DNA of 64,000 nt, taken from IMG/VR virus record IMGVR_UViG_3300042923_001106, positions 96,001 to 160,000 of that record. One strand, written 5' to 3'. Positions within the stretch are counted from its first letter, which is position 1; every line of letters begins with the position of its first letter. The position numbers and the translations under genes were made by a program. The notes beneath the pieces were generated by a model. The model saw nothing but the letters and a program-made list of their open reading frames with translations, was not told the origin of the DNA and searched no databases. Positions 1-64,000 of this stretch are shown here, one piece after another. The DNA is from a virus.

Positions 1-60
1 TAATTACATTACATGAAAATGTCAACTACATTTTGTCAAGACGAACTGTAATTGAAATGA

Positions 61-429
61 GTGTATTTATATATTAATATTTACCTTAATAAAGTATGTA
101 AGGGGGATACATCAAAGTTATATATTAAGTGCAATACCGTGATGAACAAATCCTGCACTCATCAAATAAAAACTCAGCAAGGGGATGATTTTTTGAATAG
201 TAAAAATTATTCAATTGGATTTAAACGCATAGATTTGCGATGGGTTATTGTCTATGGTAATGCTGCATTGGTTGAAAAGTGGATATCAAAGAATGTAACT
301 GGTGGCAGGTTATATGGCGAGGTACATAAGTCGGAAGAAAAGATGAATAAACAGTTAGAGTATTATAAGAATGAATACGATGATGTATCCATACATAGAG
401 TTGAAGATGCGATAAAGGAAATTGCGTAA
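61..429 (+). CDS. hypothetical protein
   Basis: 122 aa ORF followed by an intrinsic terminator. Confidence 0.55.
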   Translation: MYLYINIYLNKVCKGDTSKLYIKCNTVMNKSCTHQIKTQQGDDFLNSKNYSIGFKRIDLRWVIVYGNAALVEKWISKNVTGGRLYGEVHKSEEKMNKQLEYYKNEYDDVSIHRVEDAIKEIA

Positions 430-450
430 GAGCTGAGAAATCAGCTTTTA
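430..450 (+). terminator. intrinsic terminator
   Basis: AGCTGA-GAAA-TCAGCT stem-loop followed by TTT(T). Confidence 0.7.
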
Positions 451-481
451 CATATCTTATTAAATAAAAGAATAAAATAAC

Positions 482-510
482 TTGTATAATATATATTAAT
501 GTGTTATTCT
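482..510 (+). promoter_or_regulatory. sigma-A-like promoter
   Basis: TTGTAT-17-TATTCT with upstream AATAAAA and TG extended -10. Confidence 0.45.
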
Positions 511-828
511 AATTGAGGGGATAATCCACTAATCAATAGATCGGCTGTGACATTTGTGAAGAAATTGGACGTAACAACTATTTTGCAACAAATGGGGATC
601 GATTGGGAAAAAGTGAAGAGGATTCTGAATAAGATCAGTTGATCGAAGGAGTCTTATCAATAAGACTCTTACATACTAAGATTATTCTGAAAAGTTTTTC
701 TTGTCGAGGAAGACCTAGCGTTAAAAAATAGCGCTGCAAAGCGATTATATAGATAAGATTATACTTAGGTGGTGATAAAATATCCCAATAAAAGATGAAT
801 TTCATCGGACGATTTGAGGTTAAACTAA

Positions 829-1746
829 ATGACATTAGAACCTACTTACGGAAGCTTTGACACCATTGGAATGGTGACCGGCCTTTCAAACGAAAGGTCA
901 TTTACCGAAGGACAGAAGGATGGGAATAACCCTTGGGTCAAAATCAATTTTGGGGTCAAGGTAAGTGATCGAGCGTTTGTATATGTTGAACTTATGGGTT
1001 CAAAAACACCAAATGTAAAAATCGCTTACCGAGATCCAATGACAAAGAAATTCAACAAGGAAGATTCGTTATTGATACCATGGGAATCAAGATATAATCC
1101 TAGTCGAATTAATTATGAAATACATATGCCAGTCAGGTTAAATCTTAATGAAAGTTCATCTGATGAGTCAATTTTAACTTCCTACGATGCTGCATGTGCT
1201 CTAAAAGAAAATTTGAATGACAGTGACATAGTTTATGTTCATGGAAATCTTCAGTTTTCGGAGTATGAAGGGAAATCAAAAGAAACGTATTGTGTAACGA
1301 GTCTTTCAAAAATAAAAGAAATGAATAAAGTAAATTACAAGCCGGTCGCTTCTTTTACTCAAGATTGTGTATTTTTGAACTGCAATAAAGATGATGAAAA
1401 GTTATTAATCGATACATACATAATTTGCAGGAAAAATGGAGATTTAACATGTATTCCTTATACGTTTGTTGCAAGATGTATTGATTTAATCGAGCATTTT
1501 GAGAACAACATTACATATGGATCATTGATTAAAGTTCATGGTAACATACATAATCGTGCCGATATTGTTAAGATTGATGGGCAACTTGTAGTAAAAGGAA
1601 TTGTTAAAGAACTAGAAATTAAAGGCGGCAATTTACTCGAAAAGGATAAGTACACCGAGGCAGATTTAACTTCAATTAGTAAAGAGAGCATTTTTGCGAC
1701 ACAGGGAACAGGATTTGGATCAATTGAGGAAGATCCGTTCGGTTAA
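829..1746 (+). CDS. OB-fold ssDNA-binding-like protein (paralog of the next gene)
   Basis: Two repeats with V(H)GN(L/I) strands, acidic C-terminus EEDPFG, similar architecture to 1865..2797. Confidence 0.6.
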   Translation: MTLEPTYGSFDTIGMVTGLSNERSFTEGQKDGNNPWVKINFGVKVSDRAFVYVELMGSKTPNVKIAYRDPMTKKFNKEDSLLIPWESRYNPSRINYEIHMPVRLNLNESSSDESILTSYDAACALKENLNDSDIVYVHGNLQFSEYEGKSKETYCVTSLSKIKEMNKVNYKPVASFTQDCVFLNCNKDDEKLLIDTYIICRKNGDLTCIPYTFVARCIDLIEHFENNITYGSLIKVHGNIHNRADIVKIDGQLVVKGIVKELEIKGGNLLEKDKYTEADLTSISKESIFATQGTGFGSIEEDPFG

Positions 1747-1864
1747 CTTGAAAGGATGTGAGTGTATAGTTAACGGTACTATAAGAAGTCCTCCATATTG
1801 ATTTAGTATATTATAAAAATAAAACATAAAAATAATAAAAAATTAAGGGAGATGTCCATACGTA

Positions 1865-2797
1865 ATGTCCGAGAAAAAAGAATTGCGTCAAGCCGAAAAC
1901 GTAGCAAAAATTGAAGGTATTGTTGCAGATATTCGTATTGAAACAAAAGAAGTAAATGGTAAACCGGCTATCAGTGGAGAAATTGATATTCTAGTCGGTG
2001 AAGATACTCATACAGTGAATGTATTTTCTTATAAGAAGAATGGAGAAGGGAAAGAGAGCGGACTATACAAGGGGTTTGTAACGGTCATGAACGATTACAA
2101 GTCCATTAAAGCACATGGAAAAGATGCTGCCGATAAAGTACGCATTACTCAAGGTCAAATCGATCTGAATGATTACTATGGGGCAGACGGACTATTGCGA
2201 TCCTTCCCACAACTCAAAACAAACTTTGTCAATCGTCTTCAGTCCGGGGATACATTTGAACCAAAGGCAGAGTTTACCCTTGAGATGGTAATTGCAGTGG
2301 TTAAGGAAGAAATGAAAGATAATGAAGCAACAGGTCGAGCGATTATTAAAGGATATGTCCCCGTTTATGGGAATAAAGTAATTCCATTCGATGTAGTAGT
2401 TGCTGAGAAAAAAGCCGTAGACTATGTTACCTCTAATTATGAAAAAGGAACAACAGTTACTGTCCACGGTGAAATTGTAAATAAGAAAGTTCTTACTACA
2501 AAAGAAGTTGAAGTTGAATTCGGTGATCCGAAAGTGGATACTTCTGAGCGAACTGTTCGAGAGTATTCTGTTAAGGGCGGGACAGCACCAAAAGACCAAG
2601 AAGATGTAAAAGCTTATAAAGTTGCTGATATCAAAAAGGGACTCGAAGAGCGAGAAAAGATGCTTGCCGAAAAGAAAGAGAAAGCAGCGAAGAAGGATAG
2701 CAACAATTCTTCATCCAACAAGAGCAAAGATCCATTTGGCGATAGTGAAGCCTTTGGAAAACCGATTGACATTAGCGATGATGACCTTCCTTTTTGA
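1865..2797 (+). CDS. phage single-stranded DNA-binding protein (SPbeta YorF-like)
   Basis: Tandem OB-like repeats, lysine-rich linker, SSB-type tail DDDLPF; directly upstream of a YorG-like ATPase. Confidence 0.75.
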   Translation: MSEKKELRQAENVAKIEGIVADIRIETKEVNGKPAISGEIDILVGEDTHTVNVFSYKKNGEGKESGLYKGFVTVMNDYKSIKAHGKDAADKVRITQGQIDLNDYYGADGLLRSFPQLKTNFVNRLQSGDTFEPKAEFTLEMVIAVVKEEMKDNEATGRAIIKGYVPVYGNKVIPFDVVVAEKKAVDYVTSNYEKGTTVTVHGEIVNKKVLTTKEVEVEFGDPKVDTSERTVREYSVKGGTAPKDQEDVKAYKVADIKKGLEEREKMLAEKKEKAAKKDSNNSSSNKSKDPFGDSEAFGKPIDISDDDLPF

Positions 2798-2829
2798 CTA
2801 TAAATGTAAAATAAATAAAGCAAAGCAAT

Positions 2830-2855
2830 GGGGTAGTTAAATAAACAACTGCCCC
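2830..2855 (+). terminator. stem-loop / probable terminator
   Basis: GGGGTAGTT...AACTGCCCC hairpin. Confidence 0.5.
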
Positions 2856-2885
2856 TTAATAAAAAATAGGAGGAAAATAATTTAA

Positions 2886-3878
2886 ATGTCATTAGATATC
2901 TTTAATCCGCAAATTTCCGTTATTTCGAGTGGTCTTGAAGGAAAGGTAATATTGATTTATGGTAGCAACTCCTTAGGTAAAACGTTTCAAACCACAAGAA
3001 TGAAAAAGCCTTACTATTTAGGTTTTGAAAAAGGGCTTGGAGCAATCTCAGGGATTCCATTTGCACCGATCAATAAATGGAGCGACTTCAAAAAGGTTAA
3101 TCGTCAGTTAACTTCTCCTTCGACACTAGAAAAAGCAAAGGAACTTTATCAAACGATTATTTTTGATGAGGTAGAAGCTTCTGCACGGTATTGCCAAAAA
3201 TATATTTGTGATTTGTACGAAGCAGATAGTATTAAAAGCGGTAACGAAGGGTACGGTTTGTGGAAGGAATATGAACTTGAATATTGGACTGAGATTGATA
3301 AATTGTTAGGTGCTGGTTATACAATTGCTTTTATTGCACATCAAGACTTCAGTAAGGAATTAGATAAAATTTATCCTAAAGGTGACAAACGTGCTTTAGC
3401 ACCGATTGTTGATAATAGCGATGTAATTGTTTACTTGCGCTCAAATGGTATTGATGAGAAAAACAATGTCATTAAATCAAGTGCATATTTTAATGAGACT
3501 AAAGAATTTTTCGCTCGTAGTCGATTTAATTATATTCAAAATCATCTTCCTGAATTTACGGCAGAAAATTTGGAGCAAGCACTAATTCAAGCAATTAAAA
3601 AGCAGGAAGAAGTTGAAGGAATTAAGTCGGTTACATATGAACAAAAGAAAGAAGTATACGATTCTGGCGAACTAGACTTCGATAAAATTGTAGCAGAGAT
3701 CAATGAGTTGGGTAAAAAATTCCAAGCAGCTAAACGACTTGTAGAATGCACTGAGATTATTGAAAGACACATTGGAAAAAATAAAAAGATTAAAGAATGT
3801 ACGAAATCACAGGTTGAAGCATTATCGCTTATCCTAGACGAGATTAAAGAGTTGCCACAACCTCAAGTAGAAGCATAA
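2886..3878 (+). CDS. P-loop ATPase, YorG/Sak4-like (AAA_24) recombination or annealing protein
   Basis: LIYGSNSLGKT Walker A, IIFDE Walker B; follows SSB. Confidence 0.75.
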   Translation: MSLDIFNPQISVISSGLEGKVILIYGSNSLGKTFQTTRMKKPYYLGFEKGLGAISGIPFAPINKWSDFKKVNRQLTSPSTLEKAKELYQTIIFDEVEASARYCQKYICDLYEADSIKSGNEGYGLWKEYELEYWTEIDKLLGAGYTIAFIAHQDFSKELDKIYPKGDKRALAPIVDNSDVIVYLRSNGIDEKNNVIKSSAYFNETKEFFARSRFNYIQNHLPEFTAENLEQALIQAIKKQEEVEGIKSVTYEQKKEVYDSGELDFDKIVAEINELGKKFQAAKRLVECTEIIERHIGKNKKIKECTKSQVEALSLILDEIKELPQPQVEA

Positions 3879-4020
3879 GATAGCCATTTAAATAATCATT
3901 TCATTCGGAGGCATTACAGTTGAGTCGAGGACTGTAGGGTGGTTGGGGATGCTCAAATGGCGTGGGAAGCCATTAAAATAAATGAATATAATATATAAAA
4001 AGTCTAAGTTTATTGGAGGC

Positions 4021-4569
4021 ATGATGAGGAAGGCAGAGGTTAGCCTATCTGTTGGATTGATTGGGTTCAGTTTAGTTGGACTTTTTTTGATACTAACCAA
4101 CACAACAGAAATTAAAAACACGACTTCAATAGATGTTGTCGCTAAACAGACCGAGGTTGAGCAAGAATTTTTGAATGCTAATACATCATCTCCAGAATCA
4201 ATACTGTTGAGTGCCGAACCAAGAGTAGAAATAGAACTATCCAAAGAAACAAAAGAAGAACTCGCTATATTCGCTGTTACGGCGTACACATCGGGCTACG
4301 AGTCAACTCAAAAGAAAAAAGGTGATCCGTTATATGGAATTACAGCCAGTGGAGAACGTGCTGTAGAAGGTCTAACAGTCTCTGCAGATTGGAGAGTGTT
4401 GCCAAAAGGGACTCGAGTTTATATAGAGGGAATTGGTGAAAGAGTCGTGCAAGATAAAGGTGGCGCAATAAAAGGAAATAAACTGGACGTATATTTTGAA
4501 AGTTTAAAAGACGCCAAGGCATTCGGTAAACAAAAATTAGCAGTAACAATATTGGAAAGAGGTGATTGA
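4021..4569 (+). CDS. 3D-domain cell-wall protein with N-terminal membrane anchor
   Basis: VTAYT...TASG...ADWRVLPKGT...VQDKGGAIKGNKLDVY. Confidence 0.9.
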   Translation: MMRKAEVSLSVGLIGFSLVGLFLILTNTTEIKNTTSIDVVAKQTEVEQEFLNANTSSPESILLSAEPRVEIELSKETKEELAIFAVTAYTSGYESTQKKKGDPLYGITASGERAVEGLTVSADWRVLPKGTRVYIEGIGERVVQDKGGAIKGNKLDVYFESLKDAKAFGKQKLAVTILERGD

Positions 4570-4843
4570 AATTAGTTTTTCTGCATCTGAACGAGAGACT
4601 GTAATTCAGACTGATGATGAGAGTGGTAAATATAAAATCTACACATTACAACAAAAAGTGCAAACCAAACTAAAGAGAGCAAACATATTACCATATAAAA
4701 CTGATACTGACGGTGCAATGTACTTCGAATTAGATTTTAATCAAATAAGTTTTCGTGCTAAGAGTGATAAGCCTAAGCGAGTAATGAGTGATGAACACAA
4801 GGACAAGTTGAGGAAAGGGAGGGAAGCAAAATCAAGATTATAG
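4562..4843 (+). CDS. hypothetical protein
   Basis: 93 aa ORF overlapping both neighbours. Confidence 0.65.
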   Translation: MIEISFSASERETVIQTDDESGKYKIYTLQQKVQTKLKRANILPYKTDTDGAMYFELDFNQISFRAKSDKPKRVMSDEHKDKLRKGREAKSRL

Positions 4844-5436
4844 CAATCGAGGGCTTAGATAAATCAGGGAAAGCAACCCAATCTAATATGTTGTATAAAA
4901 AAATTGAACAATATGGCTATAAAGTTGCCAAAAGTGAATTCCACCGATACGACACGAATACTGGAAAACTCATTATGGATTGGTTAACTCGAAAATGGGA
5001 TGTGAGTCAAAAGTCTATTGAATTGATTATGGCTGCCGACAAGCAAGCACAGCAGGAATGGTTTTCTCAACTCGATAAAGAAGGTTACGACTACCTTATT
5101 CTAGACAGGTACACGCTAAGTCAAGCTGCATATGGTGTAGCCAATGGGATTCAAGGATCATGGATAATTGAGTTGCAAAAGTATATGCGCAAACCTGATT
5201 TAGACATAGTAATCGACATTCCTGCTGAAATCAGTATGAGTCGAAAGGGTAAACACAACAACGGTCAAAACGATAAGTATGAATCCGACTTAGAAATGTT
5301 GAAGCGTGTTCGGGAGAACTATAAATCTTTTTCTACATACTACTCAGCACCCGTAAAGAAAATAGTTGATGGTACAAAATCGATTGAGGAAATACATAAT
5401 GAAATCTTTAATATTGTTCTGGGGGTAGGAAGTTGA
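4831..5436 (+). CDS. tmk: thymidylate kinase (probable ATC start)
   Basis: IAIEGLDKSGKAT P-loop upstream of the first ATG (4888), LDRY motif; SD GGAGG about 9 nt before ATC 4831. Confidence 0.85.
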   Translation: MKIIAIEGLDKSGKATQSNMLYKKIEQYGYKVAKSEFHRYDTNTGKLIMDWLTRKWDVSQKSIELIMAADKQAQQEWFSQLDKEGYDYLILDRYTLSQAAYGVANGIQGSWIIELQKYMRKPDLDIVIDIPAEISMSRKGKHNNGQNDKYESDLEMLKRVRENYKSFSTYYSAPVKKIVDGTKSIEEIHNEIFNIVLGVGS

Positions 5437-5744
5437 GCACAAAAGTAGTTTACATTTCAGGGCCAATGACTGGCGTAAAGGCCAATAATTTTCATGAATT
5501 TAATCGTGTAGCAGCCATTTTAAGGAATAGCGGATATGAAGTTATCAATCCTGCAGATCATGGGTGTTCGGAAAGTTTATCATGGTCAGATTATATGAGG
5601 ATGGATATTGCGGATCTCATTGAGTGCGATCTAATTGCTACTCTTGATGGGTGGGAACTCTCAAAAGGAGCAAGATTAGAGGTACATATAGCAAAAGAAT
5701 TAGGAATGGATGTTTTGGATTATCGTGAGCTGATCAACAAATAA
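5433..5744 (+). CDS. DUF4406 / nucleoside 2-deoxyribosyltransferase-like protein
   Basis: VYISGPMTG...INPA...LDGWELSKGARLE. Confidence 0.85.
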   Translation: MSTKVVYISGPMTGVKANNFHEFNRVAAILRNSGYEVINPADHGCSESLSWSDYMRMDIADLIECDLIATLDGWELSKGARLEVHIAKELGMDVLDYRELINK

Positions 5745-5784
5745 AATATATTTTTTATTGGATAGAGAAAAGGAGAATTTGAAA

Positions 5785-6054
5785 ATGGAAAACATTAAAT
5801 TGGTGGCAGAAAAACTTAAAGAAATTGAGGAGTTCGTAAAGAAAAATCTAAGTACTCATTATGATGATGTGCTTGAACATGTTGAATACAAACTAGATGC
5901 CGTGAAACAGATTGCTCAAGCCAACCATATTCCTTTGATCGTTACTGCGGAGGATATTATCAACAAGTACCGTGAAGAAGAAGAATCATCTGAATATGAG
6001 GAAGAGAGTAGTAGTTATTATTATGAAGAAGAATCATCTTATTATGAAGAATAG
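5785..6054 (+). CDS. small protein with Glu/Ser/Tyr low-complexity tail
   Basis: C-terminus EEEESSEYEEESSSYYYEEESSYYEE; SD AAGGAG. Confidence 0.75.
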   Translation: MENIKLVAEKLKEIEEFVKKNLSTHYDDVLEHVEYKLDAVKQIAQANHIPLIVTAEDIINKYREEEESSEYEEESSSYYYEEESSYYEE

Positions 6055-6065
6055 GAGATTAACAA

Positions 6066-7049
6066 ATGATCGTTATAGGATCTAAGGCACTAACTTTTCG
6101 GTTAGAACAAACAGAAGAAGTTGTTGAACGGTGGTATAAAACGGACTATGACGTTTTGATGAGTATCGATGAATTCAAATCGTGGTGTAGCAGGTATAAA
6201 GAAGAGATAATTAAACTCTACCCAACGCAGGAGAATAAGTATAAAGCCATTCTTTCTAAATATGGTAGGAAGAAACAATACGAAATCGAGATTGGATATG
6301 AAGGAACATCTGCAGAATTCTTATTGAAACACGAACAGAATGTTACCGACTGTGCTGTATTTGGTTACTTTGGCGAATTGTTCAATGCACTCAGCCTTCA
6401 ATATCAGTTTTTAACCAAACGCTCTCATTTGATTTATCCGGTACATTTCGAGAAAAATATGAACGACTACCATCTTATAAAGTCGCTCATTGGAGATTTC
6501 AAAAGAGATGAGCTAATGCAGGAGTATTATAAATTGCGCGCTGCCGAGGCAAAGGAACGGTACAGTCGATTTAAGACGCCAAAATTGAATGTTACAAACG
6601 AAGACTTCTTTAGTTCAAAGTTGGCAGTTGAAAATTACTTTGTACATGACGACATTCATGAGGTAATGAAGCATCACGATGTCCCTGTTTATGAAATGAT
6701 GAAGCGAGATTTTGGATTGGCCAAATGTGAAAAAGATATGTTCTTTGCATTGCCTTATGATTATCAAATTCAAGCTGTTCAAGAAGAAGCGTACACTATA
6801 GCCTTAGAAAGATACATAGTACCCCAAGCAGGAGAGGATTGGCAGAATTACTTAAATTGCTATAAGAAAGCACTAATGCGAATCTGCACAACCCTTTGTT
6901 CTGGATGGTTCAGGAGCTTTGCTATCGAAAACTATAATGTTATAGTCGAAAGGTACAATCCTGATTTTGTGAAGAGGTTTAAGGCAGCTTTTGATACAGG
7001 AGAAATTAAGGCACTCGAAGACAAAGTTGTTCCAGAAATGATTGCTTAA
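6066..7049 (+). CDS. putative Pol-beta-superfamily nucleotidyltransferase
   Basis: N-terminal hGS...DxD signature (VIGSKAL...TDYDVL); later HDDIHE motif. Confidence 0.6.
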   Translation: MIVIGSKALTFRLEQTEEVVERWYKTDYDVLMSIDEFKSWCSRYKEEIIKLYPTQENKYKAILSKYGRKKQYEIEIGYEGTSAEFLLKHEQNVTDCAVFGYFGELFNALSLQYQFLTKRSHLIYPVHFEKNMNDYHLIKSLIGDFKRDELMQEYYKLRAAEAKERYSRFKTPKLNVTNEDFFSSKLAVENYFVHDDIHEVMKHHDVPVYEMMKRDFGLAKCEKDMFFALPYDYQIQAVQEEAYTIALERYIVPQAGEDWQNYLNCYKKALMRICTTLCSGWFRSFAIENYNVIVERYNPDFVKRFKAAFDTGEIKALEDKVVPEMIA

Positions 7050-7094
7050 TTAATTTTATATTAAATAAAATGTTTTAATATACGGAGGAGTGAT

Positions 7095-8108
7095 ATGAAA
7101 TAAAGATAGTAGGATTATTTAGTGGGGCCGGTGGTTTAGAATTAGGGTTTAAAAAACAAGGATTCGAATTTGAGTATGCTCTTGACTACATGCCAGCAGC
7201 CTGTGAAACAAATAAACGAAATCTTGGAAATCATATCGTTTGTAAAGACATAAGGCATGTTAGTGCAAGAGAAATTCCAAAAGGCAGTGGATACATTTAC
7301 CTGATCGGGGCATCTTGCAGAGGATTTAGTAACTCGAATATGAAGACGTCATTTTTGGAGAATCCAGATAATGAACTTACATATGATTGGATAAATAAAG
7401 TAAAACATAACAAACCGGATATTATTATATCTGAAAACGTACCACAAATCCTTACAAAATTTAATGGAGCTTTCGCACAAGAGATAATTGACAATTTATC
7501 AGATGTTTATCATATAGAGGTGAAAGTTCTAAACGCTGCTGACTACGGAGTCGCCCAAGACAGAAAACGTTGCATTATGATTGGCAGCCGTATTGGTGCA
7601 ATTAAACATCCTGAGCCGACACATAAAACTTGGAAGACTGTTGGGGAAGCGCTTGAGGGATTACATGATGGAGTTCCTAATCAGACGAATATCCGTAAGT
7701 CTTCTAGTGAGGTGATACAGCGATTTAAGCAAGTTCCGCAGGGTGGAAATTGGAGAAACATTGGAGAGTTCGCAGGAAAGGATAAACATTCGATTCTGTA
7801 CCGTCGATTAACTTTTGATGAGACTTAGTCCTACGTTCCCTCATGCTGGAAAGAATCTCGTGCTGCATCCTTCAAATGATCGAATTCTTTCAGTTCGTGA
7901 GTGTGCAAGAATCATGAGTTTTCCCGATGATTTTGTTTTCTATGGTGGACTTACCGACATGTATCAGCAAGTTGCAAATGCAGTTCCTCCATTGATGGCG
8001 GAGGCAATTGCAAAAGAAGTCAGAAAATTAATAAATATAAGCAATACATATAAGAACAAGTTTAGTATTCAAAGAATAAATGAAGATTCAATGCAGGACG
8101 CTAATTAA
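7095..8108 (+). pseudogene. DNA (cytosine-5) methyltransferase, frameshifted twice
   Basis: LFSGAGG motif I out of frame with ATG 7095; ENV motif VI, QDRKR motif VIII, motifs IX-X in a second frame after about 7822. Confidence 0.85.
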
Positions 8109-8145
8109 TCGGGGAATAAAATAATGTTTTTATTAGGAGAAGGTA

Positions 8146-8523
8146 ATGAGAGAGGAAAAACAGACGATTTATATCACAGATGATGGTAAGGCATTTACTG
8201 ATAAAAAAGAAGCAACGATTCATGAAACTAAGTTAAATAATGTTAAAAATTACTTAGTCAGATACTCTCCTGATTTAACCGAAGGAAGAGGATTTCAGGC
8301 AGCAGGGATCGTTATGGTTCATGCTAAGGGTTCGCATAAGGAGTTTGTTGAACATTGGTGTTATAAAAAGTTTGGAAACAGAATCGATTTTTGCATGGGA
8401 GCGTATGGCTCAAACGCAATCACTGACTCTTGGGATATCAAAGAAGCAAGTGAAGACGATTTAAGAAAGTACGATATCCTATATAGGATTGAAGAAAACT
8501 TTGTAACAAAAATATGGAATTAG
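8146..8523 (+). CDS. hypothetical phage protein
   Basis: 125 aa, good SD. Confidence 0.7.
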   Translation: MREEKQTIYITDDGKAFTDKKEATIHETKLNNVKNYLVRYSPDLTEGRGFQAAGIVMVHAKGSHKEFVEHWCYKKFGNRIDFCMGAYGSNAITDSWDIKEASEDDLRKYDILYRIEENFVTKIWN

Positions 8524-8556
8524 ACAATATAATCGGCTTTTCGTTGGGAGGGGTAT

Positions 8557-8847
8557 ATGGCACATTATTATGATCGCGAATATGACTTGAAAGAAATGAA
8601 AGAGAGAGCGCATAAGAAGATAGACTTTTACAAAGTTGAAACTACAAAAATTAATCAATTCCTAAAAGAAACTAACTTGCACAGCATTGATATACCTGAA
8701 CCAATAAGTAGGCATATTGATAATATTTTATCAAATTTCGGACATTATGTCGCTAATGAAAATACGTGGATCGGTAAGGCAAATCTAATGCTCAGTCTAG
8801 GAAAGAGATATCTTGATTTTGATGATTATCATGAGCACTTTAAGTGA
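8557..8847 (+). CDS. hypothetical protein
   Basis: 96 aa, SD GGAGG. Confidence 0.7.
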   Translation: MAHYYDREYDLKEMKERAHKKIDFYKVETTKINQFLKETNLHSIDIPEPISRHIDNILSNFGHYVANENTWIGKANLMLSLGKRYLDFDDYHEHFK

Positions 8848-8887
8848 ATGAAATTGGACATTTATTTGGAATAAGAGGGTAGATAAC

Positions 8888-9154
8888 GTGATCGAAAAGA
8901 GACTAGATAATGAGGGTTGCATTCTAACTATACATAGTGCTGTCAGAAACGATACGATGAAAGTCTATTGGAACGCAGACACACCAGAGAGAAGTAAGGA
9001 AATATCAAACGGCGAAGAAATATTTATTTTTGTACAATCTTTTCATTCGAAAAGAATGGAATCAAATTCAATTTCATTGTCTATGGATGAGGCTGAGTGT
9101 CTGAGAGACGTATTAGATCATATGATAAGTGAACTTAAGAAGATGCAAAACTAA
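8888..9154 (+). CDS. hypothetical protein
   Basis: 88 aa, SD GAGGG. Confidence 0.65.
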   Translation: MIEKRLDNEGCILTIHSAVRNDTMKVYWNADTPERSKEISNGEEIFIFVQSFHSKRMESNSISLSMDEAECLRDVLDHMISELKKMQN

Positions 9155-9200
9155 GACCAATGAAACTGGAGTTTCATTGGATGATAAATCGGAGGATCAT

Positions 9201-9395
9201 TTGAGACTAGATATAATGACTGATATTGAAACACTAGGGACTAAACAAGACGCAACAATCTTTCAAATCTCTGCTGTAGCGTTCGATATCATGACTGGAG
9301 AACACATTTCAACATTCAATCAGATCGCTGATATTGAGAAGAATGCTATTGTACGTGTAGACGGCTCAACAATTAAATGGTGGCTGAATACTAAC
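9201..9395 (+). pseudogene. 5' fragment of a DEDDh 3'-5' exonuclease (Rv2179c/ExoVIII-like), interrupted by an IS
   Basis: IMTDIETLG...IFQISAVAF...TIKWW, then an abrupt switch to GC-rich IS sequence. Confidence 0.8.
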
Positions 9396-9899
9396 AACTC
9401 ACATTCCGCACCCCTATGACTCTAAAAATGGCGAATTTTGGTGTATGCTAGAGTCATAGAAATGAGAGTCGGGAGCGAAGTGTGGGCATGCAAATCGAAA
9501 ATTTTTATGAAGTCGGCTATCTTCCTTTACTAAGCGGAATCATGAACGATTTGGGACTCCGCAAGAAGATCGATCAATTTGTACCTGTCGATTCGCAGTG
9601 TTGGACTACTGCAGGCGAAGCCGTCCAGTTGTTGTTGCTCGACATGCTGAGCGGTCGAAATGCCCTGATGAATGTAGACAAATGGGCAGCGGAGCAGGAC
9701 TTGGATCAACTGCTCCGCCCCGGTCTGCAAGCGTCCTGGTTCAACGATGACGCACTCGGCCGCCATTTGGACCGGCTGTATGAGGCGGATATCCATCAAA
9801 TCTACTCCGCTTTCCAACTGCACGTGTACCAGCACGAGCGCATCCCGATGGGCGTCTTCCACGGCGATACGACGAGCATGTCTGTCTATGGCGATTATA
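9396..9899 (+). mobile_element. truncated IS1634-family element (left end plus 5' transposase, DUF4277-like)
   Basis: GC-rich island; ORF from 9482 with LGLRKKID, FNDDALGRHLDRLY and HGDTTS (first catalytic D), truncated about 9899. Confidence 0.85.
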
Positions 9900-10003
9900 G
9901 GTCAGGTTATTGTTAAGACACTTATGCAGGGAGCCGGTAGTCTTGTAATTGGTAAACTAAACAAGCAATAAAAGGGTCATTTCATTGCGATAGGAGATAG
10001 AAA

Positions 10004-10168
10004 ATGATTTATTTAGTAATCAAGAGAAAAATATATAATGATACATACACTGTACGTTACGCACTAGTAAATAAAGAATTAGCAGAGAGTTTTGTAAAGT
10101 GGGCAAACCACGACAACCAAGACGAGGATACGGTTTATGAATTATTAGAACAATACGTTATAAAATGA
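10004..10168 (+). CDS. small hypothetical protein (54 aa, absent from ORF track)
   Basis: SD AGGAG, ATG, flanked by palindrome copies. Confidence 0.55.
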   Translation: MIYLVIKRKIYNDTYTVRYALVNKELAESFVKWANHDNQDEDTVYELLEQYVIK

Positions 10169-10207
10169 TGATGAAATTAAGATTGCATTGGAATAGTAGG
10201 AGGAGAA

Positions 10208-10438
10208 ATGAGTAAAGTTACATTCGGAAATAATATCGGAGCAAAGCAATGGAGTTTCATGCTCGATAAAGAGAATAAGATTCTACATACGGCATGGTTT
10301 CCTCTGATCGAAGTCAATGGAAAGATGGCGACAATTAAGGACGACAATTATCCAGTTGGCATCAAGGAGGCTGAGAGCAGATATAAAGCTAGAAAGATGG
10401 CGCAAGAGTTTTTGAATCGAGTAAAAGAAGAAACATGA
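10208..10438 (+). CDS. hypothetical protein
   Basis: 76 aa, SD AGGAG. Confidence 0.65.
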   Translation: MSKVTFGNNIGAKQWSFMLDKENKILHTAWFPLIEVNGKMATIKDDNYPVGIKEAESRYKARKMAQEFLNRVKEET

Positions 10439-10469
10439 AGAAATATGATTTCGTGGGAAGAGGTGTAAG

Positions 10470-10742
10470 GTGATTAATAATAAGCCAACAAATGAGGAAT
10501 TGATAAAGTGGAAACAACATCTTCAAGAACTGGACGATGAAAAGTACCCAATTGCAATAGCTGCGGTAATGGAGTCCAAAGAGAAATATACAGAAGGTGA
10601 AGCATATACTTCTGTATATTTCTTGCAAAGAAAAGTAAGAGTAGGATACTCGCAAGGTCAACGACTCATCGAGCGTATGGTACAAGATAATATTCTTCAA
10701 CCAGAAATAAAAGAGAATTATATAAGGTACAAGATCCGATAA
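10470..10742 (+). CDS. stand-alone FtsK/SpoIIIE gamma-domain protein
   Basis: SVYFLQRKVRVGYSQGQRLIERMVQDNIL matches the FtsK-gamma winged-helix pattern S..LQR..RIGY..A.RLIE. Confidence 0.75.
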   Translation: MINNKPTNEELIKWKQHLQELDDEKYPIAIAAVMESKEKYTEGEAYTSVYFLQRKVRVGYSQGQRLIERMVQDNILQPEIKENYIRYKIR

Positions 10743-10757
10743 AAGGTAGATTGCATA

Positions 10758-10787
10758 AGAAAAGGAACTGCCAAGTACGACAGCTCC
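10758..10787 (-). terminator. minus-strand intrinsic terminator
   Basis: GGAGCTGTC-GTACTT-GGCAGTTCC followed by TTTTC on the minus strand. Confidence 0.75.
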
Positions 10788-10796
10788 AATCAGATA

Positions 10797-10910
10797 TTAC
10801 TTAAAGAAGAATCCTATGATACTCGCAAGACTCAGTTTGAATCGGAATTTCTTGGTTTCTGTGGTCTTATTCGGTTCTTTTACGGTTGTTCTCTCGTAAA
10901 CATATTCCAT
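10797..10910 (-). CDS. 37-aa peptide, type I toxin-like candidate
   Basis: MEYVYERTTVKEPNKTTETKKFRFKLSLASIIGFFFK; SD GAGGGGG, own terminator. Confidence 0.6.
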   Translation of the reverse strand: MEYVYERTTVKEPNKTTETKKFRFKLSLASIIGFFFK

Positions 10911-11215
10911 ATCTTTATCCCCCCTCGCAAACTAATTATCGTTGTCTCACTCTATATAGTTGCAACGAGAGGGTAAATTATTCAATTTGGCAGACCTAAT
11001 ATTGTTCAAGGTTGTTCAGGTACTTTTATTATAGATGATAAGCGATTTTCCGTACACTATTAAAATTCAATACAAGTTAGTTGCATATAAGAGATTTGAT
11101 CAGTATTTGTATTGCGTTTCCGAAGAAGGTTTGAAACTTCTTGAGAGGATTTTTGAAGTGAGGATTACTGAGCTAGAATAGCCCATTAAAATACGGGCTT
11201 CATGGGGTGAGAAAA

Positions 11216-11386
11216 ATGAAGTTGGGATATGCAGTAGTAGGTAAGTTATATGGAGAACCGTGGGAGAGCATGATTTACGAGGATGCTGAAGAATGTGATA
11301 GTGCTTATCGCGATCTAGTTAACGACAGTGATTATAGTGACTTAAAGAGATGTAATGTTTATATCCATTACGAAGAATGGCGATGA
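11216..11386 (+). CDS. small hypothetical protein (56 aa)
   Basis: SD GGGGTG, ATG. Confidence 0.5.
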   Translation: MKLGYAVVGKLYGEPWESMIYEDAEECDSAYRDLVNDSDYSDLKRCNVYIHYEEWR

Positions 11387-11438
11387 AAGACGGATTTTAT
11401 TTACTAGCGAAATAGGAAAAAATCACTGGAGGGAGTCT

Positions 11439-11681
11439 ATGATAGGCAAGATTTCAGTAAGAGGCTGTATCGTTGCATTATCTGATGGTAACCTATCTGG
11501 ACCTAGTGTACGTGTCTATTCATCAGACAATAGAATTATTCTTGATAGATATTATACACAAATGTCCACCGCAATCGAACAGTACGGATACATCTTACTA
11601 TCTCTATATGAGGGAATCGATTCATTCAGGTTAACGTCTAAAGTGTTGCCAAGTGACAACATCAAATGGGCTAGCATTTAG
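11439..11681 (+). CDS. hypothetical protein
   Basis: SD GGAGG before ATG 11439. Confidence 0.55.
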   Translation: MIGKISVRGCIVALSDGNLSGPSVRVYSSDNRIILDRYYTQMSTAIEQYGYILLSLYEGIDSFRLTSKVLPSDNIKWASI

Positions 11682-11726
11682 AAAACAAATGAAAATTCAT
11701 TTTCATTTGCCGGGAAGGATGATGCA

Positions 11727-11930
11727 ATGACGTACAACAATGTAAAGTATTGTAGTTTTGACTGTGAGGAAATAGGTGGAGTCTGCGATAACTGCATCCA
11801 TTACGACTTCAATGGTGACGAGGAAGGCATATATGTTGGAGATGGCTATTGTAACTATCACGAAGATCACTCAGAACCGCACAATGGGTGCGAAGATTTT
11901 GTTTGTCTTGGGGTGAGAAATAATGAATAA
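11727..11930 (+). CDS. small Cys/His-rich protein
   Basis: CDNCIHY...C...H...CEDFVC. Confidence 0.65.
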   Translation: MTYNNVKYCSFDCEEIGGVCDNCIHYDFNGDEEGIYVGDGYCNYHEDHSEPHNGCEDFVCLGVRNNE

Positions 11931-12267
11931 AATTATAAAATACATAAATGAAACCGAAATATCGGCAGTGGTCGATTCTATTGTCAAAAACAACAAAGAT
12001 ATCTGGAGTGTAATCGAACAGATTAAGGAGTCTAGGATAGAGTATCAGAAAAAGTCGCAGGAGCTGCAGAATGAACTCGTTAAGTTGTTACCCGACTACA
12101 AAGTGGGTATGATCCTCGAGGCTAAAGAAGACTGTCTGAACAATTGGCGTAAGGGTGATCGTGTAGAAATAACACTCGTCAAAGGAAATGATTGTGTTTT
12201 AGATGGTGCGGCTGCTATCGATGAGAAATGGATTCGTAAGTATTTTATGATCATTGGGAGCAAATGA
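11923..12267 (+). CDS. hypothetical protein
   Basis: 114 aa, coupled to the upstream gene. Confidence 0.7.
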   Translation: MNKIIKYINETEISAVVDSIVKNNKDIWSVIEQIKESRIEYQKKSQELQNELVKLLPDYKVGMILEAKEDCLNNWRKGDRVEITLVKGNDCVLDGAAAIDEKWIRKYFMIIGSK

Positions 12268-12301
12268 AGTGCAGTGTGTATTTTTAGAAAGGAGATAGTG
12301 A

Positions 12302-13054
12302 TTGTTAGAAATAAACAAAATATATAATGAGGATTGCATTGGATTAAACGGAATGCGTTTGATCCAAGATAAATCAATTAACTTAATTCTCGCTGACCTA
12401 CCCTACGAGGAAACGCAAAATGTTTGGGATTCTGTTATTACACCTGAAATAATGTGGAATGAGTATAAAAGAATCATTAAAGATAACGGGGTTATTGCAC
12501 TTACTGCATCGTTTCAATTTGCTTCAAAGATATATGAGTCTAGAAAGGTTCCGTTTCGATATGATATAGTTTGGCGCAAAAATAAGAGCACAGGATTCTT
12601 AAATGCTAAGAAAATGCCACTACGTCAACACGAACTAATTCTCATTTTTTACCGCAAACTGCCAGTTTATAATCCGCAAAAAACTACAGGTCATAAACCA
12701 GCGAATTCATATACTAAACATACTGGTGATGGTAGCAATTATGGAAAAACTAAAATCGGGGTATCTGGTGGAGGACAGACAGATAGATATCCAACAAGTG
12801 TATGGGATATACCTGTGATGAATAATGACTCGAAAGATAAATGGCATCCCACACAAAAACCTGTAGAGCTATTCGAAAGAATTATTAAAACATACTCCAA
12901 TCAAGGCGATTTGGTATTGGATAACGCTAGTGGGTCAGGAACTACTGCTGAAGCTTGCATGAATACTCAGAGGGATTATATCTGCTTCGAAAAAGATAGA
13001 ACATACTGGGAAAAATCGATTGCACGTATTCATCGATTGAATAATAATACATAA
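12302..13054 (+). CDS. DNA N4-cytosine/N6-adenine methyltransferase (beta class)
   Basis: DLPY motif IV, HPTQKP, VLDNASGSGTT motif I. Confidence 0.92.
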   Translation: MLEINKIYNEDCIGLNGMRLIQDKSINLILADLPYEETQNVWDSVITPEIMWNEYKRIIKDNGVIALTASFQFASKIYESRKVPFRYDIVWRKNKSTGFLNAKKMPLRQHELILIFYRKLPVYNPQKTTGHKPANSYTKHTGDGSNYGKTKIGVSGGGQTDRYPTSVWDIPVMNNDSKDKWHPTQKPVELFERIIKTYSNQGDLVLDNASGSGTTAEACMNTQRDYICFEKDRTYWEKSIARIHRLNNNT

Positions 13055-13091
13055 TTTATGCAAATAAAATGTTAGTTTAATTGGAGGAAGT

Positions 13092-13334
13092 ATGGGAGAG
13101 AACAATTTGACTTTGATTATTGGGGATGATTGGGAAGGCATTTATCACGATGGACTACTGATTTATGAGGGACATGAAGTGCAAAGAAGAGAGTTAGTAA
13201 ACTTAATGAAAAGCCATGAAACATTTAATGTGGAATTTAAAGCGCTCAATGATATGGGGATTGATTGGTTGCATGAGGAAGGAAGTTTACCTGAATACAT
13301 ATCTGGAATCCCATATCAGTGTATCGAGCAATAA
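13092..13334 (+). CDS. hypothetical protein
   Basis: 80 aa; stop codon inside the palindrome. Confidence 0.7.
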   Translation: MGENNLTLIIGDDWEGIYHDGLLIYEGHEVQRRELVNLMKSHETFNVEFKALNDMGIDWLHEEGSLPEYISGIPYQCIEQ

Positions 13335-13359
13335 AACCTGTATTTCATAGGGAGGAAAA

Positions 13360-13716
13360 ATGGAACAAATACAAAATCACGAAATTAAAGACATCTGGAG
13401 AATTAGAGACGGCTTACTGGTTGAGGTGTTTAAGTACAAATCTATTGGTCATCACAGTTATACTAAGAAGCAAGAAAAACGTGTTATGGGTTGCAAAGGA
13501 TTGACAGTACTAACGTCTAGTTATACAGACTCATATAGCAAGAAAACTTATTCCAAAGGAACACTTCTTTACAATAGTTGTCCAGTTGAACCGTTGGATG
13601 ATAAGAGTCAATTTAAATTTGAAATTAAGTCGAGCGGCGGATCAATCTTTGGTTCGGTTAATGAAATTGAAAAAGTGTTAAAAGACATTGAAAACTTGAT
13701 GAGAAAATATCAATAA
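13360..13716 (+). CDS. hypothetical phage protein
   Basis: 118 aa, SD GGAGG. Confidence 0.75.
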   Translation: MEQIQNHEIKDIWRIRDGLLVEVFKYKSIGHHSYTKKQEKRVMGCKGLTVLTSSYTDSYSKKTYSKGTLLYNSCPVEPLDDKSQFKFEIKSSGGSIFGSVNEIEKVLKDIENLMRKYQ

Positions 13717-13741
13717 AAATTGGATTAATACTGGAGTCGAT

Positions 13742-14062
13742 TTGTTGATTAGAAGATTTAAAACAACTGTTATCCGAGAAGACGAATACATAATTGAGAT
13801 CGATGATGAAGTTATTGACGAAGAATGGATGAAAAAGTATAGTGAGGACTTTAGAAACATTCCTTCGCTCAAAGGACATATTGAAAATCTAGCTTGGAAT
13901 CGAATGGTCAATGGCGAGGACTTTTATGAAGGATATGGAAACGTGTTGCATGACGGAGCAATAGCTTGGCAAGCAACCGGATATGTTGAGAAAGGTATTA
14001 ACATTAAAGTTGTAAATAAGGATGATATTGAAGTATTTGCCGAAGAGATGTTAAGGATTTAA
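13742..14062 (+). CDS. hypothetical protein
   Basis: 106 aa. Confidence 0.7.
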   Translation: MLIRRFKTTVIREDEYIIEIDDEVIDEEWMKKYSEDFRNIPSLKGHIENLAWNRMVNGEDFYEGYGNVLHDGAIAWQATGYVEKGINIKVVNKDDIEVFAEEMLRI

Positions 14063-14144
14063 TATTGGATTCAAAAGTTGATTATAGTAACGAAATCTTA
14101 CTTAATGATTATCAAAATTATTAATAAAAAATAAAAGGAGTGTA

Positions 14145-14405
14145 TTGAAAATGATTTTACATCCTGATGGACGAGTAGAGGGTACAGCCGAAGAGTTGAT
14201 TATGTGGAAAGAAATGCTGTCAAAAAAAGTAGAACAGGAATATTACAAGAAGTTCACCTCGAGTGGAAAAGGTTATACACCATGGATTACTGGAACAACT
14301 AGTGTTAGCACTGGAAACTGTCCAAATGAAGGTGGACCATGTTATTGTACAGGCGCATGCAGAGGTGGGACTATTACGTATGGCGGAAAGGAGGCGAATC
14401 ATTGA
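14145..14405 (+). CDS. hypothetical protein with CxxxxxxCxCxxxC tail
   Basis: 86 aa, SD AAGGAG. Confidence 0.65.
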   Translation: MKMILHPDGRVEGTAEELIMWKEMLSKKVEQEYYKKFTSSGKGYTPWITGTTSVSTGNCPNEGGPCYCTGACRGGTITYGGKEANH

Positions 14406-14767
14406 ATAAAGAAACACAATTAAGGGCGGAGAACCAAAAGTATAAAATTATTGCAGCGTTGCGCGAGGCTGGTGCAAGTGGCTTAACGAATGCACAGCTC
14501 TCCAAAATTGCACTTCGATACAATGCTCGAATTCAAGAAATGTATGTTCTCGGCTTTGGCATAAGCACAGTCCCAATGTCAGGCGGACTAACTAGATATG
14601 TATTAAACTCAGAACCTAAATCGATACATAGCAAGCCCGATCACGCTTTGAATATCCTCATTAAAGAGATAGATAAGTGCGGAGGCAATGTTGATAAGGA
14701 ACAGTTGCTAGGCTTATTGGAAGCTAATAATTTCACAGTGAGACGTAAAGTTGGTTCATTCAGTTAA
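14402..14767 (+). CDS. winged-helix DNA-binding protein
   Basis: GLTNAQLSKIALRYNARIQEM...GF.I. Confidence 0.65.
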   Translation: MNKETQLRAENQKYKIIAALREAGASGLTNAQLSKIALRYNARIQEMYVLGFGISTVPMSGGLTRYVLNSEPKSIHSKPDHALNILIKEIDKCGGNVDKEQLLGLLEANNFTVRRKVGSFS

Positions 14768-14811
14768 AATAAATGAATAGAAAAAGAATTTAATGGACGA
14801 GGAGTGGTCTA

Positions 14812-15363
14812 ATGAGTAAATTCTTTACTGATTTGAAGGAAGTTTTAATCAATGCAGGTAGTCAAAACAATATTAATGCTTGCGGGTATTATAATGCACT
14901 CCTTCAAAATAGTAATATGCTGGATGAAATCATTGAATCATATAAAATAAACAATATGTATATAACATGGCATCCTGATGATACCGGTGATTACACTGAC
15001 GGTTTGATTCTAATTTCGTTTAGAGATTATCGCGATGGAAATTTCAAGTATAAAATACAACTTACATCGGAGCAGTCATGGGACGGATATTGTGAGTGTA
15101 CTCCTGAAACACCGCACTACAACCCAAAATATGATTGTTCGGGATACTGTGACTGGTATATCCCAACATTTTCAATTGAAAAACACACAGATATTGGACA
15201 TGAGAAATTTAAAGGTTATGCAAAAGATATGTGGGAATTAGACGCTCAATGGCAAGAAGAACTTGGAATCCACGAAGATGATAAAACAGCTGAACAAATT
15301 GCAAATATTAATCTTCAAATTGAACAACTTCTGAAGCGTAAAGAGGCGCTTAGAAATAAATAA
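14812..15363 (+). CDS. hypothetical protein
   Basis: 183 aa, SD GAGGAG. Confidence 0.75.
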   Translation: MSKFFTDLKEVLINAGSQNNINACGYYNALLQNSNMLDEIIESYKINNMYITWHPDDTGDYTDGLILISFRDYRDGNFKYKIQLTSEQSWDGYCECTPETPHYNPKYDCSGYCDWYIPTFSIEKHTDIGHEKFKGYAKDMWELDAQWQEELGIHEDDKTAEQIANINLQIEQLLKRKEALRNK

Positions 15364-15389
15364 ATTCGTGATTTCATTGAGGAGAGAAA

Positions 15390-15719
15390 ATGAAAAAGAT
15401 ATTTTTTGACATTGATAATGGAGAAGTAGTGAAACCGAGAAATATCACAGCGCCAGCATATTTAGCTGTGATAGAAGATGAAAGTTTAAAAATTACCGAA
15501 CTGTACTCATGTTTTAGCAAATTTAAGCTTGAAGCATACGGTTATAAGTGGGAGAATGCTATGCTTCATCAGGATTGTTTTGAGTGGGTTAACTATTCAT
15601 GGTTGATGAAGAGTTTACGAAAATATATATTGTTGATTGCGAAGCGCAGTGATAAAGATGACTATGAAGATGAGTATAGAGAGCATTATAGGTATTTGAG
15701 ATTCTGGAAGAGGCATTGA
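15390..15719 (+). CDS. hypothetical protein
   Basis: 109 aa. Confidence 0.7.
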   Translation: MKKIFFDIDNGEVVKPRNITAPAYLAVIEDESLKITELYSCFSKFKLEAYGYKWENAMLHQDCFEWVNYSWLMKSLRKYILLIAKRSDKDDYEDEYREHYRYLRFWKRH

Positions 15720-15749
15720 AATTGTAATTTTATAAAGAGGTGTATTTGA

Positions 15750-15947
15750 ATGATGGGAAAAGTTAAATGGTTCATCCAAGAACTTGGATACGGCTACTTT
15801 ACTTCGGATGACGGAATAGATATTTTTGTATCAGTTAAAAACCCTTTCGAACAGTCGTTTATACAAGGAGACAGAGTAAAGTTTGATCTAATTGAGTGCC
15901 AATATGGTGGTCTGACAGCTATAAACACTGAGAAGATAAAAATATAA
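15750..15947 (+). CDS. cold-shock domain protein
   Basis: GKVKWF...GYGYF...DIFV...GDRVKFD (RNP1/RNP2-like). Confidence 0.85.
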   Translation: MMGKVKWFIQELGYGYFTSDDGIDIFVSVKNPFEQSFIQGDRVKFDLIECQYGGLTAINTEKIKI

Positions 15948-15976
15948 TTTATCTACAAATTGAAGGAGAGATAGAT

Positions 15977-16288
15977 TTGTTAAAGATTGAGGATAAAAAT
16001 ATTACAGGTTTTACAGTTAAAGTTTTAAATAAAAAAGTAGTTATTGAAATGCCAATTGCCAATCTGGTTAGAGGTTTTAATCTGAGTCCTAATAATTATG
16101 GCGAATGTAAGATTAAACGAGGTAAAAGACAAGAATTTGCGAAATGGTTGGTTGAAAATCTTTTAGATGAAGCAAACGTGGATACAGGTGATAATTTTAT
16201 TGTAACTATGCTAGACAGTGTCTATGAAAGAGCATATGAAGGCGCAGAAGACGAGTTTGTTAAGTACGGATATGACGTTGAAGAGTAA
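15977..16288 (+). CDS. hypothetical phage protein
   Basis: 103 aa. Confidence 0.7.
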   Translation: MLKIEDKNITGFTVKVLNKKVVIEMPIANLVRGFNLSPNNYGECKIKRGKRQEFAKWLVENLLDEANVDTGDNFIVTMLDSVYERAYEGAEDEFVKYGYDVEE

Positions 16289-16330
16289 ATAAAATAGGAA
16301 ATTTATCTGCCGAGCAAGGAGGGAGTAATC

Positions 16331-16438
16331 ATTATTGACCCGACTCAAGATGGTATATCTCACATAAATATCTATAGCCAAGGCAAGACAGAGCTTGGAC
16401 GGATGTTAAGCAACTTCTATGGGTATGGATGGAGGTAA
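16331..16438 (+). pseudogene. N-terminal fragment of a NADAR-like phage protein
   Basis: IDPTQDGISHINIYSQGKTELGRMLSNF, then HNH gene; SD AAGGAGG, ATT start. Confidence 0.5.
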
Positions 16439-17084
16439 AATTATTACAAAATATATTGATATAACAGGTGAAAAATTTGGTAGGTGGACAGTTATTGAAA
16501 GAGGAAAAAATGACAAAAACGGCAAAGCGATGTGGTTATGTCAATGTGAATGCGGAAGTCAACCAAGAGAAGTAAACAGTTCGAGTTTAAGAAATGGCGT
16601 ATCAAATAGTTGTGGTTGTCTAAATCTGGAGAAAATTAGTAGTAGGTTTAAACTACACGGAAAATCAAAGACCAGATTGAATAATATTTGGTTTAACATG
16701 AAACAGCGTTGTTATAATTCAAAAAATCCAAATTACGCTGATTATGGTGGTAGAGGCATTAAGATTTGCGATGAATGGCTTAATGATTTTTTAAATTTCT
16801 ATAATTGGTCAATTGAGAATGGACATTCGGATGAATTAAGTATTGAAAGAATAAATGTAAATGGAGATTATGATAAACATAATTGTAAATGGGCAACTGA
16901 TTTAGAACAGGCAAACAATAAAAGAAATAATGTTTACATTACAATTAACAATGTGACTAGAACTGCGGCTCAATGGGAGAAAGATAGCGGAATAAATAAA
17001 TCGACTTTTAGAAATAGAATTCGAAGAGGACTTCAAGGCGAAGAATTGTTGAGTATTAATAGAAGTAAAAATATAAAGTTATAG
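16419..17084 (+). CDS. HNH homing endonuclease
   Basis: DITGEKFGRWTV...WLCQCECG...SCGC; MKQRC...YGGRGIKIC...SIERINVNGDY...W...EQANN. Confidence 0.9.
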   Translation: MGMDGGKIITKYIDITGEKFGRWTVIERGKNDKNGKAMWLCQCECGSQPREVNSSSLRNGVSNSCGCLNLEKISSRFKLHGKSKTRLNNIWFNMKQRCYNSKNPNYADYGGRGIKICDEWLNDFLNFYNWSIENGHSDELSIERINVNGDYDKHNCKWATDLEQANNKRNNVYITINNVTRTAAQWEKDSGINKSTFRNRIRRGLQGEELLSINRSKNIKL

Positions 17085-17193
17085 TTAATTGAAGCCATTA
17101 GAAATGGTATTTGATTCAGGAACACACTTAGTGAATACTAAAAATATCAATAAAGTTTTGCTCGAATGAATGAGCAAATAAAAGGAGACAATT

Positions 17194-17844
17194 TTGGATA
17201 AGGTTAAATTAAAATATATAAAAATACGGCTTGAATTAGAAAAACAACAATTGACAGATATGCTTCCTGAAGAATTCAGAGAAAGGTTTCAAAAACTTGC
17301 ATATATAGCCGGTGGATGTATTTACTCAATTTATAATAACACAGAACCAAAAGATTATGATTTCTTTTTACGTGATAGTAAATTAGCCAATGATTTGAGA
17401 AAATATTTTATTTCACTATCAGGTTATCACGGGAAAACAGTGTCAGGTGGTATGTATAAAGATAGTTTCTTAGTAGTAACTGAAAATGCCGTTACACTCG
17501 GAAAGCATCAGATAATCACTCGTTGGGTAGGTGAACCGATGGAAGTTTGTGGAGAATTCGATTTTTGCCATCTTCAGTACTACTACGATGGCAACGAAAT
17601 TGAAACAATCAGTGATTTTGAATTTCTAGAAAGTAAGACATTGCGATACAACGAGAGTCGTGCGCGGGACATCGTTGGTTCGGTAATGAGGCTGAATAAA
17701 TTCGTTGAACGGGGGATGAAAGCCCCGCAAAAAGAAGTGAGTAAAATGTTGCTCAAATTAAAAGAAGTCGGGTTCAATGAGCGCGAAGTTGAAATTTTAG
17801 AAGAAGCAAAAGAAAGGTCTGATACAGATCATTTTGGTTCGTGA
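17194..17844 (+). CDS. nucleotidyltransferase (IAGG...DxD type) paralog 1
   Basis: YIAGGCIYS...KDYDFF...FDF...RLNKFVERG. Confidence 0.75.
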   Translation: MDKVKLKYIKIRLELEKQQLTDMLPEEFRERFQKLAYIAGGCIYSIYNNTEPKDYDFFLRDSKLANDLRKYFISLSGYHGKTVSGGMYKDSFLVVTENAVTLGKHQIITRWVGEPMEVCGEFDFCHLQYYYDGNEIETISDFEFLESKTLRYNESRARDIVGSVMRLNKFVERGMKAPQKEVSKMLLKLKEVGFNEREVEILEEAKERSDTDHFGS

Positions 17845-17852
17845 GGTGCATA

Positions 17853-18047
17853 ATGGTTAATCATTTTGTTTTAACAGATGAAGAGTTAGTTGACGAATTA
17901 ATTGATCTTATCGAGTGCTCGGTCGAAGTCGACTACGATCTTGTTGACAATGACTTTGACATCAATACTGACTGCAGTTTTCATTACAAGAGAAACAGAG
18001 AGTATCACGAAATTCGTAAAGAACTGTTATATAGATTGAGCAAATAA
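17853..18047 (+). CDS. small acidic hypothetical protein
   Basis: ORF coupled to the upstream stop. Confidence 0.55.
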   Translation: MVNHFVLTDEELVDELIDLIECSVEVDYDLVDNDFDINTDCSFHYKRNREYHEIRKELLYRLSK

Positions 18048-18092
18048 AATAAAAGAGTATTTTCATTGACCTAAGAATAGGGAGGAAACGAG

Positions 18093-18986
18093 TTGAAAGC
18101 AAGTACAAATGAAGATTTCAAATTGATTGCAATTAAAACAAAAGATAGAGTATACATTTCTGACAATATTACTAATTCGAGTTATTTCAATTCACAAATT
18201 AAATATTTCCTATTCGATGAAACGGAAGCAAAAAGTACATATAAGAGCGACTGGTACGAGGTTTCCGCGATTCCCAATAAAATAGAAAAGAGAATTCCTA
18301 AGCAAGTTATTAAATCTTGGTATGAGTTGAAGGAGGCACATTATAATACTAGTTTACCAAGAGTACTTTATAGCAAAGATTTCGCGGAAGATGGAGAATA
18401 CGAATCAGTTTATGGACTTTATCAGATTAAAAATGAATATGATGAAGGTGGATTAGAATCTATTAAATTTCAACTAAACGTTATTGAAGAACTCGATGAT
18501 TTTGTTATTACAAGAAGTGACTACGAACTACAACATCCAATTCTTGATAAGATTCAAACACATCCGATTTTACTCACAACTAAACACTGTAGCCTAAGCA
18601 GAGAAGATAGTTATAAAATTGTACGTAAATATATTAAAGAAAATATTAATCATAAATATGCAACCATTACAAGTGACTATGATTTTTGCTTTACAGTTGC
18701 AAAGAAAATTGACCATGATCCTGAACCTTATCAAGTTAATGTAGGCAAAAGAAAACCGAAGTATGAAACAAGATATCAGAGAACACGAACAGTAAAGACT
18801 TACGAAATTGCCCCAAAAGCATATCAAAACTATCCTGTAATTGAGCCATTTCAAGGTAAAAATGAACAGGACCTAAAAAATAATATTCAATCATATTTGG
18901 ATGAAGTTATGGCAGTTATTAATAAACCACTTGTTGAATGTGAGCATTGCAAAGGATTGGGGGTTGTAAAGACAAATGAAATTTAA
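18093..18986 (+). CDS. conserved phage protein with C-terminal CxxCxGxG
   Basis: 297 aa, SD GGAGG. Confidence 0.75.
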   Translation: MKASTNEDFKLIAIKTKDRVYISDNITNSSYFNSQIKYFLFDETEAKSTYKSDWYEVSAIPNKIEKRIPKQVIKSWYELKEAHYNTSLPRVLYSKDFAEDGEYESVYGLYQIKNEYDEGGLESIKFQLNVIEELDDFVITRSDYELQHPILDKIQTHPILLTTKHCSLSREDSYKIVRKYIKENINHKYATITSDYDFCFTVAKKIDHDPEPYQVNVGKRKPKYETRYQRTRTVKTYEIAPKAYQNYPVIEPFQGKNEQDLKNNIQSYLDEVMAVINKPLVECEHCKGLGVVKTNEI

Positions 18987-19245
18987 GACAAGTTTTCTGA
19001 GAAAAGAACTTGATTTGCCTGATGCCGCGATTAAAGACGAGATTACTGATACTTCCCGATGGAGTATCCATCATAGAATTGTTTTTGAACATAATGGCAT
19101 ATTTTATCAAACCTACTATTCTGTCGGAGCAACAGAGATGCAAGATGAAGGTCCATGGGAGCATGAGTCAGAAGTTGATTGTGTTGAGGTTGAATTAAAA
19201 CCGACAACCGTTATGAAGTGGGTTCCTGTTAAAAATAATAAATAA
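18976..19245 (+). CDS. hypothetical phage protein
   Basis: 89 aa; SRWS...QTYYSVGATE.QDE. Confidence 0.75.
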   Translation: MKFKTSFLRKELDLPDAAIKDEITDTSRWSIHHRIVFEHNGIFYQTYYSVGATEMQDEGPWEHESEVDCVEVELKPTTVMKWVPVKNNK

Positions 19246-19248
19246 AAC

Positions 19249-19277
19249 TATGCAATAATAAATATATGTGATAATAT
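19249..19277 (+). promoter_or_regulatory. putative promoter
   Basis: TATGCA-17-TAATAT, extended TG, upstream AATAAAA. Confidence 0.4.
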
Positions 19278-19325
19278 TAAAATGAAGGTGAATGCCCCTT
19301 TCATATTAATATAAATATTAGGGAG

Positions 19326-19550
19326 ATGAAACAAGTGAATATTGAGTCAATGCAAGTAGTGTCCGAACGTAACGGTTTTGTCATACGTGAAGACAAGGAT
19401 AATCGTTTCAAGTATGTTGTTTATCATCCTAATTTCGATGGTGTATATATCGATGCATTTAAGTACCTAGAAGAAGCTGAAGAGTTTTGCGATGAAGAAG
19501 ACCCAGTTGTTTGTGCCGAAGATATTCAAAATGGCTTCCTATGTACATAA
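19326..19550 (+). CDS. hypothetical protein
   Basis: 74 aa. Confidence 0.65.
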   Translation: MKQVNIESMQVVSERNGFVIREDKDNRFKYVVYHPNFDGVYIDAFKYLEEAEEFCDEEDPVVCAEDIQNGFLCT

Positions 19551-19688
19551 TTTACGATTGCTTTAAAAAAGAAAACATTCGGATTTATAAGGTTTTTGAA
19601 GATTTTCCCTTCATTGAGTATTTATCTCGAGACGACATAAATACTGGCGGATTTTACATGATTACAACTGAAGAGAGGGGAATAAAGA

Positions 19689-20522
19689 ATTAAACTTGAT
19701 ATCACAGGACAAAAATTTGGGAAACTCACTGCAATTAAATATGTTGGCAAAGATAATCGACGTGGATCATTGTGGTTATGCGAATGTAATTGCGAACAAA
19801 AGACTCAAAAAATCTGCAAACTAGGCAAATTAAAAAGTGGAGGAGTTAAAAGTTGCGGTTGTTTAGGAACTAATAACACCCACAGCCTTTCTAATCATAG
19901 GCTATACAAGATTTGGAGCGGTATGAAGATTCGCTGTTATGACCGCAATGAACCTAATTATCCTAATTACGGAGGCAGGGGCATTAAAGTTTGTGATGAA
20001 TGGTTTAATAAAGAAAATGGTTTCATTAATTTTTATAATTGGGCAATAGAAAATGAATACCGAGGTGATCTATCAATTGATCGAATCGATGTTAACGGGA
20101 ACTATGAACCTTCGAATTGCAGATGGGCCACAAGGAAGGTCCAAGGAAATAATAAAAGAAACAATAGAGTAATAGAAATAAACGGAGAAGAAAAGACAAT
20201 AACTGAGTGGGCTGATGAATATAAGTTAAATCCTTCCACATTTATCCACAGAATAAAGCTAGGTATATCCGGAGACCTGTTGTTATCCCCTGCTGGCTCG
20301 GTTCCTAAAATACCTTCTCATACTCGCAAAATAGTTCAGTTAACATTAGATGGCAAATTCATAAGAGAATATAATTCTTCTATGGAGGCGGAGAGGGTGA
20401 ATGAAGGCGTGAGGGCAAATTGTATAACAAGAGCCTGTCAAGGAAAAATAAGACATCATAAAGGATATAGGTGGATTTATAAAGAAAACTATAATGCAAA
20501 GAATGAAAACGATGAGAATTAA
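19689..20522 (+). CDS. HNH endonuclease with C-terminal NUMOD1-like domain (probable ATT start)
   Basis: KLDITGQKFGKLTA...WLCECNC...SIDRIDVNGNYEPSNCRW; RKIVQLTLDGKFIREYNS. Confidence 0.9.
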   Translation: MKLDITGQKFGKLTAIKYVGKDNRRGSLWLCECNCEQKTQKICKLGKLKSGGVKSCGCLGTNNTHSLSNHRLYKIWSGMKIRCYDRNEPNYPNYGGRGIKVCDEWFNKENGFINFYNWAIENEYRGDLSIDRIDVNGNYEPSNCRWATRKVQGNNKRNNRVIEINGEEKTITEWADEYKLNPSTFIHRIKLGISGDLLLSPAGSVPKIPSHTRKIVQLTLDGKFIREYNSSMEAERVNEGVRANCITRACQGKIRHHKGYRWIYKENYNAKNENDEN

Positions 20523-20613
20523 TGAATTTTAAAAGTCCAGTTATGTATCTTGGAATCCAAGAGAGCCTTGAAAGATAAAGCTGATATATGGTCGAAAATA
20601 CATATATAACCGG

Positions 20614-20643
20614 TTGATATACGAACGTTTGTTCGATTATAAT
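20614..20643 (+). promoter_or_regulatory. SOS-inducible promoter with LexA (DinR) box
   Basis: TTGATA-18-TATAAT with CGAAC-GTTT-GTTCG at 20622-20635. Confidence 0.85.
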
Positions 20644-20668
20644 AAAGAAAAACCAGCAGGTGATACAT

Positions 20669-21052
20669 ATGACCAAACCGGTACAATCTGAGGAAGAACT
20701 CAGCCTTATAAAAGAATATGTCCTTTACTCTGTTATCATGGATACTATAGAGAAAGACATTGTAACAATGAAGGAAGTTAAACTGAAGATGGCAGAAGTA
20801 TACACTCGTTCGCTTCGAAAAGTACAGAATGCTGCAACCGAAAAACATTCTCGGGTTAGAAAAGAACTGAGGAATCGTGGAATCAAGGTTTATGAAGAAA
20901 TTCGAGACAGGGAACATCTTAAATCAAAATTTATTTGCCGAGGCTATCATGGCGAGTTGCTGATTTTGTGGAACGTAATAAAAGTTGAAGTTGAGGAGCG
21001 ACTATATACGTATATGGATATCGATCCAAATGAAGATACATTGATACCATGA
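20669..21052 (+). CDS. hypothetical protein, first gene of an SOS operon
   Basis: 127 aa, downstream of the LexA box. Confidence 0.75.
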   Translation: MTKPVQSEEELSLIKEYVLYSVIMDTIEKDIVTMKEVKLKMAEVYTRSLRKVQNAATEKHSRVRKELRNRGIKVYEEIRDREHLKSKFICRGYHGELLILWNVIKVEVEERLYTYMDIDPNEDTLIP

Positions 21053-21107
21053 ATTTATTTTCATGAAATATAATGGATAGATTTTTTATCCAAACGAGGT
21101 GAAAATC

Positions 21108-21443
21108 ATGATAAGCAAAAAACTTAGCGGTAATGGTTTATGGGAGTCCTCAAGAATGGTGCTTCCAGAACATAGGATCAGGATGTTTAAACATAATGAA
21201 GAAAGAGGGTACAAGGAAAAGCCAAGTTTGCATGAAGATGAGTTGGAGATGTTATTTCAGAATATAAATTACTCCATCAATCAAAGAGAAATAGTAAGCA
21301 TGACAGTATTCGGAGTAGGACAAGACCGGGTTATTAATGGTGTTGTTACGTACATCAATTATGACAAAAAGAAGCTGAGAATTGAATTTGATGATGGTTA
21401 TGAGTTTGTAGATTTTGATGAGATTATAAATGTGCGTATGTAA
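21108..21443 (+). CDS. YolD-like family protein
   Basis: GNGLWESSRMVLPEH...KPSLHEDELE. Confidence 0.85.
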   Translation: MISKKLSGNGLWESSRMVLPEHRIRMFKHNEERGYKEKPSLHEDELEMLFQNINYSINQREIVSMTVFGVGQDRVINGVVTYINYDKKKLRIEFDDGYEFVDFDEIINVRM

Positions 21444-21498
21444 TGCTCAATAATGGTCAATAAAAGAGACATTTTATTAGATGAAAGCGAGGTGAAAG

Positions 21499-21798
21499 AT
21501 GAAGTTAACATCTGATTTGATTTCACGAAGAAACAGTTACTCACTCTGGAAGTACGAAGATGCAGTTAAAGCAATTCATCATTGGGAGACGGATAAATAT
21601 CAGAGCGGTAGGTTATCTGTAAGTGAATGTAAGACATGCTACTATTTAAAGAATGGAGCAAGTTTACAAGCATTCACTAACTACATATGCAAGAACTGCA
21701 ATCAAGAAAAAAATCACCATGATTCTTCTACGCCAGATTATTGTCCTGATTGCTGTAAAGAACATAATGTTTGTCGAAGATGTGGAGCGGACGTTTGA
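21499..21798 (+). CDS. multi-CxxC zinc-finger protein
   Basis: CKTC, CKNC, CPDC, CRRC. Confidence 0.7.
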   Translation: MKLTSDLISRRNSYSLWKYEDAVKAIHHWETDKYQSGRLSVSECKTCYYLKNGASLQAFTNYICKNCNQEKNHHDSSTPDYCPDCCKEHNVCRRCGADV

Positions 21799-21843
21799 CT
21801 TGTCGTTTTACACGATTACCCAAGAAATAAGCGAGGTGATACT

Positions 21844-22071
21844 ATGTATCAACAATATGATGAGGAATATGATAAGCGTTATGAACTCGAAGCATATTTG
21901 GCTGTAGATGTTGCCGAAAATGGGGATCGTGCCAGAATTGCAAAGAATTACTTTAGCAAAAGCGAACTACCGGCGCTTGATAAAATTGCGACTAAACTAA
22001 AAGAAAATGGGTTTGACACCTTCGAGATTCGAGAGATTACTGAATTGAAACGAAGATACTCCATTATGTAA
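21844..22071 (+). CDS. hypothetical protein
   Basis: 75 aa. Confidence 0.6.
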   Translation: MYQQYDEEYDKRYELEAYLAVDVAENGDRARIAKNYFSKSELPALDKIATKLKENGFDTFEIREITELKRRYSIM

Positions 22072-22095
22072 AAGTATATAATAAATGATAATCCA

Positions 22096-22737
22096 TTGGT
22101 GAGAGGCGAAGGGTTTTTGACCAAAAACAAGGAATTGATTAACCGTAGGGCGTTTAAAGGGGAATTTTATGATGAGATTAACGATGGCATCAGTGAGAAA
22201 TATCAAGCAATATATCCTAATAGTAAAATAAGAGTTGAATACATCTTAGATAGAGAATTGTTCCTTTGGCAAGTGTATATTGACGGTCATACATATTCAG
22301 AAGACGGAAAAATTATCGAAGCATTAATTCATGTTGACACATTCAAGAATCTAACTGCAATTAAACTGTTCTCTTCAATAAGTTTGTCAGAGTATGAAGC
22401 AGAATACAATGATTATAGTGAAGATAATTATAAATTGTTGAGACAAGGTATCAATGATTTGGTGATGGAGTTTTCGGCCAAGGGAGTTATTTTTGAAGAG
22501 AACGAAGTAAGCACTGGAGGCTATCGAGTTGTTTTCTACCATCCTGAATTCAGCTCAAGAAATTCATACATGAGTTCTTGGGATAGGGAACGGATGAAGG
22601 AGAGTTTACACTATGATCTATACCGTAGTTCAAGTTATGGACATTTTAATGTGCAGCCAATTTCAAAAGCAACTGTAAAAAGTAAACTTAGCGATGTTAG
22701 GAGAAGTATTAAACGGTTACTTGAAAAGAAACAATAG
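22096..22737 (+). CDS. hypothetical protein
   Basis: about 210 aa. Confidence 0.7.
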   Translation: MVRGEGFLTKNKELINRRAFKGEFYDEINDGISEKYQAIYPNSKIRVEYILDRELFLWQVYIDGHTYSEDGKIIEALIHVDTFKNLTAIKLFSSISLSEYEAEYNDYSEDNYKLLRQGINDLVMEFSAKGVIFEENEVSTGGYRVVFYHPEFSSRNSYMSSWDRERMKESLHYDLYRSSSYGHFNVQPISKATVKSKLSDVRRSIKRLLEKKQ

Positions 22738-22767
22738 ACGATCCTTTCATTAACTTTGAGGTGAGGT

Positions 22768-22965
22768 ATGGATAGATTCATTCGTGTTATTTTTTTAAGT
22801 TTTCTTATGGTGCTATTTGAGGAACTTAGTGATCAAGCATATGAAAAAGGTCAAACTTGGTCTGGAATTTCTTTGTTTGCAATTGTATTATTTTTTGGTT
22901 ATTTGTTGCTATCAAGAGCATATCAAGATGGAAAGAAAGATGCTGAAAAGAAATCGAGGTGGTAA
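22768..22965 (+). CDS. small two-TM membrane protein
   Basis: two hydrophobic segments. Confidence 0.65.
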   Translation: MDRFIRVIFLSFLMVLFEELSDQAYEKGQTWSGISLFAIVLFFGYLLLSRAYQDGKKDAEKKSRW

Positions 22966-22966
22966 G

Positions 22967-23503
22967 ATGGCATCTGTTTTTTGCCAGTATTGTAAGGTAA
23001 AAGACGAGAAGAATTTGATGAAAAGAGGAATCACAAAAACCGGCTATATACATAACACTTGTATTCCTCGATGGGAGAAAGATCAGGAATATAAGAAAAT
23101 AGAAAATGAACAATGGAGTTCACTTTATGAGTATCTTCGCTCCCTACATAATGCCCTAGATATTCCTCCACGAAATATTAAACGACTTAGAGAAATTAAA
23201 GAAAATAAAAATATTTCATATAAATTAATGATTGATGCATATAAAGTTGCAGAAGATAAAATTAAGTGGTTTATTCGCGAAGTACTTCAGGACGGGAACA
23301 ATGCAGAAGATATAAATAAGGTAATAACGGTTATGATGAATTCAGGGTTGAATCAAGCGGCAAGAGAAGAACAAATGAGAAAAAGGCAGCAACAAGAAAA
23401 AGAAAAACTGATGGCACAGGAGACAAGTAACGATATGTCTCATGATAATTTAATAAATAAAAAAAATACAAAAGATATACTGGATATATCGGAGTTTCTT
23501 TAA
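22967..23503 (+). CDS. zinc-finger replication protein (YorH-like, putative helicase loader)
   Basis: CQYC...HNTC; directly upstream of the helicase. Confidence 0.6.
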   Translation: MASVFCQYCKVKDEKNLMKRGITKTGYIHNTCIPRWEKDQEYKKIENEQWSSLYEYLRSLHNALDIPPRNIKRLREIKENKNISYKLMIDAYKVAEDKIKWFIREVLQDGNNAEDINKVITVMMNSGLNQAAREEQMRKRQQQEKEKLMAQETSNDMSHDNLINKKNTKDILDISEFL

Positions 23504-23522
23504 TGCTCAGGAGGGGTAAGTT

Positions 23523-25019
23523 ATCGCAGAATATATCAAAGAGTTTGTTGACCCGTCTGGAGTTCATGAATCCTTATTCGTAGGGTATTTATGGAAAACT
23601 CCAAGTCTATACTCTAAATATAAAGTCCATAAAACAGAGAAGGACACATTTACAAAACCAGTATGGTATTTTTACTATTATATAGGAAAAGAAATGTATG
23701 AGAATGGTATGCGTACTTTTGACGACGCTTCTGTTTATTCATATCTTACTTCGAAGCCGAAAGAAAATGGAAAAAAATCATACTTTGAATATTACAACGA
23801 ACACGGTGGATGGTCCACTATTGAAGAGATCTTAAATGAATGTGATCCAGATAAAGGGAATGTAGACTATCATTTTAGTGAAGTTCAAAAATATGAAAGT
23901 TTGCGTATGTTTCAAAAGGAAGGCTTTATCAATGTACTGAGTTCGGATTTGATCAGCAAATTAACAAACATGAATCTGATCCAACTACAGCAATTCATGC
24001 AACTCAAGGTTAAGTCTGGATTCTCACAAGTGAATTCTGGGGAAATAGTTATCTCGTATTTGGGCGATGATCTAAGTGAGACCATTAAAGAATTAAAAAA
24101 TGGAGAACAGGCAGGAATTCCTTTATTTGAATCACCAAGACTCAATAGAAAAATAAACGGACAAAAACTAGGGAATTTAAATTACTTGATATTGCCTTCA
24201 GGTGTAGGTAAATCAAGTATATTGACAGAGAAAGCGGTAATGAGTCTATATGAAAATGACGAAAAAGGAATCATTTTTGCTAACGAGGAGGGGATAAAAC
24301 GTTGGAGATCCAGACTGCTTGTTACTGTGGCAGCAAGGGTATTAAAAAAGCCGGTCGCAAGAGACGTTGTTAATCGAGGATTTGGTGACGAGGTTGAGGC
24401 GATTCTGCATGAAGCAAGAGAATGGATTGAATCGCATCGAAAAGAGAACATACTCTTTATCAATCTAAAGAAATATAGAATCCAAGACGTAATAAGTAAT
24501 ATTGAATTGTATAGGCCAAAGGGATACAAACACATATATTTTGATACTTTTAAACCTGATTTAACGCAGCAGATTGAAAGATGGTTGGCATTTTCTAATT
24601 CAGCGCAATATTTGTATGACACTATAAAAGACGATGCCTACAATTGTCATTGTCTAGCTACTGTACAATTAAAAATTGGTAAAGAATTTAGATACATTGA
24701 TCTTGATTGTATCGGAAAATCGGTCGAAATCTCAGAGGTCGGTGCTGTAATAATGGCCGGACGCTTAATGTTTGATGATGAATATAAAGTAGAAGGACAC
24801 AAAAACAGGCTTAATCCGTACAATTGGGAGAAGGATGAACTCAACGGAAAGTGGTTTAAGAAAGAGTATAGACTTGATCCAGAGAAAAAATATCTAATTC
24901 TCTTCCTGCCAAAAAATCGTGAAGGGAGTGAAGATGAGCAGATCATCTTTGAAGTGAATTATGATTTTAACATATGGAGAGAAGTATCTCTAGTCCAAGT
25001 ACCAAACAATGGAAGGTAA
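23523..25019 (+). CDS. dnaB: DnaB-like replicative helicase (YorI-like; probable ATC start)
   Basis: LPSGVGKSS Walker A, YFDTFK, TVQL, PKNREG; 57 further in-frame codons upstream of ATG 23694 behind a strong SD. Confidence 0.88.
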   Translation: MAEYIKEFVDPSGVHESLFVGYLWKTPSLYSKYKVHKTEKDTFTKPVWYFYYYIGKEMYENGMRTFDDASVYSYLTSKPKENGKKSYFEYYNEHGGWSTIEEILNECDPDKGNVDYHFSEVQKYESLRMFQKEGFINVLSSDLISKLTNMNLIQLQQFMQLKVKSGFSQVNSGEIVISYLGDDLSETIKELKNGEQAGIPLFESPRLNRKINGQKLGNLNYLILPSGVGKSSILTEKAVMSLYENDEKGIIFANEEGIKRWRSRLLVTVAARVLKKPVARDVVNRGFGDEVEAILHEAREWIESHRKENILFINLKKYRIQDVISNIELYRPKGYKHIYFDTFKPDLTQQIERWLAFSNSAQYLYDTIKDDAYNCHCLATVQLKIGKEFRYIDLDCIGKSVEISEVGAVIMAGRLMFDDEYKVEGHKNRLNPYNWEKDELNGKWFKKEYRLDPEKKYLILFLPKNREGSEDEQIIFEVNYDFNIWREVSLVQVPNNGR

Positions 25020-25036
25020 TCCTCTAAGGGAGGAGC

Positions 25037-26116
25037 ATGATGAGTGATGTTCTAACAGAAATAAGAAAAAAATTGTTACAAGATGACAATATACATACAT
25101 TGCTTGAAAAGGCAGAGTGTGAAAATATAAAACGTCGAAGCAACAGGTATGAAGCAACGTTGCCAAGCAGGTTTAATTCAGATAACGATAGAGCCGTGCA
25201 AGTGTATTTAAATGAATCAATAACCTGTAAAATAAGAAGTCGAACCTTTTTAGGAAAAGGTATTTATGACTTAATTTCATATATTGTATTTGGATGTATA
25301 GAAATAAAAGAAATAAATAAATGCCTTCCGAAATCAAAAAGATGGATTTGTGAGCAATTGGGTTTTTTTGAGTATCTAAATAACTCATGGTATCATGAAA
25401 AGCCAAAGGAAGACCCGTTAAAATGGTTAAAAGATTTAAAGAGGAAACGAAACAAGGAAATTAAGATAATTGAAAATACCGTGCTAGATGATACTGTATT
25501 TAATCAGTACATTATGTATCCTTACATTAATTATTTGAAAGAAGGCATCGACTATAACACGCAGCTCGAGTTTCAAATCGGTCTTGACCTAGTTAGTGAA
25601 CGCGTAATCTTTCCTATACATAATAAATACGGAGACTTGATTGGAATAAAGGGTAGAACTCTAGATCCAGATTACAAAACTAAAAAAATCCCGAAGTTTA
25701 TGCATTTATATAATGTAAATATGATTTCCGAGCTGTACAACTGGCATCGCGCGCTTTACTACATAATGGAGCAGAAAGAAATCATATTTTACGAAGCTGA
25801 AAAAACTTGCTGGCTAAGTACTCAATGGGGATATAGAAATTGCGTTGCTTTGGGGAGCAGTGAGATAACCGAGTGGCATGTCCAGATGGTCAAGGAACTT
25901 GGCTTAGATATCCGAATCGTGTTGGGTTACGACAAAGATAAGGAAGCAAAGGAAATAAAGGAAGCAGCTAAGATGTTTGGATTCACTCACTCAATCAACG
26001 TTATGTGGGATGGGAGGAATGCATTTTCTGCAGAGAAGAAGCACTCTCCAACGGATTTAGGCAAAGATGCATTTGACCAACTATACAATGACAGGTATAA
26101 ATACAAAATAACATGA
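25037..26116 (+). CDS. DNA primase (TOPRIM, YorJ-like)
   Basis: RVIFPIHN..G.LIGIKGRT; FYEAEK; LGYDKD. Confidence 0.85.
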   Translation: MMSDVLTEIRKKLLQDDNIHTLLEKAECENIKRRSNRYEATLPSRFNSDNDRAVQVYLNESITCKIRSRTFLGKGIYDLISYIVFGCIEIKEINKCLPKSKRWICEQLGFFEYLNNSWYHEKPKEDPLKWLKDLKRKRNKEIKIIENTVLDDTVFNQYIMYPYINYLKEGIDYNTQLEFQIGLDLVSERVIFPIHNKYGDLIGIKGRTLDPDYKTKKIPKFMHLYNVNMISELYNWHRALYYIMEQKEIIFYEAEKTCWLSTQWGYRNCVALGSSEITEWHVQMVKELGLDIRIVLGYDKDKEAKEIKEAAKMFGFTHSINVMWDGRNAFSAEKKHSPTDLGKDAFDQLYNDRYKYKIT

Positions 26117-26145
26117 CAAATAAAATCGATATTTCATTCAATGGT

Positions 26146-26185
26146 AGCAAGCACAACTTGGAAAATAGTGCTTGCTATTCTTTGT
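26146..26185 (+). terminator. stem-loop terminator
   Basis: AGCAAGCAC...GTGCTTGCT then T-rich tract. Confidence 0.55.
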
Positions 26186-26378
26186 ATCTTGATATAAAAT
26201 AAAAGTATGAAATAAACTAATTGATGAGGAGGCGGACTAAATATTCGATGTTTGTCTGGTGGATCATTGGAATATGTATTTACTTCTGTTTAGTAGTACT
26301 TATCGCAAAATGCTGTGGAGGAAATACAACTTTCGATTATAAAATAAAACATAATAATACATATGGGGAGAATGAGCG

Positions 26379-26711
26379 ATGAAGTTGTATCAATTGGGCA
26401 AAGGGGTATATAAAACTTACCGGGAAACAGTTAAAGGGAATCAAAATATCACTCCACAACAAGCACAAAAGAAATTGACTCGAAACATTATACTGGCTTT
26501 TAAAGTTTCAAAAAGCAATAATGAAAATTTAAAGCAACGGTACTTCTATGGTAACTTGCACATACTCGTAGTTGGAAATAAAATCGTCTGGATCAAAAAT
26601 ATTAAGCAGAATGGCAACTGGTTTTATAAGGATCAGAAAAAGTATGATGAATTGAATGTGCTGCTTGGTATTGAAAATGATTCTGAAACTATTAATCAAA
26701 GAGTCAGTTAA
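26379..26711 (+). CDS. hypothetical phage protein
   Basis: 110 aa, SD GGGGAG. Confidence 0.7.
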   Translation: MKLYQLGKGVYKTYRETVKGNQNITPQQAQKKLTRNIILAFKVSKSNNENLKQRYFYGNLHILVVGNKIVWIKNIKQNGNWFYKDQKKYDELNVLLGIENDSETINQRVS

Positions 26712-26726
26712 TAAGAGGGAGAAAAC

Positions 26727-26957
26727 ATGAGTGAGGCACTAAAAAATGCCCTATACGATGTAGTAGAAAAAGCAAAGAAATACGATGCGATTATACATCT
26801 TAGAAAAAATGGAGAAATCCATTGTGATTTTTGCGGTAAGTGTCAATGCGATGTTAAGAAGTTAGTAGCTGGACCAAGAGTTTTTATTTGCGACGAATGC
26901 ATAGAACTATGTGTTGAAGTTATTAAAGAAGAGAAAGTGAATGAGGAAGACAAATAA
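26727..26957 (+). CDS. stand-alone ClpX C4-type zinc-finger protein
   Basis: CDFCGK...[24 protein letters not shown]. Confidence 0.88.
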
Positions 26958-26999
26958 AATTATGCTTTCATTGAAGAAAGGGGCGCCTATTGGAAAAAT

Positions 27000-27434
27000 A
27001 TGAGGGATACAAGGGAAATTAAATTCCGGGGACGCCGAATTTGCAATGGTGAGTGGGTATACGGTTGGTTGTATTCAATCGTTCCATATGGAAATCCTCA
27101 TGAGCGTGGTTTTATGATCAAAGAGGATATAGGAGACGATTATGAGGTCGATCCCGAATCAGTAGGTCAATATAGCGGCGTTAACGATGACGACAAGGAT
27201 GAAGAGTTATTTTCTGGAGACATCATACAGGTGGGATACGACGGCGAAACGATTGTCTGTGAAGTGATGAGAGAAGGTCCGGGATTCTTGCTGGCATCAG
27301 GCGAATTTGATGACGGATATATCTGGATCAGTGAAATAGTAGAATCGCTTGATGGCAAGTTTTATATACCTGATTCGGAATTGTTGGGAAATCGCTGGGA
27401 GCATCCTCATCTATTAGGAGGGAACCAAGCATGA
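27000..27434 (+). CDS. YopX family protein
   Basis: REIKFRG...WVYG...VDPESVGQYSG...GNRWEHPHLL. Confidence 0.88.
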   Translation: MRDTREIKFRGRRICNGEWVYGWLYSIVPYGNPHERGFMIKEDIGDDYEVDPESVGQYSGVNDDDKDEELFSGDIIQVGYDGETIVCEVMREGPGFLLASGEFDDGYIWISEIVESLDGKFYIPDSELLGNRWEHPHLLGGNQA

Positions 27435-27817
27435 GGATAGACGATATGAAGCCGGGACCGGAATTGAATGCGGAATTTGCGAAAGCACTCGGAAAGCCGA
27501 ATTTGCGCAAATATAACCACTGCTATGTTTGGGACAATGTGGGGTACGTCAACGGAAAACCAGTTGGATCAGTAATGGGAACGATCGATGTTCCAGAATA
27601 CTCCACAACATGGGACGGAATGAGCGAAGTTGTTGGGGAGATGCAACGACGGGGATACAGATATTTGCTCCATGACACTCATAACGGCATATCGCTTGCG
27701 CAGTTTCAAAAATATAATGCAGAATACGAACTGACTGGGTTCGGCAGGAGTGAAGGAAAAACGGCCCCTCACGCTGTAACGTTGGCAGCTATTAGGGCTC
27801 TACAAGGGGAGCAATAA
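27431..27817 (+). CDS. phage ABA-sandwich-like protein
   Basis: PEYSTTW...V.EM...TAPHAVTLAAIRAL. Confidence 0.65.
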   Translation: MRIDDMKPGPELNAEFAKALGKPNLRKYNHCYVWDNVGYVNGKPVGSVMGTIDVPEYSTTWDGMSEVVGEMQRRGYRYLLHDTHNGISLAQFQKYNAEYELTGFGRSEGKTAPHAVTLAAIRALQGEQ

Positions 27818-27821
27818 ACGT

Positions 27822-27998
27822 ATGAAGACGCTATGTACACGTTGTAAAAAGCCGGTTTATAAAAATCGAAACCACTGGACAGATGTACACGGAAATCGCA
27901 AGCATATTCGCTGCCAAAAAGAAGAAGAACAGGAGCGCCGTGAACGAGATAAAAGAACATCTCGCATGGAGGCTCTACAAGGGGAGGATACCCAATGA
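27822..27998 (+). CDS. 58-aa zinc-finger peptide (absent from ORF track)
   Basis: MKTLCTRCKKPV...HIRC...EALQGEDTQ. Confidence 0.6.
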   Translation: MKTLCTRCKKPVYKNRNHWTDVHGNRKHIRCQKEEEQERRERDKRTSRMEALQGEDTQ

Positions 27999-28222
27999 GT
28001 AAAAAAGGCGGAGATATACTTTGTGATCTCTGGAGCCGAGTCGATCAAGCGGATTTTGACACCATGATTACGGAAGCATTCAAGAAGATTCCTACGAAAA
28101 TCCAAAAGAAATTCATTGCAGAAATTCTTGAAAATAATATTTGGGATTTGAACGGAAAGCCTGATGATAGAACTTTATCCGAGTGCTGGGAATTTGTTGA
28201 TGCAGGGGAGGATACCCGATGA
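27995..28222 (+). CDS. cassette gene, hypothetical
   Basis: 75 aa ending GEDTR. Confidence 0.65.
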   Translation: MSKKGGDILCDLWSRVDQADFDTMITEAFKKIPTKIQKKFIAEILENNIWDLNGKPDDRTLSECWEFVDAGEDTR

Positions 28223-28416
28223 ATAACTGTGGAGTATGCAATCATCACTTAGACATCAACCATGCCCAATTAAGACGATTCGAATTGGATGGGACTCTTA
28301 CGCCGTACCATATGGGTTGTGAGGGTGAGGCGCGGAAACTTAAGCCTTGTGTAGACTGCGGCCAACATCGACTATTATGCAGCGATTGTGCAGAGGTAGG
28401 GGAGGATACCCAATGA
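28219..28416 (+). CDS. cassette gene, Cys-rich
   Basis: 65 aa ending GEDTQ. Confidence 0.65.
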   Translation: MNNCGVCNHHLDINHAQLRRFELDGTLTPYHMGCEGEARKLKPCVDCGQHRLLCSDCAEVGEDTQ

Positions 28417-28610
28417 ATATTATACCAATCATCAGAAATGAAAGAGGTAGCCTGACGCTTAATAGGGCTGATTTGGATATCATCATTGGTCAGATTATTG
28501 ATATATGCAGAACAGAAAAGGAACTGGAATGGGTTCAAGATCAATTAATAGGCTGCATTGAATCCATGGTGGAAGGAAAATTGGAAGAGTTGGAGGATAC
28601 CCAACCATGA
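28413..28610 (+). CDS. cassette gene, hypothetical
   Basis: ends LEDTQP. Confidence 0.6.
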   Translation: MNIIPIIRNERGSLTLNRADLDIIIGQIIDICRTEKELEWVQDQLIGCIESMVEGKLEELEDTQP

Positions 28611-28810
28611 AATACGCGATAAAGTTCCAAGGCGAATATATGCGCCAAAGATACGGATCAGATTGCTTTACCGACGATCTTGGTTTCGCTGTCCTATTCG
28701 ATTCTCGGGAAGAAGCTGTATCCGAACTTTTCGGTGATGAGCATGTCGTTGAAATACAAGAAGACGAAGAAGGCGGAATCTGGGAGGATACAGCAAATGG
28801 AATGGATTAA
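28607..28810 (+). CDS. cassette gene, acidic
   Basis: 67 aa. Confidence 0.6.
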   Translation: MKYAIKFQGEYMRQRYGSDCFTDDLGFAVLFDSREEAVSELFGDEHVVEIQEDEEGGIWEDTANGMD

Positions 28811-29114
28811 TTGCAGCGACAGAATGCCGGAACCGGCTCAACGTGTACTTGCAGTATTCCCAACAGGGTATAAGGGTGTCAGGCATATTTCCTTAGTCAT
28901 TTACGTTCCGGCCAAATCAGTAAAGGCGGAAGATTTGTGGGACGACGACAGTGATTGTGTTGAATACGACGAAGAGAAGGATTGCTTCTACGTCGAAGAA
29001 GGTTGGTATGAATCGTCTTACGAGTCGGAAAAGGATTGGCGTTTGAATTACGAGGTAACTCACTGGATGCCATTACCTCATGTTCCAGTGGCACAAGGGG
29101 AGGATAAAGGGTGA
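28797..29114 (+). CDS. DUF551-like protein
   Basis: MEWINCSDRMPE...VTHWMPLP. Confidence 0.85.
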   Translation: MEWINCSDRMPEPAQRVLAVFPTGYKGVRHISLVIYVPAKSVKAEDLWDDDSDCVEYDEEKDCFYVEEGWYESSYESEKDWRLNYEVTHWMPLPHVPVAQGEDKG

Positions 29115-29371
29115 AACAGCCAAACATAAAAATATTCGGAAAAACTCATAAAGTCGTTCAAATCGAATTTAACGACGATGGCTTAATCCAAAAGATCATA
29201 TATAAGGCAAATCAACACAATAACAGAATAGTATTCCGACGAGACGATATGGTGGATGAATCGCTCGTACGGAAATACAAAATCCACGAGCCAACAAATC
29301 ATCCATACCACAACTATGCTCATGCGCCTGATCTGGAGTCTTTATTGGTACAAGGGGAGGATACCCAATGA
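29111..29371 (+). CDS. cassette gene, hypothetical
   Basis: 86 aa ending QGEDTQ. Confidence 0.7.
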   Translation: MKQPNIKIFGKTHKVVQIEFNDDGLIQKIIYKANQHNNRIVFRRDDMVDESLVRKYKIHEPTNHPYHNYAHAPDLESLLVQGEDTQ

Positions 29372-29659
29372 AGCGTGAACTGATTATATCCGGTTCGGTA
29401 GAAAAATGTTGGGCTTGCAAGGGTCGAGGATATTCGGGATCTGAAAACCATCCCGAATGCGTAGTTTGTAGTGGATATGGTTGGTTGCCGAAGGGAGAAG
29501 AAGATGCCGAGACGCCATCCAGATGAAGTTAAGCAAAAATGCGGACGATGCAGCCGAGAGAGATACGAACTCGTTAAATGTGGCGGAATATATGTATGTT
29601 GGAACTGCTGCAACTACCTAAAAAAGTCGGGGGATGATACCCATGGAACCAGTAAGTAA
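29368..29659 (+). CDS. two overlapping Cys-rich mini-ORFs (29368..29526; 29504..29659)
   Basis: CWACKGRG...CVVCSGYG; CGRC...CWNC. Confidence 0.55.
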
Positions 29660-29990
29660 TGCTGATAAGTTGAGAGATAAAGCACCGGAAGATATAGACG
29701 ATGTCCTATCCGAACTCGAAGACTTGAGCAAATTTTGGAAAGAGGCAATGAGGGAGCAAGCCGAGGAATATATTGAATCTCTCCAATCCATACAGCAGGA
29801 AAGGGATAAACTGCTTCGCAAACTGAACTATAAAGACTTGATTATCTCAAATGCGGTGGAATTAGTTGAGGATCGAGAAAAAGTGCTTTCGGAATTGCGA
29901 CCATTCGTTTCACCAGAGCATCAAAAATTAATAGATTCAGTGGTGGACAACGGGAGTTTCAATGTCGGAGTAGGGGAGGAAAGGACATGA
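29643..29990 (+). CDS. cassette gene, coiled-coil
   Basis: ends GEERT. Confidence 0.6.
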   Translation: MEPVSNADKLRDKAPEDIDDVLSELEDLSKFWKEAMREQAEEYIESLQSIQQERDKLLRKLNYKDLIISNAVELVEDREKVLSELRPFVSPEHQKLIDSVVDNGSFNVGVGEERT

Positions 29991-30253
29991 CCGAATTGAC
30001 GGAACAGCGAAAACGGGAGATCGCTGAGATGGCCCGGAGGGATTTAAACGCTCATGCATGGTTATGCGAACAAGAGCAGGAAGAATATGCCACTGAGGTT
30101 CTTTCCCTCCAACAACAGGTAAACACGCTGACGAAACAGATTGAGGCAGCGTTAACCGATTTGGAAGCATATAAACCTTTAACGGCTATAGTCGTCCTTA
30201 AAAGTGCCATACAGTCTATAAAGGAATCCCCGAGGGAGGAGCAAGGGAAATGA
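29987..30253 (+). CDS. cassette gene, hypothetical
   Basis: 88 aa. Confidence 0.6.
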   Translation: MTELTEQRKREIAEMARRDLNAHAWLCEQEQEEYATEVLSLQQQVNTLTKQIEAALTDLEAYKPLTAIVVLKSAIQSIKESPREEQGK

Positions 30254-30516
30254 TTAAATTGACATATTTTGAAGGTGACGCGCTGTATATTGCGCCAGAT
30301 CGAATTATCGCCGTTTATGATGATATTTCCGCGACAACGATAAGTTGCGGTGGAGAACTTTTCAGCGTGGAAGAAAAGCCAGAAGAAGTAGTACGCAAGA
30401 TCATGGATTACAAACTGGCTATGATTGAATACCGTTCGAAATTCCAAAACAATAAATCTGTTGCTGACATATTGTGGGGAATGAATAAACTGGCCGGATT
30501 GGAGCAGACCCCATGA
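30250..30516 (+). CDS. FlbD-like small protein
   Basis: MIKLT...LYIAPDRIIAV...T.I....FSVEEKPEEV. Confidence 0.55.
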   Translation: MIKLTYFEGDALYIAPDRIIAVYDDISATTISCGGELFSVEEKPEEVVRKIMDYKLAMIEYRSKFQNNKSVADILWGMNKLAGLEQTP

Positions 30517-30917
30517 TAGTACGAATCACATTTGGCGACCGAGTAATGATGTTTGGAGATAGCTATAAGCCGTGGCACATGCAGATGGACGAATATATGC
30601 GGCGATGTGCAGAAGGATTGCCAAGACCGGAAAGGGTTGAAGTATCAAAATCAAAGTGGATCGGGTGGGGTGGCTTAAAGTGGTGTTCATCGGATAACTT
30701 TCAGCATGAGTTGAACCGTGAAGGGTGCCAAGAAAGCGATCCAGACAATTCTCGGCCACGTAAATACGCTGATATGGAGTTTGCTCCGGCAAAAGGAAAG
30801 GTGTTGGGGAAAGTATACGATGCATGGGAGTCTGGTCAGCGATTGATGAAAATCGGGAAATTAAATGATGAAGAATATAGGTTGTATCAGCGCGGAGAAT
30901 TGAAAATAACTGTCTAG
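30513..30917 (+). CDS. hypothetical phage protein
   Basis: 134 aa. Confidence 0.7.
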   Translation: MIVRITFGDRVMMFGDSYKPWHMQMDEYMRRCAEGLPRPERVEVSKSKWIGWGGLKWCSSDNFQHELNREGCQESDPDNSRPRKYADMEFAPAKGKVLGKVYDAWESGQRLMKIGKLNDEEYRLYQRGELKITV

Positions 30918-30948
30918 GCCCAATAGGGGATAAAGGGAGAGAAAATGA

Positions 30949-31137
30949 ATGGCTAAATATGTGTTTTTTGCATCGACTGGGTATGTTGGATCAAGCCGTG
31001 AAGAAACTGTAGAAATTCCGGACGAGGAACTTGAGGGCATGTCTGAGAACGAACAAACTGCGTACGTTGATAAAAATTATTATCAGGATTGGTTGGCGGG
31101 AAACACTGAATTATCATTTTGGAAAGTCGACGAGTAA
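30949..31137 (+). CDS. small acidic phage protein
   Basis: 62 aa. Confidence 0.65.
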   Translation: MAKYVFFASTGYVGSSREETVEIPDEELEGMSENEQTAYVDKNYYQDWLAGNTELSFWKVDE

Positions 31138-31494
31138 AGGAGAATCCCCATGGAACAGATAGAGGGGTAGAAGGGTAACGTACCTATAACCCCCTTTATC
31201 GGCCCCCACTTCGTTAAGCGGATTCGGTCGAGTCGTAGGATTAGTCAAAGGACGAAAGATGAACACCAATACAATGCGAGAAACTGCCGCAAGGGCTACG
31301 ATGTGTGTACTGCAAAACAATGGAAAAGAATAAGTTAGCGAAAGCAAAAAGTTGGTTTGGACAAGGGGAATACAATGTTAATTTGATGATTTCCGCTGGG
31401 GTAATAACGGAATATCGAATTCTACAAATGTACGAAAAAGAAGTAGAAGGCAAGTAGCATTTTGAATAATTTGTCCGTAAGGGGTGAAACAGGG

Positions 31495-31850
31495 ATGGAT
31501 GAAAAGAAGTGTCCTAACGAGTGTGGAGATTTAGAAAATGTTAGAGGTCATATCGAAACGAATGACGGAAGAACGTATTTCAAAGTGGATATTTTATATT
31601 GTCCTGATTGTCATTACATTCAAAACGTAGATGCCAACTTGTAACATTTTGAAAAGGCGGTGTAGATGTGGAATTTAAGTATTTACCTCTTGATTTTTAC
31701 TCGGTGGATTATTGGAAGGGGCGGATTGAAAAATCGTCCTCTACAAAATATGAATTTGTAGTAGATCATACTGAGTTAGTGTTAGAGCAAAATGTTAGTC
31801 CAACTGAGAAATTAAAGGCGATTCAAGCGCTTATTAATGCAACAAAATGA
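31495..31850 (+). CDS. two small ORFs (31495..31644 zinc ribbon; 31668..31850)
   Basis: CPNEC...CPDC; SDs present. Confidence 0.55.
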
Positions 31851-32053
31851 ATAAAAAGTTACATCATAAGGCCGAACGGCCACCGAGTTGACCGAAATAC
31901 TCAGGCGTAGCCGGTGGCCGGATCAATCCATTTTGGAGGTAACCCAAGACGATTTGAATTGCGTGAGATTGTAAAGTGGCTGTTCATTGAACCATTCTTG
32001 AATTATAAGAAAAACAAGCACGTAAAATACTGATTGTATTAAGGGGGACGAAA

Positions 32054-32497
32054 ATGAAAAAGGAAATTGTAAGTGTACCTAAAATTGAATATCAGCCAGT
32101 ACAAACAGGTATTTCAAATGTTGAAATATGGATCACGAGCGATGGAGGAAGATTTGAAAACGAACAAGATGCCGAACATCACGAATTCTTGTGGCGCGTT
32201 GCTTGGAAAAATAAAAACCTTAACTTACATTATGATCCTGAAACTTTTGAATTTGAAAGTCTCGAGGATGCCATACGATATTTTAAAATTTATTCTGTTT
32301 ATGAGAGGAAAGATTACTCCCTAGAGGAACTAAGTTATCCTTGCAAGGTTGTAAAGTACAGTGAGTATTCTTCCTGTGATTGCGCACTTCAGTATCAAAA
32401 CGAGCATTATTGTACGGAAGAAGATATGAGAATAACGAAAATCATTCCATTAGAAGACTACAAAAAGATGATGATCGAATATATAAGCGATCTATGA
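32054..32497 (+). CDS. hypothetical protein
   Basis: 147 aa. Confidence 0.7.
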   Translation: MKKEIVSVPKIEYQPVQTGISNVEIWITSDGGRFENEQDAEHHEFLWRVAWKNKNLNLHYDPETFEFESLEDAIRYFKIYSVYERKDYSLEELSYPCKVVKYSEYSSCDCALQYQNEHYCTEEDMRITKIIPLEDYKKMMIEYISDL

Positions 32498-32732
32498 AAT
32501 CTAAATTTCATGGGAAGGAGTATTTTCATGAGTTATGATCCAGAATTTTATTATCAAGAGTTGGGAATGGAAAAAGATGTTCTGGAACTCGAAATCAAGG
32601 ATTGTGAAAAACTAATCGATAAACATAAAAAGAGAATTAAAAAAATAAATAAAAAGATGAAAGAGCTAGAGAATGAAATATAACTTTTATTCACCAAGGA
32701 TCAAAAATGAAGATTGAATGATGAGGTGAAAA

Positions 32733-33356
32733 ATGGATAATTACTTAGTCGAAGTTCAATTTGACTATGGAAGCAATAAAAATATACTCACCAGAGGACA
32801 ACTTGATTTGCTTCAATCAATAAGTTCAAGAGAAGTCAGAGCCGATCAATTAAGCAAAAGACACTTAGATATTAATCAAACATCATTTTGGAGGGATGAA
32901 GACAAAAACCATGAAGATGCTAGAGTTATGGTAGATGCATTCCATATTGGCGGAAAAACCAATATCGTATCTTTAAAAAATCTGTTAGATCTAGACATTC
33001 CTATTGAGTTTAAAATTCTAAATAAAATAAAAGAAATACCAGAATATAATGTGCAAGAAACGATATTTCATAAATTGATTAAACTTGAATCTAAATTAAA
33101 TCAGTTTGATCAACAAATGCAATTTAATTATAAAGTTGGTGTACATATCAGCGACCTTGGATTGCTGAACGTTAAACAGGTTACGTGGCTTGAAGATGCT
33201 TGCACAGAACAACTTCAAAAAATGCTAGATAGAGGGTGGCGAATTCTTGCTGTCTGTCCACAACCCAATAGTCGTAGACCTGATTATGTATTAGGCAAAA
33301 ATGATAAATGTGAAGATGAGAAAGAGGGAATCCTTGCAGGTCGAAGTTGTAGTTAA
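32733..33356 (+). CDS. hypothetical phage protein
   Basis: 207 aa; EDACTE.LQ..LD.GWRILAVCPQP..RRPDYVLG. Confidence 0.75.
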   Translation: MDNYLVEVQFDYGSNKNILTRGQLDLLQSISSREVRADQLSKRHLDINQTSFWRDEDKNHEDARVMVDAFHIGGKTNIVSLKNLLDLDIPIEFKILNKIKEIPEYNVQETIFHKLIKLESKLNQFDQQMQFNYKVGVHISDLGLLNVKQVTWLEDACTEQLQKMLDRGWRILAVCPQPNSRRPDYVLGKNDKCEDEKEGILAGRSCS

Positions 33357-33389
33357 GTAAATAAAATATTTTTTATCAGGGGGTTGTAA

Positions 33390-33848
33390 ATGAACGGATT
33401 AACGGATGTTAGGTTTATTTTAGACCAAAAGCATGATTATGATATCGGTTCAGAAATTTCAATTTATCTCGGAAATAATGTTGTTGGTCAAGCAAAAGTT
33501 CTTTCAAAGAATTCAACATGCTGTATTAACCACCGAACTAATGATCGTGAACAACTTTATGATTATACCTTTGAAATCAGCGAAAATCTAAAGGCGTCTG
33601 GACACAATAAATATACGCCTTATTTTAATGGGGCATACGGACGCCTGTGTGTTTCGGATAATGAATTGCTGAGAAAACAAGAGAAGGAAATGCACCAGCG
33701 GAACGTAGATCGGGTTCGTAAGCAAGATATTAGTTTTAAATATGTATGCTTGTCTTGTGAAACTGTAATCGCTTCGAGCAAAGAGTTCAAATCTACCTCC
33801 TGTAAACATTGCCGAAAGGGTAAATTAGAGCGAGTAAGTAATTGGTGA
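33390..33848 (+). CDS. hypothetical protein with C-terminal zinc ribbon
   Basis: CLSC...CKHC. Confidence 0.7.
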   Translation: MNGLTDVRFILDQKHDYDIGSEISIYLGNNVVGQAKVLSKNSTCCINHRTNDREQLYDYTFEISENLKASGHNKYTPYFNGAYGRLCVSDNELLRKQEKEMHQRNVDRVRKQDISFKYVCLSCETVIASSKEFKSTSCKHCRKGKLERVSNW

Positions 33849-33876
33849 TAAAAGACAAATTTGATTAGGTGAGAAA

Positions 33877-34080
33877 ATGGATAACGAAATATATGAGAGG
33901 CATTTACATGTCCTTGATCCTTACGAGTATGAAGTTGTAGTCCGACGATACGGATTAAGAGGCTTTGAAAAAAGAACGCAAAAAGAAGTAGGCAATGAAC
34001 TGGGTGTCAGCTGGTCGTTTGTATCCAGAGTTGAAAAACGGGGGATTTTTAAAATTAAACATGAGTTGATAAAAGAATAA
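33877..34080 (+). CDS. stand-alone sigma region-4 HTH protein (SigK/SigE-like)
   Basis: EVVVRRYGL...TQKEVGNELGVSWSFVSRVEKRGIFK. Confidence 0.8.
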   Translation: MDNEIYERHLHVLDPYEYEVVVRRYGLRGFEKRTQKEVGNELGVSWSFVSRVEKRGIFKIKHELIKE

Positions 34081-34091
34081 TAACCATTAAA

Positions 34092-34331
34092 TTGGAGTGT
34101 GCAGATATGCGAAAAACACTGTACGACTATATTAGCGAAAAGTACCCACACAGTATTAATGATTCGGATATGGAATGTATAGAAGATGACATTGCAGTCT
34201 ATCTCATCCAAGGATTCACACTAGAAGAATGTGTTGATGCAGCAATACAGTATTACCATAATCATCGAATTTTCCAAGACGATCCTGCATCATGCTTTGG
34301 ATTTGGAATGCGAGAATATTTAGACGAATAA
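34092..34331 (+). CDS. hypothetical protein
   Basis: about 75 aa. Confidence 0.6.
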   Translation: MECADMRKTLYDYISEKYPHSINDSDMECIEDDIAVYLIQGFTLEECVDAAIQYYHNHRIFQDDPASCFGFGMREYLDE

Positions 34332-34367
34332 AAGAGAATTTTCATTGGGAGATGAATTCAAAAGAAA

Positions 34368-34946
34368 ATGAATATTATTAATGATATTTTGCCATTTATT
34401 AAACCTTCCGGTAGAGACGAAAACGGAAAGTTCAATAAGAAATTATATAACTTGTTTAAAATGATTTCTAAGAATGAGTATAGCAATAGGCAACTTAGGG
34501 TTTTCTTTAAGCCCCAAAGTTGGTGGGACGGGAGTTACATCGATTTTCATAAAAACATTCACAAAGAAATTCATAGCCTTACAAGACAAATCATTCTTAG
34601 TCCATATGGAGAGCCGCATTCAGGATATTCACTTATGGAAGCACTAAATAAAAATAAACCAGAAGTGTATTCATGGATAATGCATAAGACGGAAGATTTT
34701 ATCGATGTTACTGAGTGGTTCTTCAATACATATAGGTCGATTGGGCGATGCATGTTCGATAATTTACATCATGATTTCGATAACCAATACAACAATCGTT
34801 ATTACATTATTAATAAGAATCATCGTAAATGCCGTTGGTGCGGGAAACATTTTCATCGAGAACACCATAAAGAAGTTGAGGTCAGAAAATACACGATTTG
34901 GAAAGAGACAAATAAAGAGGAGACAATTATTAATGCAAAAATTTAA
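34368..34946 (+). CDS. hypothetical phage protein
   Basis: 192 aa with CRWCG. Confidence 0.7.
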   Translation: MNIINDILPFIKPSGRDENGKFNKKLYNLFKMISKNEYSNRQLRVFFKPQSWWDGSYIDFHKNIHKEIHSLTRQIILSPYGEPHSGYSLMEALNKNKPEVYSWIMHKTEDFIDVTEWFFNTYRSIGRCMFDNLHHDFDNQYNNRYYIINKNHRKCRWCGKHFHREHHKEVEVRKYTIWKETNKEETIINAKI

Positions 34947-35157
34947 AGCATATCCAAAGGAAAATTTAGAATTGTTACCCCACACTTGGATAAAGGGATT
35001 GGATTATGAAGTGGTTCAAAAGAGTGATTATTTTGTACTTGCTTCAAATGAAGGACAAACCAATATAACCGGTATAGCAGTAGAAAGACTGGTAGACGTA
35101 TTCGAATTTGAGTAACCTAACAAAACGAAGATTCTATAAGGAGGCAAAATTAGATTT

Positions 35158-35556
35158 ATGGTAAACATTGATGGGTACGCACGAGTCATTACTGATGAAA
35201 ATGGTAAGATTATTGACGTCACTGATTATCACTGGGACCATGACCAGTTATATGCATGTATAGGTAGAACAGAAATTATGGATTATGTATGCGATATTGA
35301 ATCAAGCGACGCCGAGGTACTGATTCCACTAACATATTTTTATCAAGAAGGAAAATGGATTGGTGCAGATTGGTGCGATCCCGAACAATGTCTAAATGTG
35401 GTTGCGGAATATGTTTTGAGATGGGATTTTAAGAAAAAATATCTTGAAGATATCAAAAAAGCAAACAAAGATCAGCATGAATTGCAATATGTTGATGATA
35501 TGATTAAAAATTTTGAAGAAATATATAAAGAAAAAGTTGATATCAAAAGCCAATAA
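35158..35556 (+). CDS. hypothetical protein
   Basis: 132 aa. Confidence 0.7.
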   Translation: MVNIDGYARVITDENGKIIDVTDYHWDHDQLYACIGRTEIMDYVCDIESSDAEVLIPLTYFYQEGKWIGADWCDPEQCLNVVAEYVLRWDFKKKYLEDIKKANKDQHELQYVDDMIKNFEEIYKEKVDIKSQ

Positions 35557-35802
35557 AACGACGATTTTATCTGGAGGTGATTGGATTCGTTGTACAGAGT
35601 TATCGAATGGAAAGCTAATGATATTAAAGTTTATGATGTCGGCACAGATTTATCAGAGAATGAAGCAAGAGAATTATGTAATTAGGTGAAACGTGGTTTC
35701 TATCGAGATATGGAACCAATGAAAATGTTTGAAGAGGATGAGGAATGAACACGGAATACCAGTATTTAAAGACAATAAAACAAAATATTAATTGGAGGAA
35801 AT

Positions 35803-36384
35803 ATGAAGAGAAACGTTGAGGAAGATATAAAAAAGCACTGGTTCCCCGAACATAAAGCAACTTTAACTCAGTATGGAGATTTGCAAGTTCTACAATGGGC
35901 AAAGCCGGGAACTAATACATATATGTGTCGATACGTGTTCGATGGAAATAAAATGTATATTAGTGGAGATATTGGTACTGCTGTATTCTGGCTGACTTGG
36001 AAAGCAGATATCCATTCGTTCGATGATATCCATGTCGGCTACTTTGAAGAAAAGTTAACTGCTTATGAAGGTAAGCGAAGAAATTATGATGGCGATCAAG
36101 CTGAAAAAGAATTGAAAGACTGGAGAAAACGTCTCAATGAAAACGGAAAGAAATATGACCGAGAAATGATGCGGGAACTTATTAACGCTGCAAAATCGTG
36201 TTCAAGTACAGATGAGTGGACCTACGAATATGTAAATGGGACTTATCACGAATTTATTTCTGATTTGGATTATGATTACTGGGATTGGATTTATACGATT
36301 GGTGATGTAATGCCAGTTCGTATACATGGCTACTTAGTAGGATTGAAAATGGCTTCAGAACAATTAAAGCAGCAAATGAAATAA
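35803..36384 (+). CDS. conserved phage protein
   Basis: 193 aa; L.ISGDIG..VF; YFEEKL. Confidence 0.75.
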   Translation: MKRNVEEDIKKHWFPEHKATLTQYGDLQVLQWAKPGTNTYMCRYVFDGNKMYISGDIGTAVFWLTWKADIHSFDDIHVGYFEEKLTAYEGKRRNYDGDQAEKELKDWRKRLNENGKKYDREMMRELINAAKSCSSTDEWTYEYVNGTYHEFISDLDYDYWDWIYTIGDVMPVRIHGYLVGLKMASEQLKQQMK

Positions 36385-36414
36385 CTCTTTAATCATGTAT
36401 ATTGGAGGAGTTCG

Positions 36415-37171
36415 ATGCAACTTTATTTTGGTTACCAATTATTAGAGATCCTGCATCCGAATCAAAAGGCATCTTGTGTCGAGGGGTTATACATAGGGTA
36501 CGTGGTTCAAAAATTCATGTACGGTAACCAGTTGATATGGGCTAATGATGAAGTAGTTGAATTAAACGGAGGTAATGATCCGTTTTTCCGATATAGCAAA
36601 TGGAAAAAAATTATTGACCAAGATTCGCAAACATGATAAATTAAATAAAAGAATATAATAAAAGGTGAGTGATAATAAGTGATTCTGAAATTAGTTGAAG
36701 TGGGGGATATCTCCGAAGCAAGATTTGTATCATTCGCTGTTAATCTAAATAATATCACAAAGGATAGACTTTATGAAGTAATGATTGGTAGACCAATTGC
36801 AATTGATGAAGTCGTTGGAAGACAACTCGAGCATATTTATCCTAATGAACACTATATCGTGAATGATTCCGGTAGAAAGCAACATGGAATCTGGGCTTTC
36901 ATTAAGACAAAGTATTATAAGTAAAAAAATAATACATAATCATTTGGAGGAAATCATGAAGCAAATCGAGAAAGATGTGATTATGCTTGGGATGATCTCA
37001 GACTTTGTAAAAGGATATGGGAAGAAGATTAATGATTACATTCCTGAATATCAAGGAGATAAGGTTTGCAAATTTGGTGAGAAAGTAATTTTGAATGATG
37101 AGCATCTTGAAGGAATGCTTAAAAAATTGGCCAGTGATTGTTATAGAAGAGTTAAGAAGAAGTTAGATTAA
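36415..37171 (+). CDS. three small hypothetical ORFs (36415..36636; 36679..36924; about 36957..37171)
   Basis: each has an SD. Confidence 0.55.
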
Positions 37172-37326
37172 TGAGTGATTTCATTGGAGGAAAATAAAAT
37201 GGAAAAAGAAAATAAACAGGCAAACAACAATAATGTAAAGATTGAGTATAATTCATCGAAAAAGCACAATATAATCGTTGAAAAAATGATTAAAAAAAGT
37301 AGCGACACAAGGAAAGATGACAATAA

Positions 37327-37785
37327 ATGATTTACGTAACAAATATCATTGCTGTATTATCACTAATTGTCTCGATTGGTCTAGCATTGTTCACGATTAG
37401 ATTCAATAATTATCAAATCAGTAACGTATACCTTGCTAACTCAAATCTGATATTTGAATCAAGAAGAAGGTCAAGCGAATTATTTGAGGCGTGTATTCCA
37501 CTACTTGCCAAAGAAGAGATGGATATATTGAACGAATATGAGAAAACAATGCTTTCGTATTATCGAGAAATTTATGAAGAGTCTTTAGAAGTAACACTTA
37601 CCGTATACAATAACATTTGTTCGATATATCTTGATAAAAAAATGAACAAAAAAGCCTTCCTGAACTTTTACCAAAAAGAAATTGATGATTTTTTCAGTAG
37701 CAAACAAATATCTAAAATTCTAGAAGAAAATAGAGATGAGTATTTGAAGCTGTGGATAGTATATTTACAATGGCGTAACAAATAA
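37327..37785 (+). CDS. membrane-anchored accessory protein
   Basis: N-terminal TM helix plus soluble helical domain. Confidence 0.7.
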   Translation: MIYVTNIIAVLSLIVSIGLALFTIRFNNYQISNVYLANSNLIFESRRRSSELFEACIPLLAKEEMDILNEYEKTMLSYYREIYEESLEVTLTVYNNICSIYLDKKMNKKAFLNFYQKEIDDFFSSKQISKILEENRDEYLKLWIVYLQWRNK

Positions 37786-37825
37786 ATTAAAATAAAATCC
37801 TTATTTTATTGGAGGTAATATAGGA

Positions 37826-38588
37826 ATGTTTTCAAATCAAGTAAACGTAAATGGAAAGTTTATCAGCGGCACAATTCAACGAAAGGAAGCTCACCATGCA
37901 TATCTTTTTCTAAGTCAATTGAATTTGGGTGGTCGTGGAGCAAATACGTGGAACTCGAATACTCTACGAGAGATTGCAAATGAACTCAATGACGTTGCGA
38001 ACGAGCTAGATAAGCAGAACATATGAAACGAATGTTTTATCCAAGTTTTTGAGGAGGGACACATGAAACTTTGGGATATACTTAAAGATTTAAATTCAAC
38101 GGATAAATACCCAATTGGCACTAAATTCAAGTCTTTAGCTCCTTATTGGTGCGATCTGACGGCAGAAGTAAAACCGATTAATAATTATCCTGACGGCTCA
38201 AACGGAAAGACGCTAAAGTGGGAAGAGGATGTAAATGGGTGTAAGGGGAAAATCATCGGATTATACGGTGGAGCAATTAAGTATGATTGGGAATTAATTA
38301 GCGAATAAAACTAAGTTTTTATCAACTAATAGGAGGAATAAAAAAATGAAAATGTACATTATCGTTGATAAGTACAATGAAGGGTTTTACTACAACTTTG
38401 AAAAAGAAGATTTCTATATGGACATTACTGAGCAAAGTCTTCTACCTTCGAAAGAAATGGCTAAAACATATATTGAAGACCAACTATGTAGTGATTGTGT
38501 ACCAGCGGAAATCGATATTGAAAGTGTTAGTAAAATGGGTACTTGGGTATATTCTATTGAGAATGTTTGGGATGATGATAAAGAATAA
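37826..38588 (+). CDS. three small hypothetical ORFs (37826..38026; 38063..38308; 38346..38588)
   Basis: each bounded by the palindrome. Confidence 0.65.
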
Positions 38589-38736
38589 ACAAATGAAATT
38601 AATTTTTTATTCACCGAAGGAGGATAGAGACATGAAGTGTGCGTGGTTTGAGACTCTATCTAAAGAGATAAGTTTGATTAGCTTGTGGAGACAAAAGTTC
38701 TTTCCTAATGCTAAATTTACGAAAGGAGTATGATGG

Positions 38737-40482
38737 TTGACAGAAATAGAAGAGAAGTATGAGAAATACTTTCAAAAACCAATGATTAAACCTACAAATG
38801 GCACAGAGTTTAAAGAAGTCGGGTTCAATCCTCATACGATCCAACATAAGCCCGATGATAGAGTGGTAATCATCGATGGTGATGGAAGCCCGAATTTCCC
38901 AAACCTAGCATTACAAAAGATAAGCGCATGGGAGAAGCGGAATGGTGTGAAAGAAGTTAAAATCATTAAACTTAAAGATAGACGTGTCAAAGGTATACTT
39001 TCAATCGATCCAGAGTCAATTGAGGAACTTTATAAAATAAAAGATTACGATAGGGCTTATGTTAGTTTTATTTTCACAAGAAACAAGACTTTGGCACAGC
39101 AATTAATGGGGGAACTGATTAAAGAAGAAAAACTTTTTATTGACGGCAAGAAGATGAAAGTAAAAACGCCATTTTATATATCTAATATGTTCATTGGTGG
39201 TACAGGTGTTGACGAATACTTTGAGCTGCAAGAAGGTGACTTTAGATCAAGACCAAAGAGGATTACACAGTTACATTATGAGATTGAAAATATGTATCCT
39301 GATCATACGCTTTATGAATCCGAATATGCGGATCTTAACGTGAAGTTTTGGTCTAATCCCGAACAATTCAAGATTCCAAAAAAATATACAAGTAAAATAA
39401 AACGGTATGGATTAAGTCCAATTGATGGAACATGGGGGAAAACAAGCAAGGCAGTATCAATTAGCGACGATATAGTTGAGCGTTTTAATCATGCAAAGAA
39501 TACATATGGTATTGAAGATGGAACAACATACAGAGGTTCAACAAGAGGAAATGGGTATTCATCAAAGGGATGTTCTCGAAAGTGTACGTTTTGCGTAGTT
39601 CCAGTTATCCAAGGAGATATAGAACCGATGCATTACGGTCTGCTTGGTGTAATAAATTGGATTCTCCCCAGAAATTTATATCCTACAATGGATGAAATTG
39701 TACAGTTATATAATGCCGGTTTGCTTAAGATGCGTCCACATGTATTTTGGAAGTTAAAAAAAGATAAGAAGACAAAAGAAATAAGTTATTATGTTGACCG
39801 AATTAGTGCATTCCTCACTATTTCAGATAACAACTTTCCAGCAGATCCAACTTGCTTAGAAAAAATGGATTACATGATTCTTAATGATATTGCTGTAAAT
39901 TTGAATCAAGGTATGGATGCGAGACTGTTAACGGCTAAAGAACGTATTGACAAAAATGGTGTTCGTTATCCAAGTGGAACCGAAATATGTGAAAGGTTAA
40001 GTAAATTATATTTCATCAACTTCACCGGTACATACAAACAGATGCACTTTAGTTGGGATTACATAGGTGTTGGCAGGATCGTGATTGAGGGAATCAGTCG
40101 ATTAGTTAAGGAGTATGGGTTATCTTATTCAAACTTTGCTGTCTATTGTCTGTCAGGGTTCAATACAACTTTTGAGGAAGACTATAAACGCATTATGACT
40201 CTCAAGAAATTAAAGATTGATCCTTACATGATGTTATTTAGAAATGTAGATGGCAGCGAAGGCACTAAATTTGATGGAACTCCACAAGACTGGCGAATGA
40301 AGCATTTAGCGCGATGGACCAATAATAAGATTCTGTTTAAAGCTGCACCGTTTGAAGAATATGATTATTATCTAAAAGAACTTGAAGAACGTTCAAAAGG
40401 ATGTTTTGATGAAGAAGTTGATAAGATGATAAGACTCGATGTGTTTGATTGGTTGACTACAGAATACATTAACCATGCTTAG
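38737..40482 (+). CDS. radical SAM protein
   Basis: GCSRKCTFCVVP (CxxxCxxC); DNNF, NQGMDARLL. Confidence 0.88.
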   Translation: MTEIEEKYEKYFQKPMIKPTNGTEFKEVGFNPHTIQHKPDDRVVIIDGDGSPNFPNLALQKISAWEKRNGVKEVKIIKLKDRRVKGILSIDPESIEELYKIKDYDRAYVSFIFTRNKTLAQQLMGELIKEEKLFIDGKKMKVKTPFYISNMFIGGTGVDEYFELQEGDFRSRPKRITQLHYEIENMYPDHTLYESEYADLNVKFWSNPEQFKIPKKYTSKIKRYGLSPIDGTWGKTSKAVSISDDIVERFNHAKNTYGIEDGTTYRGSTRGNGYSSKGCSRKCTFCVVPVIQGDIEPMHYGLLGVINWILPRNLYPTMDEIVQLYNAGLLKMRPHVFWKLKKDKKTKEISYYVDRISAFLTISDNNFPADPTCLEKMDYMILNDIAVNLNQGMDARLLTAKERIDKNGVRYPSGTEICERLSKLYFINFTGTYKQMHFSWDYIGVGRIVIEGISRLVKEYGLSYSNFAVYCLSGFNTTFEEDYKRIMTLKKLKIDPYMMLFRNVDGSEGTKFDGTPQDWRMKHLARWTNNKILFKAAPFEEYDYYLKELEERSKGCFDEEVDKMIRLDVFDWLTTEYINHA

Positions 40483-40497
40483 GTGAGATGACTGTTA

Positions 40498-40725
40498 TTG
40501 GGCAGAAAATTAAGTAGTACTAACAAGATGATTTTAGAATATCGGGGTATGTGCAATGAAATAAGTAGAAACATGCTTGATTACTGTGGATTTCTGTTCA
40601 TTGATAGACCAGATTTGACTGAAAAATATATTGAAGATGTCGAAAGGTTGCTCAGGAGTTTAGACGATAAGTTGTTCGATGCAAAGGTAAAGTTTTATCA
40701 AATAAAAAATAAAGTAATCCGATGA
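40498..40725 (+). CDS. hypothetical protein
   Basis: 75 aa. Confidence 0.6.
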   Translation: MGRKLSSTNKMILEYRGMCNEISRNMLDYCGFLFIDRPDLTEKYIEDVERLLRSLDDKLFDAKVKFYQIKNKVIR

Positions 40726-40751
40726 AAAATGCGTTGTAGAGATAAGAGGTC

Positions 40752-41264
40752 ATGATTAGATTGAATAAGCGAACAACAGGAATGGGCGGACATCAATCGG
40801 CACGAATGATGAAGGATGAATGGTTGACTCCACCAAATATTATAAAAGCGCTGGGCGAGTTTGATTTAGATCCGTGCTCTCCTATAAGTAGGCCATGGGG
40901 TACTGCGAAAAACCATTACACCATTTTAGACGATGGCTTATCAAAAGAATGGTTTGGTCGTGTGTGGCTAAACCCTCCGTATGGACGTGAAGCTTCGGAT
41001 TGGTTGAACAAGTTATCAATACATGGAAATGGCGTTGCATTAATCTTCGCTAGAACTGAAACAGAGATGTTCTTTGAACATGTATGGAATAAGGCAGATG
41101 CTTTGCTTTTCTTTAAAGGTCGTTTGTACTTTCATCATGTTAACGGGGAACGTGCAAGTGCGAATGCAGGAGCACCATCAGTACTTATTGCATATGGAAC
41201 TGAGAATGTTAAGTCACTTGAGTTAGTTAGTAAGTGGGGACAATTGATTAAACTAAACCAATAA
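40752..41264 (+). CDS. phage DNA N6-adenine methyltransferase (Dam-like, PF05869 type)
   Basis: DEWLTP...FDLDPC...VWLNPPYG. Confidence 0.9.
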   Translation: MIRLNKRTTGMGGHQSARMMKDEWLTPPNIIKALGEFDLDPCSPISRPWGTAKNHYTILDDGLSKEWFGRVWLNPPYGREASDWLNKLSIHGNGVALIFARTETEMFFEHVWNKADALLFFKGRLYFHHVNGERASANAGAPSVLIAYGTENVKSLELVSKWGQLIKLNQ

Positions 41265-41297
41265 AGAATTCATTTTATTACACCAAAGGAGGAAAAA

Positions 41298-41903
41298 TTG
41301 AAAATACAACATTACAACTTTAAAGACTTCTTGCAACGTTATAATAACGATACAGATTTTGAACTATTTAAAGTACTTGAAGAGTTACCGATATTGACAG
41401 AGGGTGTTTGGATTGCAGGTGGGGCAATAAGACGTACAATAATTGGTGATCCGCTCACCTCAGATTTTGACTTCTTTTTCAGGGATAAAGAGTCCTTGGA
41501 TACATATCGAAAACTGCTTCTGGAAAAGGGAGCAAAAGAAACTAAGAAAACGGACCATCAAGAAACATATACGATCACAGTTGCTGAGAAAGTACGGTTT
41601 ATTCAATTAATAAAGATAAACTTTTATGTGGATGTTAAATCTGTTTTGGATTCATTTGATTTTACGATTAGCCAGTTTGCGTATGTTGGAACGAATTTGA
41701 TATGCGGTGAGTATTCATTGTGGGATTTGTCCAGACGTAGACTAGCTTTACATAAACTTACGTATGGAGTAGCGACCATGAGAAGACTGATAAAATATTC
41801 TAATCAAGGATTTACCGCTTGTGCTGGTGTGATGCAAAGTATTCTGGAAGCAGTAGTGAATAAGCCAGAGACAATTAACTCGGAGATTCAATATATAGAT
41901 TAG
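41298..41903 (+). CDS. nucleotidyltransferase (IAGG...DxD type) paralog 2
   Basis: WIAGGAIRR...SDFDFFF...SFDFTISQF...RLIKYSNQG. Confidence 0.78.
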   Translation: MKIQHYNFKDFLQRYNNDTDFELFKVLEELPILTEGVWIAGGAIRRTIIGDPLTSDFDFFFRDKESLDTYRKLLLEKGAKETKKTDHQETYTITVAEKVRFIQLIKINFYVDVKSVLDSFDFTISQFAYVGTNLICGEYSLWDLSRRRLALHKLTYGVATMRRLIKYSNQGFTACAGVMQSILEAVVNKPETINSEIQYID

Positions 41904-42158
41904 AGGGAAGTATGAATGAAGAAAATCGAGCAGAATCTAAGGATTGTCCATAACGGTAGGAAATACAAGGTTCAATTTAATTTCTGTACAGAATGTAAAT
42001 CGTTTAAAAACTGTTATGAGGATAATCCATTTCATCCAAGCTATTTGAGTCCAGAATGCTTAGAAATCGGTCAAAGTCTTGGGTATGATGCTTAACCGTA
42101 AAACTGTTTATCTTAATACTTTAGGATTAAATAAAAGTATCACTATCAAAAGAAAATA

Positions 42159-43041
42159 GTGAAGGTGGTCAATATGAATCCATGGATTAAACAAGTTCCA
42201 GCATTCAACTTGGATTATTTCATCTTAGGAAAAGCAGTACGTATCACAGATAAAACTAAAAATAAGAAGTTTGACGGACTAATTCTAAGAAGAGAAGAAG
42301 ATAGGATCGGTGTCTCAGTAGTCGAATGGTATTCACCTATGACCGGCACATCTGAGTATATAGCTCAAACATGCTATTTTGATATTAAGGATATTGTTAA
42401 CGAGAAGTATGAAATCGAATTGCTTTAAGATAACTTATACTGGGGCGATAAACTATGAGTGTAAAACGCGAGGAGTACCTAATTATTGGTGTCGATGTGA
42501 GTGATCACTATGATGGGGATGATGACTATGATAAATACGAAAGATATTATCATAATACTGAAGTAGGTGAATTCACTCTGCTTGTTGATGGATATAGCAG
42601 AAACTACACTATCTTTGGAGAGATCATGGAGTATGGAAATGAATACGAAGGCTTACCGCTGACGGAAATAAATTTAGACGAGTTCAATGAAGCCATATAT
42701 AGAGTGAGGGATAAGGTTAGAAGTTTATTTGGAGTAACTGAGCAGCCAAGAATTTACGCATTGACCCACTGGAGTTAAATATGAGAGTAGCATCTATTGA
42801 AGTTGAAAGAGCGAAAGTTGAGTATAAAATGATTTTTAACGAAGATGCAGATGAGCATAATTTGTTTGACCTGTACCACATTGGATTAGTAACCTCATAT
42901 GGAAAATTATTTGGCGAATTAGAAAAGAGCCGTGAAATGGCATCTCTTCATATGAAATTAAGCAATAGTTTCTCGCAGGTTGGAATCAATTTAGACGATT
43001 ATCAAATCATTAATATGATCATGTGCATAATTAGGGAATAA
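42159..43041 (+). CDS. three small hypothetical ORFs (42159..42428; 42455..42778; 42781..43041)
   Basis: phage-like small proteins. Confidence 0.6.
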
Positions 43042-43072
43042 AATGAGTGTTTTATTCGAAAGGAGACGTTAA

Positions 43073-43759
43073 ATGAACGACGAATTACAGTCTACAATAA
43101 TCTTCGATATTTATGAGCGGGTACATATTCCAGACGACTTGCCGTTACTCGCAAAGATTAAACGACACGCTTTGATTCCAGAGATTCAGTACTATCAAGT
43201 AGGAGACGAATATCATCTAAAAGGCAGTCTAAACTTATCACTTTACTACACGGGTATTGATAGTATTATGAATGAAAGAACACAAACCTTTTATCATCAG
43301 ATCCCACTGGAAATAACAATACCTATCTCAAGAGGCGTTCCTGAATTCTGGCAAATTGGCACTGTAAATGTAGAACATCTTGGAAACAATATAATAAATG
43401 TTACAGGGACATTTGAAGTTGATCTTTATACTGAAGAAGAAAGTGTAAAAATAGATAATATAAATAAATTCAAATGTACAAATGAAGAATGTATTGAACT
43501 ACAACTTAAACAAAGTGAAGATATGCGCTTGATTTTAAATATTGAAGATGGTATTCGTCATCAATACTATCTTAATGAAGATGGTTCGCTTGAACATTAT
43601 GATAGTGATGGCATGGGACAAGAGATTTATTTACGTTGCAATGTTTGTGGTCAAAAGTATGAATTTGATTCTGATATTGGTCATGTATTTGAGCAACATA
43701 TCCTGCCATTAAATAAATGCGAAATACGGGATATAGGGATTATTAAAATTAGCAGATAG
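43073..43759 (+). CDS. SpoVID N-terminal-domain-like protein with C-terminal Cys domain
   Basis: IFDIYERVHI...LIPEIQ...LKGSLNLS..Y...HQIPLEITIP. Confidence 0.65.
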   Translation: MNDELQSTIIFDIYERVHIPDDLPLLAKIKRHALIPEIQYYQVGDEYHLKGSLNLSLYYTGIDSIMNERTQTFYHQIPLEITIPISRGVPEFWQIGTVNVEHLGNNIINVTGTFEVDLYTEEESVKIDNINKFKCTNEECIELQLKQSEDMRLILNIEDGIRHQYYLNEDGSLEHYDSDGMGQEIYLRCNVCGQKYEFDSDIGHVFEQHILPLNKCEIRDIGIIKISR

Positions 43760-43791
43760 ATAGTCTTTTTATTTTATTCTAACAAGGAGCG

Positions 43792-44401
43792 ATGAATATG
43801 AACGTTATTGAGTTTGAAACTGATGAATTATGGGAGATTGCTTACGGTGATCATGAGTTTGCGCAAGTTATAAAAAAGGATACATACAGAGAAGGTTGGT
43901 ATGAATACCACGAAATCACATTCGTCTATGATGGTGTTCAATATTCGTTTGTTTATAAGGAACATACTTCTCCGAAAGTTTGCGATAGGGAAATTGTTCA
44001 AGATGCAAAGCCAACCGAAGCGCAGCCCATCTCTGTTAATCCAGATGAAGAAGCGGAGTTCATATGGGAGAATTTGATGAAAATGGATAAGGGATATATC
44101 AGCAAAGAAGATATTAAAACAATTACAGAATTACAAACAGAATATCTTATTAGTATTGGTGTTATTAAATAAAATATGATTTTCATTGCCTAATCGGAGG
44201 TCAAGTATGGAGGATCTGATAGAGTATAGGGTTTACTATAAATTGATTATTGACCATATGGAAGCATGCACAACACCGTTAAGCGAAGATAAGGCGAACA
44301 GCACATATTTAGGTTTACTTAACAACAATGAGTGCTACGATGTCAGGATTGTTAAGGAAACTGTTAAACGCGAGATAGTAAAAGCACATCTATTACATTA
44401 A
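43792..44401 (+). CDS. two hypothetical ORFs (43792..44172; about 44207..44401)
   Basis: SDs present. Confidence 0.6.
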
Positions 44402-44418
44402 AATTAACAAAATAAAAC

Positions 44419-44447
44419 TTTACAATAATATTTAAGTGTAGTATATT
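44419..44447 (+). promoter_or_regulatory. putative promoter for recJ
   Basis: TTTACA-17-TATATT. Confidence 0.5.
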
Positions 44448-44449
44448 TA

Positions 44450-46108
44450 TTGAGTGGAGGTGATGTGGTGAAGTGGAAACAAAAGCTTCCCAAAATAGAG
44501 TATTCACCATTTGATGATTTAAAGGATCAACTTGCAGCAATCAACGGCATTGAAAATCTAAATGAGTTCCTAAATCCATCATGGGAACATATCAGTAATC
44601 CATGCTTGTTGAAAAATATTAAAGAAGGAACCAGACGAATAATCAAAGCGATACATAGTGGAGAAAAGATTGTTGTGATGGCAGATATCGATAGCGATGG
44701 AATTAATTCAGCCGCAATAATGGTAAATTACCTTGAAAAGCATAGCGCAAATGTTTCATATATTTATGCGCAGCGAAAAGACGGCCATGGTCTACACACC
44801 ACAGTTGATAAAATTCCAGAAGACACAAGACTATTGATTATTGTCGATTCATCATCATCAGAATGGAAAGAATGTAGACAACTAAAAGAAAAGGGCATCG
44901 ATGTTTTAATTATTGATCATCATCCACTGGACAACCCAAACTACTATTGTATCCTAATAAATCCTCAACAAGAGGGATGTGATTACCCTAACAAAAATAT
45001 CTCTGGTTCAGGATTGACTTGGCAGGTGTGTCGAGTATTAGATAATAAACTTGATTCAACTTATGCTCTCGAACTTGTTGATATGGCTGCAATTGGTCTC
45101 ATTTCAGACATGATGTGTATGAATACGATGGAAAATAGAGCAATCGTAAATATCGGTTTGAGTAATGTTAAAAATATCGGACTGAATGCCATTTTGTCTG
45201 CTCAAGGTCTCCTTAAAAAGAAGCTTAGTACAACAGACATTGGATATAAAGTTTCAACCCTAATCAATGCTTCTGCTCGGTTGAATAAGATTGAATTGGC
45301 CTTAGAGTTGTTGACTACGGATACGACTGTTAGAGCAGACGAATTAGTCAAGGAAATAAATAAATTAAACAAGCAAAGAAAAACAAAACAAACTGTTCAT
45401 GTTGATGATTTGCTCGCAAAAGTGGATAGTACACAGAAAATAATAATCCACTTGGATCACAACAAAGAGATAAGTAAGGCATTCAGTGGACTCATAGCTA
45501 ATGAAATTGCCAATACATATCAAAGACCTTGCTTAATTTTATCTCCTGATGAAAGTCAGGGAAATACATATAGTGGGAGTTATCGCTCTTATAGTGGATT
45601 CAACTTAAAAACTTTCTTCTCGAATTTATCGTTAGTCGAAACTACTGGAGGACATGAGGGAGCCGGTGGAATTTCGGTCAAGAATGAAAATCTTTTTGAC
45701 TTTATTGATATGGTGAAGGAGAACAGTGAAAGCCTTTCGTTTGAATCAGAAGTCGAATATGATCTGGAATTATCGTGTGATGAAATTGATGAGAAATTAA
45801 TATATGTTATCACCGATTTCTACAGAATATCAGGTGCAAACTTTCCAATGGGGAAATTTTTAGTATCGGATATCCTTGTAGATGAAGTAAAAGTTAAAGG
45901 AAAAAACGAAGATACTGTAGAGGCGATAAATCAAAATTTAAGTTTGATGAAGTTTAAAACTAGTAGAAAATTTGCTGAAAGTATACCACTTTTGACTAAT
46001 ATTTCTGCTGTTGGAACACTGAGTGTGAATGGATTTTATAATTTTGGTATAAAAAAATATGTGAAGACTAACCAAATCATTTTAGATGACTTTAAAGTGG
46101 TTAGTTAA
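44450..46108 (+). CDS. recJ: ssDNA-specific exonuclease RecJ (YorK-like)
   Basis: DIDSDG, IIVDSS, IIDHH, GLISD, GSYRS, GGHEGAGG. Confidence 0.92.
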   Translation: MSGGDVVKWKQKLPKIEYSPFDDLKDQLAAINGIENLNEFLNPSWEHISNPCLLKNIKEGTRRIIKAIHSGEKIVVMADIDSDGINSAAIMVNYLEKHSANVSYIYAQRKDGHGLHTTVDKIPEDTRLLIIVDSSSSEWKECRQLKEKGIDVLIIDHHPLDNPNYYCILINPQQEGCDYPNKNISGSGLTWQVCRVLDNKLDSTYALELVDMAAIGLISDMMCMNTMENRAIVNIGLSNVKNIGLNAILSAQGLLKKKLSTTDIGYKVSTLINASARLNKIELALELLTTDTTVRADELVKEINKLNKQRKTKQTVHVDDLLAKVDSTQKIIIHLDHNKEISKAFSGLIANEIANTYQRPCLILSPDESQGNTYSGSYRSYSGFNLKTFFSNLSLVETTGGHEGAGGISVKNENLFDFIDMVKENSESLSFESEVEYDLELSCDEIDEKLIYVITDFYRISGANFPMGKFLVSDILVDEVKVKGKNEDTVEAINQNLSLMKFKTSRKFAESIPLLTNISAVGTLSVNGFYNFGIKKYVKTNQIILDDFKVVS

Positions 46109-46146
46109 AAATAAATAATAAATATAATAAGGGAGAGAATTGTTGA

Positions 46147-46395
46147 ATGAACTATTATGTCGTAGCAAAGAATGCTGATGGAAAAGGGTTTGTTATTTCG
46201 AGTAGTGAAAATGTACGGCTATTTGCCCAACAAGAGATTGCAGAAGAATGTAATCAGCGAGGCTTGGTAGTAAATCTCGATGAAGTCCGAAAGGTATCTG
46301 GTAGTGGAAATCAAGGATCGACAAATACTAAATTCTTTAAGCACAGGAAGAAACATAATGGAGAAAATGGCGAAGGGTATTATAGTGCGCTGTAA
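46147..46395 (+). CDS. hypothetical protein
   Basis: about 80 aa. Confidence 0.55.
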   Translation: MNYYVVAKNADGKGFVISSSENVRLFAQQEIAEECNQRGLVVNLDEVRKVSGSGNQGSTNTKFFKHRKKHNGENGEGYYSAL

Positions 46396-46475
46396 AAGTG
46401 GATTTTTGGGGAGTACCGTGACCGGCCAGAATGCGGTGGCTTAAATAAAATCATAATCTCATAGGGAGGGAAAGC

Positions 46476-46853
46476 ATGGAAACAGAAATTCAAAATAAAG
46501 TGTTCGAATATATTGAGGCTGTAGCGCAAAAATTGGGTGTAGCAAGTGAATATGTTTTCGATTTGCTAGTTACACAACAAATCATAGAAGGCATAACTAC
46601 CCTAAGTGTACTTGTACTCTTTTCACTTATGAGTGTAGCATCGTTGGTTGCCGGTTTTAAATGGATGAACAGAGACGGAGTAACTTTTAACGATGACGAT
46701 TTTCATCCATCTTTTATATTTATAATTGCAGGGTTTGTGGTATCTATTATCTTATTAGTTGCTTTTGCTGTTGAACTTGGTGAGAGCGTAATGCAAATAA
46801 TTAACCCAAGGTATTATGCTGTTAAAGAAATCCTAAACGTATTTAGCAAATAA
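46476..46853 (+). CDS. two-TM phage membrane protein
   Basis: AQKLGVASEYV...LV.QQ; INPRYYA. Confidence 0.75.
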   Translation: METEIQNKVFEYIEAVAQKLGVASEYVFDLLVTQQIIEGITTLSVLVLFSLMSVASLVAGFKWMNRDGVTFNDDDFHPSFIFIIAGFVVSIILLVAFAVELGESVMQIINPRYYAVKEILNVFSK

Positions 46854-46908
46854 ATCTCTCACTAATTGATTAGCAGTGCATAATTTTCTTGAACAATCGA
46901 GGTGAAAA

Positions 46909-47364
46909 ATGCAACGAGTTTTAGACGCCTGTTGTGGAAGCAGAATGTTTTGGTTTGATAAGCACAATGAGGATGTACTTTTCATGGATATTCGCCAATT
47001 AAGCGATACGTTATGTGACGGGCGAAAGTTAGTGGTTAGTCCAGACATAGTAGCCGATTTCAGAAACATGCCTTTCGAAGATAATGCATTTTATTTAGTA
47101 GTATTCGATCCACCACATTTGTTAAAAGCGGGCGAAGATTCATGGTTAGCCAAGAAATACGGAAAACTCGGTCTGGATTGGAAAAACGACATCGCAAAAG
47201 GTTTTAGCGAATGTATGAGAGTTCTTAAACCAAATGGAACACTTATTTTTAAGTGGAATGAGGATCAAATACAATTACAAGAAATTCTTAAAGCGATTGA
47301 TTACAAACCGTTATTTGGAAATCGCAGAAGTAAAACGCATTGGTTGGCATTCATGAAAGACTAA
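46909..47364 (+). CDS. small SAM-dependent DNA methyltransferase (DPPH type)
   Basis: VLDACCGSRMFW...VVFDPPH...LKPNGTLIFKW. Confidence 0.9.
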   Translation: MQRVLDACCGSRMFWFDKHNEDVLFMDIRQLSDTLCDGRKLVVSPDIVADFRNMPFEDNAFYLVVFDPPHLLKAGEDSWLAKKYGKLGLDWKNDIAKGFSECMRVLKPNGTLIFKWNEDQIQLQEILKAIDYKPLFGNRRSKTHWLAFMKD

Positions 47365-47412
47365 GTAAAAAAAAGTCTATCTAACCATATAAAATAAAAG
47401 GAGATAATACAT

Positions 47413-47916
47413 ATGAACTTTTTGAAGAATATTCTTAATATCAAAGGGGATCAAACCAAAGATACACGTACCATCACACAAAAGGAAGAACTTACAATTG
47501 CACTTCAAGCCGGTAAATTGCGCGAAGTAGCCATTGCAAGAGGTGGTACAGGGTATTTGCGACAAGAACTCTCCAATAAAGAAAAACAGCGTCGTAAGAA
47601 CCGTCTGCGTCAAACTAAACAATCGCGCAAAGCTAATCGTAAGGCTGTGTAATTCAAGAACATATCGAGTTCCAGAATTATAAAAATAAAATTATAAGGA
47701 GAAATGAAAATGATTATTGGACAATTCAAACTCGAGGGTAAAACTGAAAGAATCAATGGTAAAGATTTGATTATCTCGGTTGATTTAGCACAAGTAGTTG
47801 AAGGGGAGGTGCAACAAAATCCTACAGTTGTAGGAAGGATTAGTGTACATAATATCAGTAAAGAAGTTGTAGATAAATTGGAAACAGGGAAAGTCTATAG
47901 TATCGATTTCAAATAA
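47413..47916 (+). CDS. two small ORFs (47413..47652 basic; 47704..47916)
   Basis: SDs present. Confidence 0.6.
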
Positions 47917-48080
47917 GGTTGGGGGAATTATTCCCCTATGAAATAGTGGTTTCATTTGGCTTTGAGAGGAGGTGAAGTACTTTATAACTTTTGATTCATT
48001 GATAGATAATCTCGAATGAATTGCTACGGAAACAAATACGGAGCACTTACAGATTAAATAAGTTTAGAAGGGAAAAGAAA

Positions 48081-49346
48081 ATGAAGTTGCCAAACGTAAT
48101 TACGAAACGTAATGGAACAACAGTTGAATTCAAAACAGATAAAATCACAAACGCTATTAAGAAAGCAGCAGCTCAGACAGGTGAGTTTGACGTTTCCGAG
48201 GCAATACGGTTGACGCAAGGCGTTTTAGAATTAATAAATCACAGTGATTATGACAAATTAACGGTTGAAACTGTGCAGGATTTAGTGGAAGTTGTTTTGT
48301 TAGAATCTAAATATAAATCAACAGCCAAAGCATATATTATCTACCGAGAAAAACGAAAACAAGCAAGGCGAATTGATATTTTCAAACGTCGTTTAAACTT
48401 GAAGCCATTCGAATATCCAGACCTCACTAAATATAAGGAGGCCGTACAACATTCCTATTGGCTGCACACTGAGTTCAACTATACATCTGACATTCAGGAT
48501 TATAAGGTTAATATATCGGATGTTGAGAGAAATATTATTAAAAATGCAATGCTTGCGATTGCTCAGGTTGAGGTCGCAGTTAAAACTTTTTGGGGAGACT
48601 TGTATCATCGACTCCCAAAGCCGGAACTTGGATCTGTTGGGTATACATTTGCGGAAAGCGAAGTAAGGCATCATGATGCATACTCTCATTTGCTTGAAAT
48701 ATTGGGACTGAATGATGAATTTGAGAAGATCGAGAACATCCCCGAATTGTTTCAGCGCATCGACTATTTGACAAAAGGTGTGGCACTAACGCGCACAGGA
48801 AACGATAGGGATTACGCCTTATCTATTCTTTTGTTTTCTCTATTTATTGAACATGTATCGCTATTTTCGCAATTCCTGATTATCATGTCGTTTAATAAGC
48901 ATAGAAATGTTTTTAAGGGAATGTCTAATGTTATTGAGGCAACATCTAAAGAAGAGCAGATTCATGGGTTATTTGGAATAGAACTCATCAATATTATTCG
49001 CACAGAGCATCCTGAATGGTTTGATAATCGACTAGAACATTTGGTAATTGAAGCGTGTAAGGAATCTTATAAATCGGAGCAAATTGTTATTGACTGGATT
49101 TATGAATCTGGCGACTTGGATTTTTTGCCAAAAGCAACGGTTAAGGAGTTTGTTAAAAATCGTCTGAACAACTCACTTCGCAGCATAGGTTATAACCCAA
49201 TTTTCGATGTGGATGAAAATGCAATAGTAGCAACGGATTGGTTTGACACAGAGATTGTCAGTACAAAACATGTTGATTTCTTTGTGAAACGCTCGATCAA
49301 TTACAGTAAACGAACAAAAAGTATTACGGGAGACGATTTATTTTAA
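48081..49346 (+). CDS. nrdB: ribonucleotide reductase beta subunit with N-terminal ATP cone
   Basis: VITKRNG...AKAYIIYR ATP cone; QVEVAVKTFW, ESEVRHHDAY, IEHVSLFSQF, KEEQIH. Confidence 0.92.
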   Translation: MKLPNVITKRNGTTVEFKTDKITNAIKKAAAQTGEFDVSEAIRLTQGVLELINHSDYDKLTVETVQDLVEVVLLESKYKSTAKAYIIYREKRKQARRIDIFKRRLNLKPFEYPDLTKYKEAVQHSYWLHTEFNYTSDIQDYKVNISDVERNIIKNAMLAIAQVEVAVKTFWGDLYHRLPKPELGSVGYTFAESEVRHHDAYSHLLEILGLNDEFEKIENIPELFQRIDYLTKGVALTRTGNDRDYALSILLFSLFIEHVSLFSQFLIIMSFNKHRNVFKGMSNVIEATSKEEQIHGLFGIELINIIRTEHPEWFDNRLEHLVIEACKESYKSEQIVIDWIYESGDLDFLPKATVKEFVKNRLNNSLRSIGYNPIFDVDENAIVATDWFDTEIVSTKHVDFFVKRSINYSKRTKSITGDDLF

Positions 49347-49372
49347 TAAAAGACTTGGGGGATATTCATTAC

Positions 49373-51043
49373 ATGAAGTGGTTAAACGAAAATAGTAGAA
49401 ATTTTTTATCACGCGGATATTTAACAGAAGGGGTTACTCCAGAGCAGAGAATTCGTACAATTGCCAATGCCGCAGAATCCATTCTTGGCATTAAGGGATT
49501 TGCAGATAAATTTTATGAATATATTGAAAAGGGATATTATTCGCTATCCACGCCAGTATGGTCTAATTTCGGAATAAACAAAGGACTCCCTATCAGTTGC
49601 TTTGGATCATTTTTGTCAGACAGTATGGGGAGTATTCTATATACACAGTCTGAAGTTGGAATGATGAGTAAATTTGGCGGAGGTACTTCCGGTTATTTTG
49701 GTGATTTGCGTCATCGTGGAGCACCTATAAAGGATAACGGGCAATCATCAGGCTCTGTACATTTTATGAAATTATTCGAGTCAACCATGGATGTAGTAAG
49801 TCAGGGCAGTACGCGCAGAGGTAGATTCTCTCCATATTTACCAATTGACCATCCAGATATTGAAGAGTTTTTGAAGATTGGTACTGAAGGTGATCCAATT
49901 CAAGAATTGACGCACGGAGTTACTGTTAAGGATAAATGGATGAAAGAAATGATCGCAGGAGATGTTGAGAAACGCGCATTATGGGCTAAGGTTATTCAGC
50001 GTCGTGTTGAGATTGGATATCCATATATTCTTTTTGAAGATACGGTCAATAAAAATACAGTAGATGTTTATAAAGATAAAGAATTAAAGATTAAACAGAG
50101 CAACTTATGCAGTGAAATAGCATTACCAAACAACGACAAAGAATCATTTGTATGCAACCTATCGTCTATGAATTTATTGTATTATGACGAATGGAAAGAA
50201 ACAGACGCTGTTGAAACGATGGTATTTTTCCTAGATGCGGTCATGACCGATTTCCTAAATAAACTCGAACAAATGCGAGATTCTGATAAAAAAGAAGATA
50301 AACTTGCGTTTTATTTTATGGAGAGGGCATATAATTTTGCAAAAGCGCACCGTGCATTAGGATTAGGAGCATTAGGATGGCACTCCTATCTCCAATCTAA
50401 AATGATCCCCTTCGAAAGCTTGGATGCATCTAAACTAAATTCACGCATATTTAGTTTTATTCAAACAAGGGCACATAAGGCTTCGATGGAATTGGCGAAT
50501 CTTTATGGGGAACCTGAATTATTAAAGGGTTACGGTCGCCGTAATACAACATTGACTGCGATTGCACCGACAACATCTTCTGCCTTTATTTTAGGGCAAG
50601 TTTCACAAAGTATTGAACCCATTTGGTCAAATTGCTATGTAAAAGATGTTGCAAAGATGAAAGTCACAATTCAAAATACACAATTAAAGAAAGTCTTGCA
50701 GTTCTACGACAAAGACACTCGGGAAGTGTGGAATAGTATTCGAGATAATGACGGTTCCGTGCAGCATCTTGAATTTCTAAACGACAATGAAAAAGAAGTA
50801 TTCAAAACATTTAGCGAAATTGACCAGTATGTTATTTTAGATCAGGCTTCTACCCGACAACTATTTTTAGATCAAAGCCAATCATTAAATCTAATGGTCA
50901 ATCCCAAAATGCCAGCCAAGCAGATTAACGAATTATATTTGTTTGCTTGGGAGAACAATGTTAAAACACTATATTACCAACATAGTACAAATGCGGCTCA
51001 ACAATTCAGTAAGGATAAGTTATGCGTCAATTGTGAAGCGTAA
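49373..51043 (+). CDS. nrdA: ribonucleotide reductase alpha subunit (short, no ATP cone)
   Basis: PISCF, SNLCSEI, FVCNLSS, AIAPT, C-terminal CVNCEA. Confidence 0.92.
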   Translation: MKWLNENSRNFLSRGYLTEGVTPEQRIRTIANAAESILGIKGFADKFYEYIEKGYYSLSTPVWSNFGINKGLPISCFGSFLSDSMGSILYTQSEVGMMSKFGGGTSGYFGDLRHRGAPIKDNGQSSGSVHFMKLFESTMDVVSQGSTRRGRFSPYLPIDHPDIEEFLKIGTEGDPIQELTHGVTVKDKWMKEMIAGDVEKRALWAKVIQRRVEIGYPYILFEDTVNKNTVDVYKDKELKIKQSNLCSEIALPNNDKESFVCNLSSMNLLYYDEWKETDAVETMVFFLDAVMTDFLNKLEQMRDSDKKEDKLAFYFMERAYNFAKAHRALGLGALGWHSYLQSKMIPFESLDASKLNSRIFSFIQTRAHKASMELANLYGEPELLKGYGRRNTTLTAIAPTTSSAFILGQVSQSIEPIWSNCYVKDVAKMKVTIQNTQLKKVLQFYDKDTREVWNSIRDNDGSVQHLEFLNDNEKEVFKTFSEIDQYVILDQASTRQLFLDQSQSLNLMVNPKMPAKQINELYLFAWENNVKTLYYQHSTNAAQQFSKDKLCVNCEA

Positions 51044-51084
51044 TGGTTTTTCATTAGACAATATAAAAAGGGAGATATCATCGG

Positions 51085-51702
51085 ATGTTTCAATTAGAAG
51101 ATAAAGTATATATTACACAAGAAAAAACAACGGGAGTAATTAAAGAATATAATTCCGAATCAGAAGAGTATTTCATTACATATTTTCCAAAAAACACTCC
51201 AAAAAAACGTAAAAAAGATTGGTTTAAACCTAGTCAAATTCGTAAGTTTAAAAAGCCTTTGGAGATTAAAGTAAAATATTTTTCTGATATTGAAAAGATA
51301 GAAAAGATCTCTCAAGGTGACTGGATCGATCTTCGAGCTGCTGAAACTGTAGAACTTAAAGCAGGAGAATTTAAACTTATCCCACTTGGTATTGGTATGA
51401 AACTTCCAAAAGGATATGAAGCAAATCCCGTTCCTCGTTCTAGTACATTTAAAAACTGGGGAATTATCCAAACAAACTCCTTCGGAGTAATTGATAATTC
51501 TTATTCTGGAGATGATGACCAATGGTTTTTCCCGGCTTATGCTACTCGTGATACCGTTATTGAAAAGAATAGTCGAATTTGTCAGTTCCGTATTAATCGA
51601 GTTCAACCGAAAATTCAATTTACTGTAGTCCAAAATCTTGATGAGATATCTCGCGGTGGATTTGGATCAACTGGTAAAACTGACCTACCTCAATCTCGTT
51701 AA
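51085..51702 (+). CDS. dut: trimeric dUTPase with N-terminal extra domain
   Basis: [32 protein letters not shown]. Confidence 0.92.
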
Positions 51703-51771
51703 TACTACGTTTTACTCGTTTTCTCTAATGCTAATATCAGATAAAATTGTTCTTTCATTGGCTAATTTTAT

Positions 51772-51800
51772 GGGCAGTAGTTTTGTCTACTGTCCTTTTT
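51772..51800 (+). terminator. intrinsic terminator
   Basis: GGGCAGTAG-TTTTGT-CTACTGTCC-TTTTT. Confidence 0.85.
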
Positions 51801-51823
51801 AATCTAAAATAAGGGAGAATAAA

Positions 51824-52585
51824 ATGAACACAAACACGCTGAAAGTTTTGAATAAAGGTTACGTTACGTTGGTAGATTCTATGGGATCAGATTTGTCTGT
51901 TGTAAATAGCGCTCGTTGTTCGTACATGAAAAAATCTGACGAATTAACCGATAAAGATATTCGACTCATCAAATTTCTAGCTAGGGAAGGACATCTATCC
52001 CCGTTCAGACATGCGGTTCTGCAATTTGAACTGTACACTCCTTTACTCGTAGCCAGACAGTGGTTTAAATATCGAATTGGCTCCGCCCATTCAGAGGATA
52101 CTGCAAACAATGACGAAGTGATTTTTACAAATAACGGAGATGACGATGGATTTGGCGATCCAATTCATGGCCGGAATGAAGCCAGTCGTAGATATATTAC
52201 ATTGACTCCAGAATTTTATATTCCATTGCCTAACGAATGGCGTAGTAAGCCAGAGAACAGTAAACAGGGTAGCGGAGATAACTTGTCTGAAACAACAGGA
52301 AAACTTCTTACCGAGGTGCTTATCAATCAAATTGATGAGGGTATAAAGAATTATGAATGGGCACTAGGACAAGGTGTTGCACCTGAACAAGCAAGATTGT
52401 TTATTCCATCTGCTTACGGACTTTATACGGCATGGTACTGGACGACGAGTTTACAGGGTGTATGTCATTTTCTAGAACAACGACTAGAACACGATGCTCA
52501 ATCTGAAATTCGCGATTATGCAAGAGCAGTATATTATTTAGCAAAACAAAAATTCCCTGTTTCGATAGAAGAATTAATAAAATAA
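51824..52585 (+). CDS. thyX: FAD-dependent thymidylate synthase
   Basis: VVNSARCS, GHLSPF, ARQWFKYR, NEASRRY, PEQAR, AQSEIR. Confidence 0.92.
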   Translation: MNTNTLKVLNKGYVTLVDSMGSDLSVVNSARCSYMKKSDELTDKDIRLIKFLAREGHLSPFRHAVLQFELYTPLLVARQWFKYRIGSAHSEDTANNDEVIFTNNGDDDGFGDPIHGRNEASRRYITLTPEFYIPLPNEWRSKPENSKQGSGDNLSETTGKLLTEVLINQIDEGIKNYEWALGQGVAPEQARLFIPSAYGLYTAWYWTTSLQGVCHFLEQRLEHDAQSEIRDYARAVYYLAKQKFPVSIEELIK

Positions 52586-52588
52586 ATG

Positions 52589-52617
52589 TATACAATAAAA
52601 TAAAAGTATGATATATT
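52589..52617 (+). promoter_or_regulatory. putative promoter
   Basis: TATACA-17-TATATT with TG. Confidence 0.45.
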
Positions 52618-53056
52618 GGTTTCAGGACAAAGTTATAAAATTCCTGAAACCAATTTTTGTATAGGAGGTCAAGATATGTGTTTAGCGAAAGATCATCTTG
52701 AGGCCATCAATAATGTAATGAGTAATCTTGAAAGGGATTATGAATTGCTAAAATCGAAGCAATCAGAACTAGATGCTAAATTAAGCACCATGTATCATGA
52801 GGTTGAAGTTTTGAAATTTAGCGGTGTTGGCGGATATAAAAAGCTTCGACAACTACAAATATTGTTAAGAGAAAGGCGAGTTGTTAAACATGAACTCGCT
52901 CAAATGCAGCAAGTAATGCATCATATTACTCCTAAAAGTATAATAGAAAAAATACATAAGACTAGCGGGAATGTAGGTAAAAGCGATGCAGGGAATCAAG
53001 CATACCGTATAGGCTGGAACATCAAAATTGAAGATATCTTAAAAGCAGATTATTAA
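52616..53056 (+). CDS. coiled-coil phage protein
   Basis: true start probably the ATG after SD GGAGGT near 52677. Confidence 0.7.
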   Translation: MVSGQSYKIPETNFCIGGQDMCLAKDHLEAINNVMSNLERDYELLKSKQSELDAKLSTMYHEVEVLKFSGVGGYKKLRQLQILLRERRVVKHELAQMQQVMHHITPKSIIEKIHKTSGNVGKSDAGNQAYRIGWNIKIEDILKADY

Positions 53057-53078
53057 AATAAAAATATAATACATTGGG

Positions 53079-53669
53079 GTGTTGATAATCCGAACACTGG
53101 TTGTACTGTGTTTATACATTGCACTAATCATTACCGAATTGCTTACATTCAACAAATACACCATTGTCCTTGGACCCATTGTCATATTCACATTGCTTAT
53201 CAATAGATATCTTGACGAAATTAAACGAACAGACATAAACAAACTTCTTAAAGATAAAAGCATTTGGAAATGGTCATGGTACATTACCGTTTATGCATTG
53301 ATTTCACAATGGGTAGCAAATGAAATAACTCAACACGGTCTCAACATTAAACCTCCAGATATCAACTTTGCGTACACTATTGTCGCGGCACCAATTGTAT
53401 CTGTAATGTTTTCATCCGTTATCGAAGAAGTGATATTTCGAAAAATAATATTCACATATTTGGATAAGAAATTCAACTTTTACATTGCAGCAATCATCAG
53501 TTCAGCATTATTCGCTTTAGGACACTATAATTACGCAGGTTGGCTAGGTTACTTTGTCCTTGGGCTGTTCTGGTGTTGGATTTATAAGAAGACTGGCAAT
53601 ATAACGATATCAATTTTGTCACATACATACTATAATTTATTCTCATTCATTATGTTAACTGTGAGGTGA
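53079..53669 (+). CDS. CPBP (CAAX/Abi) intramembrane metalloprotease
   Basis: EEVIFR, FALGH, SHTYYN, multi-TM. Confidence 0.9.
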   Translation: MLIIRTLVVLCLYIALIITELLTFNKYTIVLGPIVIFTLLINRYLDEIKRTDINKLLKDKSIWKWSWYITVYALISQWVANEITQHGLNIKPPDINFAYTIVAAPIVSVMFSSVIEEVIFRKIIFTYLDKKFNFYIAAIISSALFALGHYNYAGWLGYFVLGLFWCWIYKKTGNITISILSHTYYNLFSFIMLTVR

Positions 53670-53673
53670 AAAC

Positions 53674-53886
53674 ATGGTTTCGGAAGCTGCGCAAGCATTT
53701 ATTGATAGGTGTTATAAAGACGGAGTAGCAATGGCGATTCATCCGATATTCGATAGTATATATGAGATTGATGGTAAGATGCATAAGTTTACAAAGGAGG
53801 TTTTGGAAGAAATCAAGCGATCCAATAAAGTTAAAGTTCTTTATGAAGGTTCAAAATCGGCAAACTTAATGGGATTCAGGCAATAA
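53674..53886 (+). CDS. hypothetical protein
   Basis: 70 aa. Confidence 0.6.
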   Translation: MVSEAAQAFIDRCYKDGVAMAIHPIFDSIYEIDGKMHKFTKEVLEEIKRSNKVKVLYEGSKSANLMGFRQ

Positions 53887-53918
53887 AATTCATATTTTAA
53901 TAGGAGAGTAGAATACAT

Positions 53919-54458
53919 ATGAAAGAAATATCAAAGTGTACCTACGAAGATAATGTTCAAGAAATTCTCAAGTCTGTATTACCAGATGATATTAGTATCG
54001 AAAATATAGTTTTTGTCTGCATCGGAACAGATAGGTCTACAGGAGATTCCCTTGGCCCGTTGGTTGGCACATATCTTCAGTCAATGGGATACTCGAATGT
54101 ATATGGAACAGTTGATGAACCCGTTCATGCTCTAAACATTGAAGAAGTGATGGAAACTATTCCAAAAGATAAGACTATAATTGGGATTGACTCCTCCCTC
54201 GGAGACCACAACATCGTTGGCAGAATTAGAGCGTTTAAGGGTTCAATCAAACCCGGAGCAGGAGTAGGAAAAGAACTGATGCCAGTTGGAGATTATTCGA
54301 TTAGCGCTGTTGTTAATGTGGGAGGTTTTATGGAATATTTTGTTCTTCAAAATACAAGACTTTCGCTTGTAATGAAATTGGCTAGTTGGATTGTAAATGG
54401 TATAAGTAAAAGAATACCCGCAATGGAATCATTAGAAGTAGCTGCTTCAAAACAATAA
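53919..54458 (+). CDS. yyaC: spore protease YyaC family (DUF1256)
   Basis: CIGTDRSTGDSLGPLVG, GTVDEPVHALN, LQNTRLSLVM. Confidence 0.92.
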   Translation: MKEISKCTYEDNVQEILKSVLPDDISIENIVFVCIGTDRSTGDSLGPLVGTYLQSMGYSNVYGTVDEPVHALNIEEVMETIPKDKTIIGIDSSLGDHNIVGRIRAFKGSIKPGAGVGKELMPVGDYSISAVVNVGGFMEYFVLQNTRLSLVMKLASWIVNGISKRIPAMESLEVAASKQ

Positions 54459-54670
54459 AAGATGCACTTCAAGGGAGGAGAATGATATATGAAAAAGTCT
54501 TTTACCGACTATGTTAATGAACTCAAAATTAAAGAATTAGAAAACAAACTTATGTTAATCGAAATAGATAAAGCCCAAAATATTGAGGATATAAAGAAAA
54601 TTCTTAAGAAAGCTCTATTAAAATAGCCGATGAAAGGCGACTTTATCGAATGGAGAGGAGAAAATGTTAA

Positions 54671-55625
54671 ATGAATTTGTGGAAGAGATTAGAAGAATGT
54701 GGACACGAAGAATACACTCTTGATAGTACTTGGCACTTGTATGCTGTTGATCTGAGTGACGGCGATGATTTTGCAGAAGTAAAATTCGCCCAGAAGAACG
54801 GAAACAAATATCGCACCAAGAATGACATCGTAGGATTTGTTGGATTCAGGGATTTACTATAGAATCCTCATTTTTATAGGATGGTGAAGAATAATGACAT
54901 GTAAATATTGCAAGGAGAAGGAAGAGTATTATGGTCTATGTGAAACTCATTGGATGTTGGGAGTATATTTTCAATATGAGCAATGTGGCAAAATGTGGAA
55001 CTATAATGAAGGTAATGATGGTATGATGCGAAAATATGAAATGTGGATTAAAACATTGACAGAAGACTATATACAGGAAATTCGTTATAATTATTGGTTA
55101 ATAAAATAAACCCGATAAAATCATTTTTGCAGGGATAGGAGAGTACGTATGAATAATAAGTTGCAAGAGGTTGTAAAAACGCGCCAACCAAAGATTAAAA
55201 ACCTTGAGGATGAAGAAAAGCGTGCATATAAGGCTGGACTTATGATGTTAGGGATTACAGTAGATGAAGACTTTTTTGATATTCCCGAACTTCCTTCAAA
55301 TAAATATGAGAATGATGGATTGTTCTATGAAATACCATACTTCACTTCAGAACAACTCTGGACGCAGGATAATCAGAGAATGCTTGTAGTTGTATATAAA
55401 ATAGAGAATAGATCGTCTTATTGTCCACTAAGGATTGATTTTAAATTTGAACTCAAAGATAAGGAAACAGACTATTGGTTATATGTTTATGATCAATCGG
55501 GACAAAAAACTGTTAAATGGGAATTGGTAGTACATGAAAATCAAGAGCAGTATACAACGATTCCTGAATACAACACTATAAAATTATCTGAATTAATTGG
55601 TTATCGACGTAAGGATTTGTTCTAA
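54671..55625 (+). CDS. three hypothetical ORFs (54671..54862; 54894..55109; 55149..55625)
   Basis: SDs present. Confidence 0.6.
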
Positions 55626-55687
55626 AAGATTTAAACGATGAGTAATTAAATAAAACATGGAATTTCATTGGAATTGGAGGTTAGGAG

Positions 55688-56806
55688 TTGAGCAAGTTTG
55701 AATTGAGTTTATCCAAGGATTATGTTCCATCTTGGACCGTAGTCGATGCAGTTAGAGAACTATTTCAAAATGCTCTCGACCAACAGACAACTGTTGAAGA
55801 TAATGTAATGTTCTTTAACTATGATCAAAATACCCACACTCTATACATAGGTAATAAATCATCAGTACTAAGCGCAAAGACATTGCTGCTAGGTACGTCA
55901 ACGAAGCGAGATGATCCTAATACGATTGGTCAATTCGGAGAAGGTTATAAAATCGCTACTCTTGTTTTAACCCGTCTAAACAAGAAAGTGACGTTCTACA
56001 ACTATGGAGCAAAGGAAGTCTGGAATCCTCGGTTTGTGAAGTCTAAGCGATACGAGGGAGAGGAGATTCTAACATTCTTCGTTGACAAGAAGTTCATTTG
56101 GCAGAAGGTTCCCGACAATAATCTGACTATAACCATCGAGGATATTAATCCTCATGAATATGAGCAAGTTGTTGAGTCTAATCTTCACTGTCAGGATGTT
56201 GGGGAGATAATTGAGACTTCTGCGGGAAGAATCCTATTAGATCCCAGACATGCTAAAAAGGTCTTCGTAAATGGTCTCTTTGTATGCGGAAATCGTGAAT
56301 ATACATACGGTTATGATTTCAAACCAAAGGAATTGAAGATAGACCGTGACAGAAAACTTGCAGATAACTTTGAACTCAAATGGTTAGCATCAAAGATGTG
56401 CGCTCAGGTTCAGGATCATGATATTGTTGTTGAATTGATTCGTCAAGACGCGGCTGATATCGCATTCATCTCCTCGATGAACATGTACGCCGACAACCAA
56501 ACCAAGCAGAGAAACCTTGGTGCTATCGCGGATAAGACCTATGGGCGATTTATAGAGGAACACGGCGAAAATGCTGTACCTGTGACAACTCAAGAAGAGT
56601 TTGACAAAGTGAAGAAGCAATACAAGCCTGTCATTGTTTCATCTTCATACGCTTCAATGGTTAAGAAAAGCGACATGTATAAGGCTCCAAGAGTAAAGAG
56701 GCAGACAACAAAAGATAAGTTAGAAGAATGGTATAGGAACAATAAGAAAAACCTGTCCAGTAAAGCATCTAGAAAGTTGAAAAAAATTATTGATGAAATG
56801 CAATAA
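55688..56806 (+). CDS. GHKL-type ATPase domain protein
   Basis: VRELFQNALD, GTSTK, IGQFGEGYK. Confidence 0.8.
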   Translation: MSKFELSLSKDYVPSWTVVDAVRELFQNALDQQTTVEDNVMFFNYDQNTHTLYIGNKSSVLSAKTLLLGTSTKRDDPNTIGQFGEGYKIATLVLTRLNKKVTFYNYGAKEVWNPRFVKSKRYEGEEILTFFVDKKFIWQKVPDNNLTITIEDINPHEYEQVVESNLHCQDVGEIIETSAGRILLDPRHAKKVFVNGLFVCGNREYTYGYDFKPKELKIDRDRKLADNFELKWLASKMCAQVQDHDIVVELIRQDAADIAFISSMNMYADNQTKQRNLGAIADKTYGRFIEEHGENAVPVTTQEEFDKVKKQYKPVIVSSSYASMVKKSDMYKAPRVKRQTTKDKLEEWYRNNKKNLSSKASRKLKKIIDEMQ

Positions 56807-56834
56807 AAACTAGATTTCATTAGGAGTTTCGATA

Positions 56835-57056
56835 ATGGGTTTAATATATCCAAAATACATAGTAAGACTCGATTGGGACGAGCGCGAAGGTGAGGTTGGT
56901 AGTTTGATCGATATATTTCAACATCCAGATGACCAGCGAGTAATGTATACTATTGAATTTAATGATGGTCAATTAAAAGGATACTATGATGGAGAAATTG
57001 AACCAATGCTGAAATTATTAAAAAAACCCAAGGAAAGTATCATTTCATTTGATTAA
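56835..57056 (+). CDS. hypothetical protein
   Basis: 73 aa. Confidence 0.55.
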   Translation: MGLIYPKYIVRLDWDEREGEVGSLIDIFQHPDDQRVMYTIEFNDGQLKGYYDGEIEPMLKLLKKPKESIISFD

Positions 57057-57070
57057 AGGGGAACAGCTAA

Positions 57071-57263
57071 ATGATTGTAAGTCTAATTCAAAATTATAGG
57101 CTTCCTATATGTATTAGGTGGAATCATATCACTGATTTTTTACCTTATTGATTTTCGTGATGTTGAATGGTGTAGAGACAAAATTATCGTTAGCACAGTA
57201 GCGATTTTATTATGGACATTGTTTTGGCTATTTCGAGCAATTCTTGCATCAGGGTTTAAATAA
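57071..57263 (+). pseudogene. two-TM membrane protein with +1 frameshift near the 5' end
   Basis: ATG 57071 MIVSLIQ, then frame switch to IIGFLYVLGGIISLIF...LLWTLFWLF. Confidence 0.5.
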
Positions 57264-57283
57264 GGGAAAGGATTAGATTATTT

Positions 57284-57541
57284 ATGGCTCAAAACCCGAA
57301 AATTAAAATCGAAGAAATTATCTCTGACTTGATTTTAGGAAACGAAGATTATTTTGACATCTATACGGTTAACCATAAGAAAAAGGAAAATCTAGACTTT
57401 GTAAGAGTATATGTTACCGCATCCGGTAAAACGAAAGTGTATATTGCTAATGATGCAGGATTAGAAATTCTTGAATGGAAAGGTGCTGCTGAATTCAGGA
57501 AAGACGTAATGTTGGAAGAAGAAGAGTTTGAAAGTAAATAA
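57284..57541 (+). CDS. hypothetical protein
   Basis: 85 aa. Confidence 0.6.
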   Translation: MAQNPKIKIEEIISDLILGNEDYFDIYTVNHKKKENLDFVRVYVTASGKTKVYIANDAGLEILEWKGAAEFRKDVMLEEEEFESK

Positions 57542-57579
57542 AATAGCATTTTCATTCGAGATAAAAATAAAAGGAAAAG

Positions 57580-57963
57580 GTGATAATGAATTTGAAACAG
57601 TTTTCAACTAAAGGCATACATATCATGGTAGATGCATATGGCATTAAACCTGAACTATTAGATAACATCCACTATCTTCATCAGTTAGGCAAAATCGCTA
57701 TTGCAAAGTCAGGAGCCTCATTCGTAGATATGGTAGTAAAGAAATTTAGTCCATATGGCTGCACTCTTCTATTTCTACTCGAAGAAAGTCATATTAGTTT
57801 TCATACTTTTATAGAAAATTTAGATGATTTGGAAAGATCATATATAGCCATTGATGCTTTCACATGTTCGTCCGCCGATCCTGAACTTGCAATCAATTAC
57901 ATAGTTGAACAATTAAAACCAAAAGAAGTATACAAACAACATATTGTAAGAGGTGTCCGATAA
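57580..57963 (+). CDS. speD: S-adenosylmethionine decarboxylase proenzyme
   Basis: GIHIMVD...LLEESHISFHT...IDAFTCS. Confidence 0.9.
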   Translation: MIMNLKQFSTKGIHIMVDAYGIKPELLDNIHYLHQLGKIAIAKSGASFVDMVVKKFSPYGCTLLFLLEESHISFHTFIENLDDLERSYIAIDAFTCSSADPELAINYIVEQLKPKEVYKQHIVRGVR

Positions 57964-58801
57964 TGAAATATGGGAGTGTAGTGAAGAACAAAGTAACAGG
58001 TGAATACGGTACTTGTCACTATAGCACATTCGGTGCATCTATACATACATACGATGAAATCGAGAATTTGTTAACTAAGACTCTGGGCGATTCATTGGAA
58101 AATGTCATGAAACATTGGGAAGTTTGCGAAATGCCAGAAGGTTACGAGTGGAGTGAAAGCAATATCTATATTAGGAGAATACATTAATGTCACGTGATCA
58201 GTATGATGTTGAAGTTGAGAAGCAACGCACGATACAGGAATCGGTTAGTAAGATCTTCTGGATTGCATTTACCTTCCTCATTGTAGGGGGATGTACTGCA
58301 ACAGAGATATGGGGTAAATAAGAAAGGAGTAATAGTATGGTTGAGATGTATCTTTATGAATACGTTGGCGAAGACAATGGATGGTTTACAAAGAATAGTA
58401 ATTATATTGGACGCAGAAATAAAGCAGGTGAAATAATGGCAAAAAATAATATTGGTTATTGGGTTACAGTTGATAGTTTTAAGTTGACCATAAGCAGATT
58501 GAAAAATGAAATGCAGATTATAGAGAAGTTTTATGTCCGAAATCACAAGGAAGCAATTAATTATAAAAGGTAAATAAAATAACTATTTGAAAGGGTGAAA
58601 GTAATGAATGCTTATCAACATGCAAGTTTCTGTGGAAATGTTGCAAAAAGAATTAGTAAAGAATTTAATAGGTTAGGACTAGATGTCGATCCTGTCTTTG
58701 GTTTTTATTATTACAATGAGGAGAAAACATATGCTTACATGCATCCAGAGGATTTGTACAAGAAATACGATGAAATTAAATATCCTCACGGAGATATTTA
58801 A
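57963..58801 (+). CDS. run of small hypothetical ORFs (57963..58187; 58337..58573; 58595..58801)
   Basis: coupled or with SDs. Confidence 0.55.
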
Positions 58802-58833
58802 TCAAACAAAATTGCGATTTTATAAGGAGGTAA

Positions 58834-58995
58834 ATGAATGCTGCAAGGTAAGTAGAATTGCTTAGAACTAATGACGGCGCGCTTAGACTGGTTGAAGACA
58901 AAATGACCAATAGTTACAGTATTGGTTTAAGAACAAATGGCGGGCTGCACTGGAAATATGTTAGTAAAGAACTTTTTGATTTAATGAAATCATAA
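58834..58995 (+). pseudogene. small gene broken near the 5' end
   Basis: in-frame TAA at codon 6 (or a 1-nt deletion from ATG 58838) before a 47-codon open stretch. Confidence 0.4.
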
Positions 58996-59027
58996 TTAAT
59001 GGATCAAGAGGGGGATGTAATGAGCAG

Positions 59028-60254
59028 ATGAAAAAGGAACATAAGGATTGGATTGATAATGCTAGTTACCAACAATTAATGAGTAAATGGCGAACTGCAC
59101 CAGTAGGCGATCCTTTCTTTATGGACGATACTGGAGAATATTATGCAAAAATTATGAGCGAGAAAAGAAATATGATCAGTAGTTCTGAACAAGTAAGCAT
59201 TAGTAAAAATGTTGGTTGGTAGCCTAAAAACAAATAAAAAATAAAATATGGAGGAAAACAAAATGAAAACTGTAGCTGACTGGTATGTAGTAAGAGAGGC
59301 AGAAAATAAAGGTCTTGTTGTTGCTATGACTCCAATTGTCGAACGCAAACGTACCGAATTGAATAACGAGTTGGGCAGATACTTCAGAGATCAGTATCCA
59401 GACTATAACGGTACTTACGATGAAGATGCGTGTGAAGATATTCTGTACTCGCTAAATTCATATATCGAAGAAAACAATATCGATATGTATCCTTTAGATT
59501 TTCCGATCAGTGAAGGAACAGATATACATCTATTAAAAGTAAATGATAACATTTCACTAAAGGTCGTAATTGCTGATGAATATTATGGCAGTGGGAGCTA
59601 TAGCAAATACATCGATATTAGCAACTTTTTAATCAATGAAAATGCGACAAAGAGTGATGTTGATCATCTGATTGATTTTGTAAAAGAATATCTTAGATAG
59701 GAAATGGAGGATTTATTTTGAGCATTGAACAATGGCAAAGTGAAATTGAAGAAATTCAAAACATCTACAGTTCAATAAAAAGTCAAACGGCTAGATCGGT
59801 ACTTGCTGATGCAAATAGAACATTAAAAAAGAAAATTGAAGATGAACACAAAAGAATTGAATTTGAAAAGAATCAAGAAGACGGTATGCCAGAATCTTTT
59901 AAACGTATGGGAGTATATAATCAGAAGTATATTCGTGACGGCAATGTTATTTATGCAATTGATGATTCTGGAGAGTTAGACAAGGATGGTAGTTATCATT
60001 GGCATCACCATGTATGGATTCCACAAACTAAAATTAAATTTGCAAATCTCTGTGTACGAACATTAGGCAAAGATGTTTATGGTGATAGGTATTACTTAGA
60101 AGTCGATTATTATAAACATCCTGCAGATCCGTTTCCATACATGACAAAACGAATTGATCCATTTAATCGTACATATTTGCCATATGTCCATTATGTATTA
60201 GACTCGCTCGGATTGAAGAAAGAGGAATATAAACAAAGGACAAGGATGATTTAA
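59028..60254 (+). CDS. three hypothetical ORFs (59028..59222; 59248..59700; 59718..60254)
   Basis: SDs present. Confidence 0.65.
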
Positions 60255-60631
60255 ATGGGGCTAATAAGCACAGTCGCTGGATTAATACTGCAATAAAATT
60301 AGCGAAACGCAATAAAGTAAATAATAGTAAGCACGTTTCGATACTAATTCGTGGAGGGAAAATAATCAGTATTGGTCTCAATAAGGATACCAAGAAGGGG
60401 ATACTGGGTGACGATAGTTATGAGCCGTGGTGTGGATGGCATTCAGAACTAGATTGTTTACATAAAATAGACCAGAGATTGATTGATGGCTCAATACTAT
60501 ATGTTGCAGGATGGAATAGCAACGGACACTCGCTCTATTCAAAACCATGCCGGTACTGTCAACAATATTTAAAAAAGTTTGACCTGAAGGCAATTTATTA
60601 TTCTAAACCAAATGGTTATGAAGTGATGTAG
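60254..60631 (+). CDS. zinc-dependent cytidine/dCMP deaminase-like protein lacking an in-frame canonical start
   Basis: open frame with HSE and KPCRYC motifs, GGKIISIGLN; absent from ORF track. Confidence 0.75.
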   Translation, partial: NGANKHSRWINTAIKLAKRNKVNNSKHVSILIRGGKIISIGLNKDTKKGILGDDSYEPWCGWHSELDCLHKIDQRLIDGSILYVAGWNSNGHSLYSKPCRYCQQYLKKFDLKAIYYSKPNGYEVM

Positions 60632-60696
60632 GACAAAAATTGGACAATAAAACCAAGATTTCATTTGGTAAGAATAAAAAGGAGAATATAAAATAA

Positions 60697-61881
60697 ATGA
60701 ATTATGAATTCGAGAAGAATAAGCTATACTCATTGATAGGTAAAAACCTATTATCAGAACTAAAGGGTAAAGAGTGTTACATTGCCGGTGGGACAATTAC
60801 CAGCCTTTTTTGTAATCGGGAAATCAACGATATCGATATTTACTTCAAAAGCGAAAAAGCATTTATCGAGTTTGTTGAATCGATTTGGGAAGATGGTAAT
60901 GGCTGGATTGTCGCAAGTACTGATAAAGCAACTTTGGTAAAATCGAGCAAATATGAAGAGTATCAAATGATTCACTTCAAATTCTTTCCGAATGCTGAAG
61001 ATATCTTTAAAGCATTTGATTTTACAGTTTGTATGGGGGCGTTTGATTTTGAAACAGAAACATTCAAATTACACCCAGACTTTTTACAGCATAATTCACA
61101 ACGTATTCTGAAATACAACGCAAACACAGCGTTTCCTATCGTTTCGTTACTTCGTGTTCAAAAATACAAAGATAAAGGTTATACAATCTCTAAGCCAGAA
61201 CTCATCCGAATCGTCTTATCATGTATGAATTTAGAAATAAATACATATGAAGAGTTAAAAGAGCAAATGGGTGGAATGTATGGGGTTAATTACGATAAGT
61301 TGTTCAAAGATAAAGAAGGCAAAGTTGACATAAAAGAAGCAATAGATGTTATTGCGAATTTAAGTCTTAGCGAAGATTACTTTAAGGCTCCAGAATCAAT
61401 TGGCCAAGAAATGTGTAGTATGGAAGACTATTTAGATGATATCGCGAAAACCCCAATTCCGTATACAGTAATCGATGATGAAGTATTTCGATTGTCAAAA
61501 GGAAAATTGAAGCCATCAAATAAGAAGCCAAAAATTGGAGATTTATTCGATTATAAAGAGTTTTTAAGAGGGAAGAAATTTTATAAATTTGTGAAGAAGA
61601 AGGAGGGAAAATATTATAGTTTTTATGATTCTAATTTTGAATATGCCGTAGGTAAAAAGGTATTTGCAGTAGGAGATAAATATACTAGTGATCCAGTGCT
61701 TTATTTTGTTTACCTAGATACTGTAGAATCGGCTACATACAGAAACGAAAAGGAGAGAGTATTGATTGAAGTGGAATTTGATATTGATGATCTTTCAAGT
61801 ATAGATGAGGATACAATAGAGTTAAAGGCATGCACTATGATAAGAGAAGTACCTGAGACTGAATATAAACAACATTTGTGA
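60697..61881 (+). CDS. nucleotidyltransferase (IAGG...DxD type) paralog 3 with C-terminal extra domain
   Basis: YIAGGTITS...NDIDIYF...FDFTVCMGA...RVQKYKDKG. Confidence 0.78.
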   Translation: MNYEFEKNKLYSLIGKNLLSELKGKECYIAGGTITSLFCNREINDIDIYFKSEKAFIEFVESIWEDGNGWIVASTDKATLVKSSKYEEYQMIHFKFFPNAEDIFKAFDFTVCMGAFDFETETFKLHPDFLQHNSQRILKYNANTAFPIVSLLRVQKYKDKGYTISKPELIRIVLSCMNLEINTYEELKEQMGGMYGVNYDKLFKDKEGKVDIKEAIDVIANLSLSEDYFKAPESIGQEMCSMEDYLDDIAKTPIPYTVIDDEVFRLSKGKLKPSNKKPKIGDLFDYKEFLRGKKFYKFVKKKEGKYYSFYDSNFEYAVGKKVFAVGDKYTSDPVLYFVYLDTVESATYRNEKERVLIEVEFDIDDLSSIDEDTIELKACTMIREVPETEYKQHL

Positions 61882-61897
61882 GTAATAAGTTGAGGAG

Positions 61898-62623
61898 ATG
61901 ATATTAATTAGAACATTGGCGATTTCGGATATTCACGGCTGCTATGATGAGTTTAATGCTTTGCTGAAAAAGGTTGGATACAACCCACACGAAGATAAAC
62001 TAATCCTTCTTGGAGACTATGTTGATCGAGGACAGAAAAGCAAAGAAACTGTAGACCAAATTCGATATTTAGTTAAAGATTACAATGTCATTGCTCTTCG
62101 TGGAAATCATGATCAAATGTTTCTTGATGCATTGAACAACGATGAAGACTATATATTCCTTCATAATGGCGGCATACATACAATTGAAAGTTACTGCGGA
62201 CTTAATTGGTTTGAAAACTGTGATGGATTTGATTATGACAGATATATTGTAGCAAAGAAGTTCATTAAGTCGAACTATAGTGAGCACATCGATTTTCTAG
62301 AAAGCCTGCCACATTATCATGAGGATGACTCGCATATCTACGTTCATGCAGGTCTGAGTCCATCATATGAAAATTGGAGAGAACAACCTGCTGAGAACTT
62401 TATTTGGATTAGAGATGTATTCTTAAACAATAGAACGATTGTTGATAAGACAGTTATCTTTGGACACACTCCGACGGTGAATTTTCAACAAACATCAAAC
62501 GTTTGGTTTGCTGGTGATAAGATTGGAGTAGACGGTGGGTGCTGCTTTGGTTATGCATTGAACTGCTTGGAAATATCTCAAGATGGATACCTCGAATATT
62601 CAGTGAAAAGAGGAAGCAAATGA
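61898..62623 (+). CDS. metallophosphoesterase (Ser/Thr phosphatase PPP-like)
   Basis: DIHG, GDYVDRG, RGNHD, HAG, FGHT. Confidence 0.92.
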   Translation: MILIRTLAISDIHGCYDEFNALLKKVGYNPHEDKLILLGDYVDRGQKSKETVDQIRYLVKDYNVIALRGNHDQMFLDALNNDEDYIFLHNGGIHTIESYCGLNWFENCDGFDYDRYIVAKKFIKSNYSEHIDFLESLPHYHEDDSHIYVHAGLSPSYENWREQPAENFIWIRDVFLNNRTIVDKTVIFGHTPTVNFQQTSNVWFAGDKIGVDGGCCFGYALNCLEISQDGYLEYSVKRGSK

Positions 62624-62663
62624 AATTATCCTTTTATGGGATATTTAATATAGGAGTGATGAT

Positions 62664-63605
62664 ATAATTAAGAGAAATAATGCTAGTTTCGCAAACGAAG
62701 TTTATCATCAATATGACTGGTGTTATCAAAAGTTTATTATAGAAGGTTTAAATCATCAAGAAATGGCTCAAGAAGCAGGAACGACTGCGAGAACAATTAA
62801 GAAATGGGTGGTCGAAAAACACAGACTTAAAGGAAATATTAGAAGGAAAGTCAAAAGACTCAATCAATTACAAGAGGATTTAATCATCGGGTCAATTCTT
62901 GGTGACGGACATATCACCAACGAAAAATTCAAACCTATATTCATAGTATCTCATGCGGCAGACGAGAAAGATTATTTGTACTGGAAACACGATATATTGA
63001 AAGATTTTTGCAACAAGGGTCCAAGATTGATTGAGGCACAGATAAAGCCATTTGGTGATAAAGAGTATTTGTCTCAAGATGCCTATAGGATTAACACCAG
63101 AGTACAGGATGATTTAATAAAATATCGTGATATGTCAATAAAAGAAATAGTAAAAAAATTAAATGAATTTTCATTCTCTATTTGGTTATTAGACGACGGA
63201 CATAGGAGTAGTGGATGTTGGGACTTATGTGTTGCTCCATACAGTGCCGATGAGGTAAATGAAATCTTAAATGTAATACATGAAAGATTTAAACTAGAAT
63301 GTAAAATAAAATCAGACAATAGGTATATATTGTTTACAGCAAAGTCGAGCAGGGATTTGGATCAAATAATTCTAAAAAATATTCCTAATGAACTAGATGT
63401 AATAAGGAAAAAGATAACAGAGAAAGATATTGATACTGAAGCAAATTACTTTTGGGTTACTTATAATAATGAAGAGATTGGATTGAATAGGTTCTGTCGT
63501 GAAAACAAGATTGTATATTCAGCAGCTAGAAAACTTTATTTTGAAGGTGTGACTGATGGAATCGCTCTGATTGAAAAATGCTGTGCGAAAACTAAATATA
63601 AATAA
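62664..63605 (+). CDS. LAGLIDADG homing endonuclease with N-terminal HTH (probable ATA/ATT start)
   Basis: LIIGSILGDGHI and FSIWLLDDGH motifs. Confidence 0.85.
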   Translation: MIKRNNASFANEVYHQYDWCYQKFIIEGLNHQEMAQEAGTTARTIKKWVVEKHRLKGNIRRKVKRLNQLQEDLIIGSILGDGHITNEKFKPIFIVSHAADEKDYLYWKHDILKDFCNKGPRLIEAQIKPFGDKEYLSQDAYRINTRVQDDLIKYRDMSIKEIVKKLNEFSFSIWLLDDGHRSSGCWDLCVAPYSADEVNEILNVIHERFKLECKIKSDNRYILFTAKSSRDLDQIILKNIPNELDVIRKKITEKDIDTEANYFWVTYNNEEIGLNRFCRENKIVYSAARKLYFEGVTDGIALIEKCCAKTKYK

Positions 63606-63672
63606 ATATATACAATAAAAATGGTATGTGTTAATCTTAGTATAAGGCATTTTTTTTGAAGGAGGTAGAAAA

Positions 63673-64000
63673 TTGCGATACAATAACTATCATAAACATA
63701 CCCATTACAGTAACATCGTCACACCTGACTGTATTGTTAAACCGATAGATTACGCAAAGCGAGCAATCGAATTGGGTCACACTACGATTTGTACAACTGA
63801 GCATGGCTATGCTGGGAATGTATTTGAATATTATGATGTAACTAAACAGCATAACCTTAAACTTATCTTTGGAGTAGAATTTTACTATGTCAACGACCGC
63901 TTTGAAAAGGACAAATCGAATACTCACTTAATGATTCTTGCTAAGAATAATGAAGGTAAACGAGAGTTAACTAGACTTATTACGGAATCGAACAAGACTG
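63673..64000 (+). CDS. dnaE: DNA polymerase III alpha-type (YorL-like), 5' part with PHP domain
   Basis: TTG after GGAGGT; YHKHTHYSN...TEHG...GVEFY...HLMILAKNNEG; runs off the window. Confidence 0.9.
   Translation, partial: MRYNNYHKHTHYSNIVTPDCIVKPIDYAKRAIELGHTTICTTEHGYAGNVFEYYDVTKQHNLKLIFGVEFYYVNDRFEKDKSNTHLMILAKNNEGKRELTRLITESNKT

Follow-up and report, generated by a model that had tools for sequence, protein, structure and literature searches.

The window analysed here comprises 64,000 nucleotides (positions 96,001 to 160,000) of the phage genome IMGVR_UViG_3300042923_001106. The phage encodes homologues of MrpR, YopP, YopQ, YomM, YorK, and YorG and is SPbeta-like, as had been proposed in a reading made from the letters of the window (hereafter the sequence-only reading). 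The junctions between its genes carry many copies of the palindrome ATRAAA-N6-TTTYAT (Table 1), two of which border a block of ribonucleotide reductase (RNR) genes.

A palindrome at gene junctions

In the window, we counted 28 exact copies of the palindrome versus 0.23 expected (100 dinucleotide shuffles, maximum 2), a strong enrichment that agrees with the earlier estimate of less than one copy by chance and adds one to its tally of 27. The 14 near-copies listed in the sequence-only reading all proved to be copies with one or two mismatches at the positions given. The whole 183,208-bp genome contains 76 exact copies, almost all concentrated in the block of + strand genes at 47-171 kb, and the total rises to approximately 112 when intergenic one-mismatch copies are added. 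Genome-wide, one-mismatch copies are in excess (48 vs. 14.7 in order-2 Markov controls), and two-mismatch copies are at background level (131 vs. 154 in controls). The spacer is fixed at 6 bp, as previously claimed, with 76 copies at this length and 0-4 at each of the lengths 0-5 and 7-12 in a scan of the whole genome. The extended consensus is c.AATRAAAt-N4-aTTTYATT.g, with symmetry out to about 24 bp. The R and Y positions of the arms do not covary (A..C 25, A..T 22, G..T 17, G..C 12), suggesting that each half-site is read independently. A literature search found no publication describing this palindrome.

All exact copies in the window (28/28) are intergenic according to gene calls from a simple purpose-made caller, consistent with the gene-boundary placement noted before. 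The left-arm TRA (TAA or TGA) is the stop codon of the preceding gene in 14 of the 28, and the 13 stop codons singled out earlier all match called gene ends. Among copies located between two + strand genes genome-wide, the same applies to 26 of 65 exact and 14 of 35 one-mismatch copies, and the right arm mostly lies 10-40 nt from the next start codon. The 102 intervals between consecutive sites hold one gene in 40 cases, none in 12, and 2-17 in 50; together with the replacement of three genes by six described below, this does not support the single-gene unit of the sequence-only reading, as most units differ from one gene. Its near-empty unit at 46392-46462 is a weak point: a copy with three mismatches is followed after 53 bp by a one-mismatch copy, and no clear SD lies between them.

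The 6-bp centres are unique. Among the 112 sites, no pair shares a centre in either orientation (6.8 pairs expected, P=0.0002), and control 6-mers at other offsets have no depletion of duplicates. That the spacer differs in every copy, as stated earlier, is thus both true and non-random. Duplicates are likewise absent from Paenibacillus ferrarius (0 vs. 2.2 expected) and SPbeta (0 vs. 0.8).

Table 1. Palindromes and genes discussed in the text. Positions are those of the window, or of the whole phage genome where prefixed with G000; exact copies are the candidate joint sites.
Feature	Position	Strand	Centre	Remarks
exact copy	788..805		GATGAA	intergenic
exact copy	5741..5758		TATATT	TAA = upstream stop
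exact copy	8116..8133		TAATGT	intergenic
exact copy	9160..9177		CTGGAG	intergenic
exact copy	9968..9985		GGGTCA	intergenic
exact copy	11383..11400		GACGGA	TGA = upstream stop
exact copy	11689..11706		ATTCAT	intergenic
exact copy	13331..13348		CCTGTA	TAA = upstream stop
exact copy	18049..18066		GAGTAT	Gad1 gene directly downstream
exact copy	21460..21477		GAGACA	intergenic
exact copy	26120..26137		TCGATA	follows primase-like gene
exact copy	26954..26971		TTATGC	TAA = upstream stop
exact copy	32494..32511		TCTAAA	TGA = upstream stop
exact copy	32673..32690		TATAAC	intergenic
exact copy	34328..34345		GAGAAT	TAA = upstream stop
exact copy	35553..35570		CGACGA	TAA = upstream stop; same in relative L021
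exact copy	37792..37809		TCCTTA	intergenic
exact copy	38023..38040		CGAATG	TGA = upstream stop
exact copy	38305..38322		CTAAGT	TAA = upstream stop
exact copy	38593..38610		TTAATT	intergenic
exact copy	43038..43055		TGAGTG	TAA = upstream stop
exact copy	44169..44186		TATGAT	TAA = upstream stop
exact copy	47938..47955		TAGTGG	left border of swapped block
exact copy	51741..51758		TTGTTC	right border of swapped block
exact copy	56803..56820		ACTAGA	TAA = upstream stop
exact copy	57538..57555		TAGCAT	TAA = upstream stop
exact copy	60647..60664		CCAAGA	last centre base = start of sparsely diverged stretch vs. L027
exact copy	62620..62637		TTATCC	TGA = upstream stop
one-mismatch copy	8848..8865			intergenic
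one-mismatch copy	10171..10188			intergenic
one-mismatch copy	10739..10756			TAA = upstream stop
one-mismatch copy	13064..13081			intergenic
one-mismatch copy	15360..15377			TAA = upstream stop
one-mismatch copy	15716..15733			TGA = upstream stop
one-mismatch copy	16289..16306			intergenic
one-mismatch copy	33848..33865			intergenic
one-mismatch copy	36376..36393			upstream stop inside centre
one-mismatch copy	41261..41278			TAA = upstream stop, after Dam-like gene
one-mismatch copy	46445..46462			intergenic
one-mismatch copy	53883..53900			TAA = upstream stop
one-mismatch copy	58806..58823			intergenic
exchangeable block	47958..51737	+		ATP-cone RNR small subunit, RNR large subunit, dUTPase-like gene
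YopP-like candidate tyrosine recombinase gene	G000:40338-41378			outside window
YomM-like candidate tyrosine recombinase gene	G000:13680-14663			outside window

Breakpoints in close and distant relatives

Two contigs, L021 and L027, are 99.4-99.97% identical to positions 34450-47957 and 51738-66806 in window coordinates, and a relative with a different RNR block is otherwise 99.95% identical to the phage. In place of the three-gene block, L021 and L027 carry an unrelated RNR block of 4.6 kb with six genes (Acb2/Tad1-like, NrdI, NrdE, NrdF, thioredoxin-like, and PRA-PH). Homology stops 2 bp past the right arm of site 47938 and restarts 3 bp ahead of the left arm of site 51741, and the centres of both sites are preserved. 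In this one non-homologous swap, which constitutes the evidence from the phage's own lineage, the exchange thus breaks at the motif, with both breakpoints no more than 3 bp from the outer site edges, in line with the sequence-only reading. A diverged patch in L027 (window 61884-62532) has borders that are not at sites.

Judging from genome comparison, a strong excess of breakpoints at the sites, and ordered centres conserved between unrelated flanks, are also found in seven SPbeta relatives (12-20 kb each). Across these phages, whose breakpoints are not independent because the genomes are related, of 228 homology breakpoints, 71 are no more than 10 bp away from a site core (5.3 expected if uniform), and a breakpoint is present at 50 of 54 site-bearing junctions (93%) vs. 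71 of 200 site-free junctions (36%; odds ratio 22.7, Fisher P=9e-15). For SPbeta alone, these fractions are 8/8 and 10/34. Identical centres occur in identical order in all seven phages (7/7), with both 60-bp flanks unrelated in 64 same-centre pairs and one flank unrelated in 63, and the variable right-arm base co-travels with the right flank at two sites. A recombinase that tolerates heterologous cores, as suggested earlier, is difficult to reconcile with centres that are unique per genome and keep their position while the flanks change; such centres are compatible with exchange between like centres.

The palindrome is specific to phage DNA. SPbeta has 14 copies (1 in the control), and in the 9.2-Mb genome of Paenibacillus ferrarius at least 47 of 80 copies are found inside one low-GC prophage of approximately 170 kb, only 46 of whose 294 proteins are common with the studied phage. 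Laboratory hybrids of phi3Ts and SPbeta have all their major parental switches within long tracts of identity (1.4-18 kb). Ordinary homologous recombination accounts for these switches, and none can be assigned to a site.

Possible roles of the sites

As the sites coincide with exact points of gene-block exchange, they are most likely built-in gene-swap joints, and we give about an even chance to the view that they are position-specific recombination joints for swapping gene blocks between related phages. The symmetric arms (AATRAAA / TTTYATT), flanking a 6-bp centre private to one gene junction, would serve two subunits of a protein encoded by the phage as docking points. When related phages meet via co-infection or infection of a lysogen, sites with like centres would recombine and the gene block between two joints would be replaced, a reaction that may require identity of the centres and may be catalysed by a tyrosine recombinase (the YopP-like or YomM-like candidate). 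Gene order and expression signals would be preserved, since the upstream stop codon lies in or before the left arm and the next ribosome-binding site comes after the right arm. In this way, accessory genes, among them genes for nucleotide metabolism and anti-defence, would be exchanged as cassettes in an ordered manner. The breakpoints at sites and the retained centres could also have a passive origin, namely if conservation of the sites has a different cause and unrelated blocks share no other sequence.

Such a cause would be provided by a dispersed operator, a possible explanation that we consider clearly short of an even chance, in which, as with stoperators, a dimeric phage DNA-binding protein has a silencing, roadblocking, or organising function in the early/accessory arm and crossovers are a passive by-product. 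Being the sole conserved islands between unrelated genes, the sites would then be used by short-homology recombination (Sak4-like YorG, RecJ-like YorK). The symmetric half-sites without covariation and the confinement of about 100 copies to the + strand early block, with few in the structural block, agree with this, as do the ordinary homologous origin of the laboratory hybrids, the location in short intergenic gaps shared with cluster A mycobacteriophage stoperators (PMC9283540), and the existence of a second SPbeta-like repressor, SroE (bioRxiv 10.1101/2025.11.27.690993). However, a pure operator gives no reason for unique centres, and homologues of SroE/YopQ (DndB-like) were not detected in FADO, Tsamsa, or KKP_3916, three phages enriched in the palindrome. 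Islands of 16-18 bp are also short for homology-driven exchange; to be kept between two unrelated flanks, they require that crossovers fall within the site or right at its border. In addition, the known repressor MrpR/SroF binds another, asymmetric box as a monomer, with ChAP-seq peaks on SPBRE only, which undercuts the repressor/NAP operator of the sequence-only reading as far as this repressor is concerned.

That the palindrome is this phage's own version of SPBRE, the operator of an MrpR/SroF-like master repressor (G000:92993-93991, just upstream of the window), is scarcely credible. SPBRE or SroF boxes are operators of the recombinase-fold repressor MrpR (YopR, SroF) in SPbeta and phi3T (PMC10516654; bioRxiv 10.1101/2025.11.27.690993); they are repeated elements of the same phage group whose binder has a tyrosine-recombinase fold, with a homologue encoded here. 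Yet SPBRE is ACAAAtACAAAAAATATGTATATAAT-like and found at about 10 promoters, the box to which SroF binds as a monomer is an asymmetric A-tract element of 26 bp (bioRxiv 10.1101/2025.11.27.690993), and SPBRE and the palindrome coexist in SPbeta, where the palindromes are located elsewhere and have no reported ChAP-seq peak. The phage itself has promoter-linked ATAAAATAAAAGTAT-type boxes resembling the SroF box, and Brevibacillus phage Sundance has an MrpR homologue without palindrome enrichment. The palindrome was therefore rejected as the known SPbeta repressor site, which is a different, asymmetric, promoter-linked box.

The sites are placed between genes read in the same direction, with the stop codon on one side and the following SD on the other, and about 40% of copies include the stop codon in the left arm. 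This arrangement would suit an intercistronic hairpin for mRNA processing or stability, or for termination-reinitiation coupling of translation, and REP-like intercistronic hairpins are a known kind of element. Such an RNA role is nevertheless unlikely: at the R/Y positions that could pair there is no covariation, A..C being the most frequent combination; folding is weak, with a mean of -2.5 kcal/mol over 24 nt, and the MFE structure pairs the arms with each other in just 14 of 28 cases; conservation extends to the arm sequence and not only to its pairing; and an Rfam search of the sites gave no match. The mRNA processing or RNA-binding site considered earlier is weakened accordingly, and it would leave breakpoints and unique centres unexplained. 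Very improbable, too, is an integron-like system in which right arm, SD, ORF, and left arm form a single-gene cassette that is excised as a circle and inserted anywhere by a core-indifferent recombinase. Inverted arms around a 6-bp core, the exchange of a block at site edges, and the presence of tyrosine-recombinase genes speak for it, and, as in integrons, where attC is acted on by a tyrosine recombinase, a stop codon often falls within the site. Against it, units contain 0-17 genes, centres are unique, free insertion would scramble the position and order of centres kept in SPbeta relatives, and no attI/Pc platform, attI/attC-type anatomy, or integron-type integrase was identified in the phage. 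attC sites are imperfect palindromes of 57-141 bp whose folded single strands are recombined at an attI platform, unlike the 18-24 bp perfect-type palindromes found here, and integron cassettes are single promoterless genes without conserved order.

Candidate enzymes and related systems

Tyrosine-recombinase-family genes are present in the phage, as the sequence-only reading supposed, and the conserved YopP-like and YomM-like proteins are candidates for acting on the proposed recombination joints. The YomM-like protein has a complete R-K-H-R-H-Y set (alignment to XerC-like and XerA structures), whereas in the YopP-like protein, as in SPbeta YopP and YomM, Lys replaces the second catalytic Arg. 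A YopP-like protein is encoded in every motif-enriched genome tested. Alicyclobacillus phage KKP_3916 is enriched in the palindrome without having a full-length YomM-like gene, and in Sundance a YopP-like gene is present although the palindrome is not enriched. At 6-8 bp, the arms are shorter than those of dif, lox, or FRT (11-13 bp).

Several known systems resemble the array in part. Cluster A mycobacteriophage stoperators (L5 gp71 type) also comprise dozens of sites in short intergenic gaps of temperate phages, but are 13 bp long, asymmetric, monomer-bound, and oriented with transcription (PMC9283540). The palindrome, in contrast, is symmetric, with variable centres and no linked repressor. 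In promoter-early stem-loop (PeSL) cassettes of T4-type phages, a repeated intergenic element likewise borders small accessory genes of hyperplastic regions and indicates where related phages have shuffled modules. PeSL combines a promoter with an RNA stem-loop and is thought to work via homologous recombination, whereas the palindrome lacks a promoter, forms only a weak hairpin, and has a strict 6-6-6 geometry with centres private to each junction. Heterospecific lox/FRT sites have identical arms and different spacers, and only same-spacer sites recombine, resulting in in-register block exchange. The unique, position-keeping centres suggest the same logic, although the like-centre requirement is our deduction and lox/FRT exchange was engineered from Cre/FLP, with arms of 13 bp and spacers of 8 bp; we know of no natural genome-wide array of heterospecific recombinase sites. 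Finally, pdif (XerC/XerD) sites flank dif modules on Acinetobacter plasmids and use the host Xer. There, too, gene blocks found in differing contexts are bordered by sites made of short inverted arms with a 6-bp centre between them, and the presumed catalyst is an Xer-type tyrosine recombinase. A plasmid has only a handful of pdif sites, with two unlike 11-bp arms (XerC side, XerD side) and no private centres, whereas in this phage genome the sites number about 110 and are symmetric, with arms of 6-8 bp and a unique centre per junction, and the candidate enzymes are encoded by the phage itself.

Distribution and geometry of the palindrome

The virus record comprises 183,208 bp with a G+C content of 35.8%, and the window covers its bases 96001-160000. 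Its genes between 47 and 171 kb lie almost all on the + strand, and the structural genes are found on the - strand at both ends of the record. Both ends hold copies of an imperfect direct repeat, matching at 93.5% over 465 bp and at 90% over 782 bp, and exact terminal redundancy is lacking. Gene products of the window are AAA_24/YorG-like, primase-like and RecJ/YorK-like proteins, RNR, ThyX, Gad1, a methyltransferase, and LAGLIDADG proteins, including a free-standing LAGLIDADG endonuclease encoded between the metallophosphatase and DNA polymerase III alpha genes. The label "SPbeta-like" temperate phage given in the sequence-only reading is correct, since a YopQ/SroE-like gene (DndB domain) and an MrpR/YopR-like gene, both homologous to lysogeny genes of SPbeta, are located directly upstream of the window. 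The lysogeny module at this position also encodes a membrane protein, AgrB, a 41-aa ORF, and a LytTR-only protein, and is an Agr-like peptide system replacing arbitrium. The RecJ-like protein shares 58-60% identity with Paenibacillus prophage proteins and at most 41% with those of the large siphoviruses KKP_3916, Sundance, vB_BcoS-136, FADO, and Tsamsa. A 20-kb megablast query had no match in the phage collection, and a search of viral contigs with the RecJ-like protein as query returned no related locus.

Exact copies of the palindrome ATRAAA-N6-TTTYAT number 28 in the window, compared to 0.23 expected, and 76 in the whole genome. The enrichment previously counted by hand is thus borne out by a motif scan against a control, and all positions and stop codons listed at that stage were recovered. 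The spacing is strict, with 76 copies for the 6-bp centre and 0-4 copies for each other spacing from 0 to 12. Copies with one mismatch are threefold enriched (48 vs. 14.7 expected), and those with two mismatches are at background. The symmetry of the consensus reaches past 18 bp, so that a site spans 18-24 bp with two symmetric arms of 6-8 bp. Most copies with 0-1 mismatch (100 of 124) sit between two + strand genes; in 40 of these 100, the upstream gene terminates at the TRA of the left arm. The downstream gene mostly starts 10-40 nt past the right arm, with no promoter at the palindrome. A G+C-richer block of the window (0.43 vs. 0.35) contains overlapping mini-genes and zero palindromes; two Logan contigs (L024, L025) break off where the block begins on the left (window 27416-27429), in line with internal repeats. 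A full-text literature search covering SPbeta, its operators, and stoperators found no description of the palindrome.

In the 9.2-Mb genome of Paenibacillus ferrarius (GCA_002027705.1), copies are concentrated in one low-GC prophage of ~170 kb, and the host chromosome carries the motif near background only, making a host factor unlikely. The palindrome is not a host feature. As this motif-rich prophage has only 46 of its 294 proteins in common with our phage, the motif is far better conserved than the genes it separates; the same distance makes the prophage unsuitable for breakpoint mapping. SPbeta itself has 14 exact palindromes, compared to one for the reversed control, and the genes yoqY, yorT, and yorZ each have their stop codon in one of the 14. 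Five further phages vary in enrichment. Two uncultivated phage contigs without DNA similarity to our phage, which surfaced as IMG/VR matches to the border sites of the swapped block described below, contain 15 palindromes in 12.6 kb (L089, IMGVR_UViG_3300029288_000086, 143 kb) and seven in 13.1 kb (L101, IMGVR_UViG_3300021399_000119, 116 kb).

Palindrome counts (observed:reversed control) and SPbeta-type proteins in five further phages
Phage	Motif	YopP-like	Full-length YomM-like	MrpR-like	SroE/YopQ-like
FADO	34:2	yes	yes	yes	no
Tsamsa	29:5	yes	yes	yes	no
KKP_3916	14:1	yes	no	yes	no
vB_BcoS-136	26:12 (weak)	yes	yes	yes	no
Sundance	7:5 (not enriched)	yes	no	yes	no

Homology breakpoints and a block swap at the sites

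The sites as preferred points of exchange are well supported by comparisons between related genomes. Of 228 homology breakpoints in 12-20 kb of the early region of seven phages (SPbeta, Goe13, phi3T, SPbetaL2, L4, L8, and SPR), 71 are no more than 10 bp away from a TRAAA-N6-TTTYA core, compared to 5.3 expected if uniformly distributed. About half of the breakpoints are intergenic, and ~11% of intergenic positions are within 10 bp of a core. Counted by gene junction, breakpoints occur at 50 of 54 site-bearing junctions and at 71 of 200 site-free ones, for an odds ratio of 22.7 (P = 9e-15). This P value exaggerates the significance, since the events are not independent across genomes, though the effect is large. 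For SPbeta alone, breakpoints are found at 8/8 junctions with a site and 10/34 without.

The centres follow the same order in all seven phages (TTAACT, ATTTAC, TGTAAG, GATGCA, GTAAAA, ... AGACTG ... GATAGT, TATTTA, ACGATA, GTAATT, TGATAA), and 64 same-centre pairs have unrelated 60-bp flanks on both sides. At the AGACTG site, at least five different genes end on the left arm and at least four different genes start past the right arm. The C/T of the right arm moves with the right flank at two SPbeta-family sites, placing the crossover at or left of that base. The TGATAA-centre site is oppositely oriented in phi3T, where it reads TTATCA (L034 13287-13302, vs. SPbeta 99498-99513) and ~15 bp of flank are also inverted.

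A swap with exact borders was found in the lineage of our phage among contigs from other samples, which were collected via identical proteins. Most of these contigs are identical to this genome (L022-L026, L028, L039-L041). In the near-identical contig L023, the C5 DNA methylase gene is an intact ORF of 305 aa; the record and L022 differ from it by one indel and have the gene broken into two ORFs of 212 and 96 aa. Two other relatives, L021 from a JGI metagenome and L027 from a Logan assembly, are 99.4-99.97% identical to the window on both sides of the RNR genes and carry an unrelated block at the same place. In the window, this block encodes an ATP-cone RNR small subunit, the RNR large subunit, and a dUTPase-like protein; in L021 and L027, it encodes Acb2/Tad1-like, NrdI, NrdE, NrdF, thioredoxin-like, and PRA-PH proteins. 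Identity stops 2 bp past the right arm of the site at window position 47938 and restarts 3 bp before the left arm of the site at 51741, and both sites are kept in the relatives, centres included. At the left border, the BLAST alignment is 19 bp longer simply because the two ribosome-binding sites are alike by chance. An IMG/VR scan for the two border sites (18 specified bases each) returned 3 and 18 matches with unrelated flanks, a chance-like result.

The expectation that exchange boundaries in relatives coincide with the motif is thus upheld by the swap, whose borders lie 2-3 bp outside two sites, but not by a ~12%-diverged 650-bp patch between the window and L027, which runs from the start of the metallophosphatase gene into its interior with neither end at a palindrome. 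This patch indicates that ordinary homologous exchange also goes on. Three of ~15 Logan contig ends fall inside sites; these are ambiguous owing to graph branching there and were not counted as evidence. The RNR genes also share 78% DNA and 80-85% protein identity with the P. ferrarius prophage, much more than the 30-60% seen for the remaining proteins in common, which suggests a separate, older transfer of the RNR block; this homology stops at the gene edges, with zero sites nearby. The exact lineage swap, the breakpoint test at the junction level, and the test of centre uniqueness are new here.

Known systems and candidate proteins

The sequence-only reading had likened the sites to an integron with single-gene circles and a recombinase indifferent to the core, which fits poorly with units of 0-17 genes and centres that keep their order. 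Integron cassettes are single, mostly promoterless genes, and attC is an imperfect palindrome of ~57-141 bp with R''-L''...L'-R' boxes. In contrast, the sites described here are 18-24 bp long with symmetric 6-8 bp arms and a fixed 6-bp centre; 40 of 102 intervals between consecutive sites hold one gene, and the swap replaced three genes with six. Xer/dif sites consist of two inverted recombinase-binding arms of 11 bp around a 6-bp central region. The centre of our palindrome is strictly 6 bp, but the arms here measure 6-8 bp, and their inner sequence TRAAA differs from the ATAA of dif. The stoperators of cluster A mycobacteriophages share the intergenic location, but are asymmetric sites that follow the direction of transcription and to which the immunity repressor binds, whereas our palindrome is symmetric. 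An RNA structure is probably not the explanation: the R and Y positions that would pair vary independently (A..C being the commonest combination), the hairpins are weak, with a mean of -2.5 kcal/mol, and only half of the minimum-energy folds have the arms paired. Rfam gave no match in the window at gathering thresholds.

We also rejected the palindrome as an operator of the SPBRE/MrpR type, as it is unlike SPBRE in sequence and lies 10-40 nt before start codons without a promoter. SPBRE, the SPbeta repeated element, is bound by the recombinase-fold repressor MrpR at ten ChAP-seq targets (PMC10516654). We located it at 10/10 of these in the SPbeta sequence as an A-rich, promoter-overlapping box of the ACAAAtACAAAAAATATGTATATAAT type, unrelated to the palindrome, and the SPbeta palindromes are at other places. 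The phi3T repressor SroF is a monomer when bound to its operator, an asymmetric A-tract box of 26 bp (bioRxiv 10.1101/2025.11.27.690993). Promoter-linked boxes of the ATAAAATAAAAGTAT type in our phage resemble the phi3T SroF box and are likelier MrpR targets than the palindrome. Those of the ATAAAATAAA(A/T)GTAT(A/G)ATAT type, similar to SPBRE and, with their two A-tracts, to the phi3T box, are likely operators of the MrpR homologue.

Three proteins with a tyrosine-recombinase fold are common to our phage, the P. ferrarius prophage, and SPbeta: YomM-like, YopP-like, and MrpR-like. YomM-like is the best candidate on catalytic grounds, as judged from alignment. All its R-K-H-R-H-Y positions align to the XerC-like 4a8e and XerA 5hxy structures; the set is also intact in P. 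ferrarius, and SPbeta YomM has a lysine at the second arginine. YopP-like would be the best candidate by co-occurrence. It keeps Arg-I, both histidines, and the tyrosine, and its second arginine is a lysine here and in SPbeta and an arginine in P. ferrarius; it had no sequence match in the PDB. SroE/YopQ (DndB-like) as the binder is argued against by the lack of a homologue in FADO, Tsamsa, KKP_3916, vB_BcoS-136, and Sundance, three of which are clearly motif-enriched.

Coordinates of features in the virus record (G000, whole-record coordinates) and in the window
Feature	Coordinates	Strand	Remarks
YomM-like gene	G000:13680-14663	-	PF00589, 70.9 bits vs. 27.1 cut-off; tyrosine recombinase member
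YopP-like gene	G000:40338-41378	+	PF00589, 38 bits vs. 27.1 cut-off
A-tract boxes, ATAAAATAAA(A/T)GTAT(A/G)ATAT type	G000:43116, 43720, 44048, 48627-48649, 64956, 148581-148599		overlap -35/-10 elements
A-tract boxes, ATAAAATAAA(A/T)GTAT(A/G)ATAT type	window 459-480 (G000:96459), 26194-26210, 36640-36660		overlap -35/-10 elements
Lysogeny module	G000:91682-95327		L022 226-4467
C5 DNA methylase gene	window 7190-8108
G+C-richer block	window 27400-30950
RNR genes	window 48064-51044
Diverged patch	window 61884-62532
LAGLIDADG endonuclease gene	window 62763-63605
DNA polymerase III alpha gene	window 63673-66723
End repeat	G000:1-2346 / 180657-183208

Mode of exchange and its possible significance

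Were the centre to play a part in exchange, a genome with the same centre at two sites would be prone to deletions or inversions. We found no equal-centre pair in either orientation among the 112 intergenic sites of this genome, compared to 6.8 expected from column shuffles (P = 0.0002). Duplicates are likewise lacking in P. ferrarius (0 vs. 2.2 expected) and SPbeta (0 vs. 0.8), and among control 6-mers taken at set distances next to the sites, duplicates are as frequent as expected or more so. Between our phage and the P. ferrarius prophage, two centres are shared, compared to 2.4 by chance. The unique centres, together with the common arms and the islands of 16-18 bp surviving between two unrelated flanks, tilt the balance towards a recombinase-type exchange of like with like. 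Whether exchange at the sites is a selected, enzyme-catalysed function is, in our judgement, about evenly poised. That exchange is incidental, with the sites conserved for some other role such as silencing, seems rather unlikely. Laboratory crosses do not help in weighing these readings, since the major parental switches in four phi3Ts/phi3T x SPbeta hybrids lie in identical tracts of 1.4-18 kb and are not placeable on a site; several of these tracts start or stop on one.

The fullest form of the recombinase reading is put forward tentatively, as possible rather than probable: SPbeta-like phages would have a natural, genome-wide cassette exchange with ~40-110 recombinase sites per genome, which have common arms and private 6-bp centres, and the YopP-like or YomM-like protein would recombine matching junctions only, with accessory and anti-defence blocks swapped in register. 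If true, this would provide an enzymatic mechanism for ordered phage mosaicism, and, if exchange needs like centres, a natural counterpart of engineered heterospecific-site cassette exchange. For tailed phages, it has long been debated whether mosaicism arises from random illegitimate joins followed by selection or from exchange at dedicated linker sequences. Here, a defined and countable linker marks the joins and is also present in SPbeta and phi3T, two phages amenable to genetic work in Bacillus subtilis, making the question directly testable. As the blocks between joints include anti-defence genes (Gad1, Gad2-like, Acb2/Tad1-like), along with methyltransferases and nucleotide-metabolism modules, the rate at which counter-defence genes re-assort in SPbeta-like phages may be governed by the sites.

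Follow-up and report, generated by a model that had tools for sequence, protein, structure and literature searches.

A block of ~4.2 kb within a 183,208-bp phage record carries small genes that are joined, one to the next, by a repeated connector sequence. We consider it probable that these are unrelated accessory mini-genes, brought in as a captured array, and that their connectors serve both as translational coupling junctions and as short homology for cassette exchange. The linker family is common to nine relatives, often letter for letter, with a cargo that differs in identity and in gene number. Judged by this comparison, the block appears to be a clear example from nature of how phages become mosaic by the known "linker" route. 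The relatives (L017, L018, L019, L029, L031, L038, L040, L042, and L044) are few, all are uncultured or prophage sequences, and their gene maps come from our own simple gene caller. Features are collected in Table 1, with positions given in the window, the 64,000-nt stretch of the record that was analyzed.

Composition and likely origin of the block

The preliminary description had placed about 15 mini-genes between 27416 and 30516, in a GC-rich block. The compositional contrast is as described, with a GC content of 0.43 to 0.46 in the block versus 0.32 to 0.35 in its flanks; the gene count needed adjustment, as 13 genes lie in that interval and 16 in the whole block (~26998 to 31245). Homology to relatives begins at 26998 and stops at ~31238. 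The block is similar to the region of small genes in Paenibacillus and Cohnella prophages and in ~45-kb viral contigs, and it is colinear with Paenibacillus prophage modules between the start codon of YopX and an intergenic element that is conserved. In L018, L031, and L044, the g2 homologue is immediately preceded by a YopX-family gene, as is the g2 stretch of L017; in L019 and L029 such a gene lies farther upstream. Composition and colinearity agree with the earlier proposal that the block was captured as one unit, and they are what argues for such a capture, because a primase-based search turned up no relatives of the backbone in which the site is empty. They fit a transfer in which an SPbeta-like 183-kb phage would have taken the array over whole from ~45-kb Paenibacillus-type temperate phages.

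Searches of a collection of 50,697 phage records returned a single irrelevant 99-nt match for the whole block (blastn) and no match for g2 or g9 (tblastn), such that none of the isolated phages in it carries either gene. Rfam gave no credible match over positions 26500 to 32500. The AAATRAAA..TTTYATT palindrome, described earlier as absent inside the block and present at its left edge, indeed occurs 11 times in the window, never in the block, and once at 26952; a degenerate copy proposed at 32022 was unconvincing and could not be confirmed. The second GC-rich region of the genome (genome positions 171952 to 178890) holds a single minus-strand gene of 2312 aa and has no relation to the block.

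In an all-against-all BLASTP comparison of the block proteins, similarity was confined to the linker-encoded tails, and the proteins are therefore nonparalogues. An array of short, regularly spaced genes with similar ends could also come from a single gene that was duplicated in tandem and then diverged except at the ends, but such an origin conflicts with the BLASTP result and with the different families represented (YopX, DUF551, FlbD-like, and DUF7167). We give it almost no chance and count it as already refuted.

Table 1 Features of the array and a candidate recombinase (window positions)
Feature	Coordinates	Strand	Evidence or remark
Sak4-like (AAA_24) candidate single-strand-annealing recombinase	2886..3878	+	PF13479, E 1.5e-38
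GC-rich module, probably captured, 16 co-oriented small genes	26998..31245	+	GC content, homology limits, colinearity with relatives
g1, YopX family, first module gene	27000..27434	+	Pfam YopX, E 1.5e-5, above cut-off; phrog_8684/98
g2, left anchor, end ..AIRALQGEQ, truncated linker	27431..27817	+	Identity 70% to L017, 48% to Paenibacillus sp. GYB003
GGCTCTACAAGGGGAG direct repeat, left copy beside g3 (right copy 27971-27986)	27796..27811	+	Family D11
g3, 58-aa Cys-rich mini-gene, tail ALQGEDTQ	27822..27998	+	
Linker copy 1 (TACAAGGGGAGGATACCCAATGA), g3/g4 junction	27976..27998	+	23 nt identical to copy 4
g4, 75 aa	27995..28222	+	Paenibacillus prophage homologue
Linker copy 2, g4/g5 junction	28200..28222	+	1 mismatch
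g5, 65-aa Cys-rich mini-gene, tail VGEDTQ	28219..28416	+	
Linker copy 3, g5/g6 junction	28394..28416	+	
g6, 65 aa, tail LEDTQP	28413..28610	+	
Linker variant J_B (GGAGGATACCCAACCATGA), g6/g7 junction	28592..28610	+	
g7, 67 aa	28607..28810	+	Homologues elsewhere
g8, DUF551 protein, tail AQGEDKG	28797..29114	+	Pfam DUF551, E 3e-13
Decayed linker, g8/g9 junction, GTGA overlap	29092..29114	+	
g9, 86 aa, end QGEDTQ	29111..29371	+	Chromosomal homologues
Linker copy 4, g9/g10 junction	29349..29371	+	
g10, 52-aa zinc-ribbon-like protein	29368..29526	+	Weak CXXC-type Pfam matches
g11, 51-aa Cys-rich, tail GDDTHGTSK, 17 nt into g12	29504..29659	+	
Linker J_C (GGGGATGATACCC ATGGAACCAGTAAGTAA)	29628..29659	+	17-nt overlap
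g12, 115 aa, tail GVGEERT	29643..29990	+	
Linker J_D (GTAGGGGAGGAAAGGACATGAC)	29968..29993	+	
g13, right anchor gene	29987..30253	+	
Linker J_E, 54 nt	30210..30263	+	96% identity to L018, flanking proteins 36-52%
g14, FlbD-like	30250..30516	+	Pfam FlbD, E 9e-6; precisely absent in L038
Linker J_F (GGATTGGAGCAGACCCCATGA)	30493..30516	+	Next gene differs from phage to phage
g15, phrog_32581 protein	30513..30917	+	
g16, DUF7167	30949..31137	+	
Right-end element: linker J_H, 6-codon remnant reading frame, 10-bp-stem hairpin	31134..31207	+	74 nt, 100% identical to L042

The junction sequence and proposed translational coupling

Start and stop codons overlap by 4 nt at 10 of the 16 block junctions, compared with 15 of 422 naive plus-strand calls elsewhere, and a ribosome site lies 5 to 10 nt upstream of each of these 10 overlaps, inside the preceding gene. 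The connector consists of this strong ribosome site (GGGGAGG), a fixed spacer beginning ATACCC, and the ATGA start that overlaps the previous stop. The junction motif previously described as welding consecutive genes was borne out: AGGGGAGGATACCCAATGA occurs exactly at 27980, 28398, and 29353 and with one mismatch at 28204, whereas none was expected by chance (100 shuffles), and across the whole record it is restricted to the block. Similarly, all six copies of GGAGGATAC on the plus strand of the genome fall inside the block; elsewhere in the genome the ribosome sites are of the AGGAGG type and never GGAGGATAC. Decayed copies of the linker are found at about five further junctions, those at the starts of g7, g8, g9, g12, and g13. 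A longer sequence had been attributed to two neighbors; this is GGCTCTACAAGGGGAG, 16 nt, present once on either side of g3. The longest repeat inside the window is 23 nt.

At ATGA overlaps, the ribosome terminates at the stop codon and reinitiates at the overlapping start, a process known as translational coupling. We propose that the array is polycistronic and uses a standard connector between successive genes. The ribosome site of this connector falls within the final codons of the preceding gene, and the stop overlaps the start, which would permit termination followed by reinitiation; the genes would thus be translated as a coupled chain. The 4-nt overlap and the ribosome site inside the upstream gene are shared with other NTGA-coupled junctions. 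However, we know of no ordinary coupled junctions whose sequence is identical from gene to gene, as it is here.

The near-identical C termini noted earlier were confirmed from the translations (ALQGEDTQ, AGEDTR, VGEDTQ, LEDTQP, AQGEDKG, VQGEDTQ, and GVGEERT), and such common tails would be a by-product of translating the connector. Alternatively, the peptide GEDTQ could itself be selected, for instance as a degradation or sorting tag, with DNA identity following from it. Related tails on seven proteins would agree with this idea, as would the varying third base of the Thr codon among relatives (ACC, ACA, ACG, and ACT), but the Glu, Asp, and Gln codons vary at no synonymous position, the tail is missing from free-standing homologues, and the motif is retained at noncoding, intergenic sites in L018 (e.g., 6847), L038, L044, and L019. 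We regard selection for the peptide as highly improbable.

Conservation could also reflect regulation at the RNA level. The T4 proteins RegA and RegB act on the ribosome sites of early genes, and the connector might be an RNA operator for a phage translational repressor or endoribonuclease of that manner, recombination being a side effect. An operator would suit the nucleotide-level conservation that covers the spacer and holds at noncoding sites, and also the limitation of the motif to one co-regulated block; yet no candidate regulator was identified, the connectors are of several types (J_A to J_H) rather than one, and the junction RNAs are unstructured, 12 junction 60-mers having a mean z of 0.05 relative to shuffles. 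Nor would an operator role itself account for the recombination scars described below, and we think it quite unlikely. A hairpin sequestering the ribosome site by G-run/C-run pairing was not supported, as these 60-mers fold no better than shuffles. Promoter- and terminator-like sites inside the block did not exceed shuffled controls, and none was at a junction.

Gene turnover at the linkers among relatives

A second cassette system, operating through short homology at the ribosome site and start codon, had been suggested for this phage, and comparison with relatives supports it. Gene order and content are variable, the anchors g2 and g13 being separated by 2 to ~5 genes in relatives versus 10 here; similarity is not confined to the ribosome site, reaching into the spacer and flanks and persisting where the motif is noncoding; and homology breakpoints fall at junctions. 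On these gene counts, the array of the 183-kb phage appears to be the most expanded in the window and nine relatives, which together have 39 motif-bearing junctions joining ~35 different gene pairs. Conservation is highest at positions -20 to -1 before start codons, where exact words of at least 14 nt are shared by 4.6 to 4.8 of the nine relatives, compared with 0.04 to 0.3 in gene interiors. Between the window and L018, islands of 100% identity spanning 16 to 54 nt lie mostly at junctions, and gene bodies show 36 to 52% protein identity or are unrelated. Two candidates from a metagenome scan, L041 and L043, were judged chance matches and left out.

Individual connectors recur in other settings. 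The 19 nt of J_B are identical in L018, L019, L029, L040, L042, and L044, where they join other genes; the start of J_C is reused in L017, L018, L019, L031, L038, L042, and L044; and J_D is found in L018, L019, L029, L031, L038, and L042, with two copies flanking extra genes in L019 and L042. The AGGGGAGGATACCCAATGA-type version, with four copies here, is absent from all nine relatives, which points to repeated use or homogenization within the lineage. An exact 18-mer search of IMG/VR for the window's own connector gave only three single chance matches, so this version is lineage specific.

Gene gains and losses are bordered by linker direct repeats of 9 to 17 nt, among them the 16 nt around g3. 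A 65-aa gene sits between two copies of J_D in L019, and a 61-aa gene splits J_E at GGGAGGAGC in L031. Where g14 is missing, in L038, GGAGCA is the point at which a J_E/J_F hybrid is joined; a J_A/J_B hybrid linker is present in L042; and in L017 g2 leads straight into the MEPV start that corresponds to the beginning of g12 here. From such scars we infer that recombination has occurred at the linkers. Elsewhere, g4, g7, and g9 have homologues that stand alone, each with an ordinary ribosome site. Their similarity runs from the start codon to the point where the connector begins (g7 and g9) or ends a few codons before it (g4). The g4 homologue in a Paenibacillus prophage has a different C terminus, and chromosomal homologues of g9 end in ..LLVEIN/ESY, where the gene here has the linker-encoded QGEDTQ instead. 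All of these native homologues start with ATGA, and the 5' joints may therefore be simple microhomology.

That shared start fits a rival account, in which junctions are kept solely as an optimal ribosome site with ATGA coupling, turnover comes from random illegitimate recombination plus selection for boundary events, and the motif has no role in recombination. The strong, well-spaced ribosome site and 4-nt overlap at 10 of 16 junctions point the same way, as do scars of just 6 to 9 nt, which are at the level of microhomology and would represent illegitimate recombination filtered by selection. This account leaves unexplained why unrelated genes share identical spacers of 7 to 10 nt and as much as 15 nt of the flank upstream, and it does not account for the indels with 16- to 17-nt direct repeats, the hybrid connectors, or the AGGAGG-type sites of the remaining genome. 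We consider it unlikely.

Candidate recombinases and homology length

If connectors are sites of cassette exchange as well as of coupling, the 16 to 25 nt of identity within and between phages would supply the homology, and whole genes could be inserted, deleted, or replaced with all products keeping their reading frames and coupling. Phage single-strand-annealing proteins are candidate enzymes, namely, a Sak4-like protein here and ERF with SSB in L019 and L029, where both adjoin the array. RecT and ERF were sought in the 183-kb genome and not found. The minimal pairing segment of Red-beta is reportedly 23 to 27 bp (PMC3945230), a range that takes in the 23-nt longest repeat of the window; most identical stretches, at 16 to 23 nt, are at or under published minimal pairing lengths. 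Rad52-like and Sak4 phage recombinases perform relaxed homologous recombination (PMC3945230, PMC2327257, PMC5928155). With ERF and Sak4-like genes present in these phages, this is a comparable enzymatic route at short or diverged homology, although use of 16- to 25-nt connectors by these proteins is only proposed.

Recombination alone leaves conservation of the ATACCC spacer unexplained, so an additional function could maintain the spacer. There is a slim chance that connectors are recognition sites of a dedicated cassette-acquisition mechanism, such as a nuclease or annealase targeting the GGGGAGGATACCC family. Were this true, the array would be a programmable store of accessory, possibly antidefense, genes, with a logic comparable to that of integrons but acting via the ribosome site. 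Integron attC sites are imperfect inverted repeats that fold into hairpins at cassette ends. The motif here is nonpalindromic, its junctions are without structure by the z score given above, and neither an IntI tyrosine recombinase nor attI turned up among those genes near the block that were scanned.

Relation to known routes of phage mosaicism

The modular theory of phage evolution includes short "linker" sequences that are conserved at boundaries (Susskind and Botstein; Clark et al. 2001, cited in PMC3029335). As in that model, a short gene-boundary sequence is common to unrelated modules, homology between phages breaks there, and genes stay intact; conservation at boundaries between unrelated genes, breakpoints at the linker, and repeat-flanked indels with hybrid linkers were all found. 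Here, however, the linker is itself the coupling junction; because it falls within the coding sequence of the upstream gene, unrelated proteins come to end in a common tail, and it is repeated at nine consecutive junctions of one genome. Linkers are not findable at most mosaic boundaries (PMC3029335), and the model has few clean natural examples. Since a single small system displays the linker, the scars, the variable cargo, and the candidate recombinases together, the linker model becomes directly testable. The array suggests that a signal for translation can also act as a site of recombination, could explain a meaningless C-terminal tail common to unrelated phage proteins, which is useful for annotation, and would document whole-array transfer from ~45-kb temperate phages to an SPbeta-like giant.

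Promoter-early stem-loops (PeSLs) of T4-type phages are intergenic and combine a promoter with a terminator hairpin (Arbiol et al. 2010, PMC2839356; PMC4122927). They too are small, repeated expression signals beside nonessential small genes in a hyperplastic region, where recombination inserts, deletes, or replaces genes, and the repeats studied here likewise flank small genes and mark indels between relatives. They differ in that no sigma-70-like promoter with a stem-loop terminator was found per repeat at the junctions; the signal is instead a ribosome site with an ATGA overlap, free of RNA structure and within one transcript. Gene 68 of mycobacteriophage Island3 is an inserted gene that has its C-terminal residues and ~50 bp in common with the gene upstream, and its insertion has been interpreted as the product of recombination at a short repeat (Pope et al. 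2011, PMC3029335). That was a single event, in contrast to the serial array described here, whose connector family occurs in at least 10 genomes.

A chain of small genes joined by a reused connector

The 183,208-bp IMG/VR virus record that contains the window (bases 96001 to 160000) is rated complete, and the replicative helicase of this phage shares 54% identity with that of SPbeta-like Bacillus phages. The block has a GC content of 43 to 46%, compared to a background of 33 to 35%, and carries 16 small genes (g1 to g16), all in the same orientation. These encode a YopX-family protein (g1), a DUF551 protein (g8), an FlbD-like protein (g14), a DUF7167 protein (g16), and Cys-rich mini-proteins (g3, g5, g10, and g11); no family was assigned to g2, g4, g6, g7, g9, g12, g13, or g15. 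The 16 proteins are not paralogues, BLASTP similarity among them being confined to their C-terminal tails. These tails read as the preliminary description had listed them, and the reused junction motif that it reported is real: there are three exact copies of AGGGGAGGATACCCAATGA and a fourth with a single mismatch, when none would be expected by chance, and the motif is absent from the rest of the genome. Decayed versions of the connector precede g7, g8, g9, g12, and g13, and all six plus-strand occurrences of GGAGGATAC in the genome fall inside the block; ribosome sites in the remaining phage genome are of the AGGAGG type.

Read directly from the sequence, the connector consists of a strong ribosome site located 6 to 10 nt upstream of a start codon that overlaps the preceding stop. 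Four-nucleotide start/stop overlaps are present at 10 of the 16 block junctions versus 15 of 422 naive plus-strand calls elsewhere. Because NTGA overlaps have an established association with coupled translation, the connector's role in expression is likely coupled translation along the gene chain. Outside the block, an AT-rich intergenic motif (AAATRAAA..TTTYATT), which had been described as another cassette system, has 11 copies in the window, none in the block and one just to its left.

Coordinates of features (window positions unless a genome or locus is named)
Feature	Position	Remark
GC-rich block	~26998-31245	plus strand
Homology to relatives	26998 to ~31238	starts at g1 start codon
Longest within-window repeat	27976-27998; 29349-29371	23 nt
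74-nt element	31134-31207	100% identical to metagenome locus L042
Hairpin in 74-nt element	31158-31200	10-bp stem
Right-end element	31134-31260	
Sak4-like AAA_24 protein	2886-3878	
Gad1	18093-18986	
76-aa protein	26727-26957	matches phage families annotated protease (phrog_12435)
AT-rich motif copies	26118; 26952	9 others in window
ERF-family annealase	L019 5565-6302; L029 5250-6272	SSB also in L029
Cys-rich gene	L018 6310-6595	
g9 homologue with Gabija operon	L045 6001-10389	
GC-rich stretch	genome 171952-178890	one 2312-aa gene, minus strand
GC-rich stretches	genome 33000-34500; 72500-75000	up to 54% GC

Conserved junctions, variable genes

Homologues of g2, g13, g14, and g15 were found in prophage regions of Paenibacillus, Cohnella, and Brevibacillus genomes, as well as on viral (~42 to 48 kb) and metagenomic contigs, whose homologue-bearing loci have 44 to 51% GC. 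Among isolated phages, none carried the block DNA, g2, or g9. The same family of junction sequences recurs, often letter for letter, in nine distinct relatives (loci L017, L018, L019, L029, L031, L038, L040, L042, and L044). Its types are J_A (..GCTCTACAAGGGGAGGATACC..ATGA, after g2), J_B (GGGGAGGATACCCAACCATGA), J_C (GGAGGATACCC ATGGAACCAGTA), J_D (GTAGGGGAGGAAAGGACATGA), J_E (AAGGAATCCCCGAGGGAGGAGCAAGGGAAATGAT), J_F (GGATTGGAGCAGACCCCATGA), and two intergenic types, J_G and J_H.

Exact words of at least 14 nt were shared with the window by a mean of 4.6 to 4.8 of the nine relatives at positions -20 to -1 before starts, and by a mean of 0.04 to 0.3 in gene interiors. When the window was compared with L018, islands of 100% identity (16 to 54 nt) lay mostly on junctions, and the proteins flanking them were 36 to 52% identical or unrelated. 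Altogether, 39 motif-bearing junctions join approximately 35 distinct gene pairs, J_B alone having several different genes before it and several after. In L018, J_B is intergenic, the upstream gene stopping just before it, which argues for a nucleic acid motif of which the tails are a by-product. Gene content between the anchors g2 (left) and g13 (right) differs, with 2 to ~5 genes in relatives and 10 in the window; L017 joins g2 straight to the MEPV start with which g12 begins in the window.

Breakpoints and scars at connectors

For all three genes examined (g4, g7, and g9), the connector delimits similarity to homologues at the start codon, and on the 3' side similarity ends where the connector begins or no more than a few codons from it. 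The best g9 homologues are free-standing genes of 81 to 83 aa in Paenibacillus chromosomes, with an ordinary AAGGAG site. Similarity spans codon 1 to ..LESLLV, beyond which the homologues end in EIN*, ESY*, and the like, and g9 in the connector-encoded QGEDTQ*. Similarity of g4 to a gene of a low-GC Paenibacillus prophage (66% identity) fades a few codons ahead of the connector-encoded tail, and for g7 the native ..GGLWEE end already includes GGGAGGA, the point at which the connector starts.

Scars are present at several junctions. A 16-nt direct repeat flanks g3, an extra 65-aa gene sits between two J_D copies in L019, and in L031 J_E is interrupted at GGGAGGAGC by a 61-aa gene. L038 precisely lacks g14, and its left half of J_E continues, at the GGAGCA common to both connectors, into the right half of J_F. 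L042 shows a hybrid of J_A and J_B, a tandem pair of J_B junctions, and a pair of g13 paralogues, each preceded by J_D. Since some scars rest on just 6 to 9 nt, microhomology-level events contribute as well. The Cys-rich gene of L018, with an internal decayed J_A tail (..EALQGE|VEIAC..) and the C terminus ..ALQGEDTTS, resembles an in-frame fusion of two mini-genes at a connector.

Chromosomal g9 homologues in several Paenibacillus assemblies (L045, L046, L047, and L049) are convergent to GajB of a GajA-GajB (Gabija) operon, ~10 bp beyond GajB (GajB, E = 1e-266; GajA, E = 7e-208). This phage has a gene for Gad1 as well, and a connection between the g9 family and Gabija defence or counterdefence is possible.

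Probable recombination at connectors

The comparative pattern among relatives points to recurrent recombination at connectors. One alternative is that the connector acts as an RNA-level operator. We detected no RNA structure at junctions (mean z of 0.05, n = 12 junctions), and promoter- and terminator-like sites were not overrepresented in the block. The sequence comparisons support the earlier interpretation that short homology at the ribosome site and start lets genes be swapped or added. Under recombination, connectors would be sites of repeated exchange, with the Sak4-like protein as the candidate enzyme here and, in L019 and L029, ERF-family annealases that are encoded with SSB 2 to 3 kb ahead of the array. 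Neither RecT nor ERF was found in this phage genome. Rad52-like phage recombinases work on short and diverged homology, the minimal pairing segment being reported as 23 to 27 bp for Red-beta and 31 to 34 bp for RecA (PMC3945230; also PMC2327257). The window's own connector version (..ATACCCAATGA), present in four copies here and in none of the relatives, suggests serial use or homogenization in this lineage. In L019, an HNH-AP2 endonuclease lies directly ahead of g2.

A boundary or linker route to mosaicism has long been proposed, and the block is an instance of it. Such linkers are rarely identifiable, one case of ~50 bp having been described as the first in mycobacteriophages (PMC3029335). 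The connectors resemble PeSL cassettes of T4-type phages (PMC2839356) in how they work, but carry no promoter, terminator, or hairpin, and unlike integrons they have no attC-type structure. The array stands out for its number of consecutive junctions and set of distinct connector types, and further for its clean scars and cross-lineage capture.

Probable capture of the module

At the right end, homology to relatives runs past the 74-nt element and a further conserved intergenic word. The homology limits and the GC step support the view that the module was acquired whole from a temperate phage of the Paenibacillus type; our search for a backbone relative with an empty site found none. The 74-nt element contains a ribosome site and an ATGGAAC start followed by six codons only, a remnant gene start. 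After it comes the word GCGGATTCGGTCGAxTCG, which in relatives stands ahead of different genes, and the right-end element may be a linker of the terminator/promoter type where the module ends.
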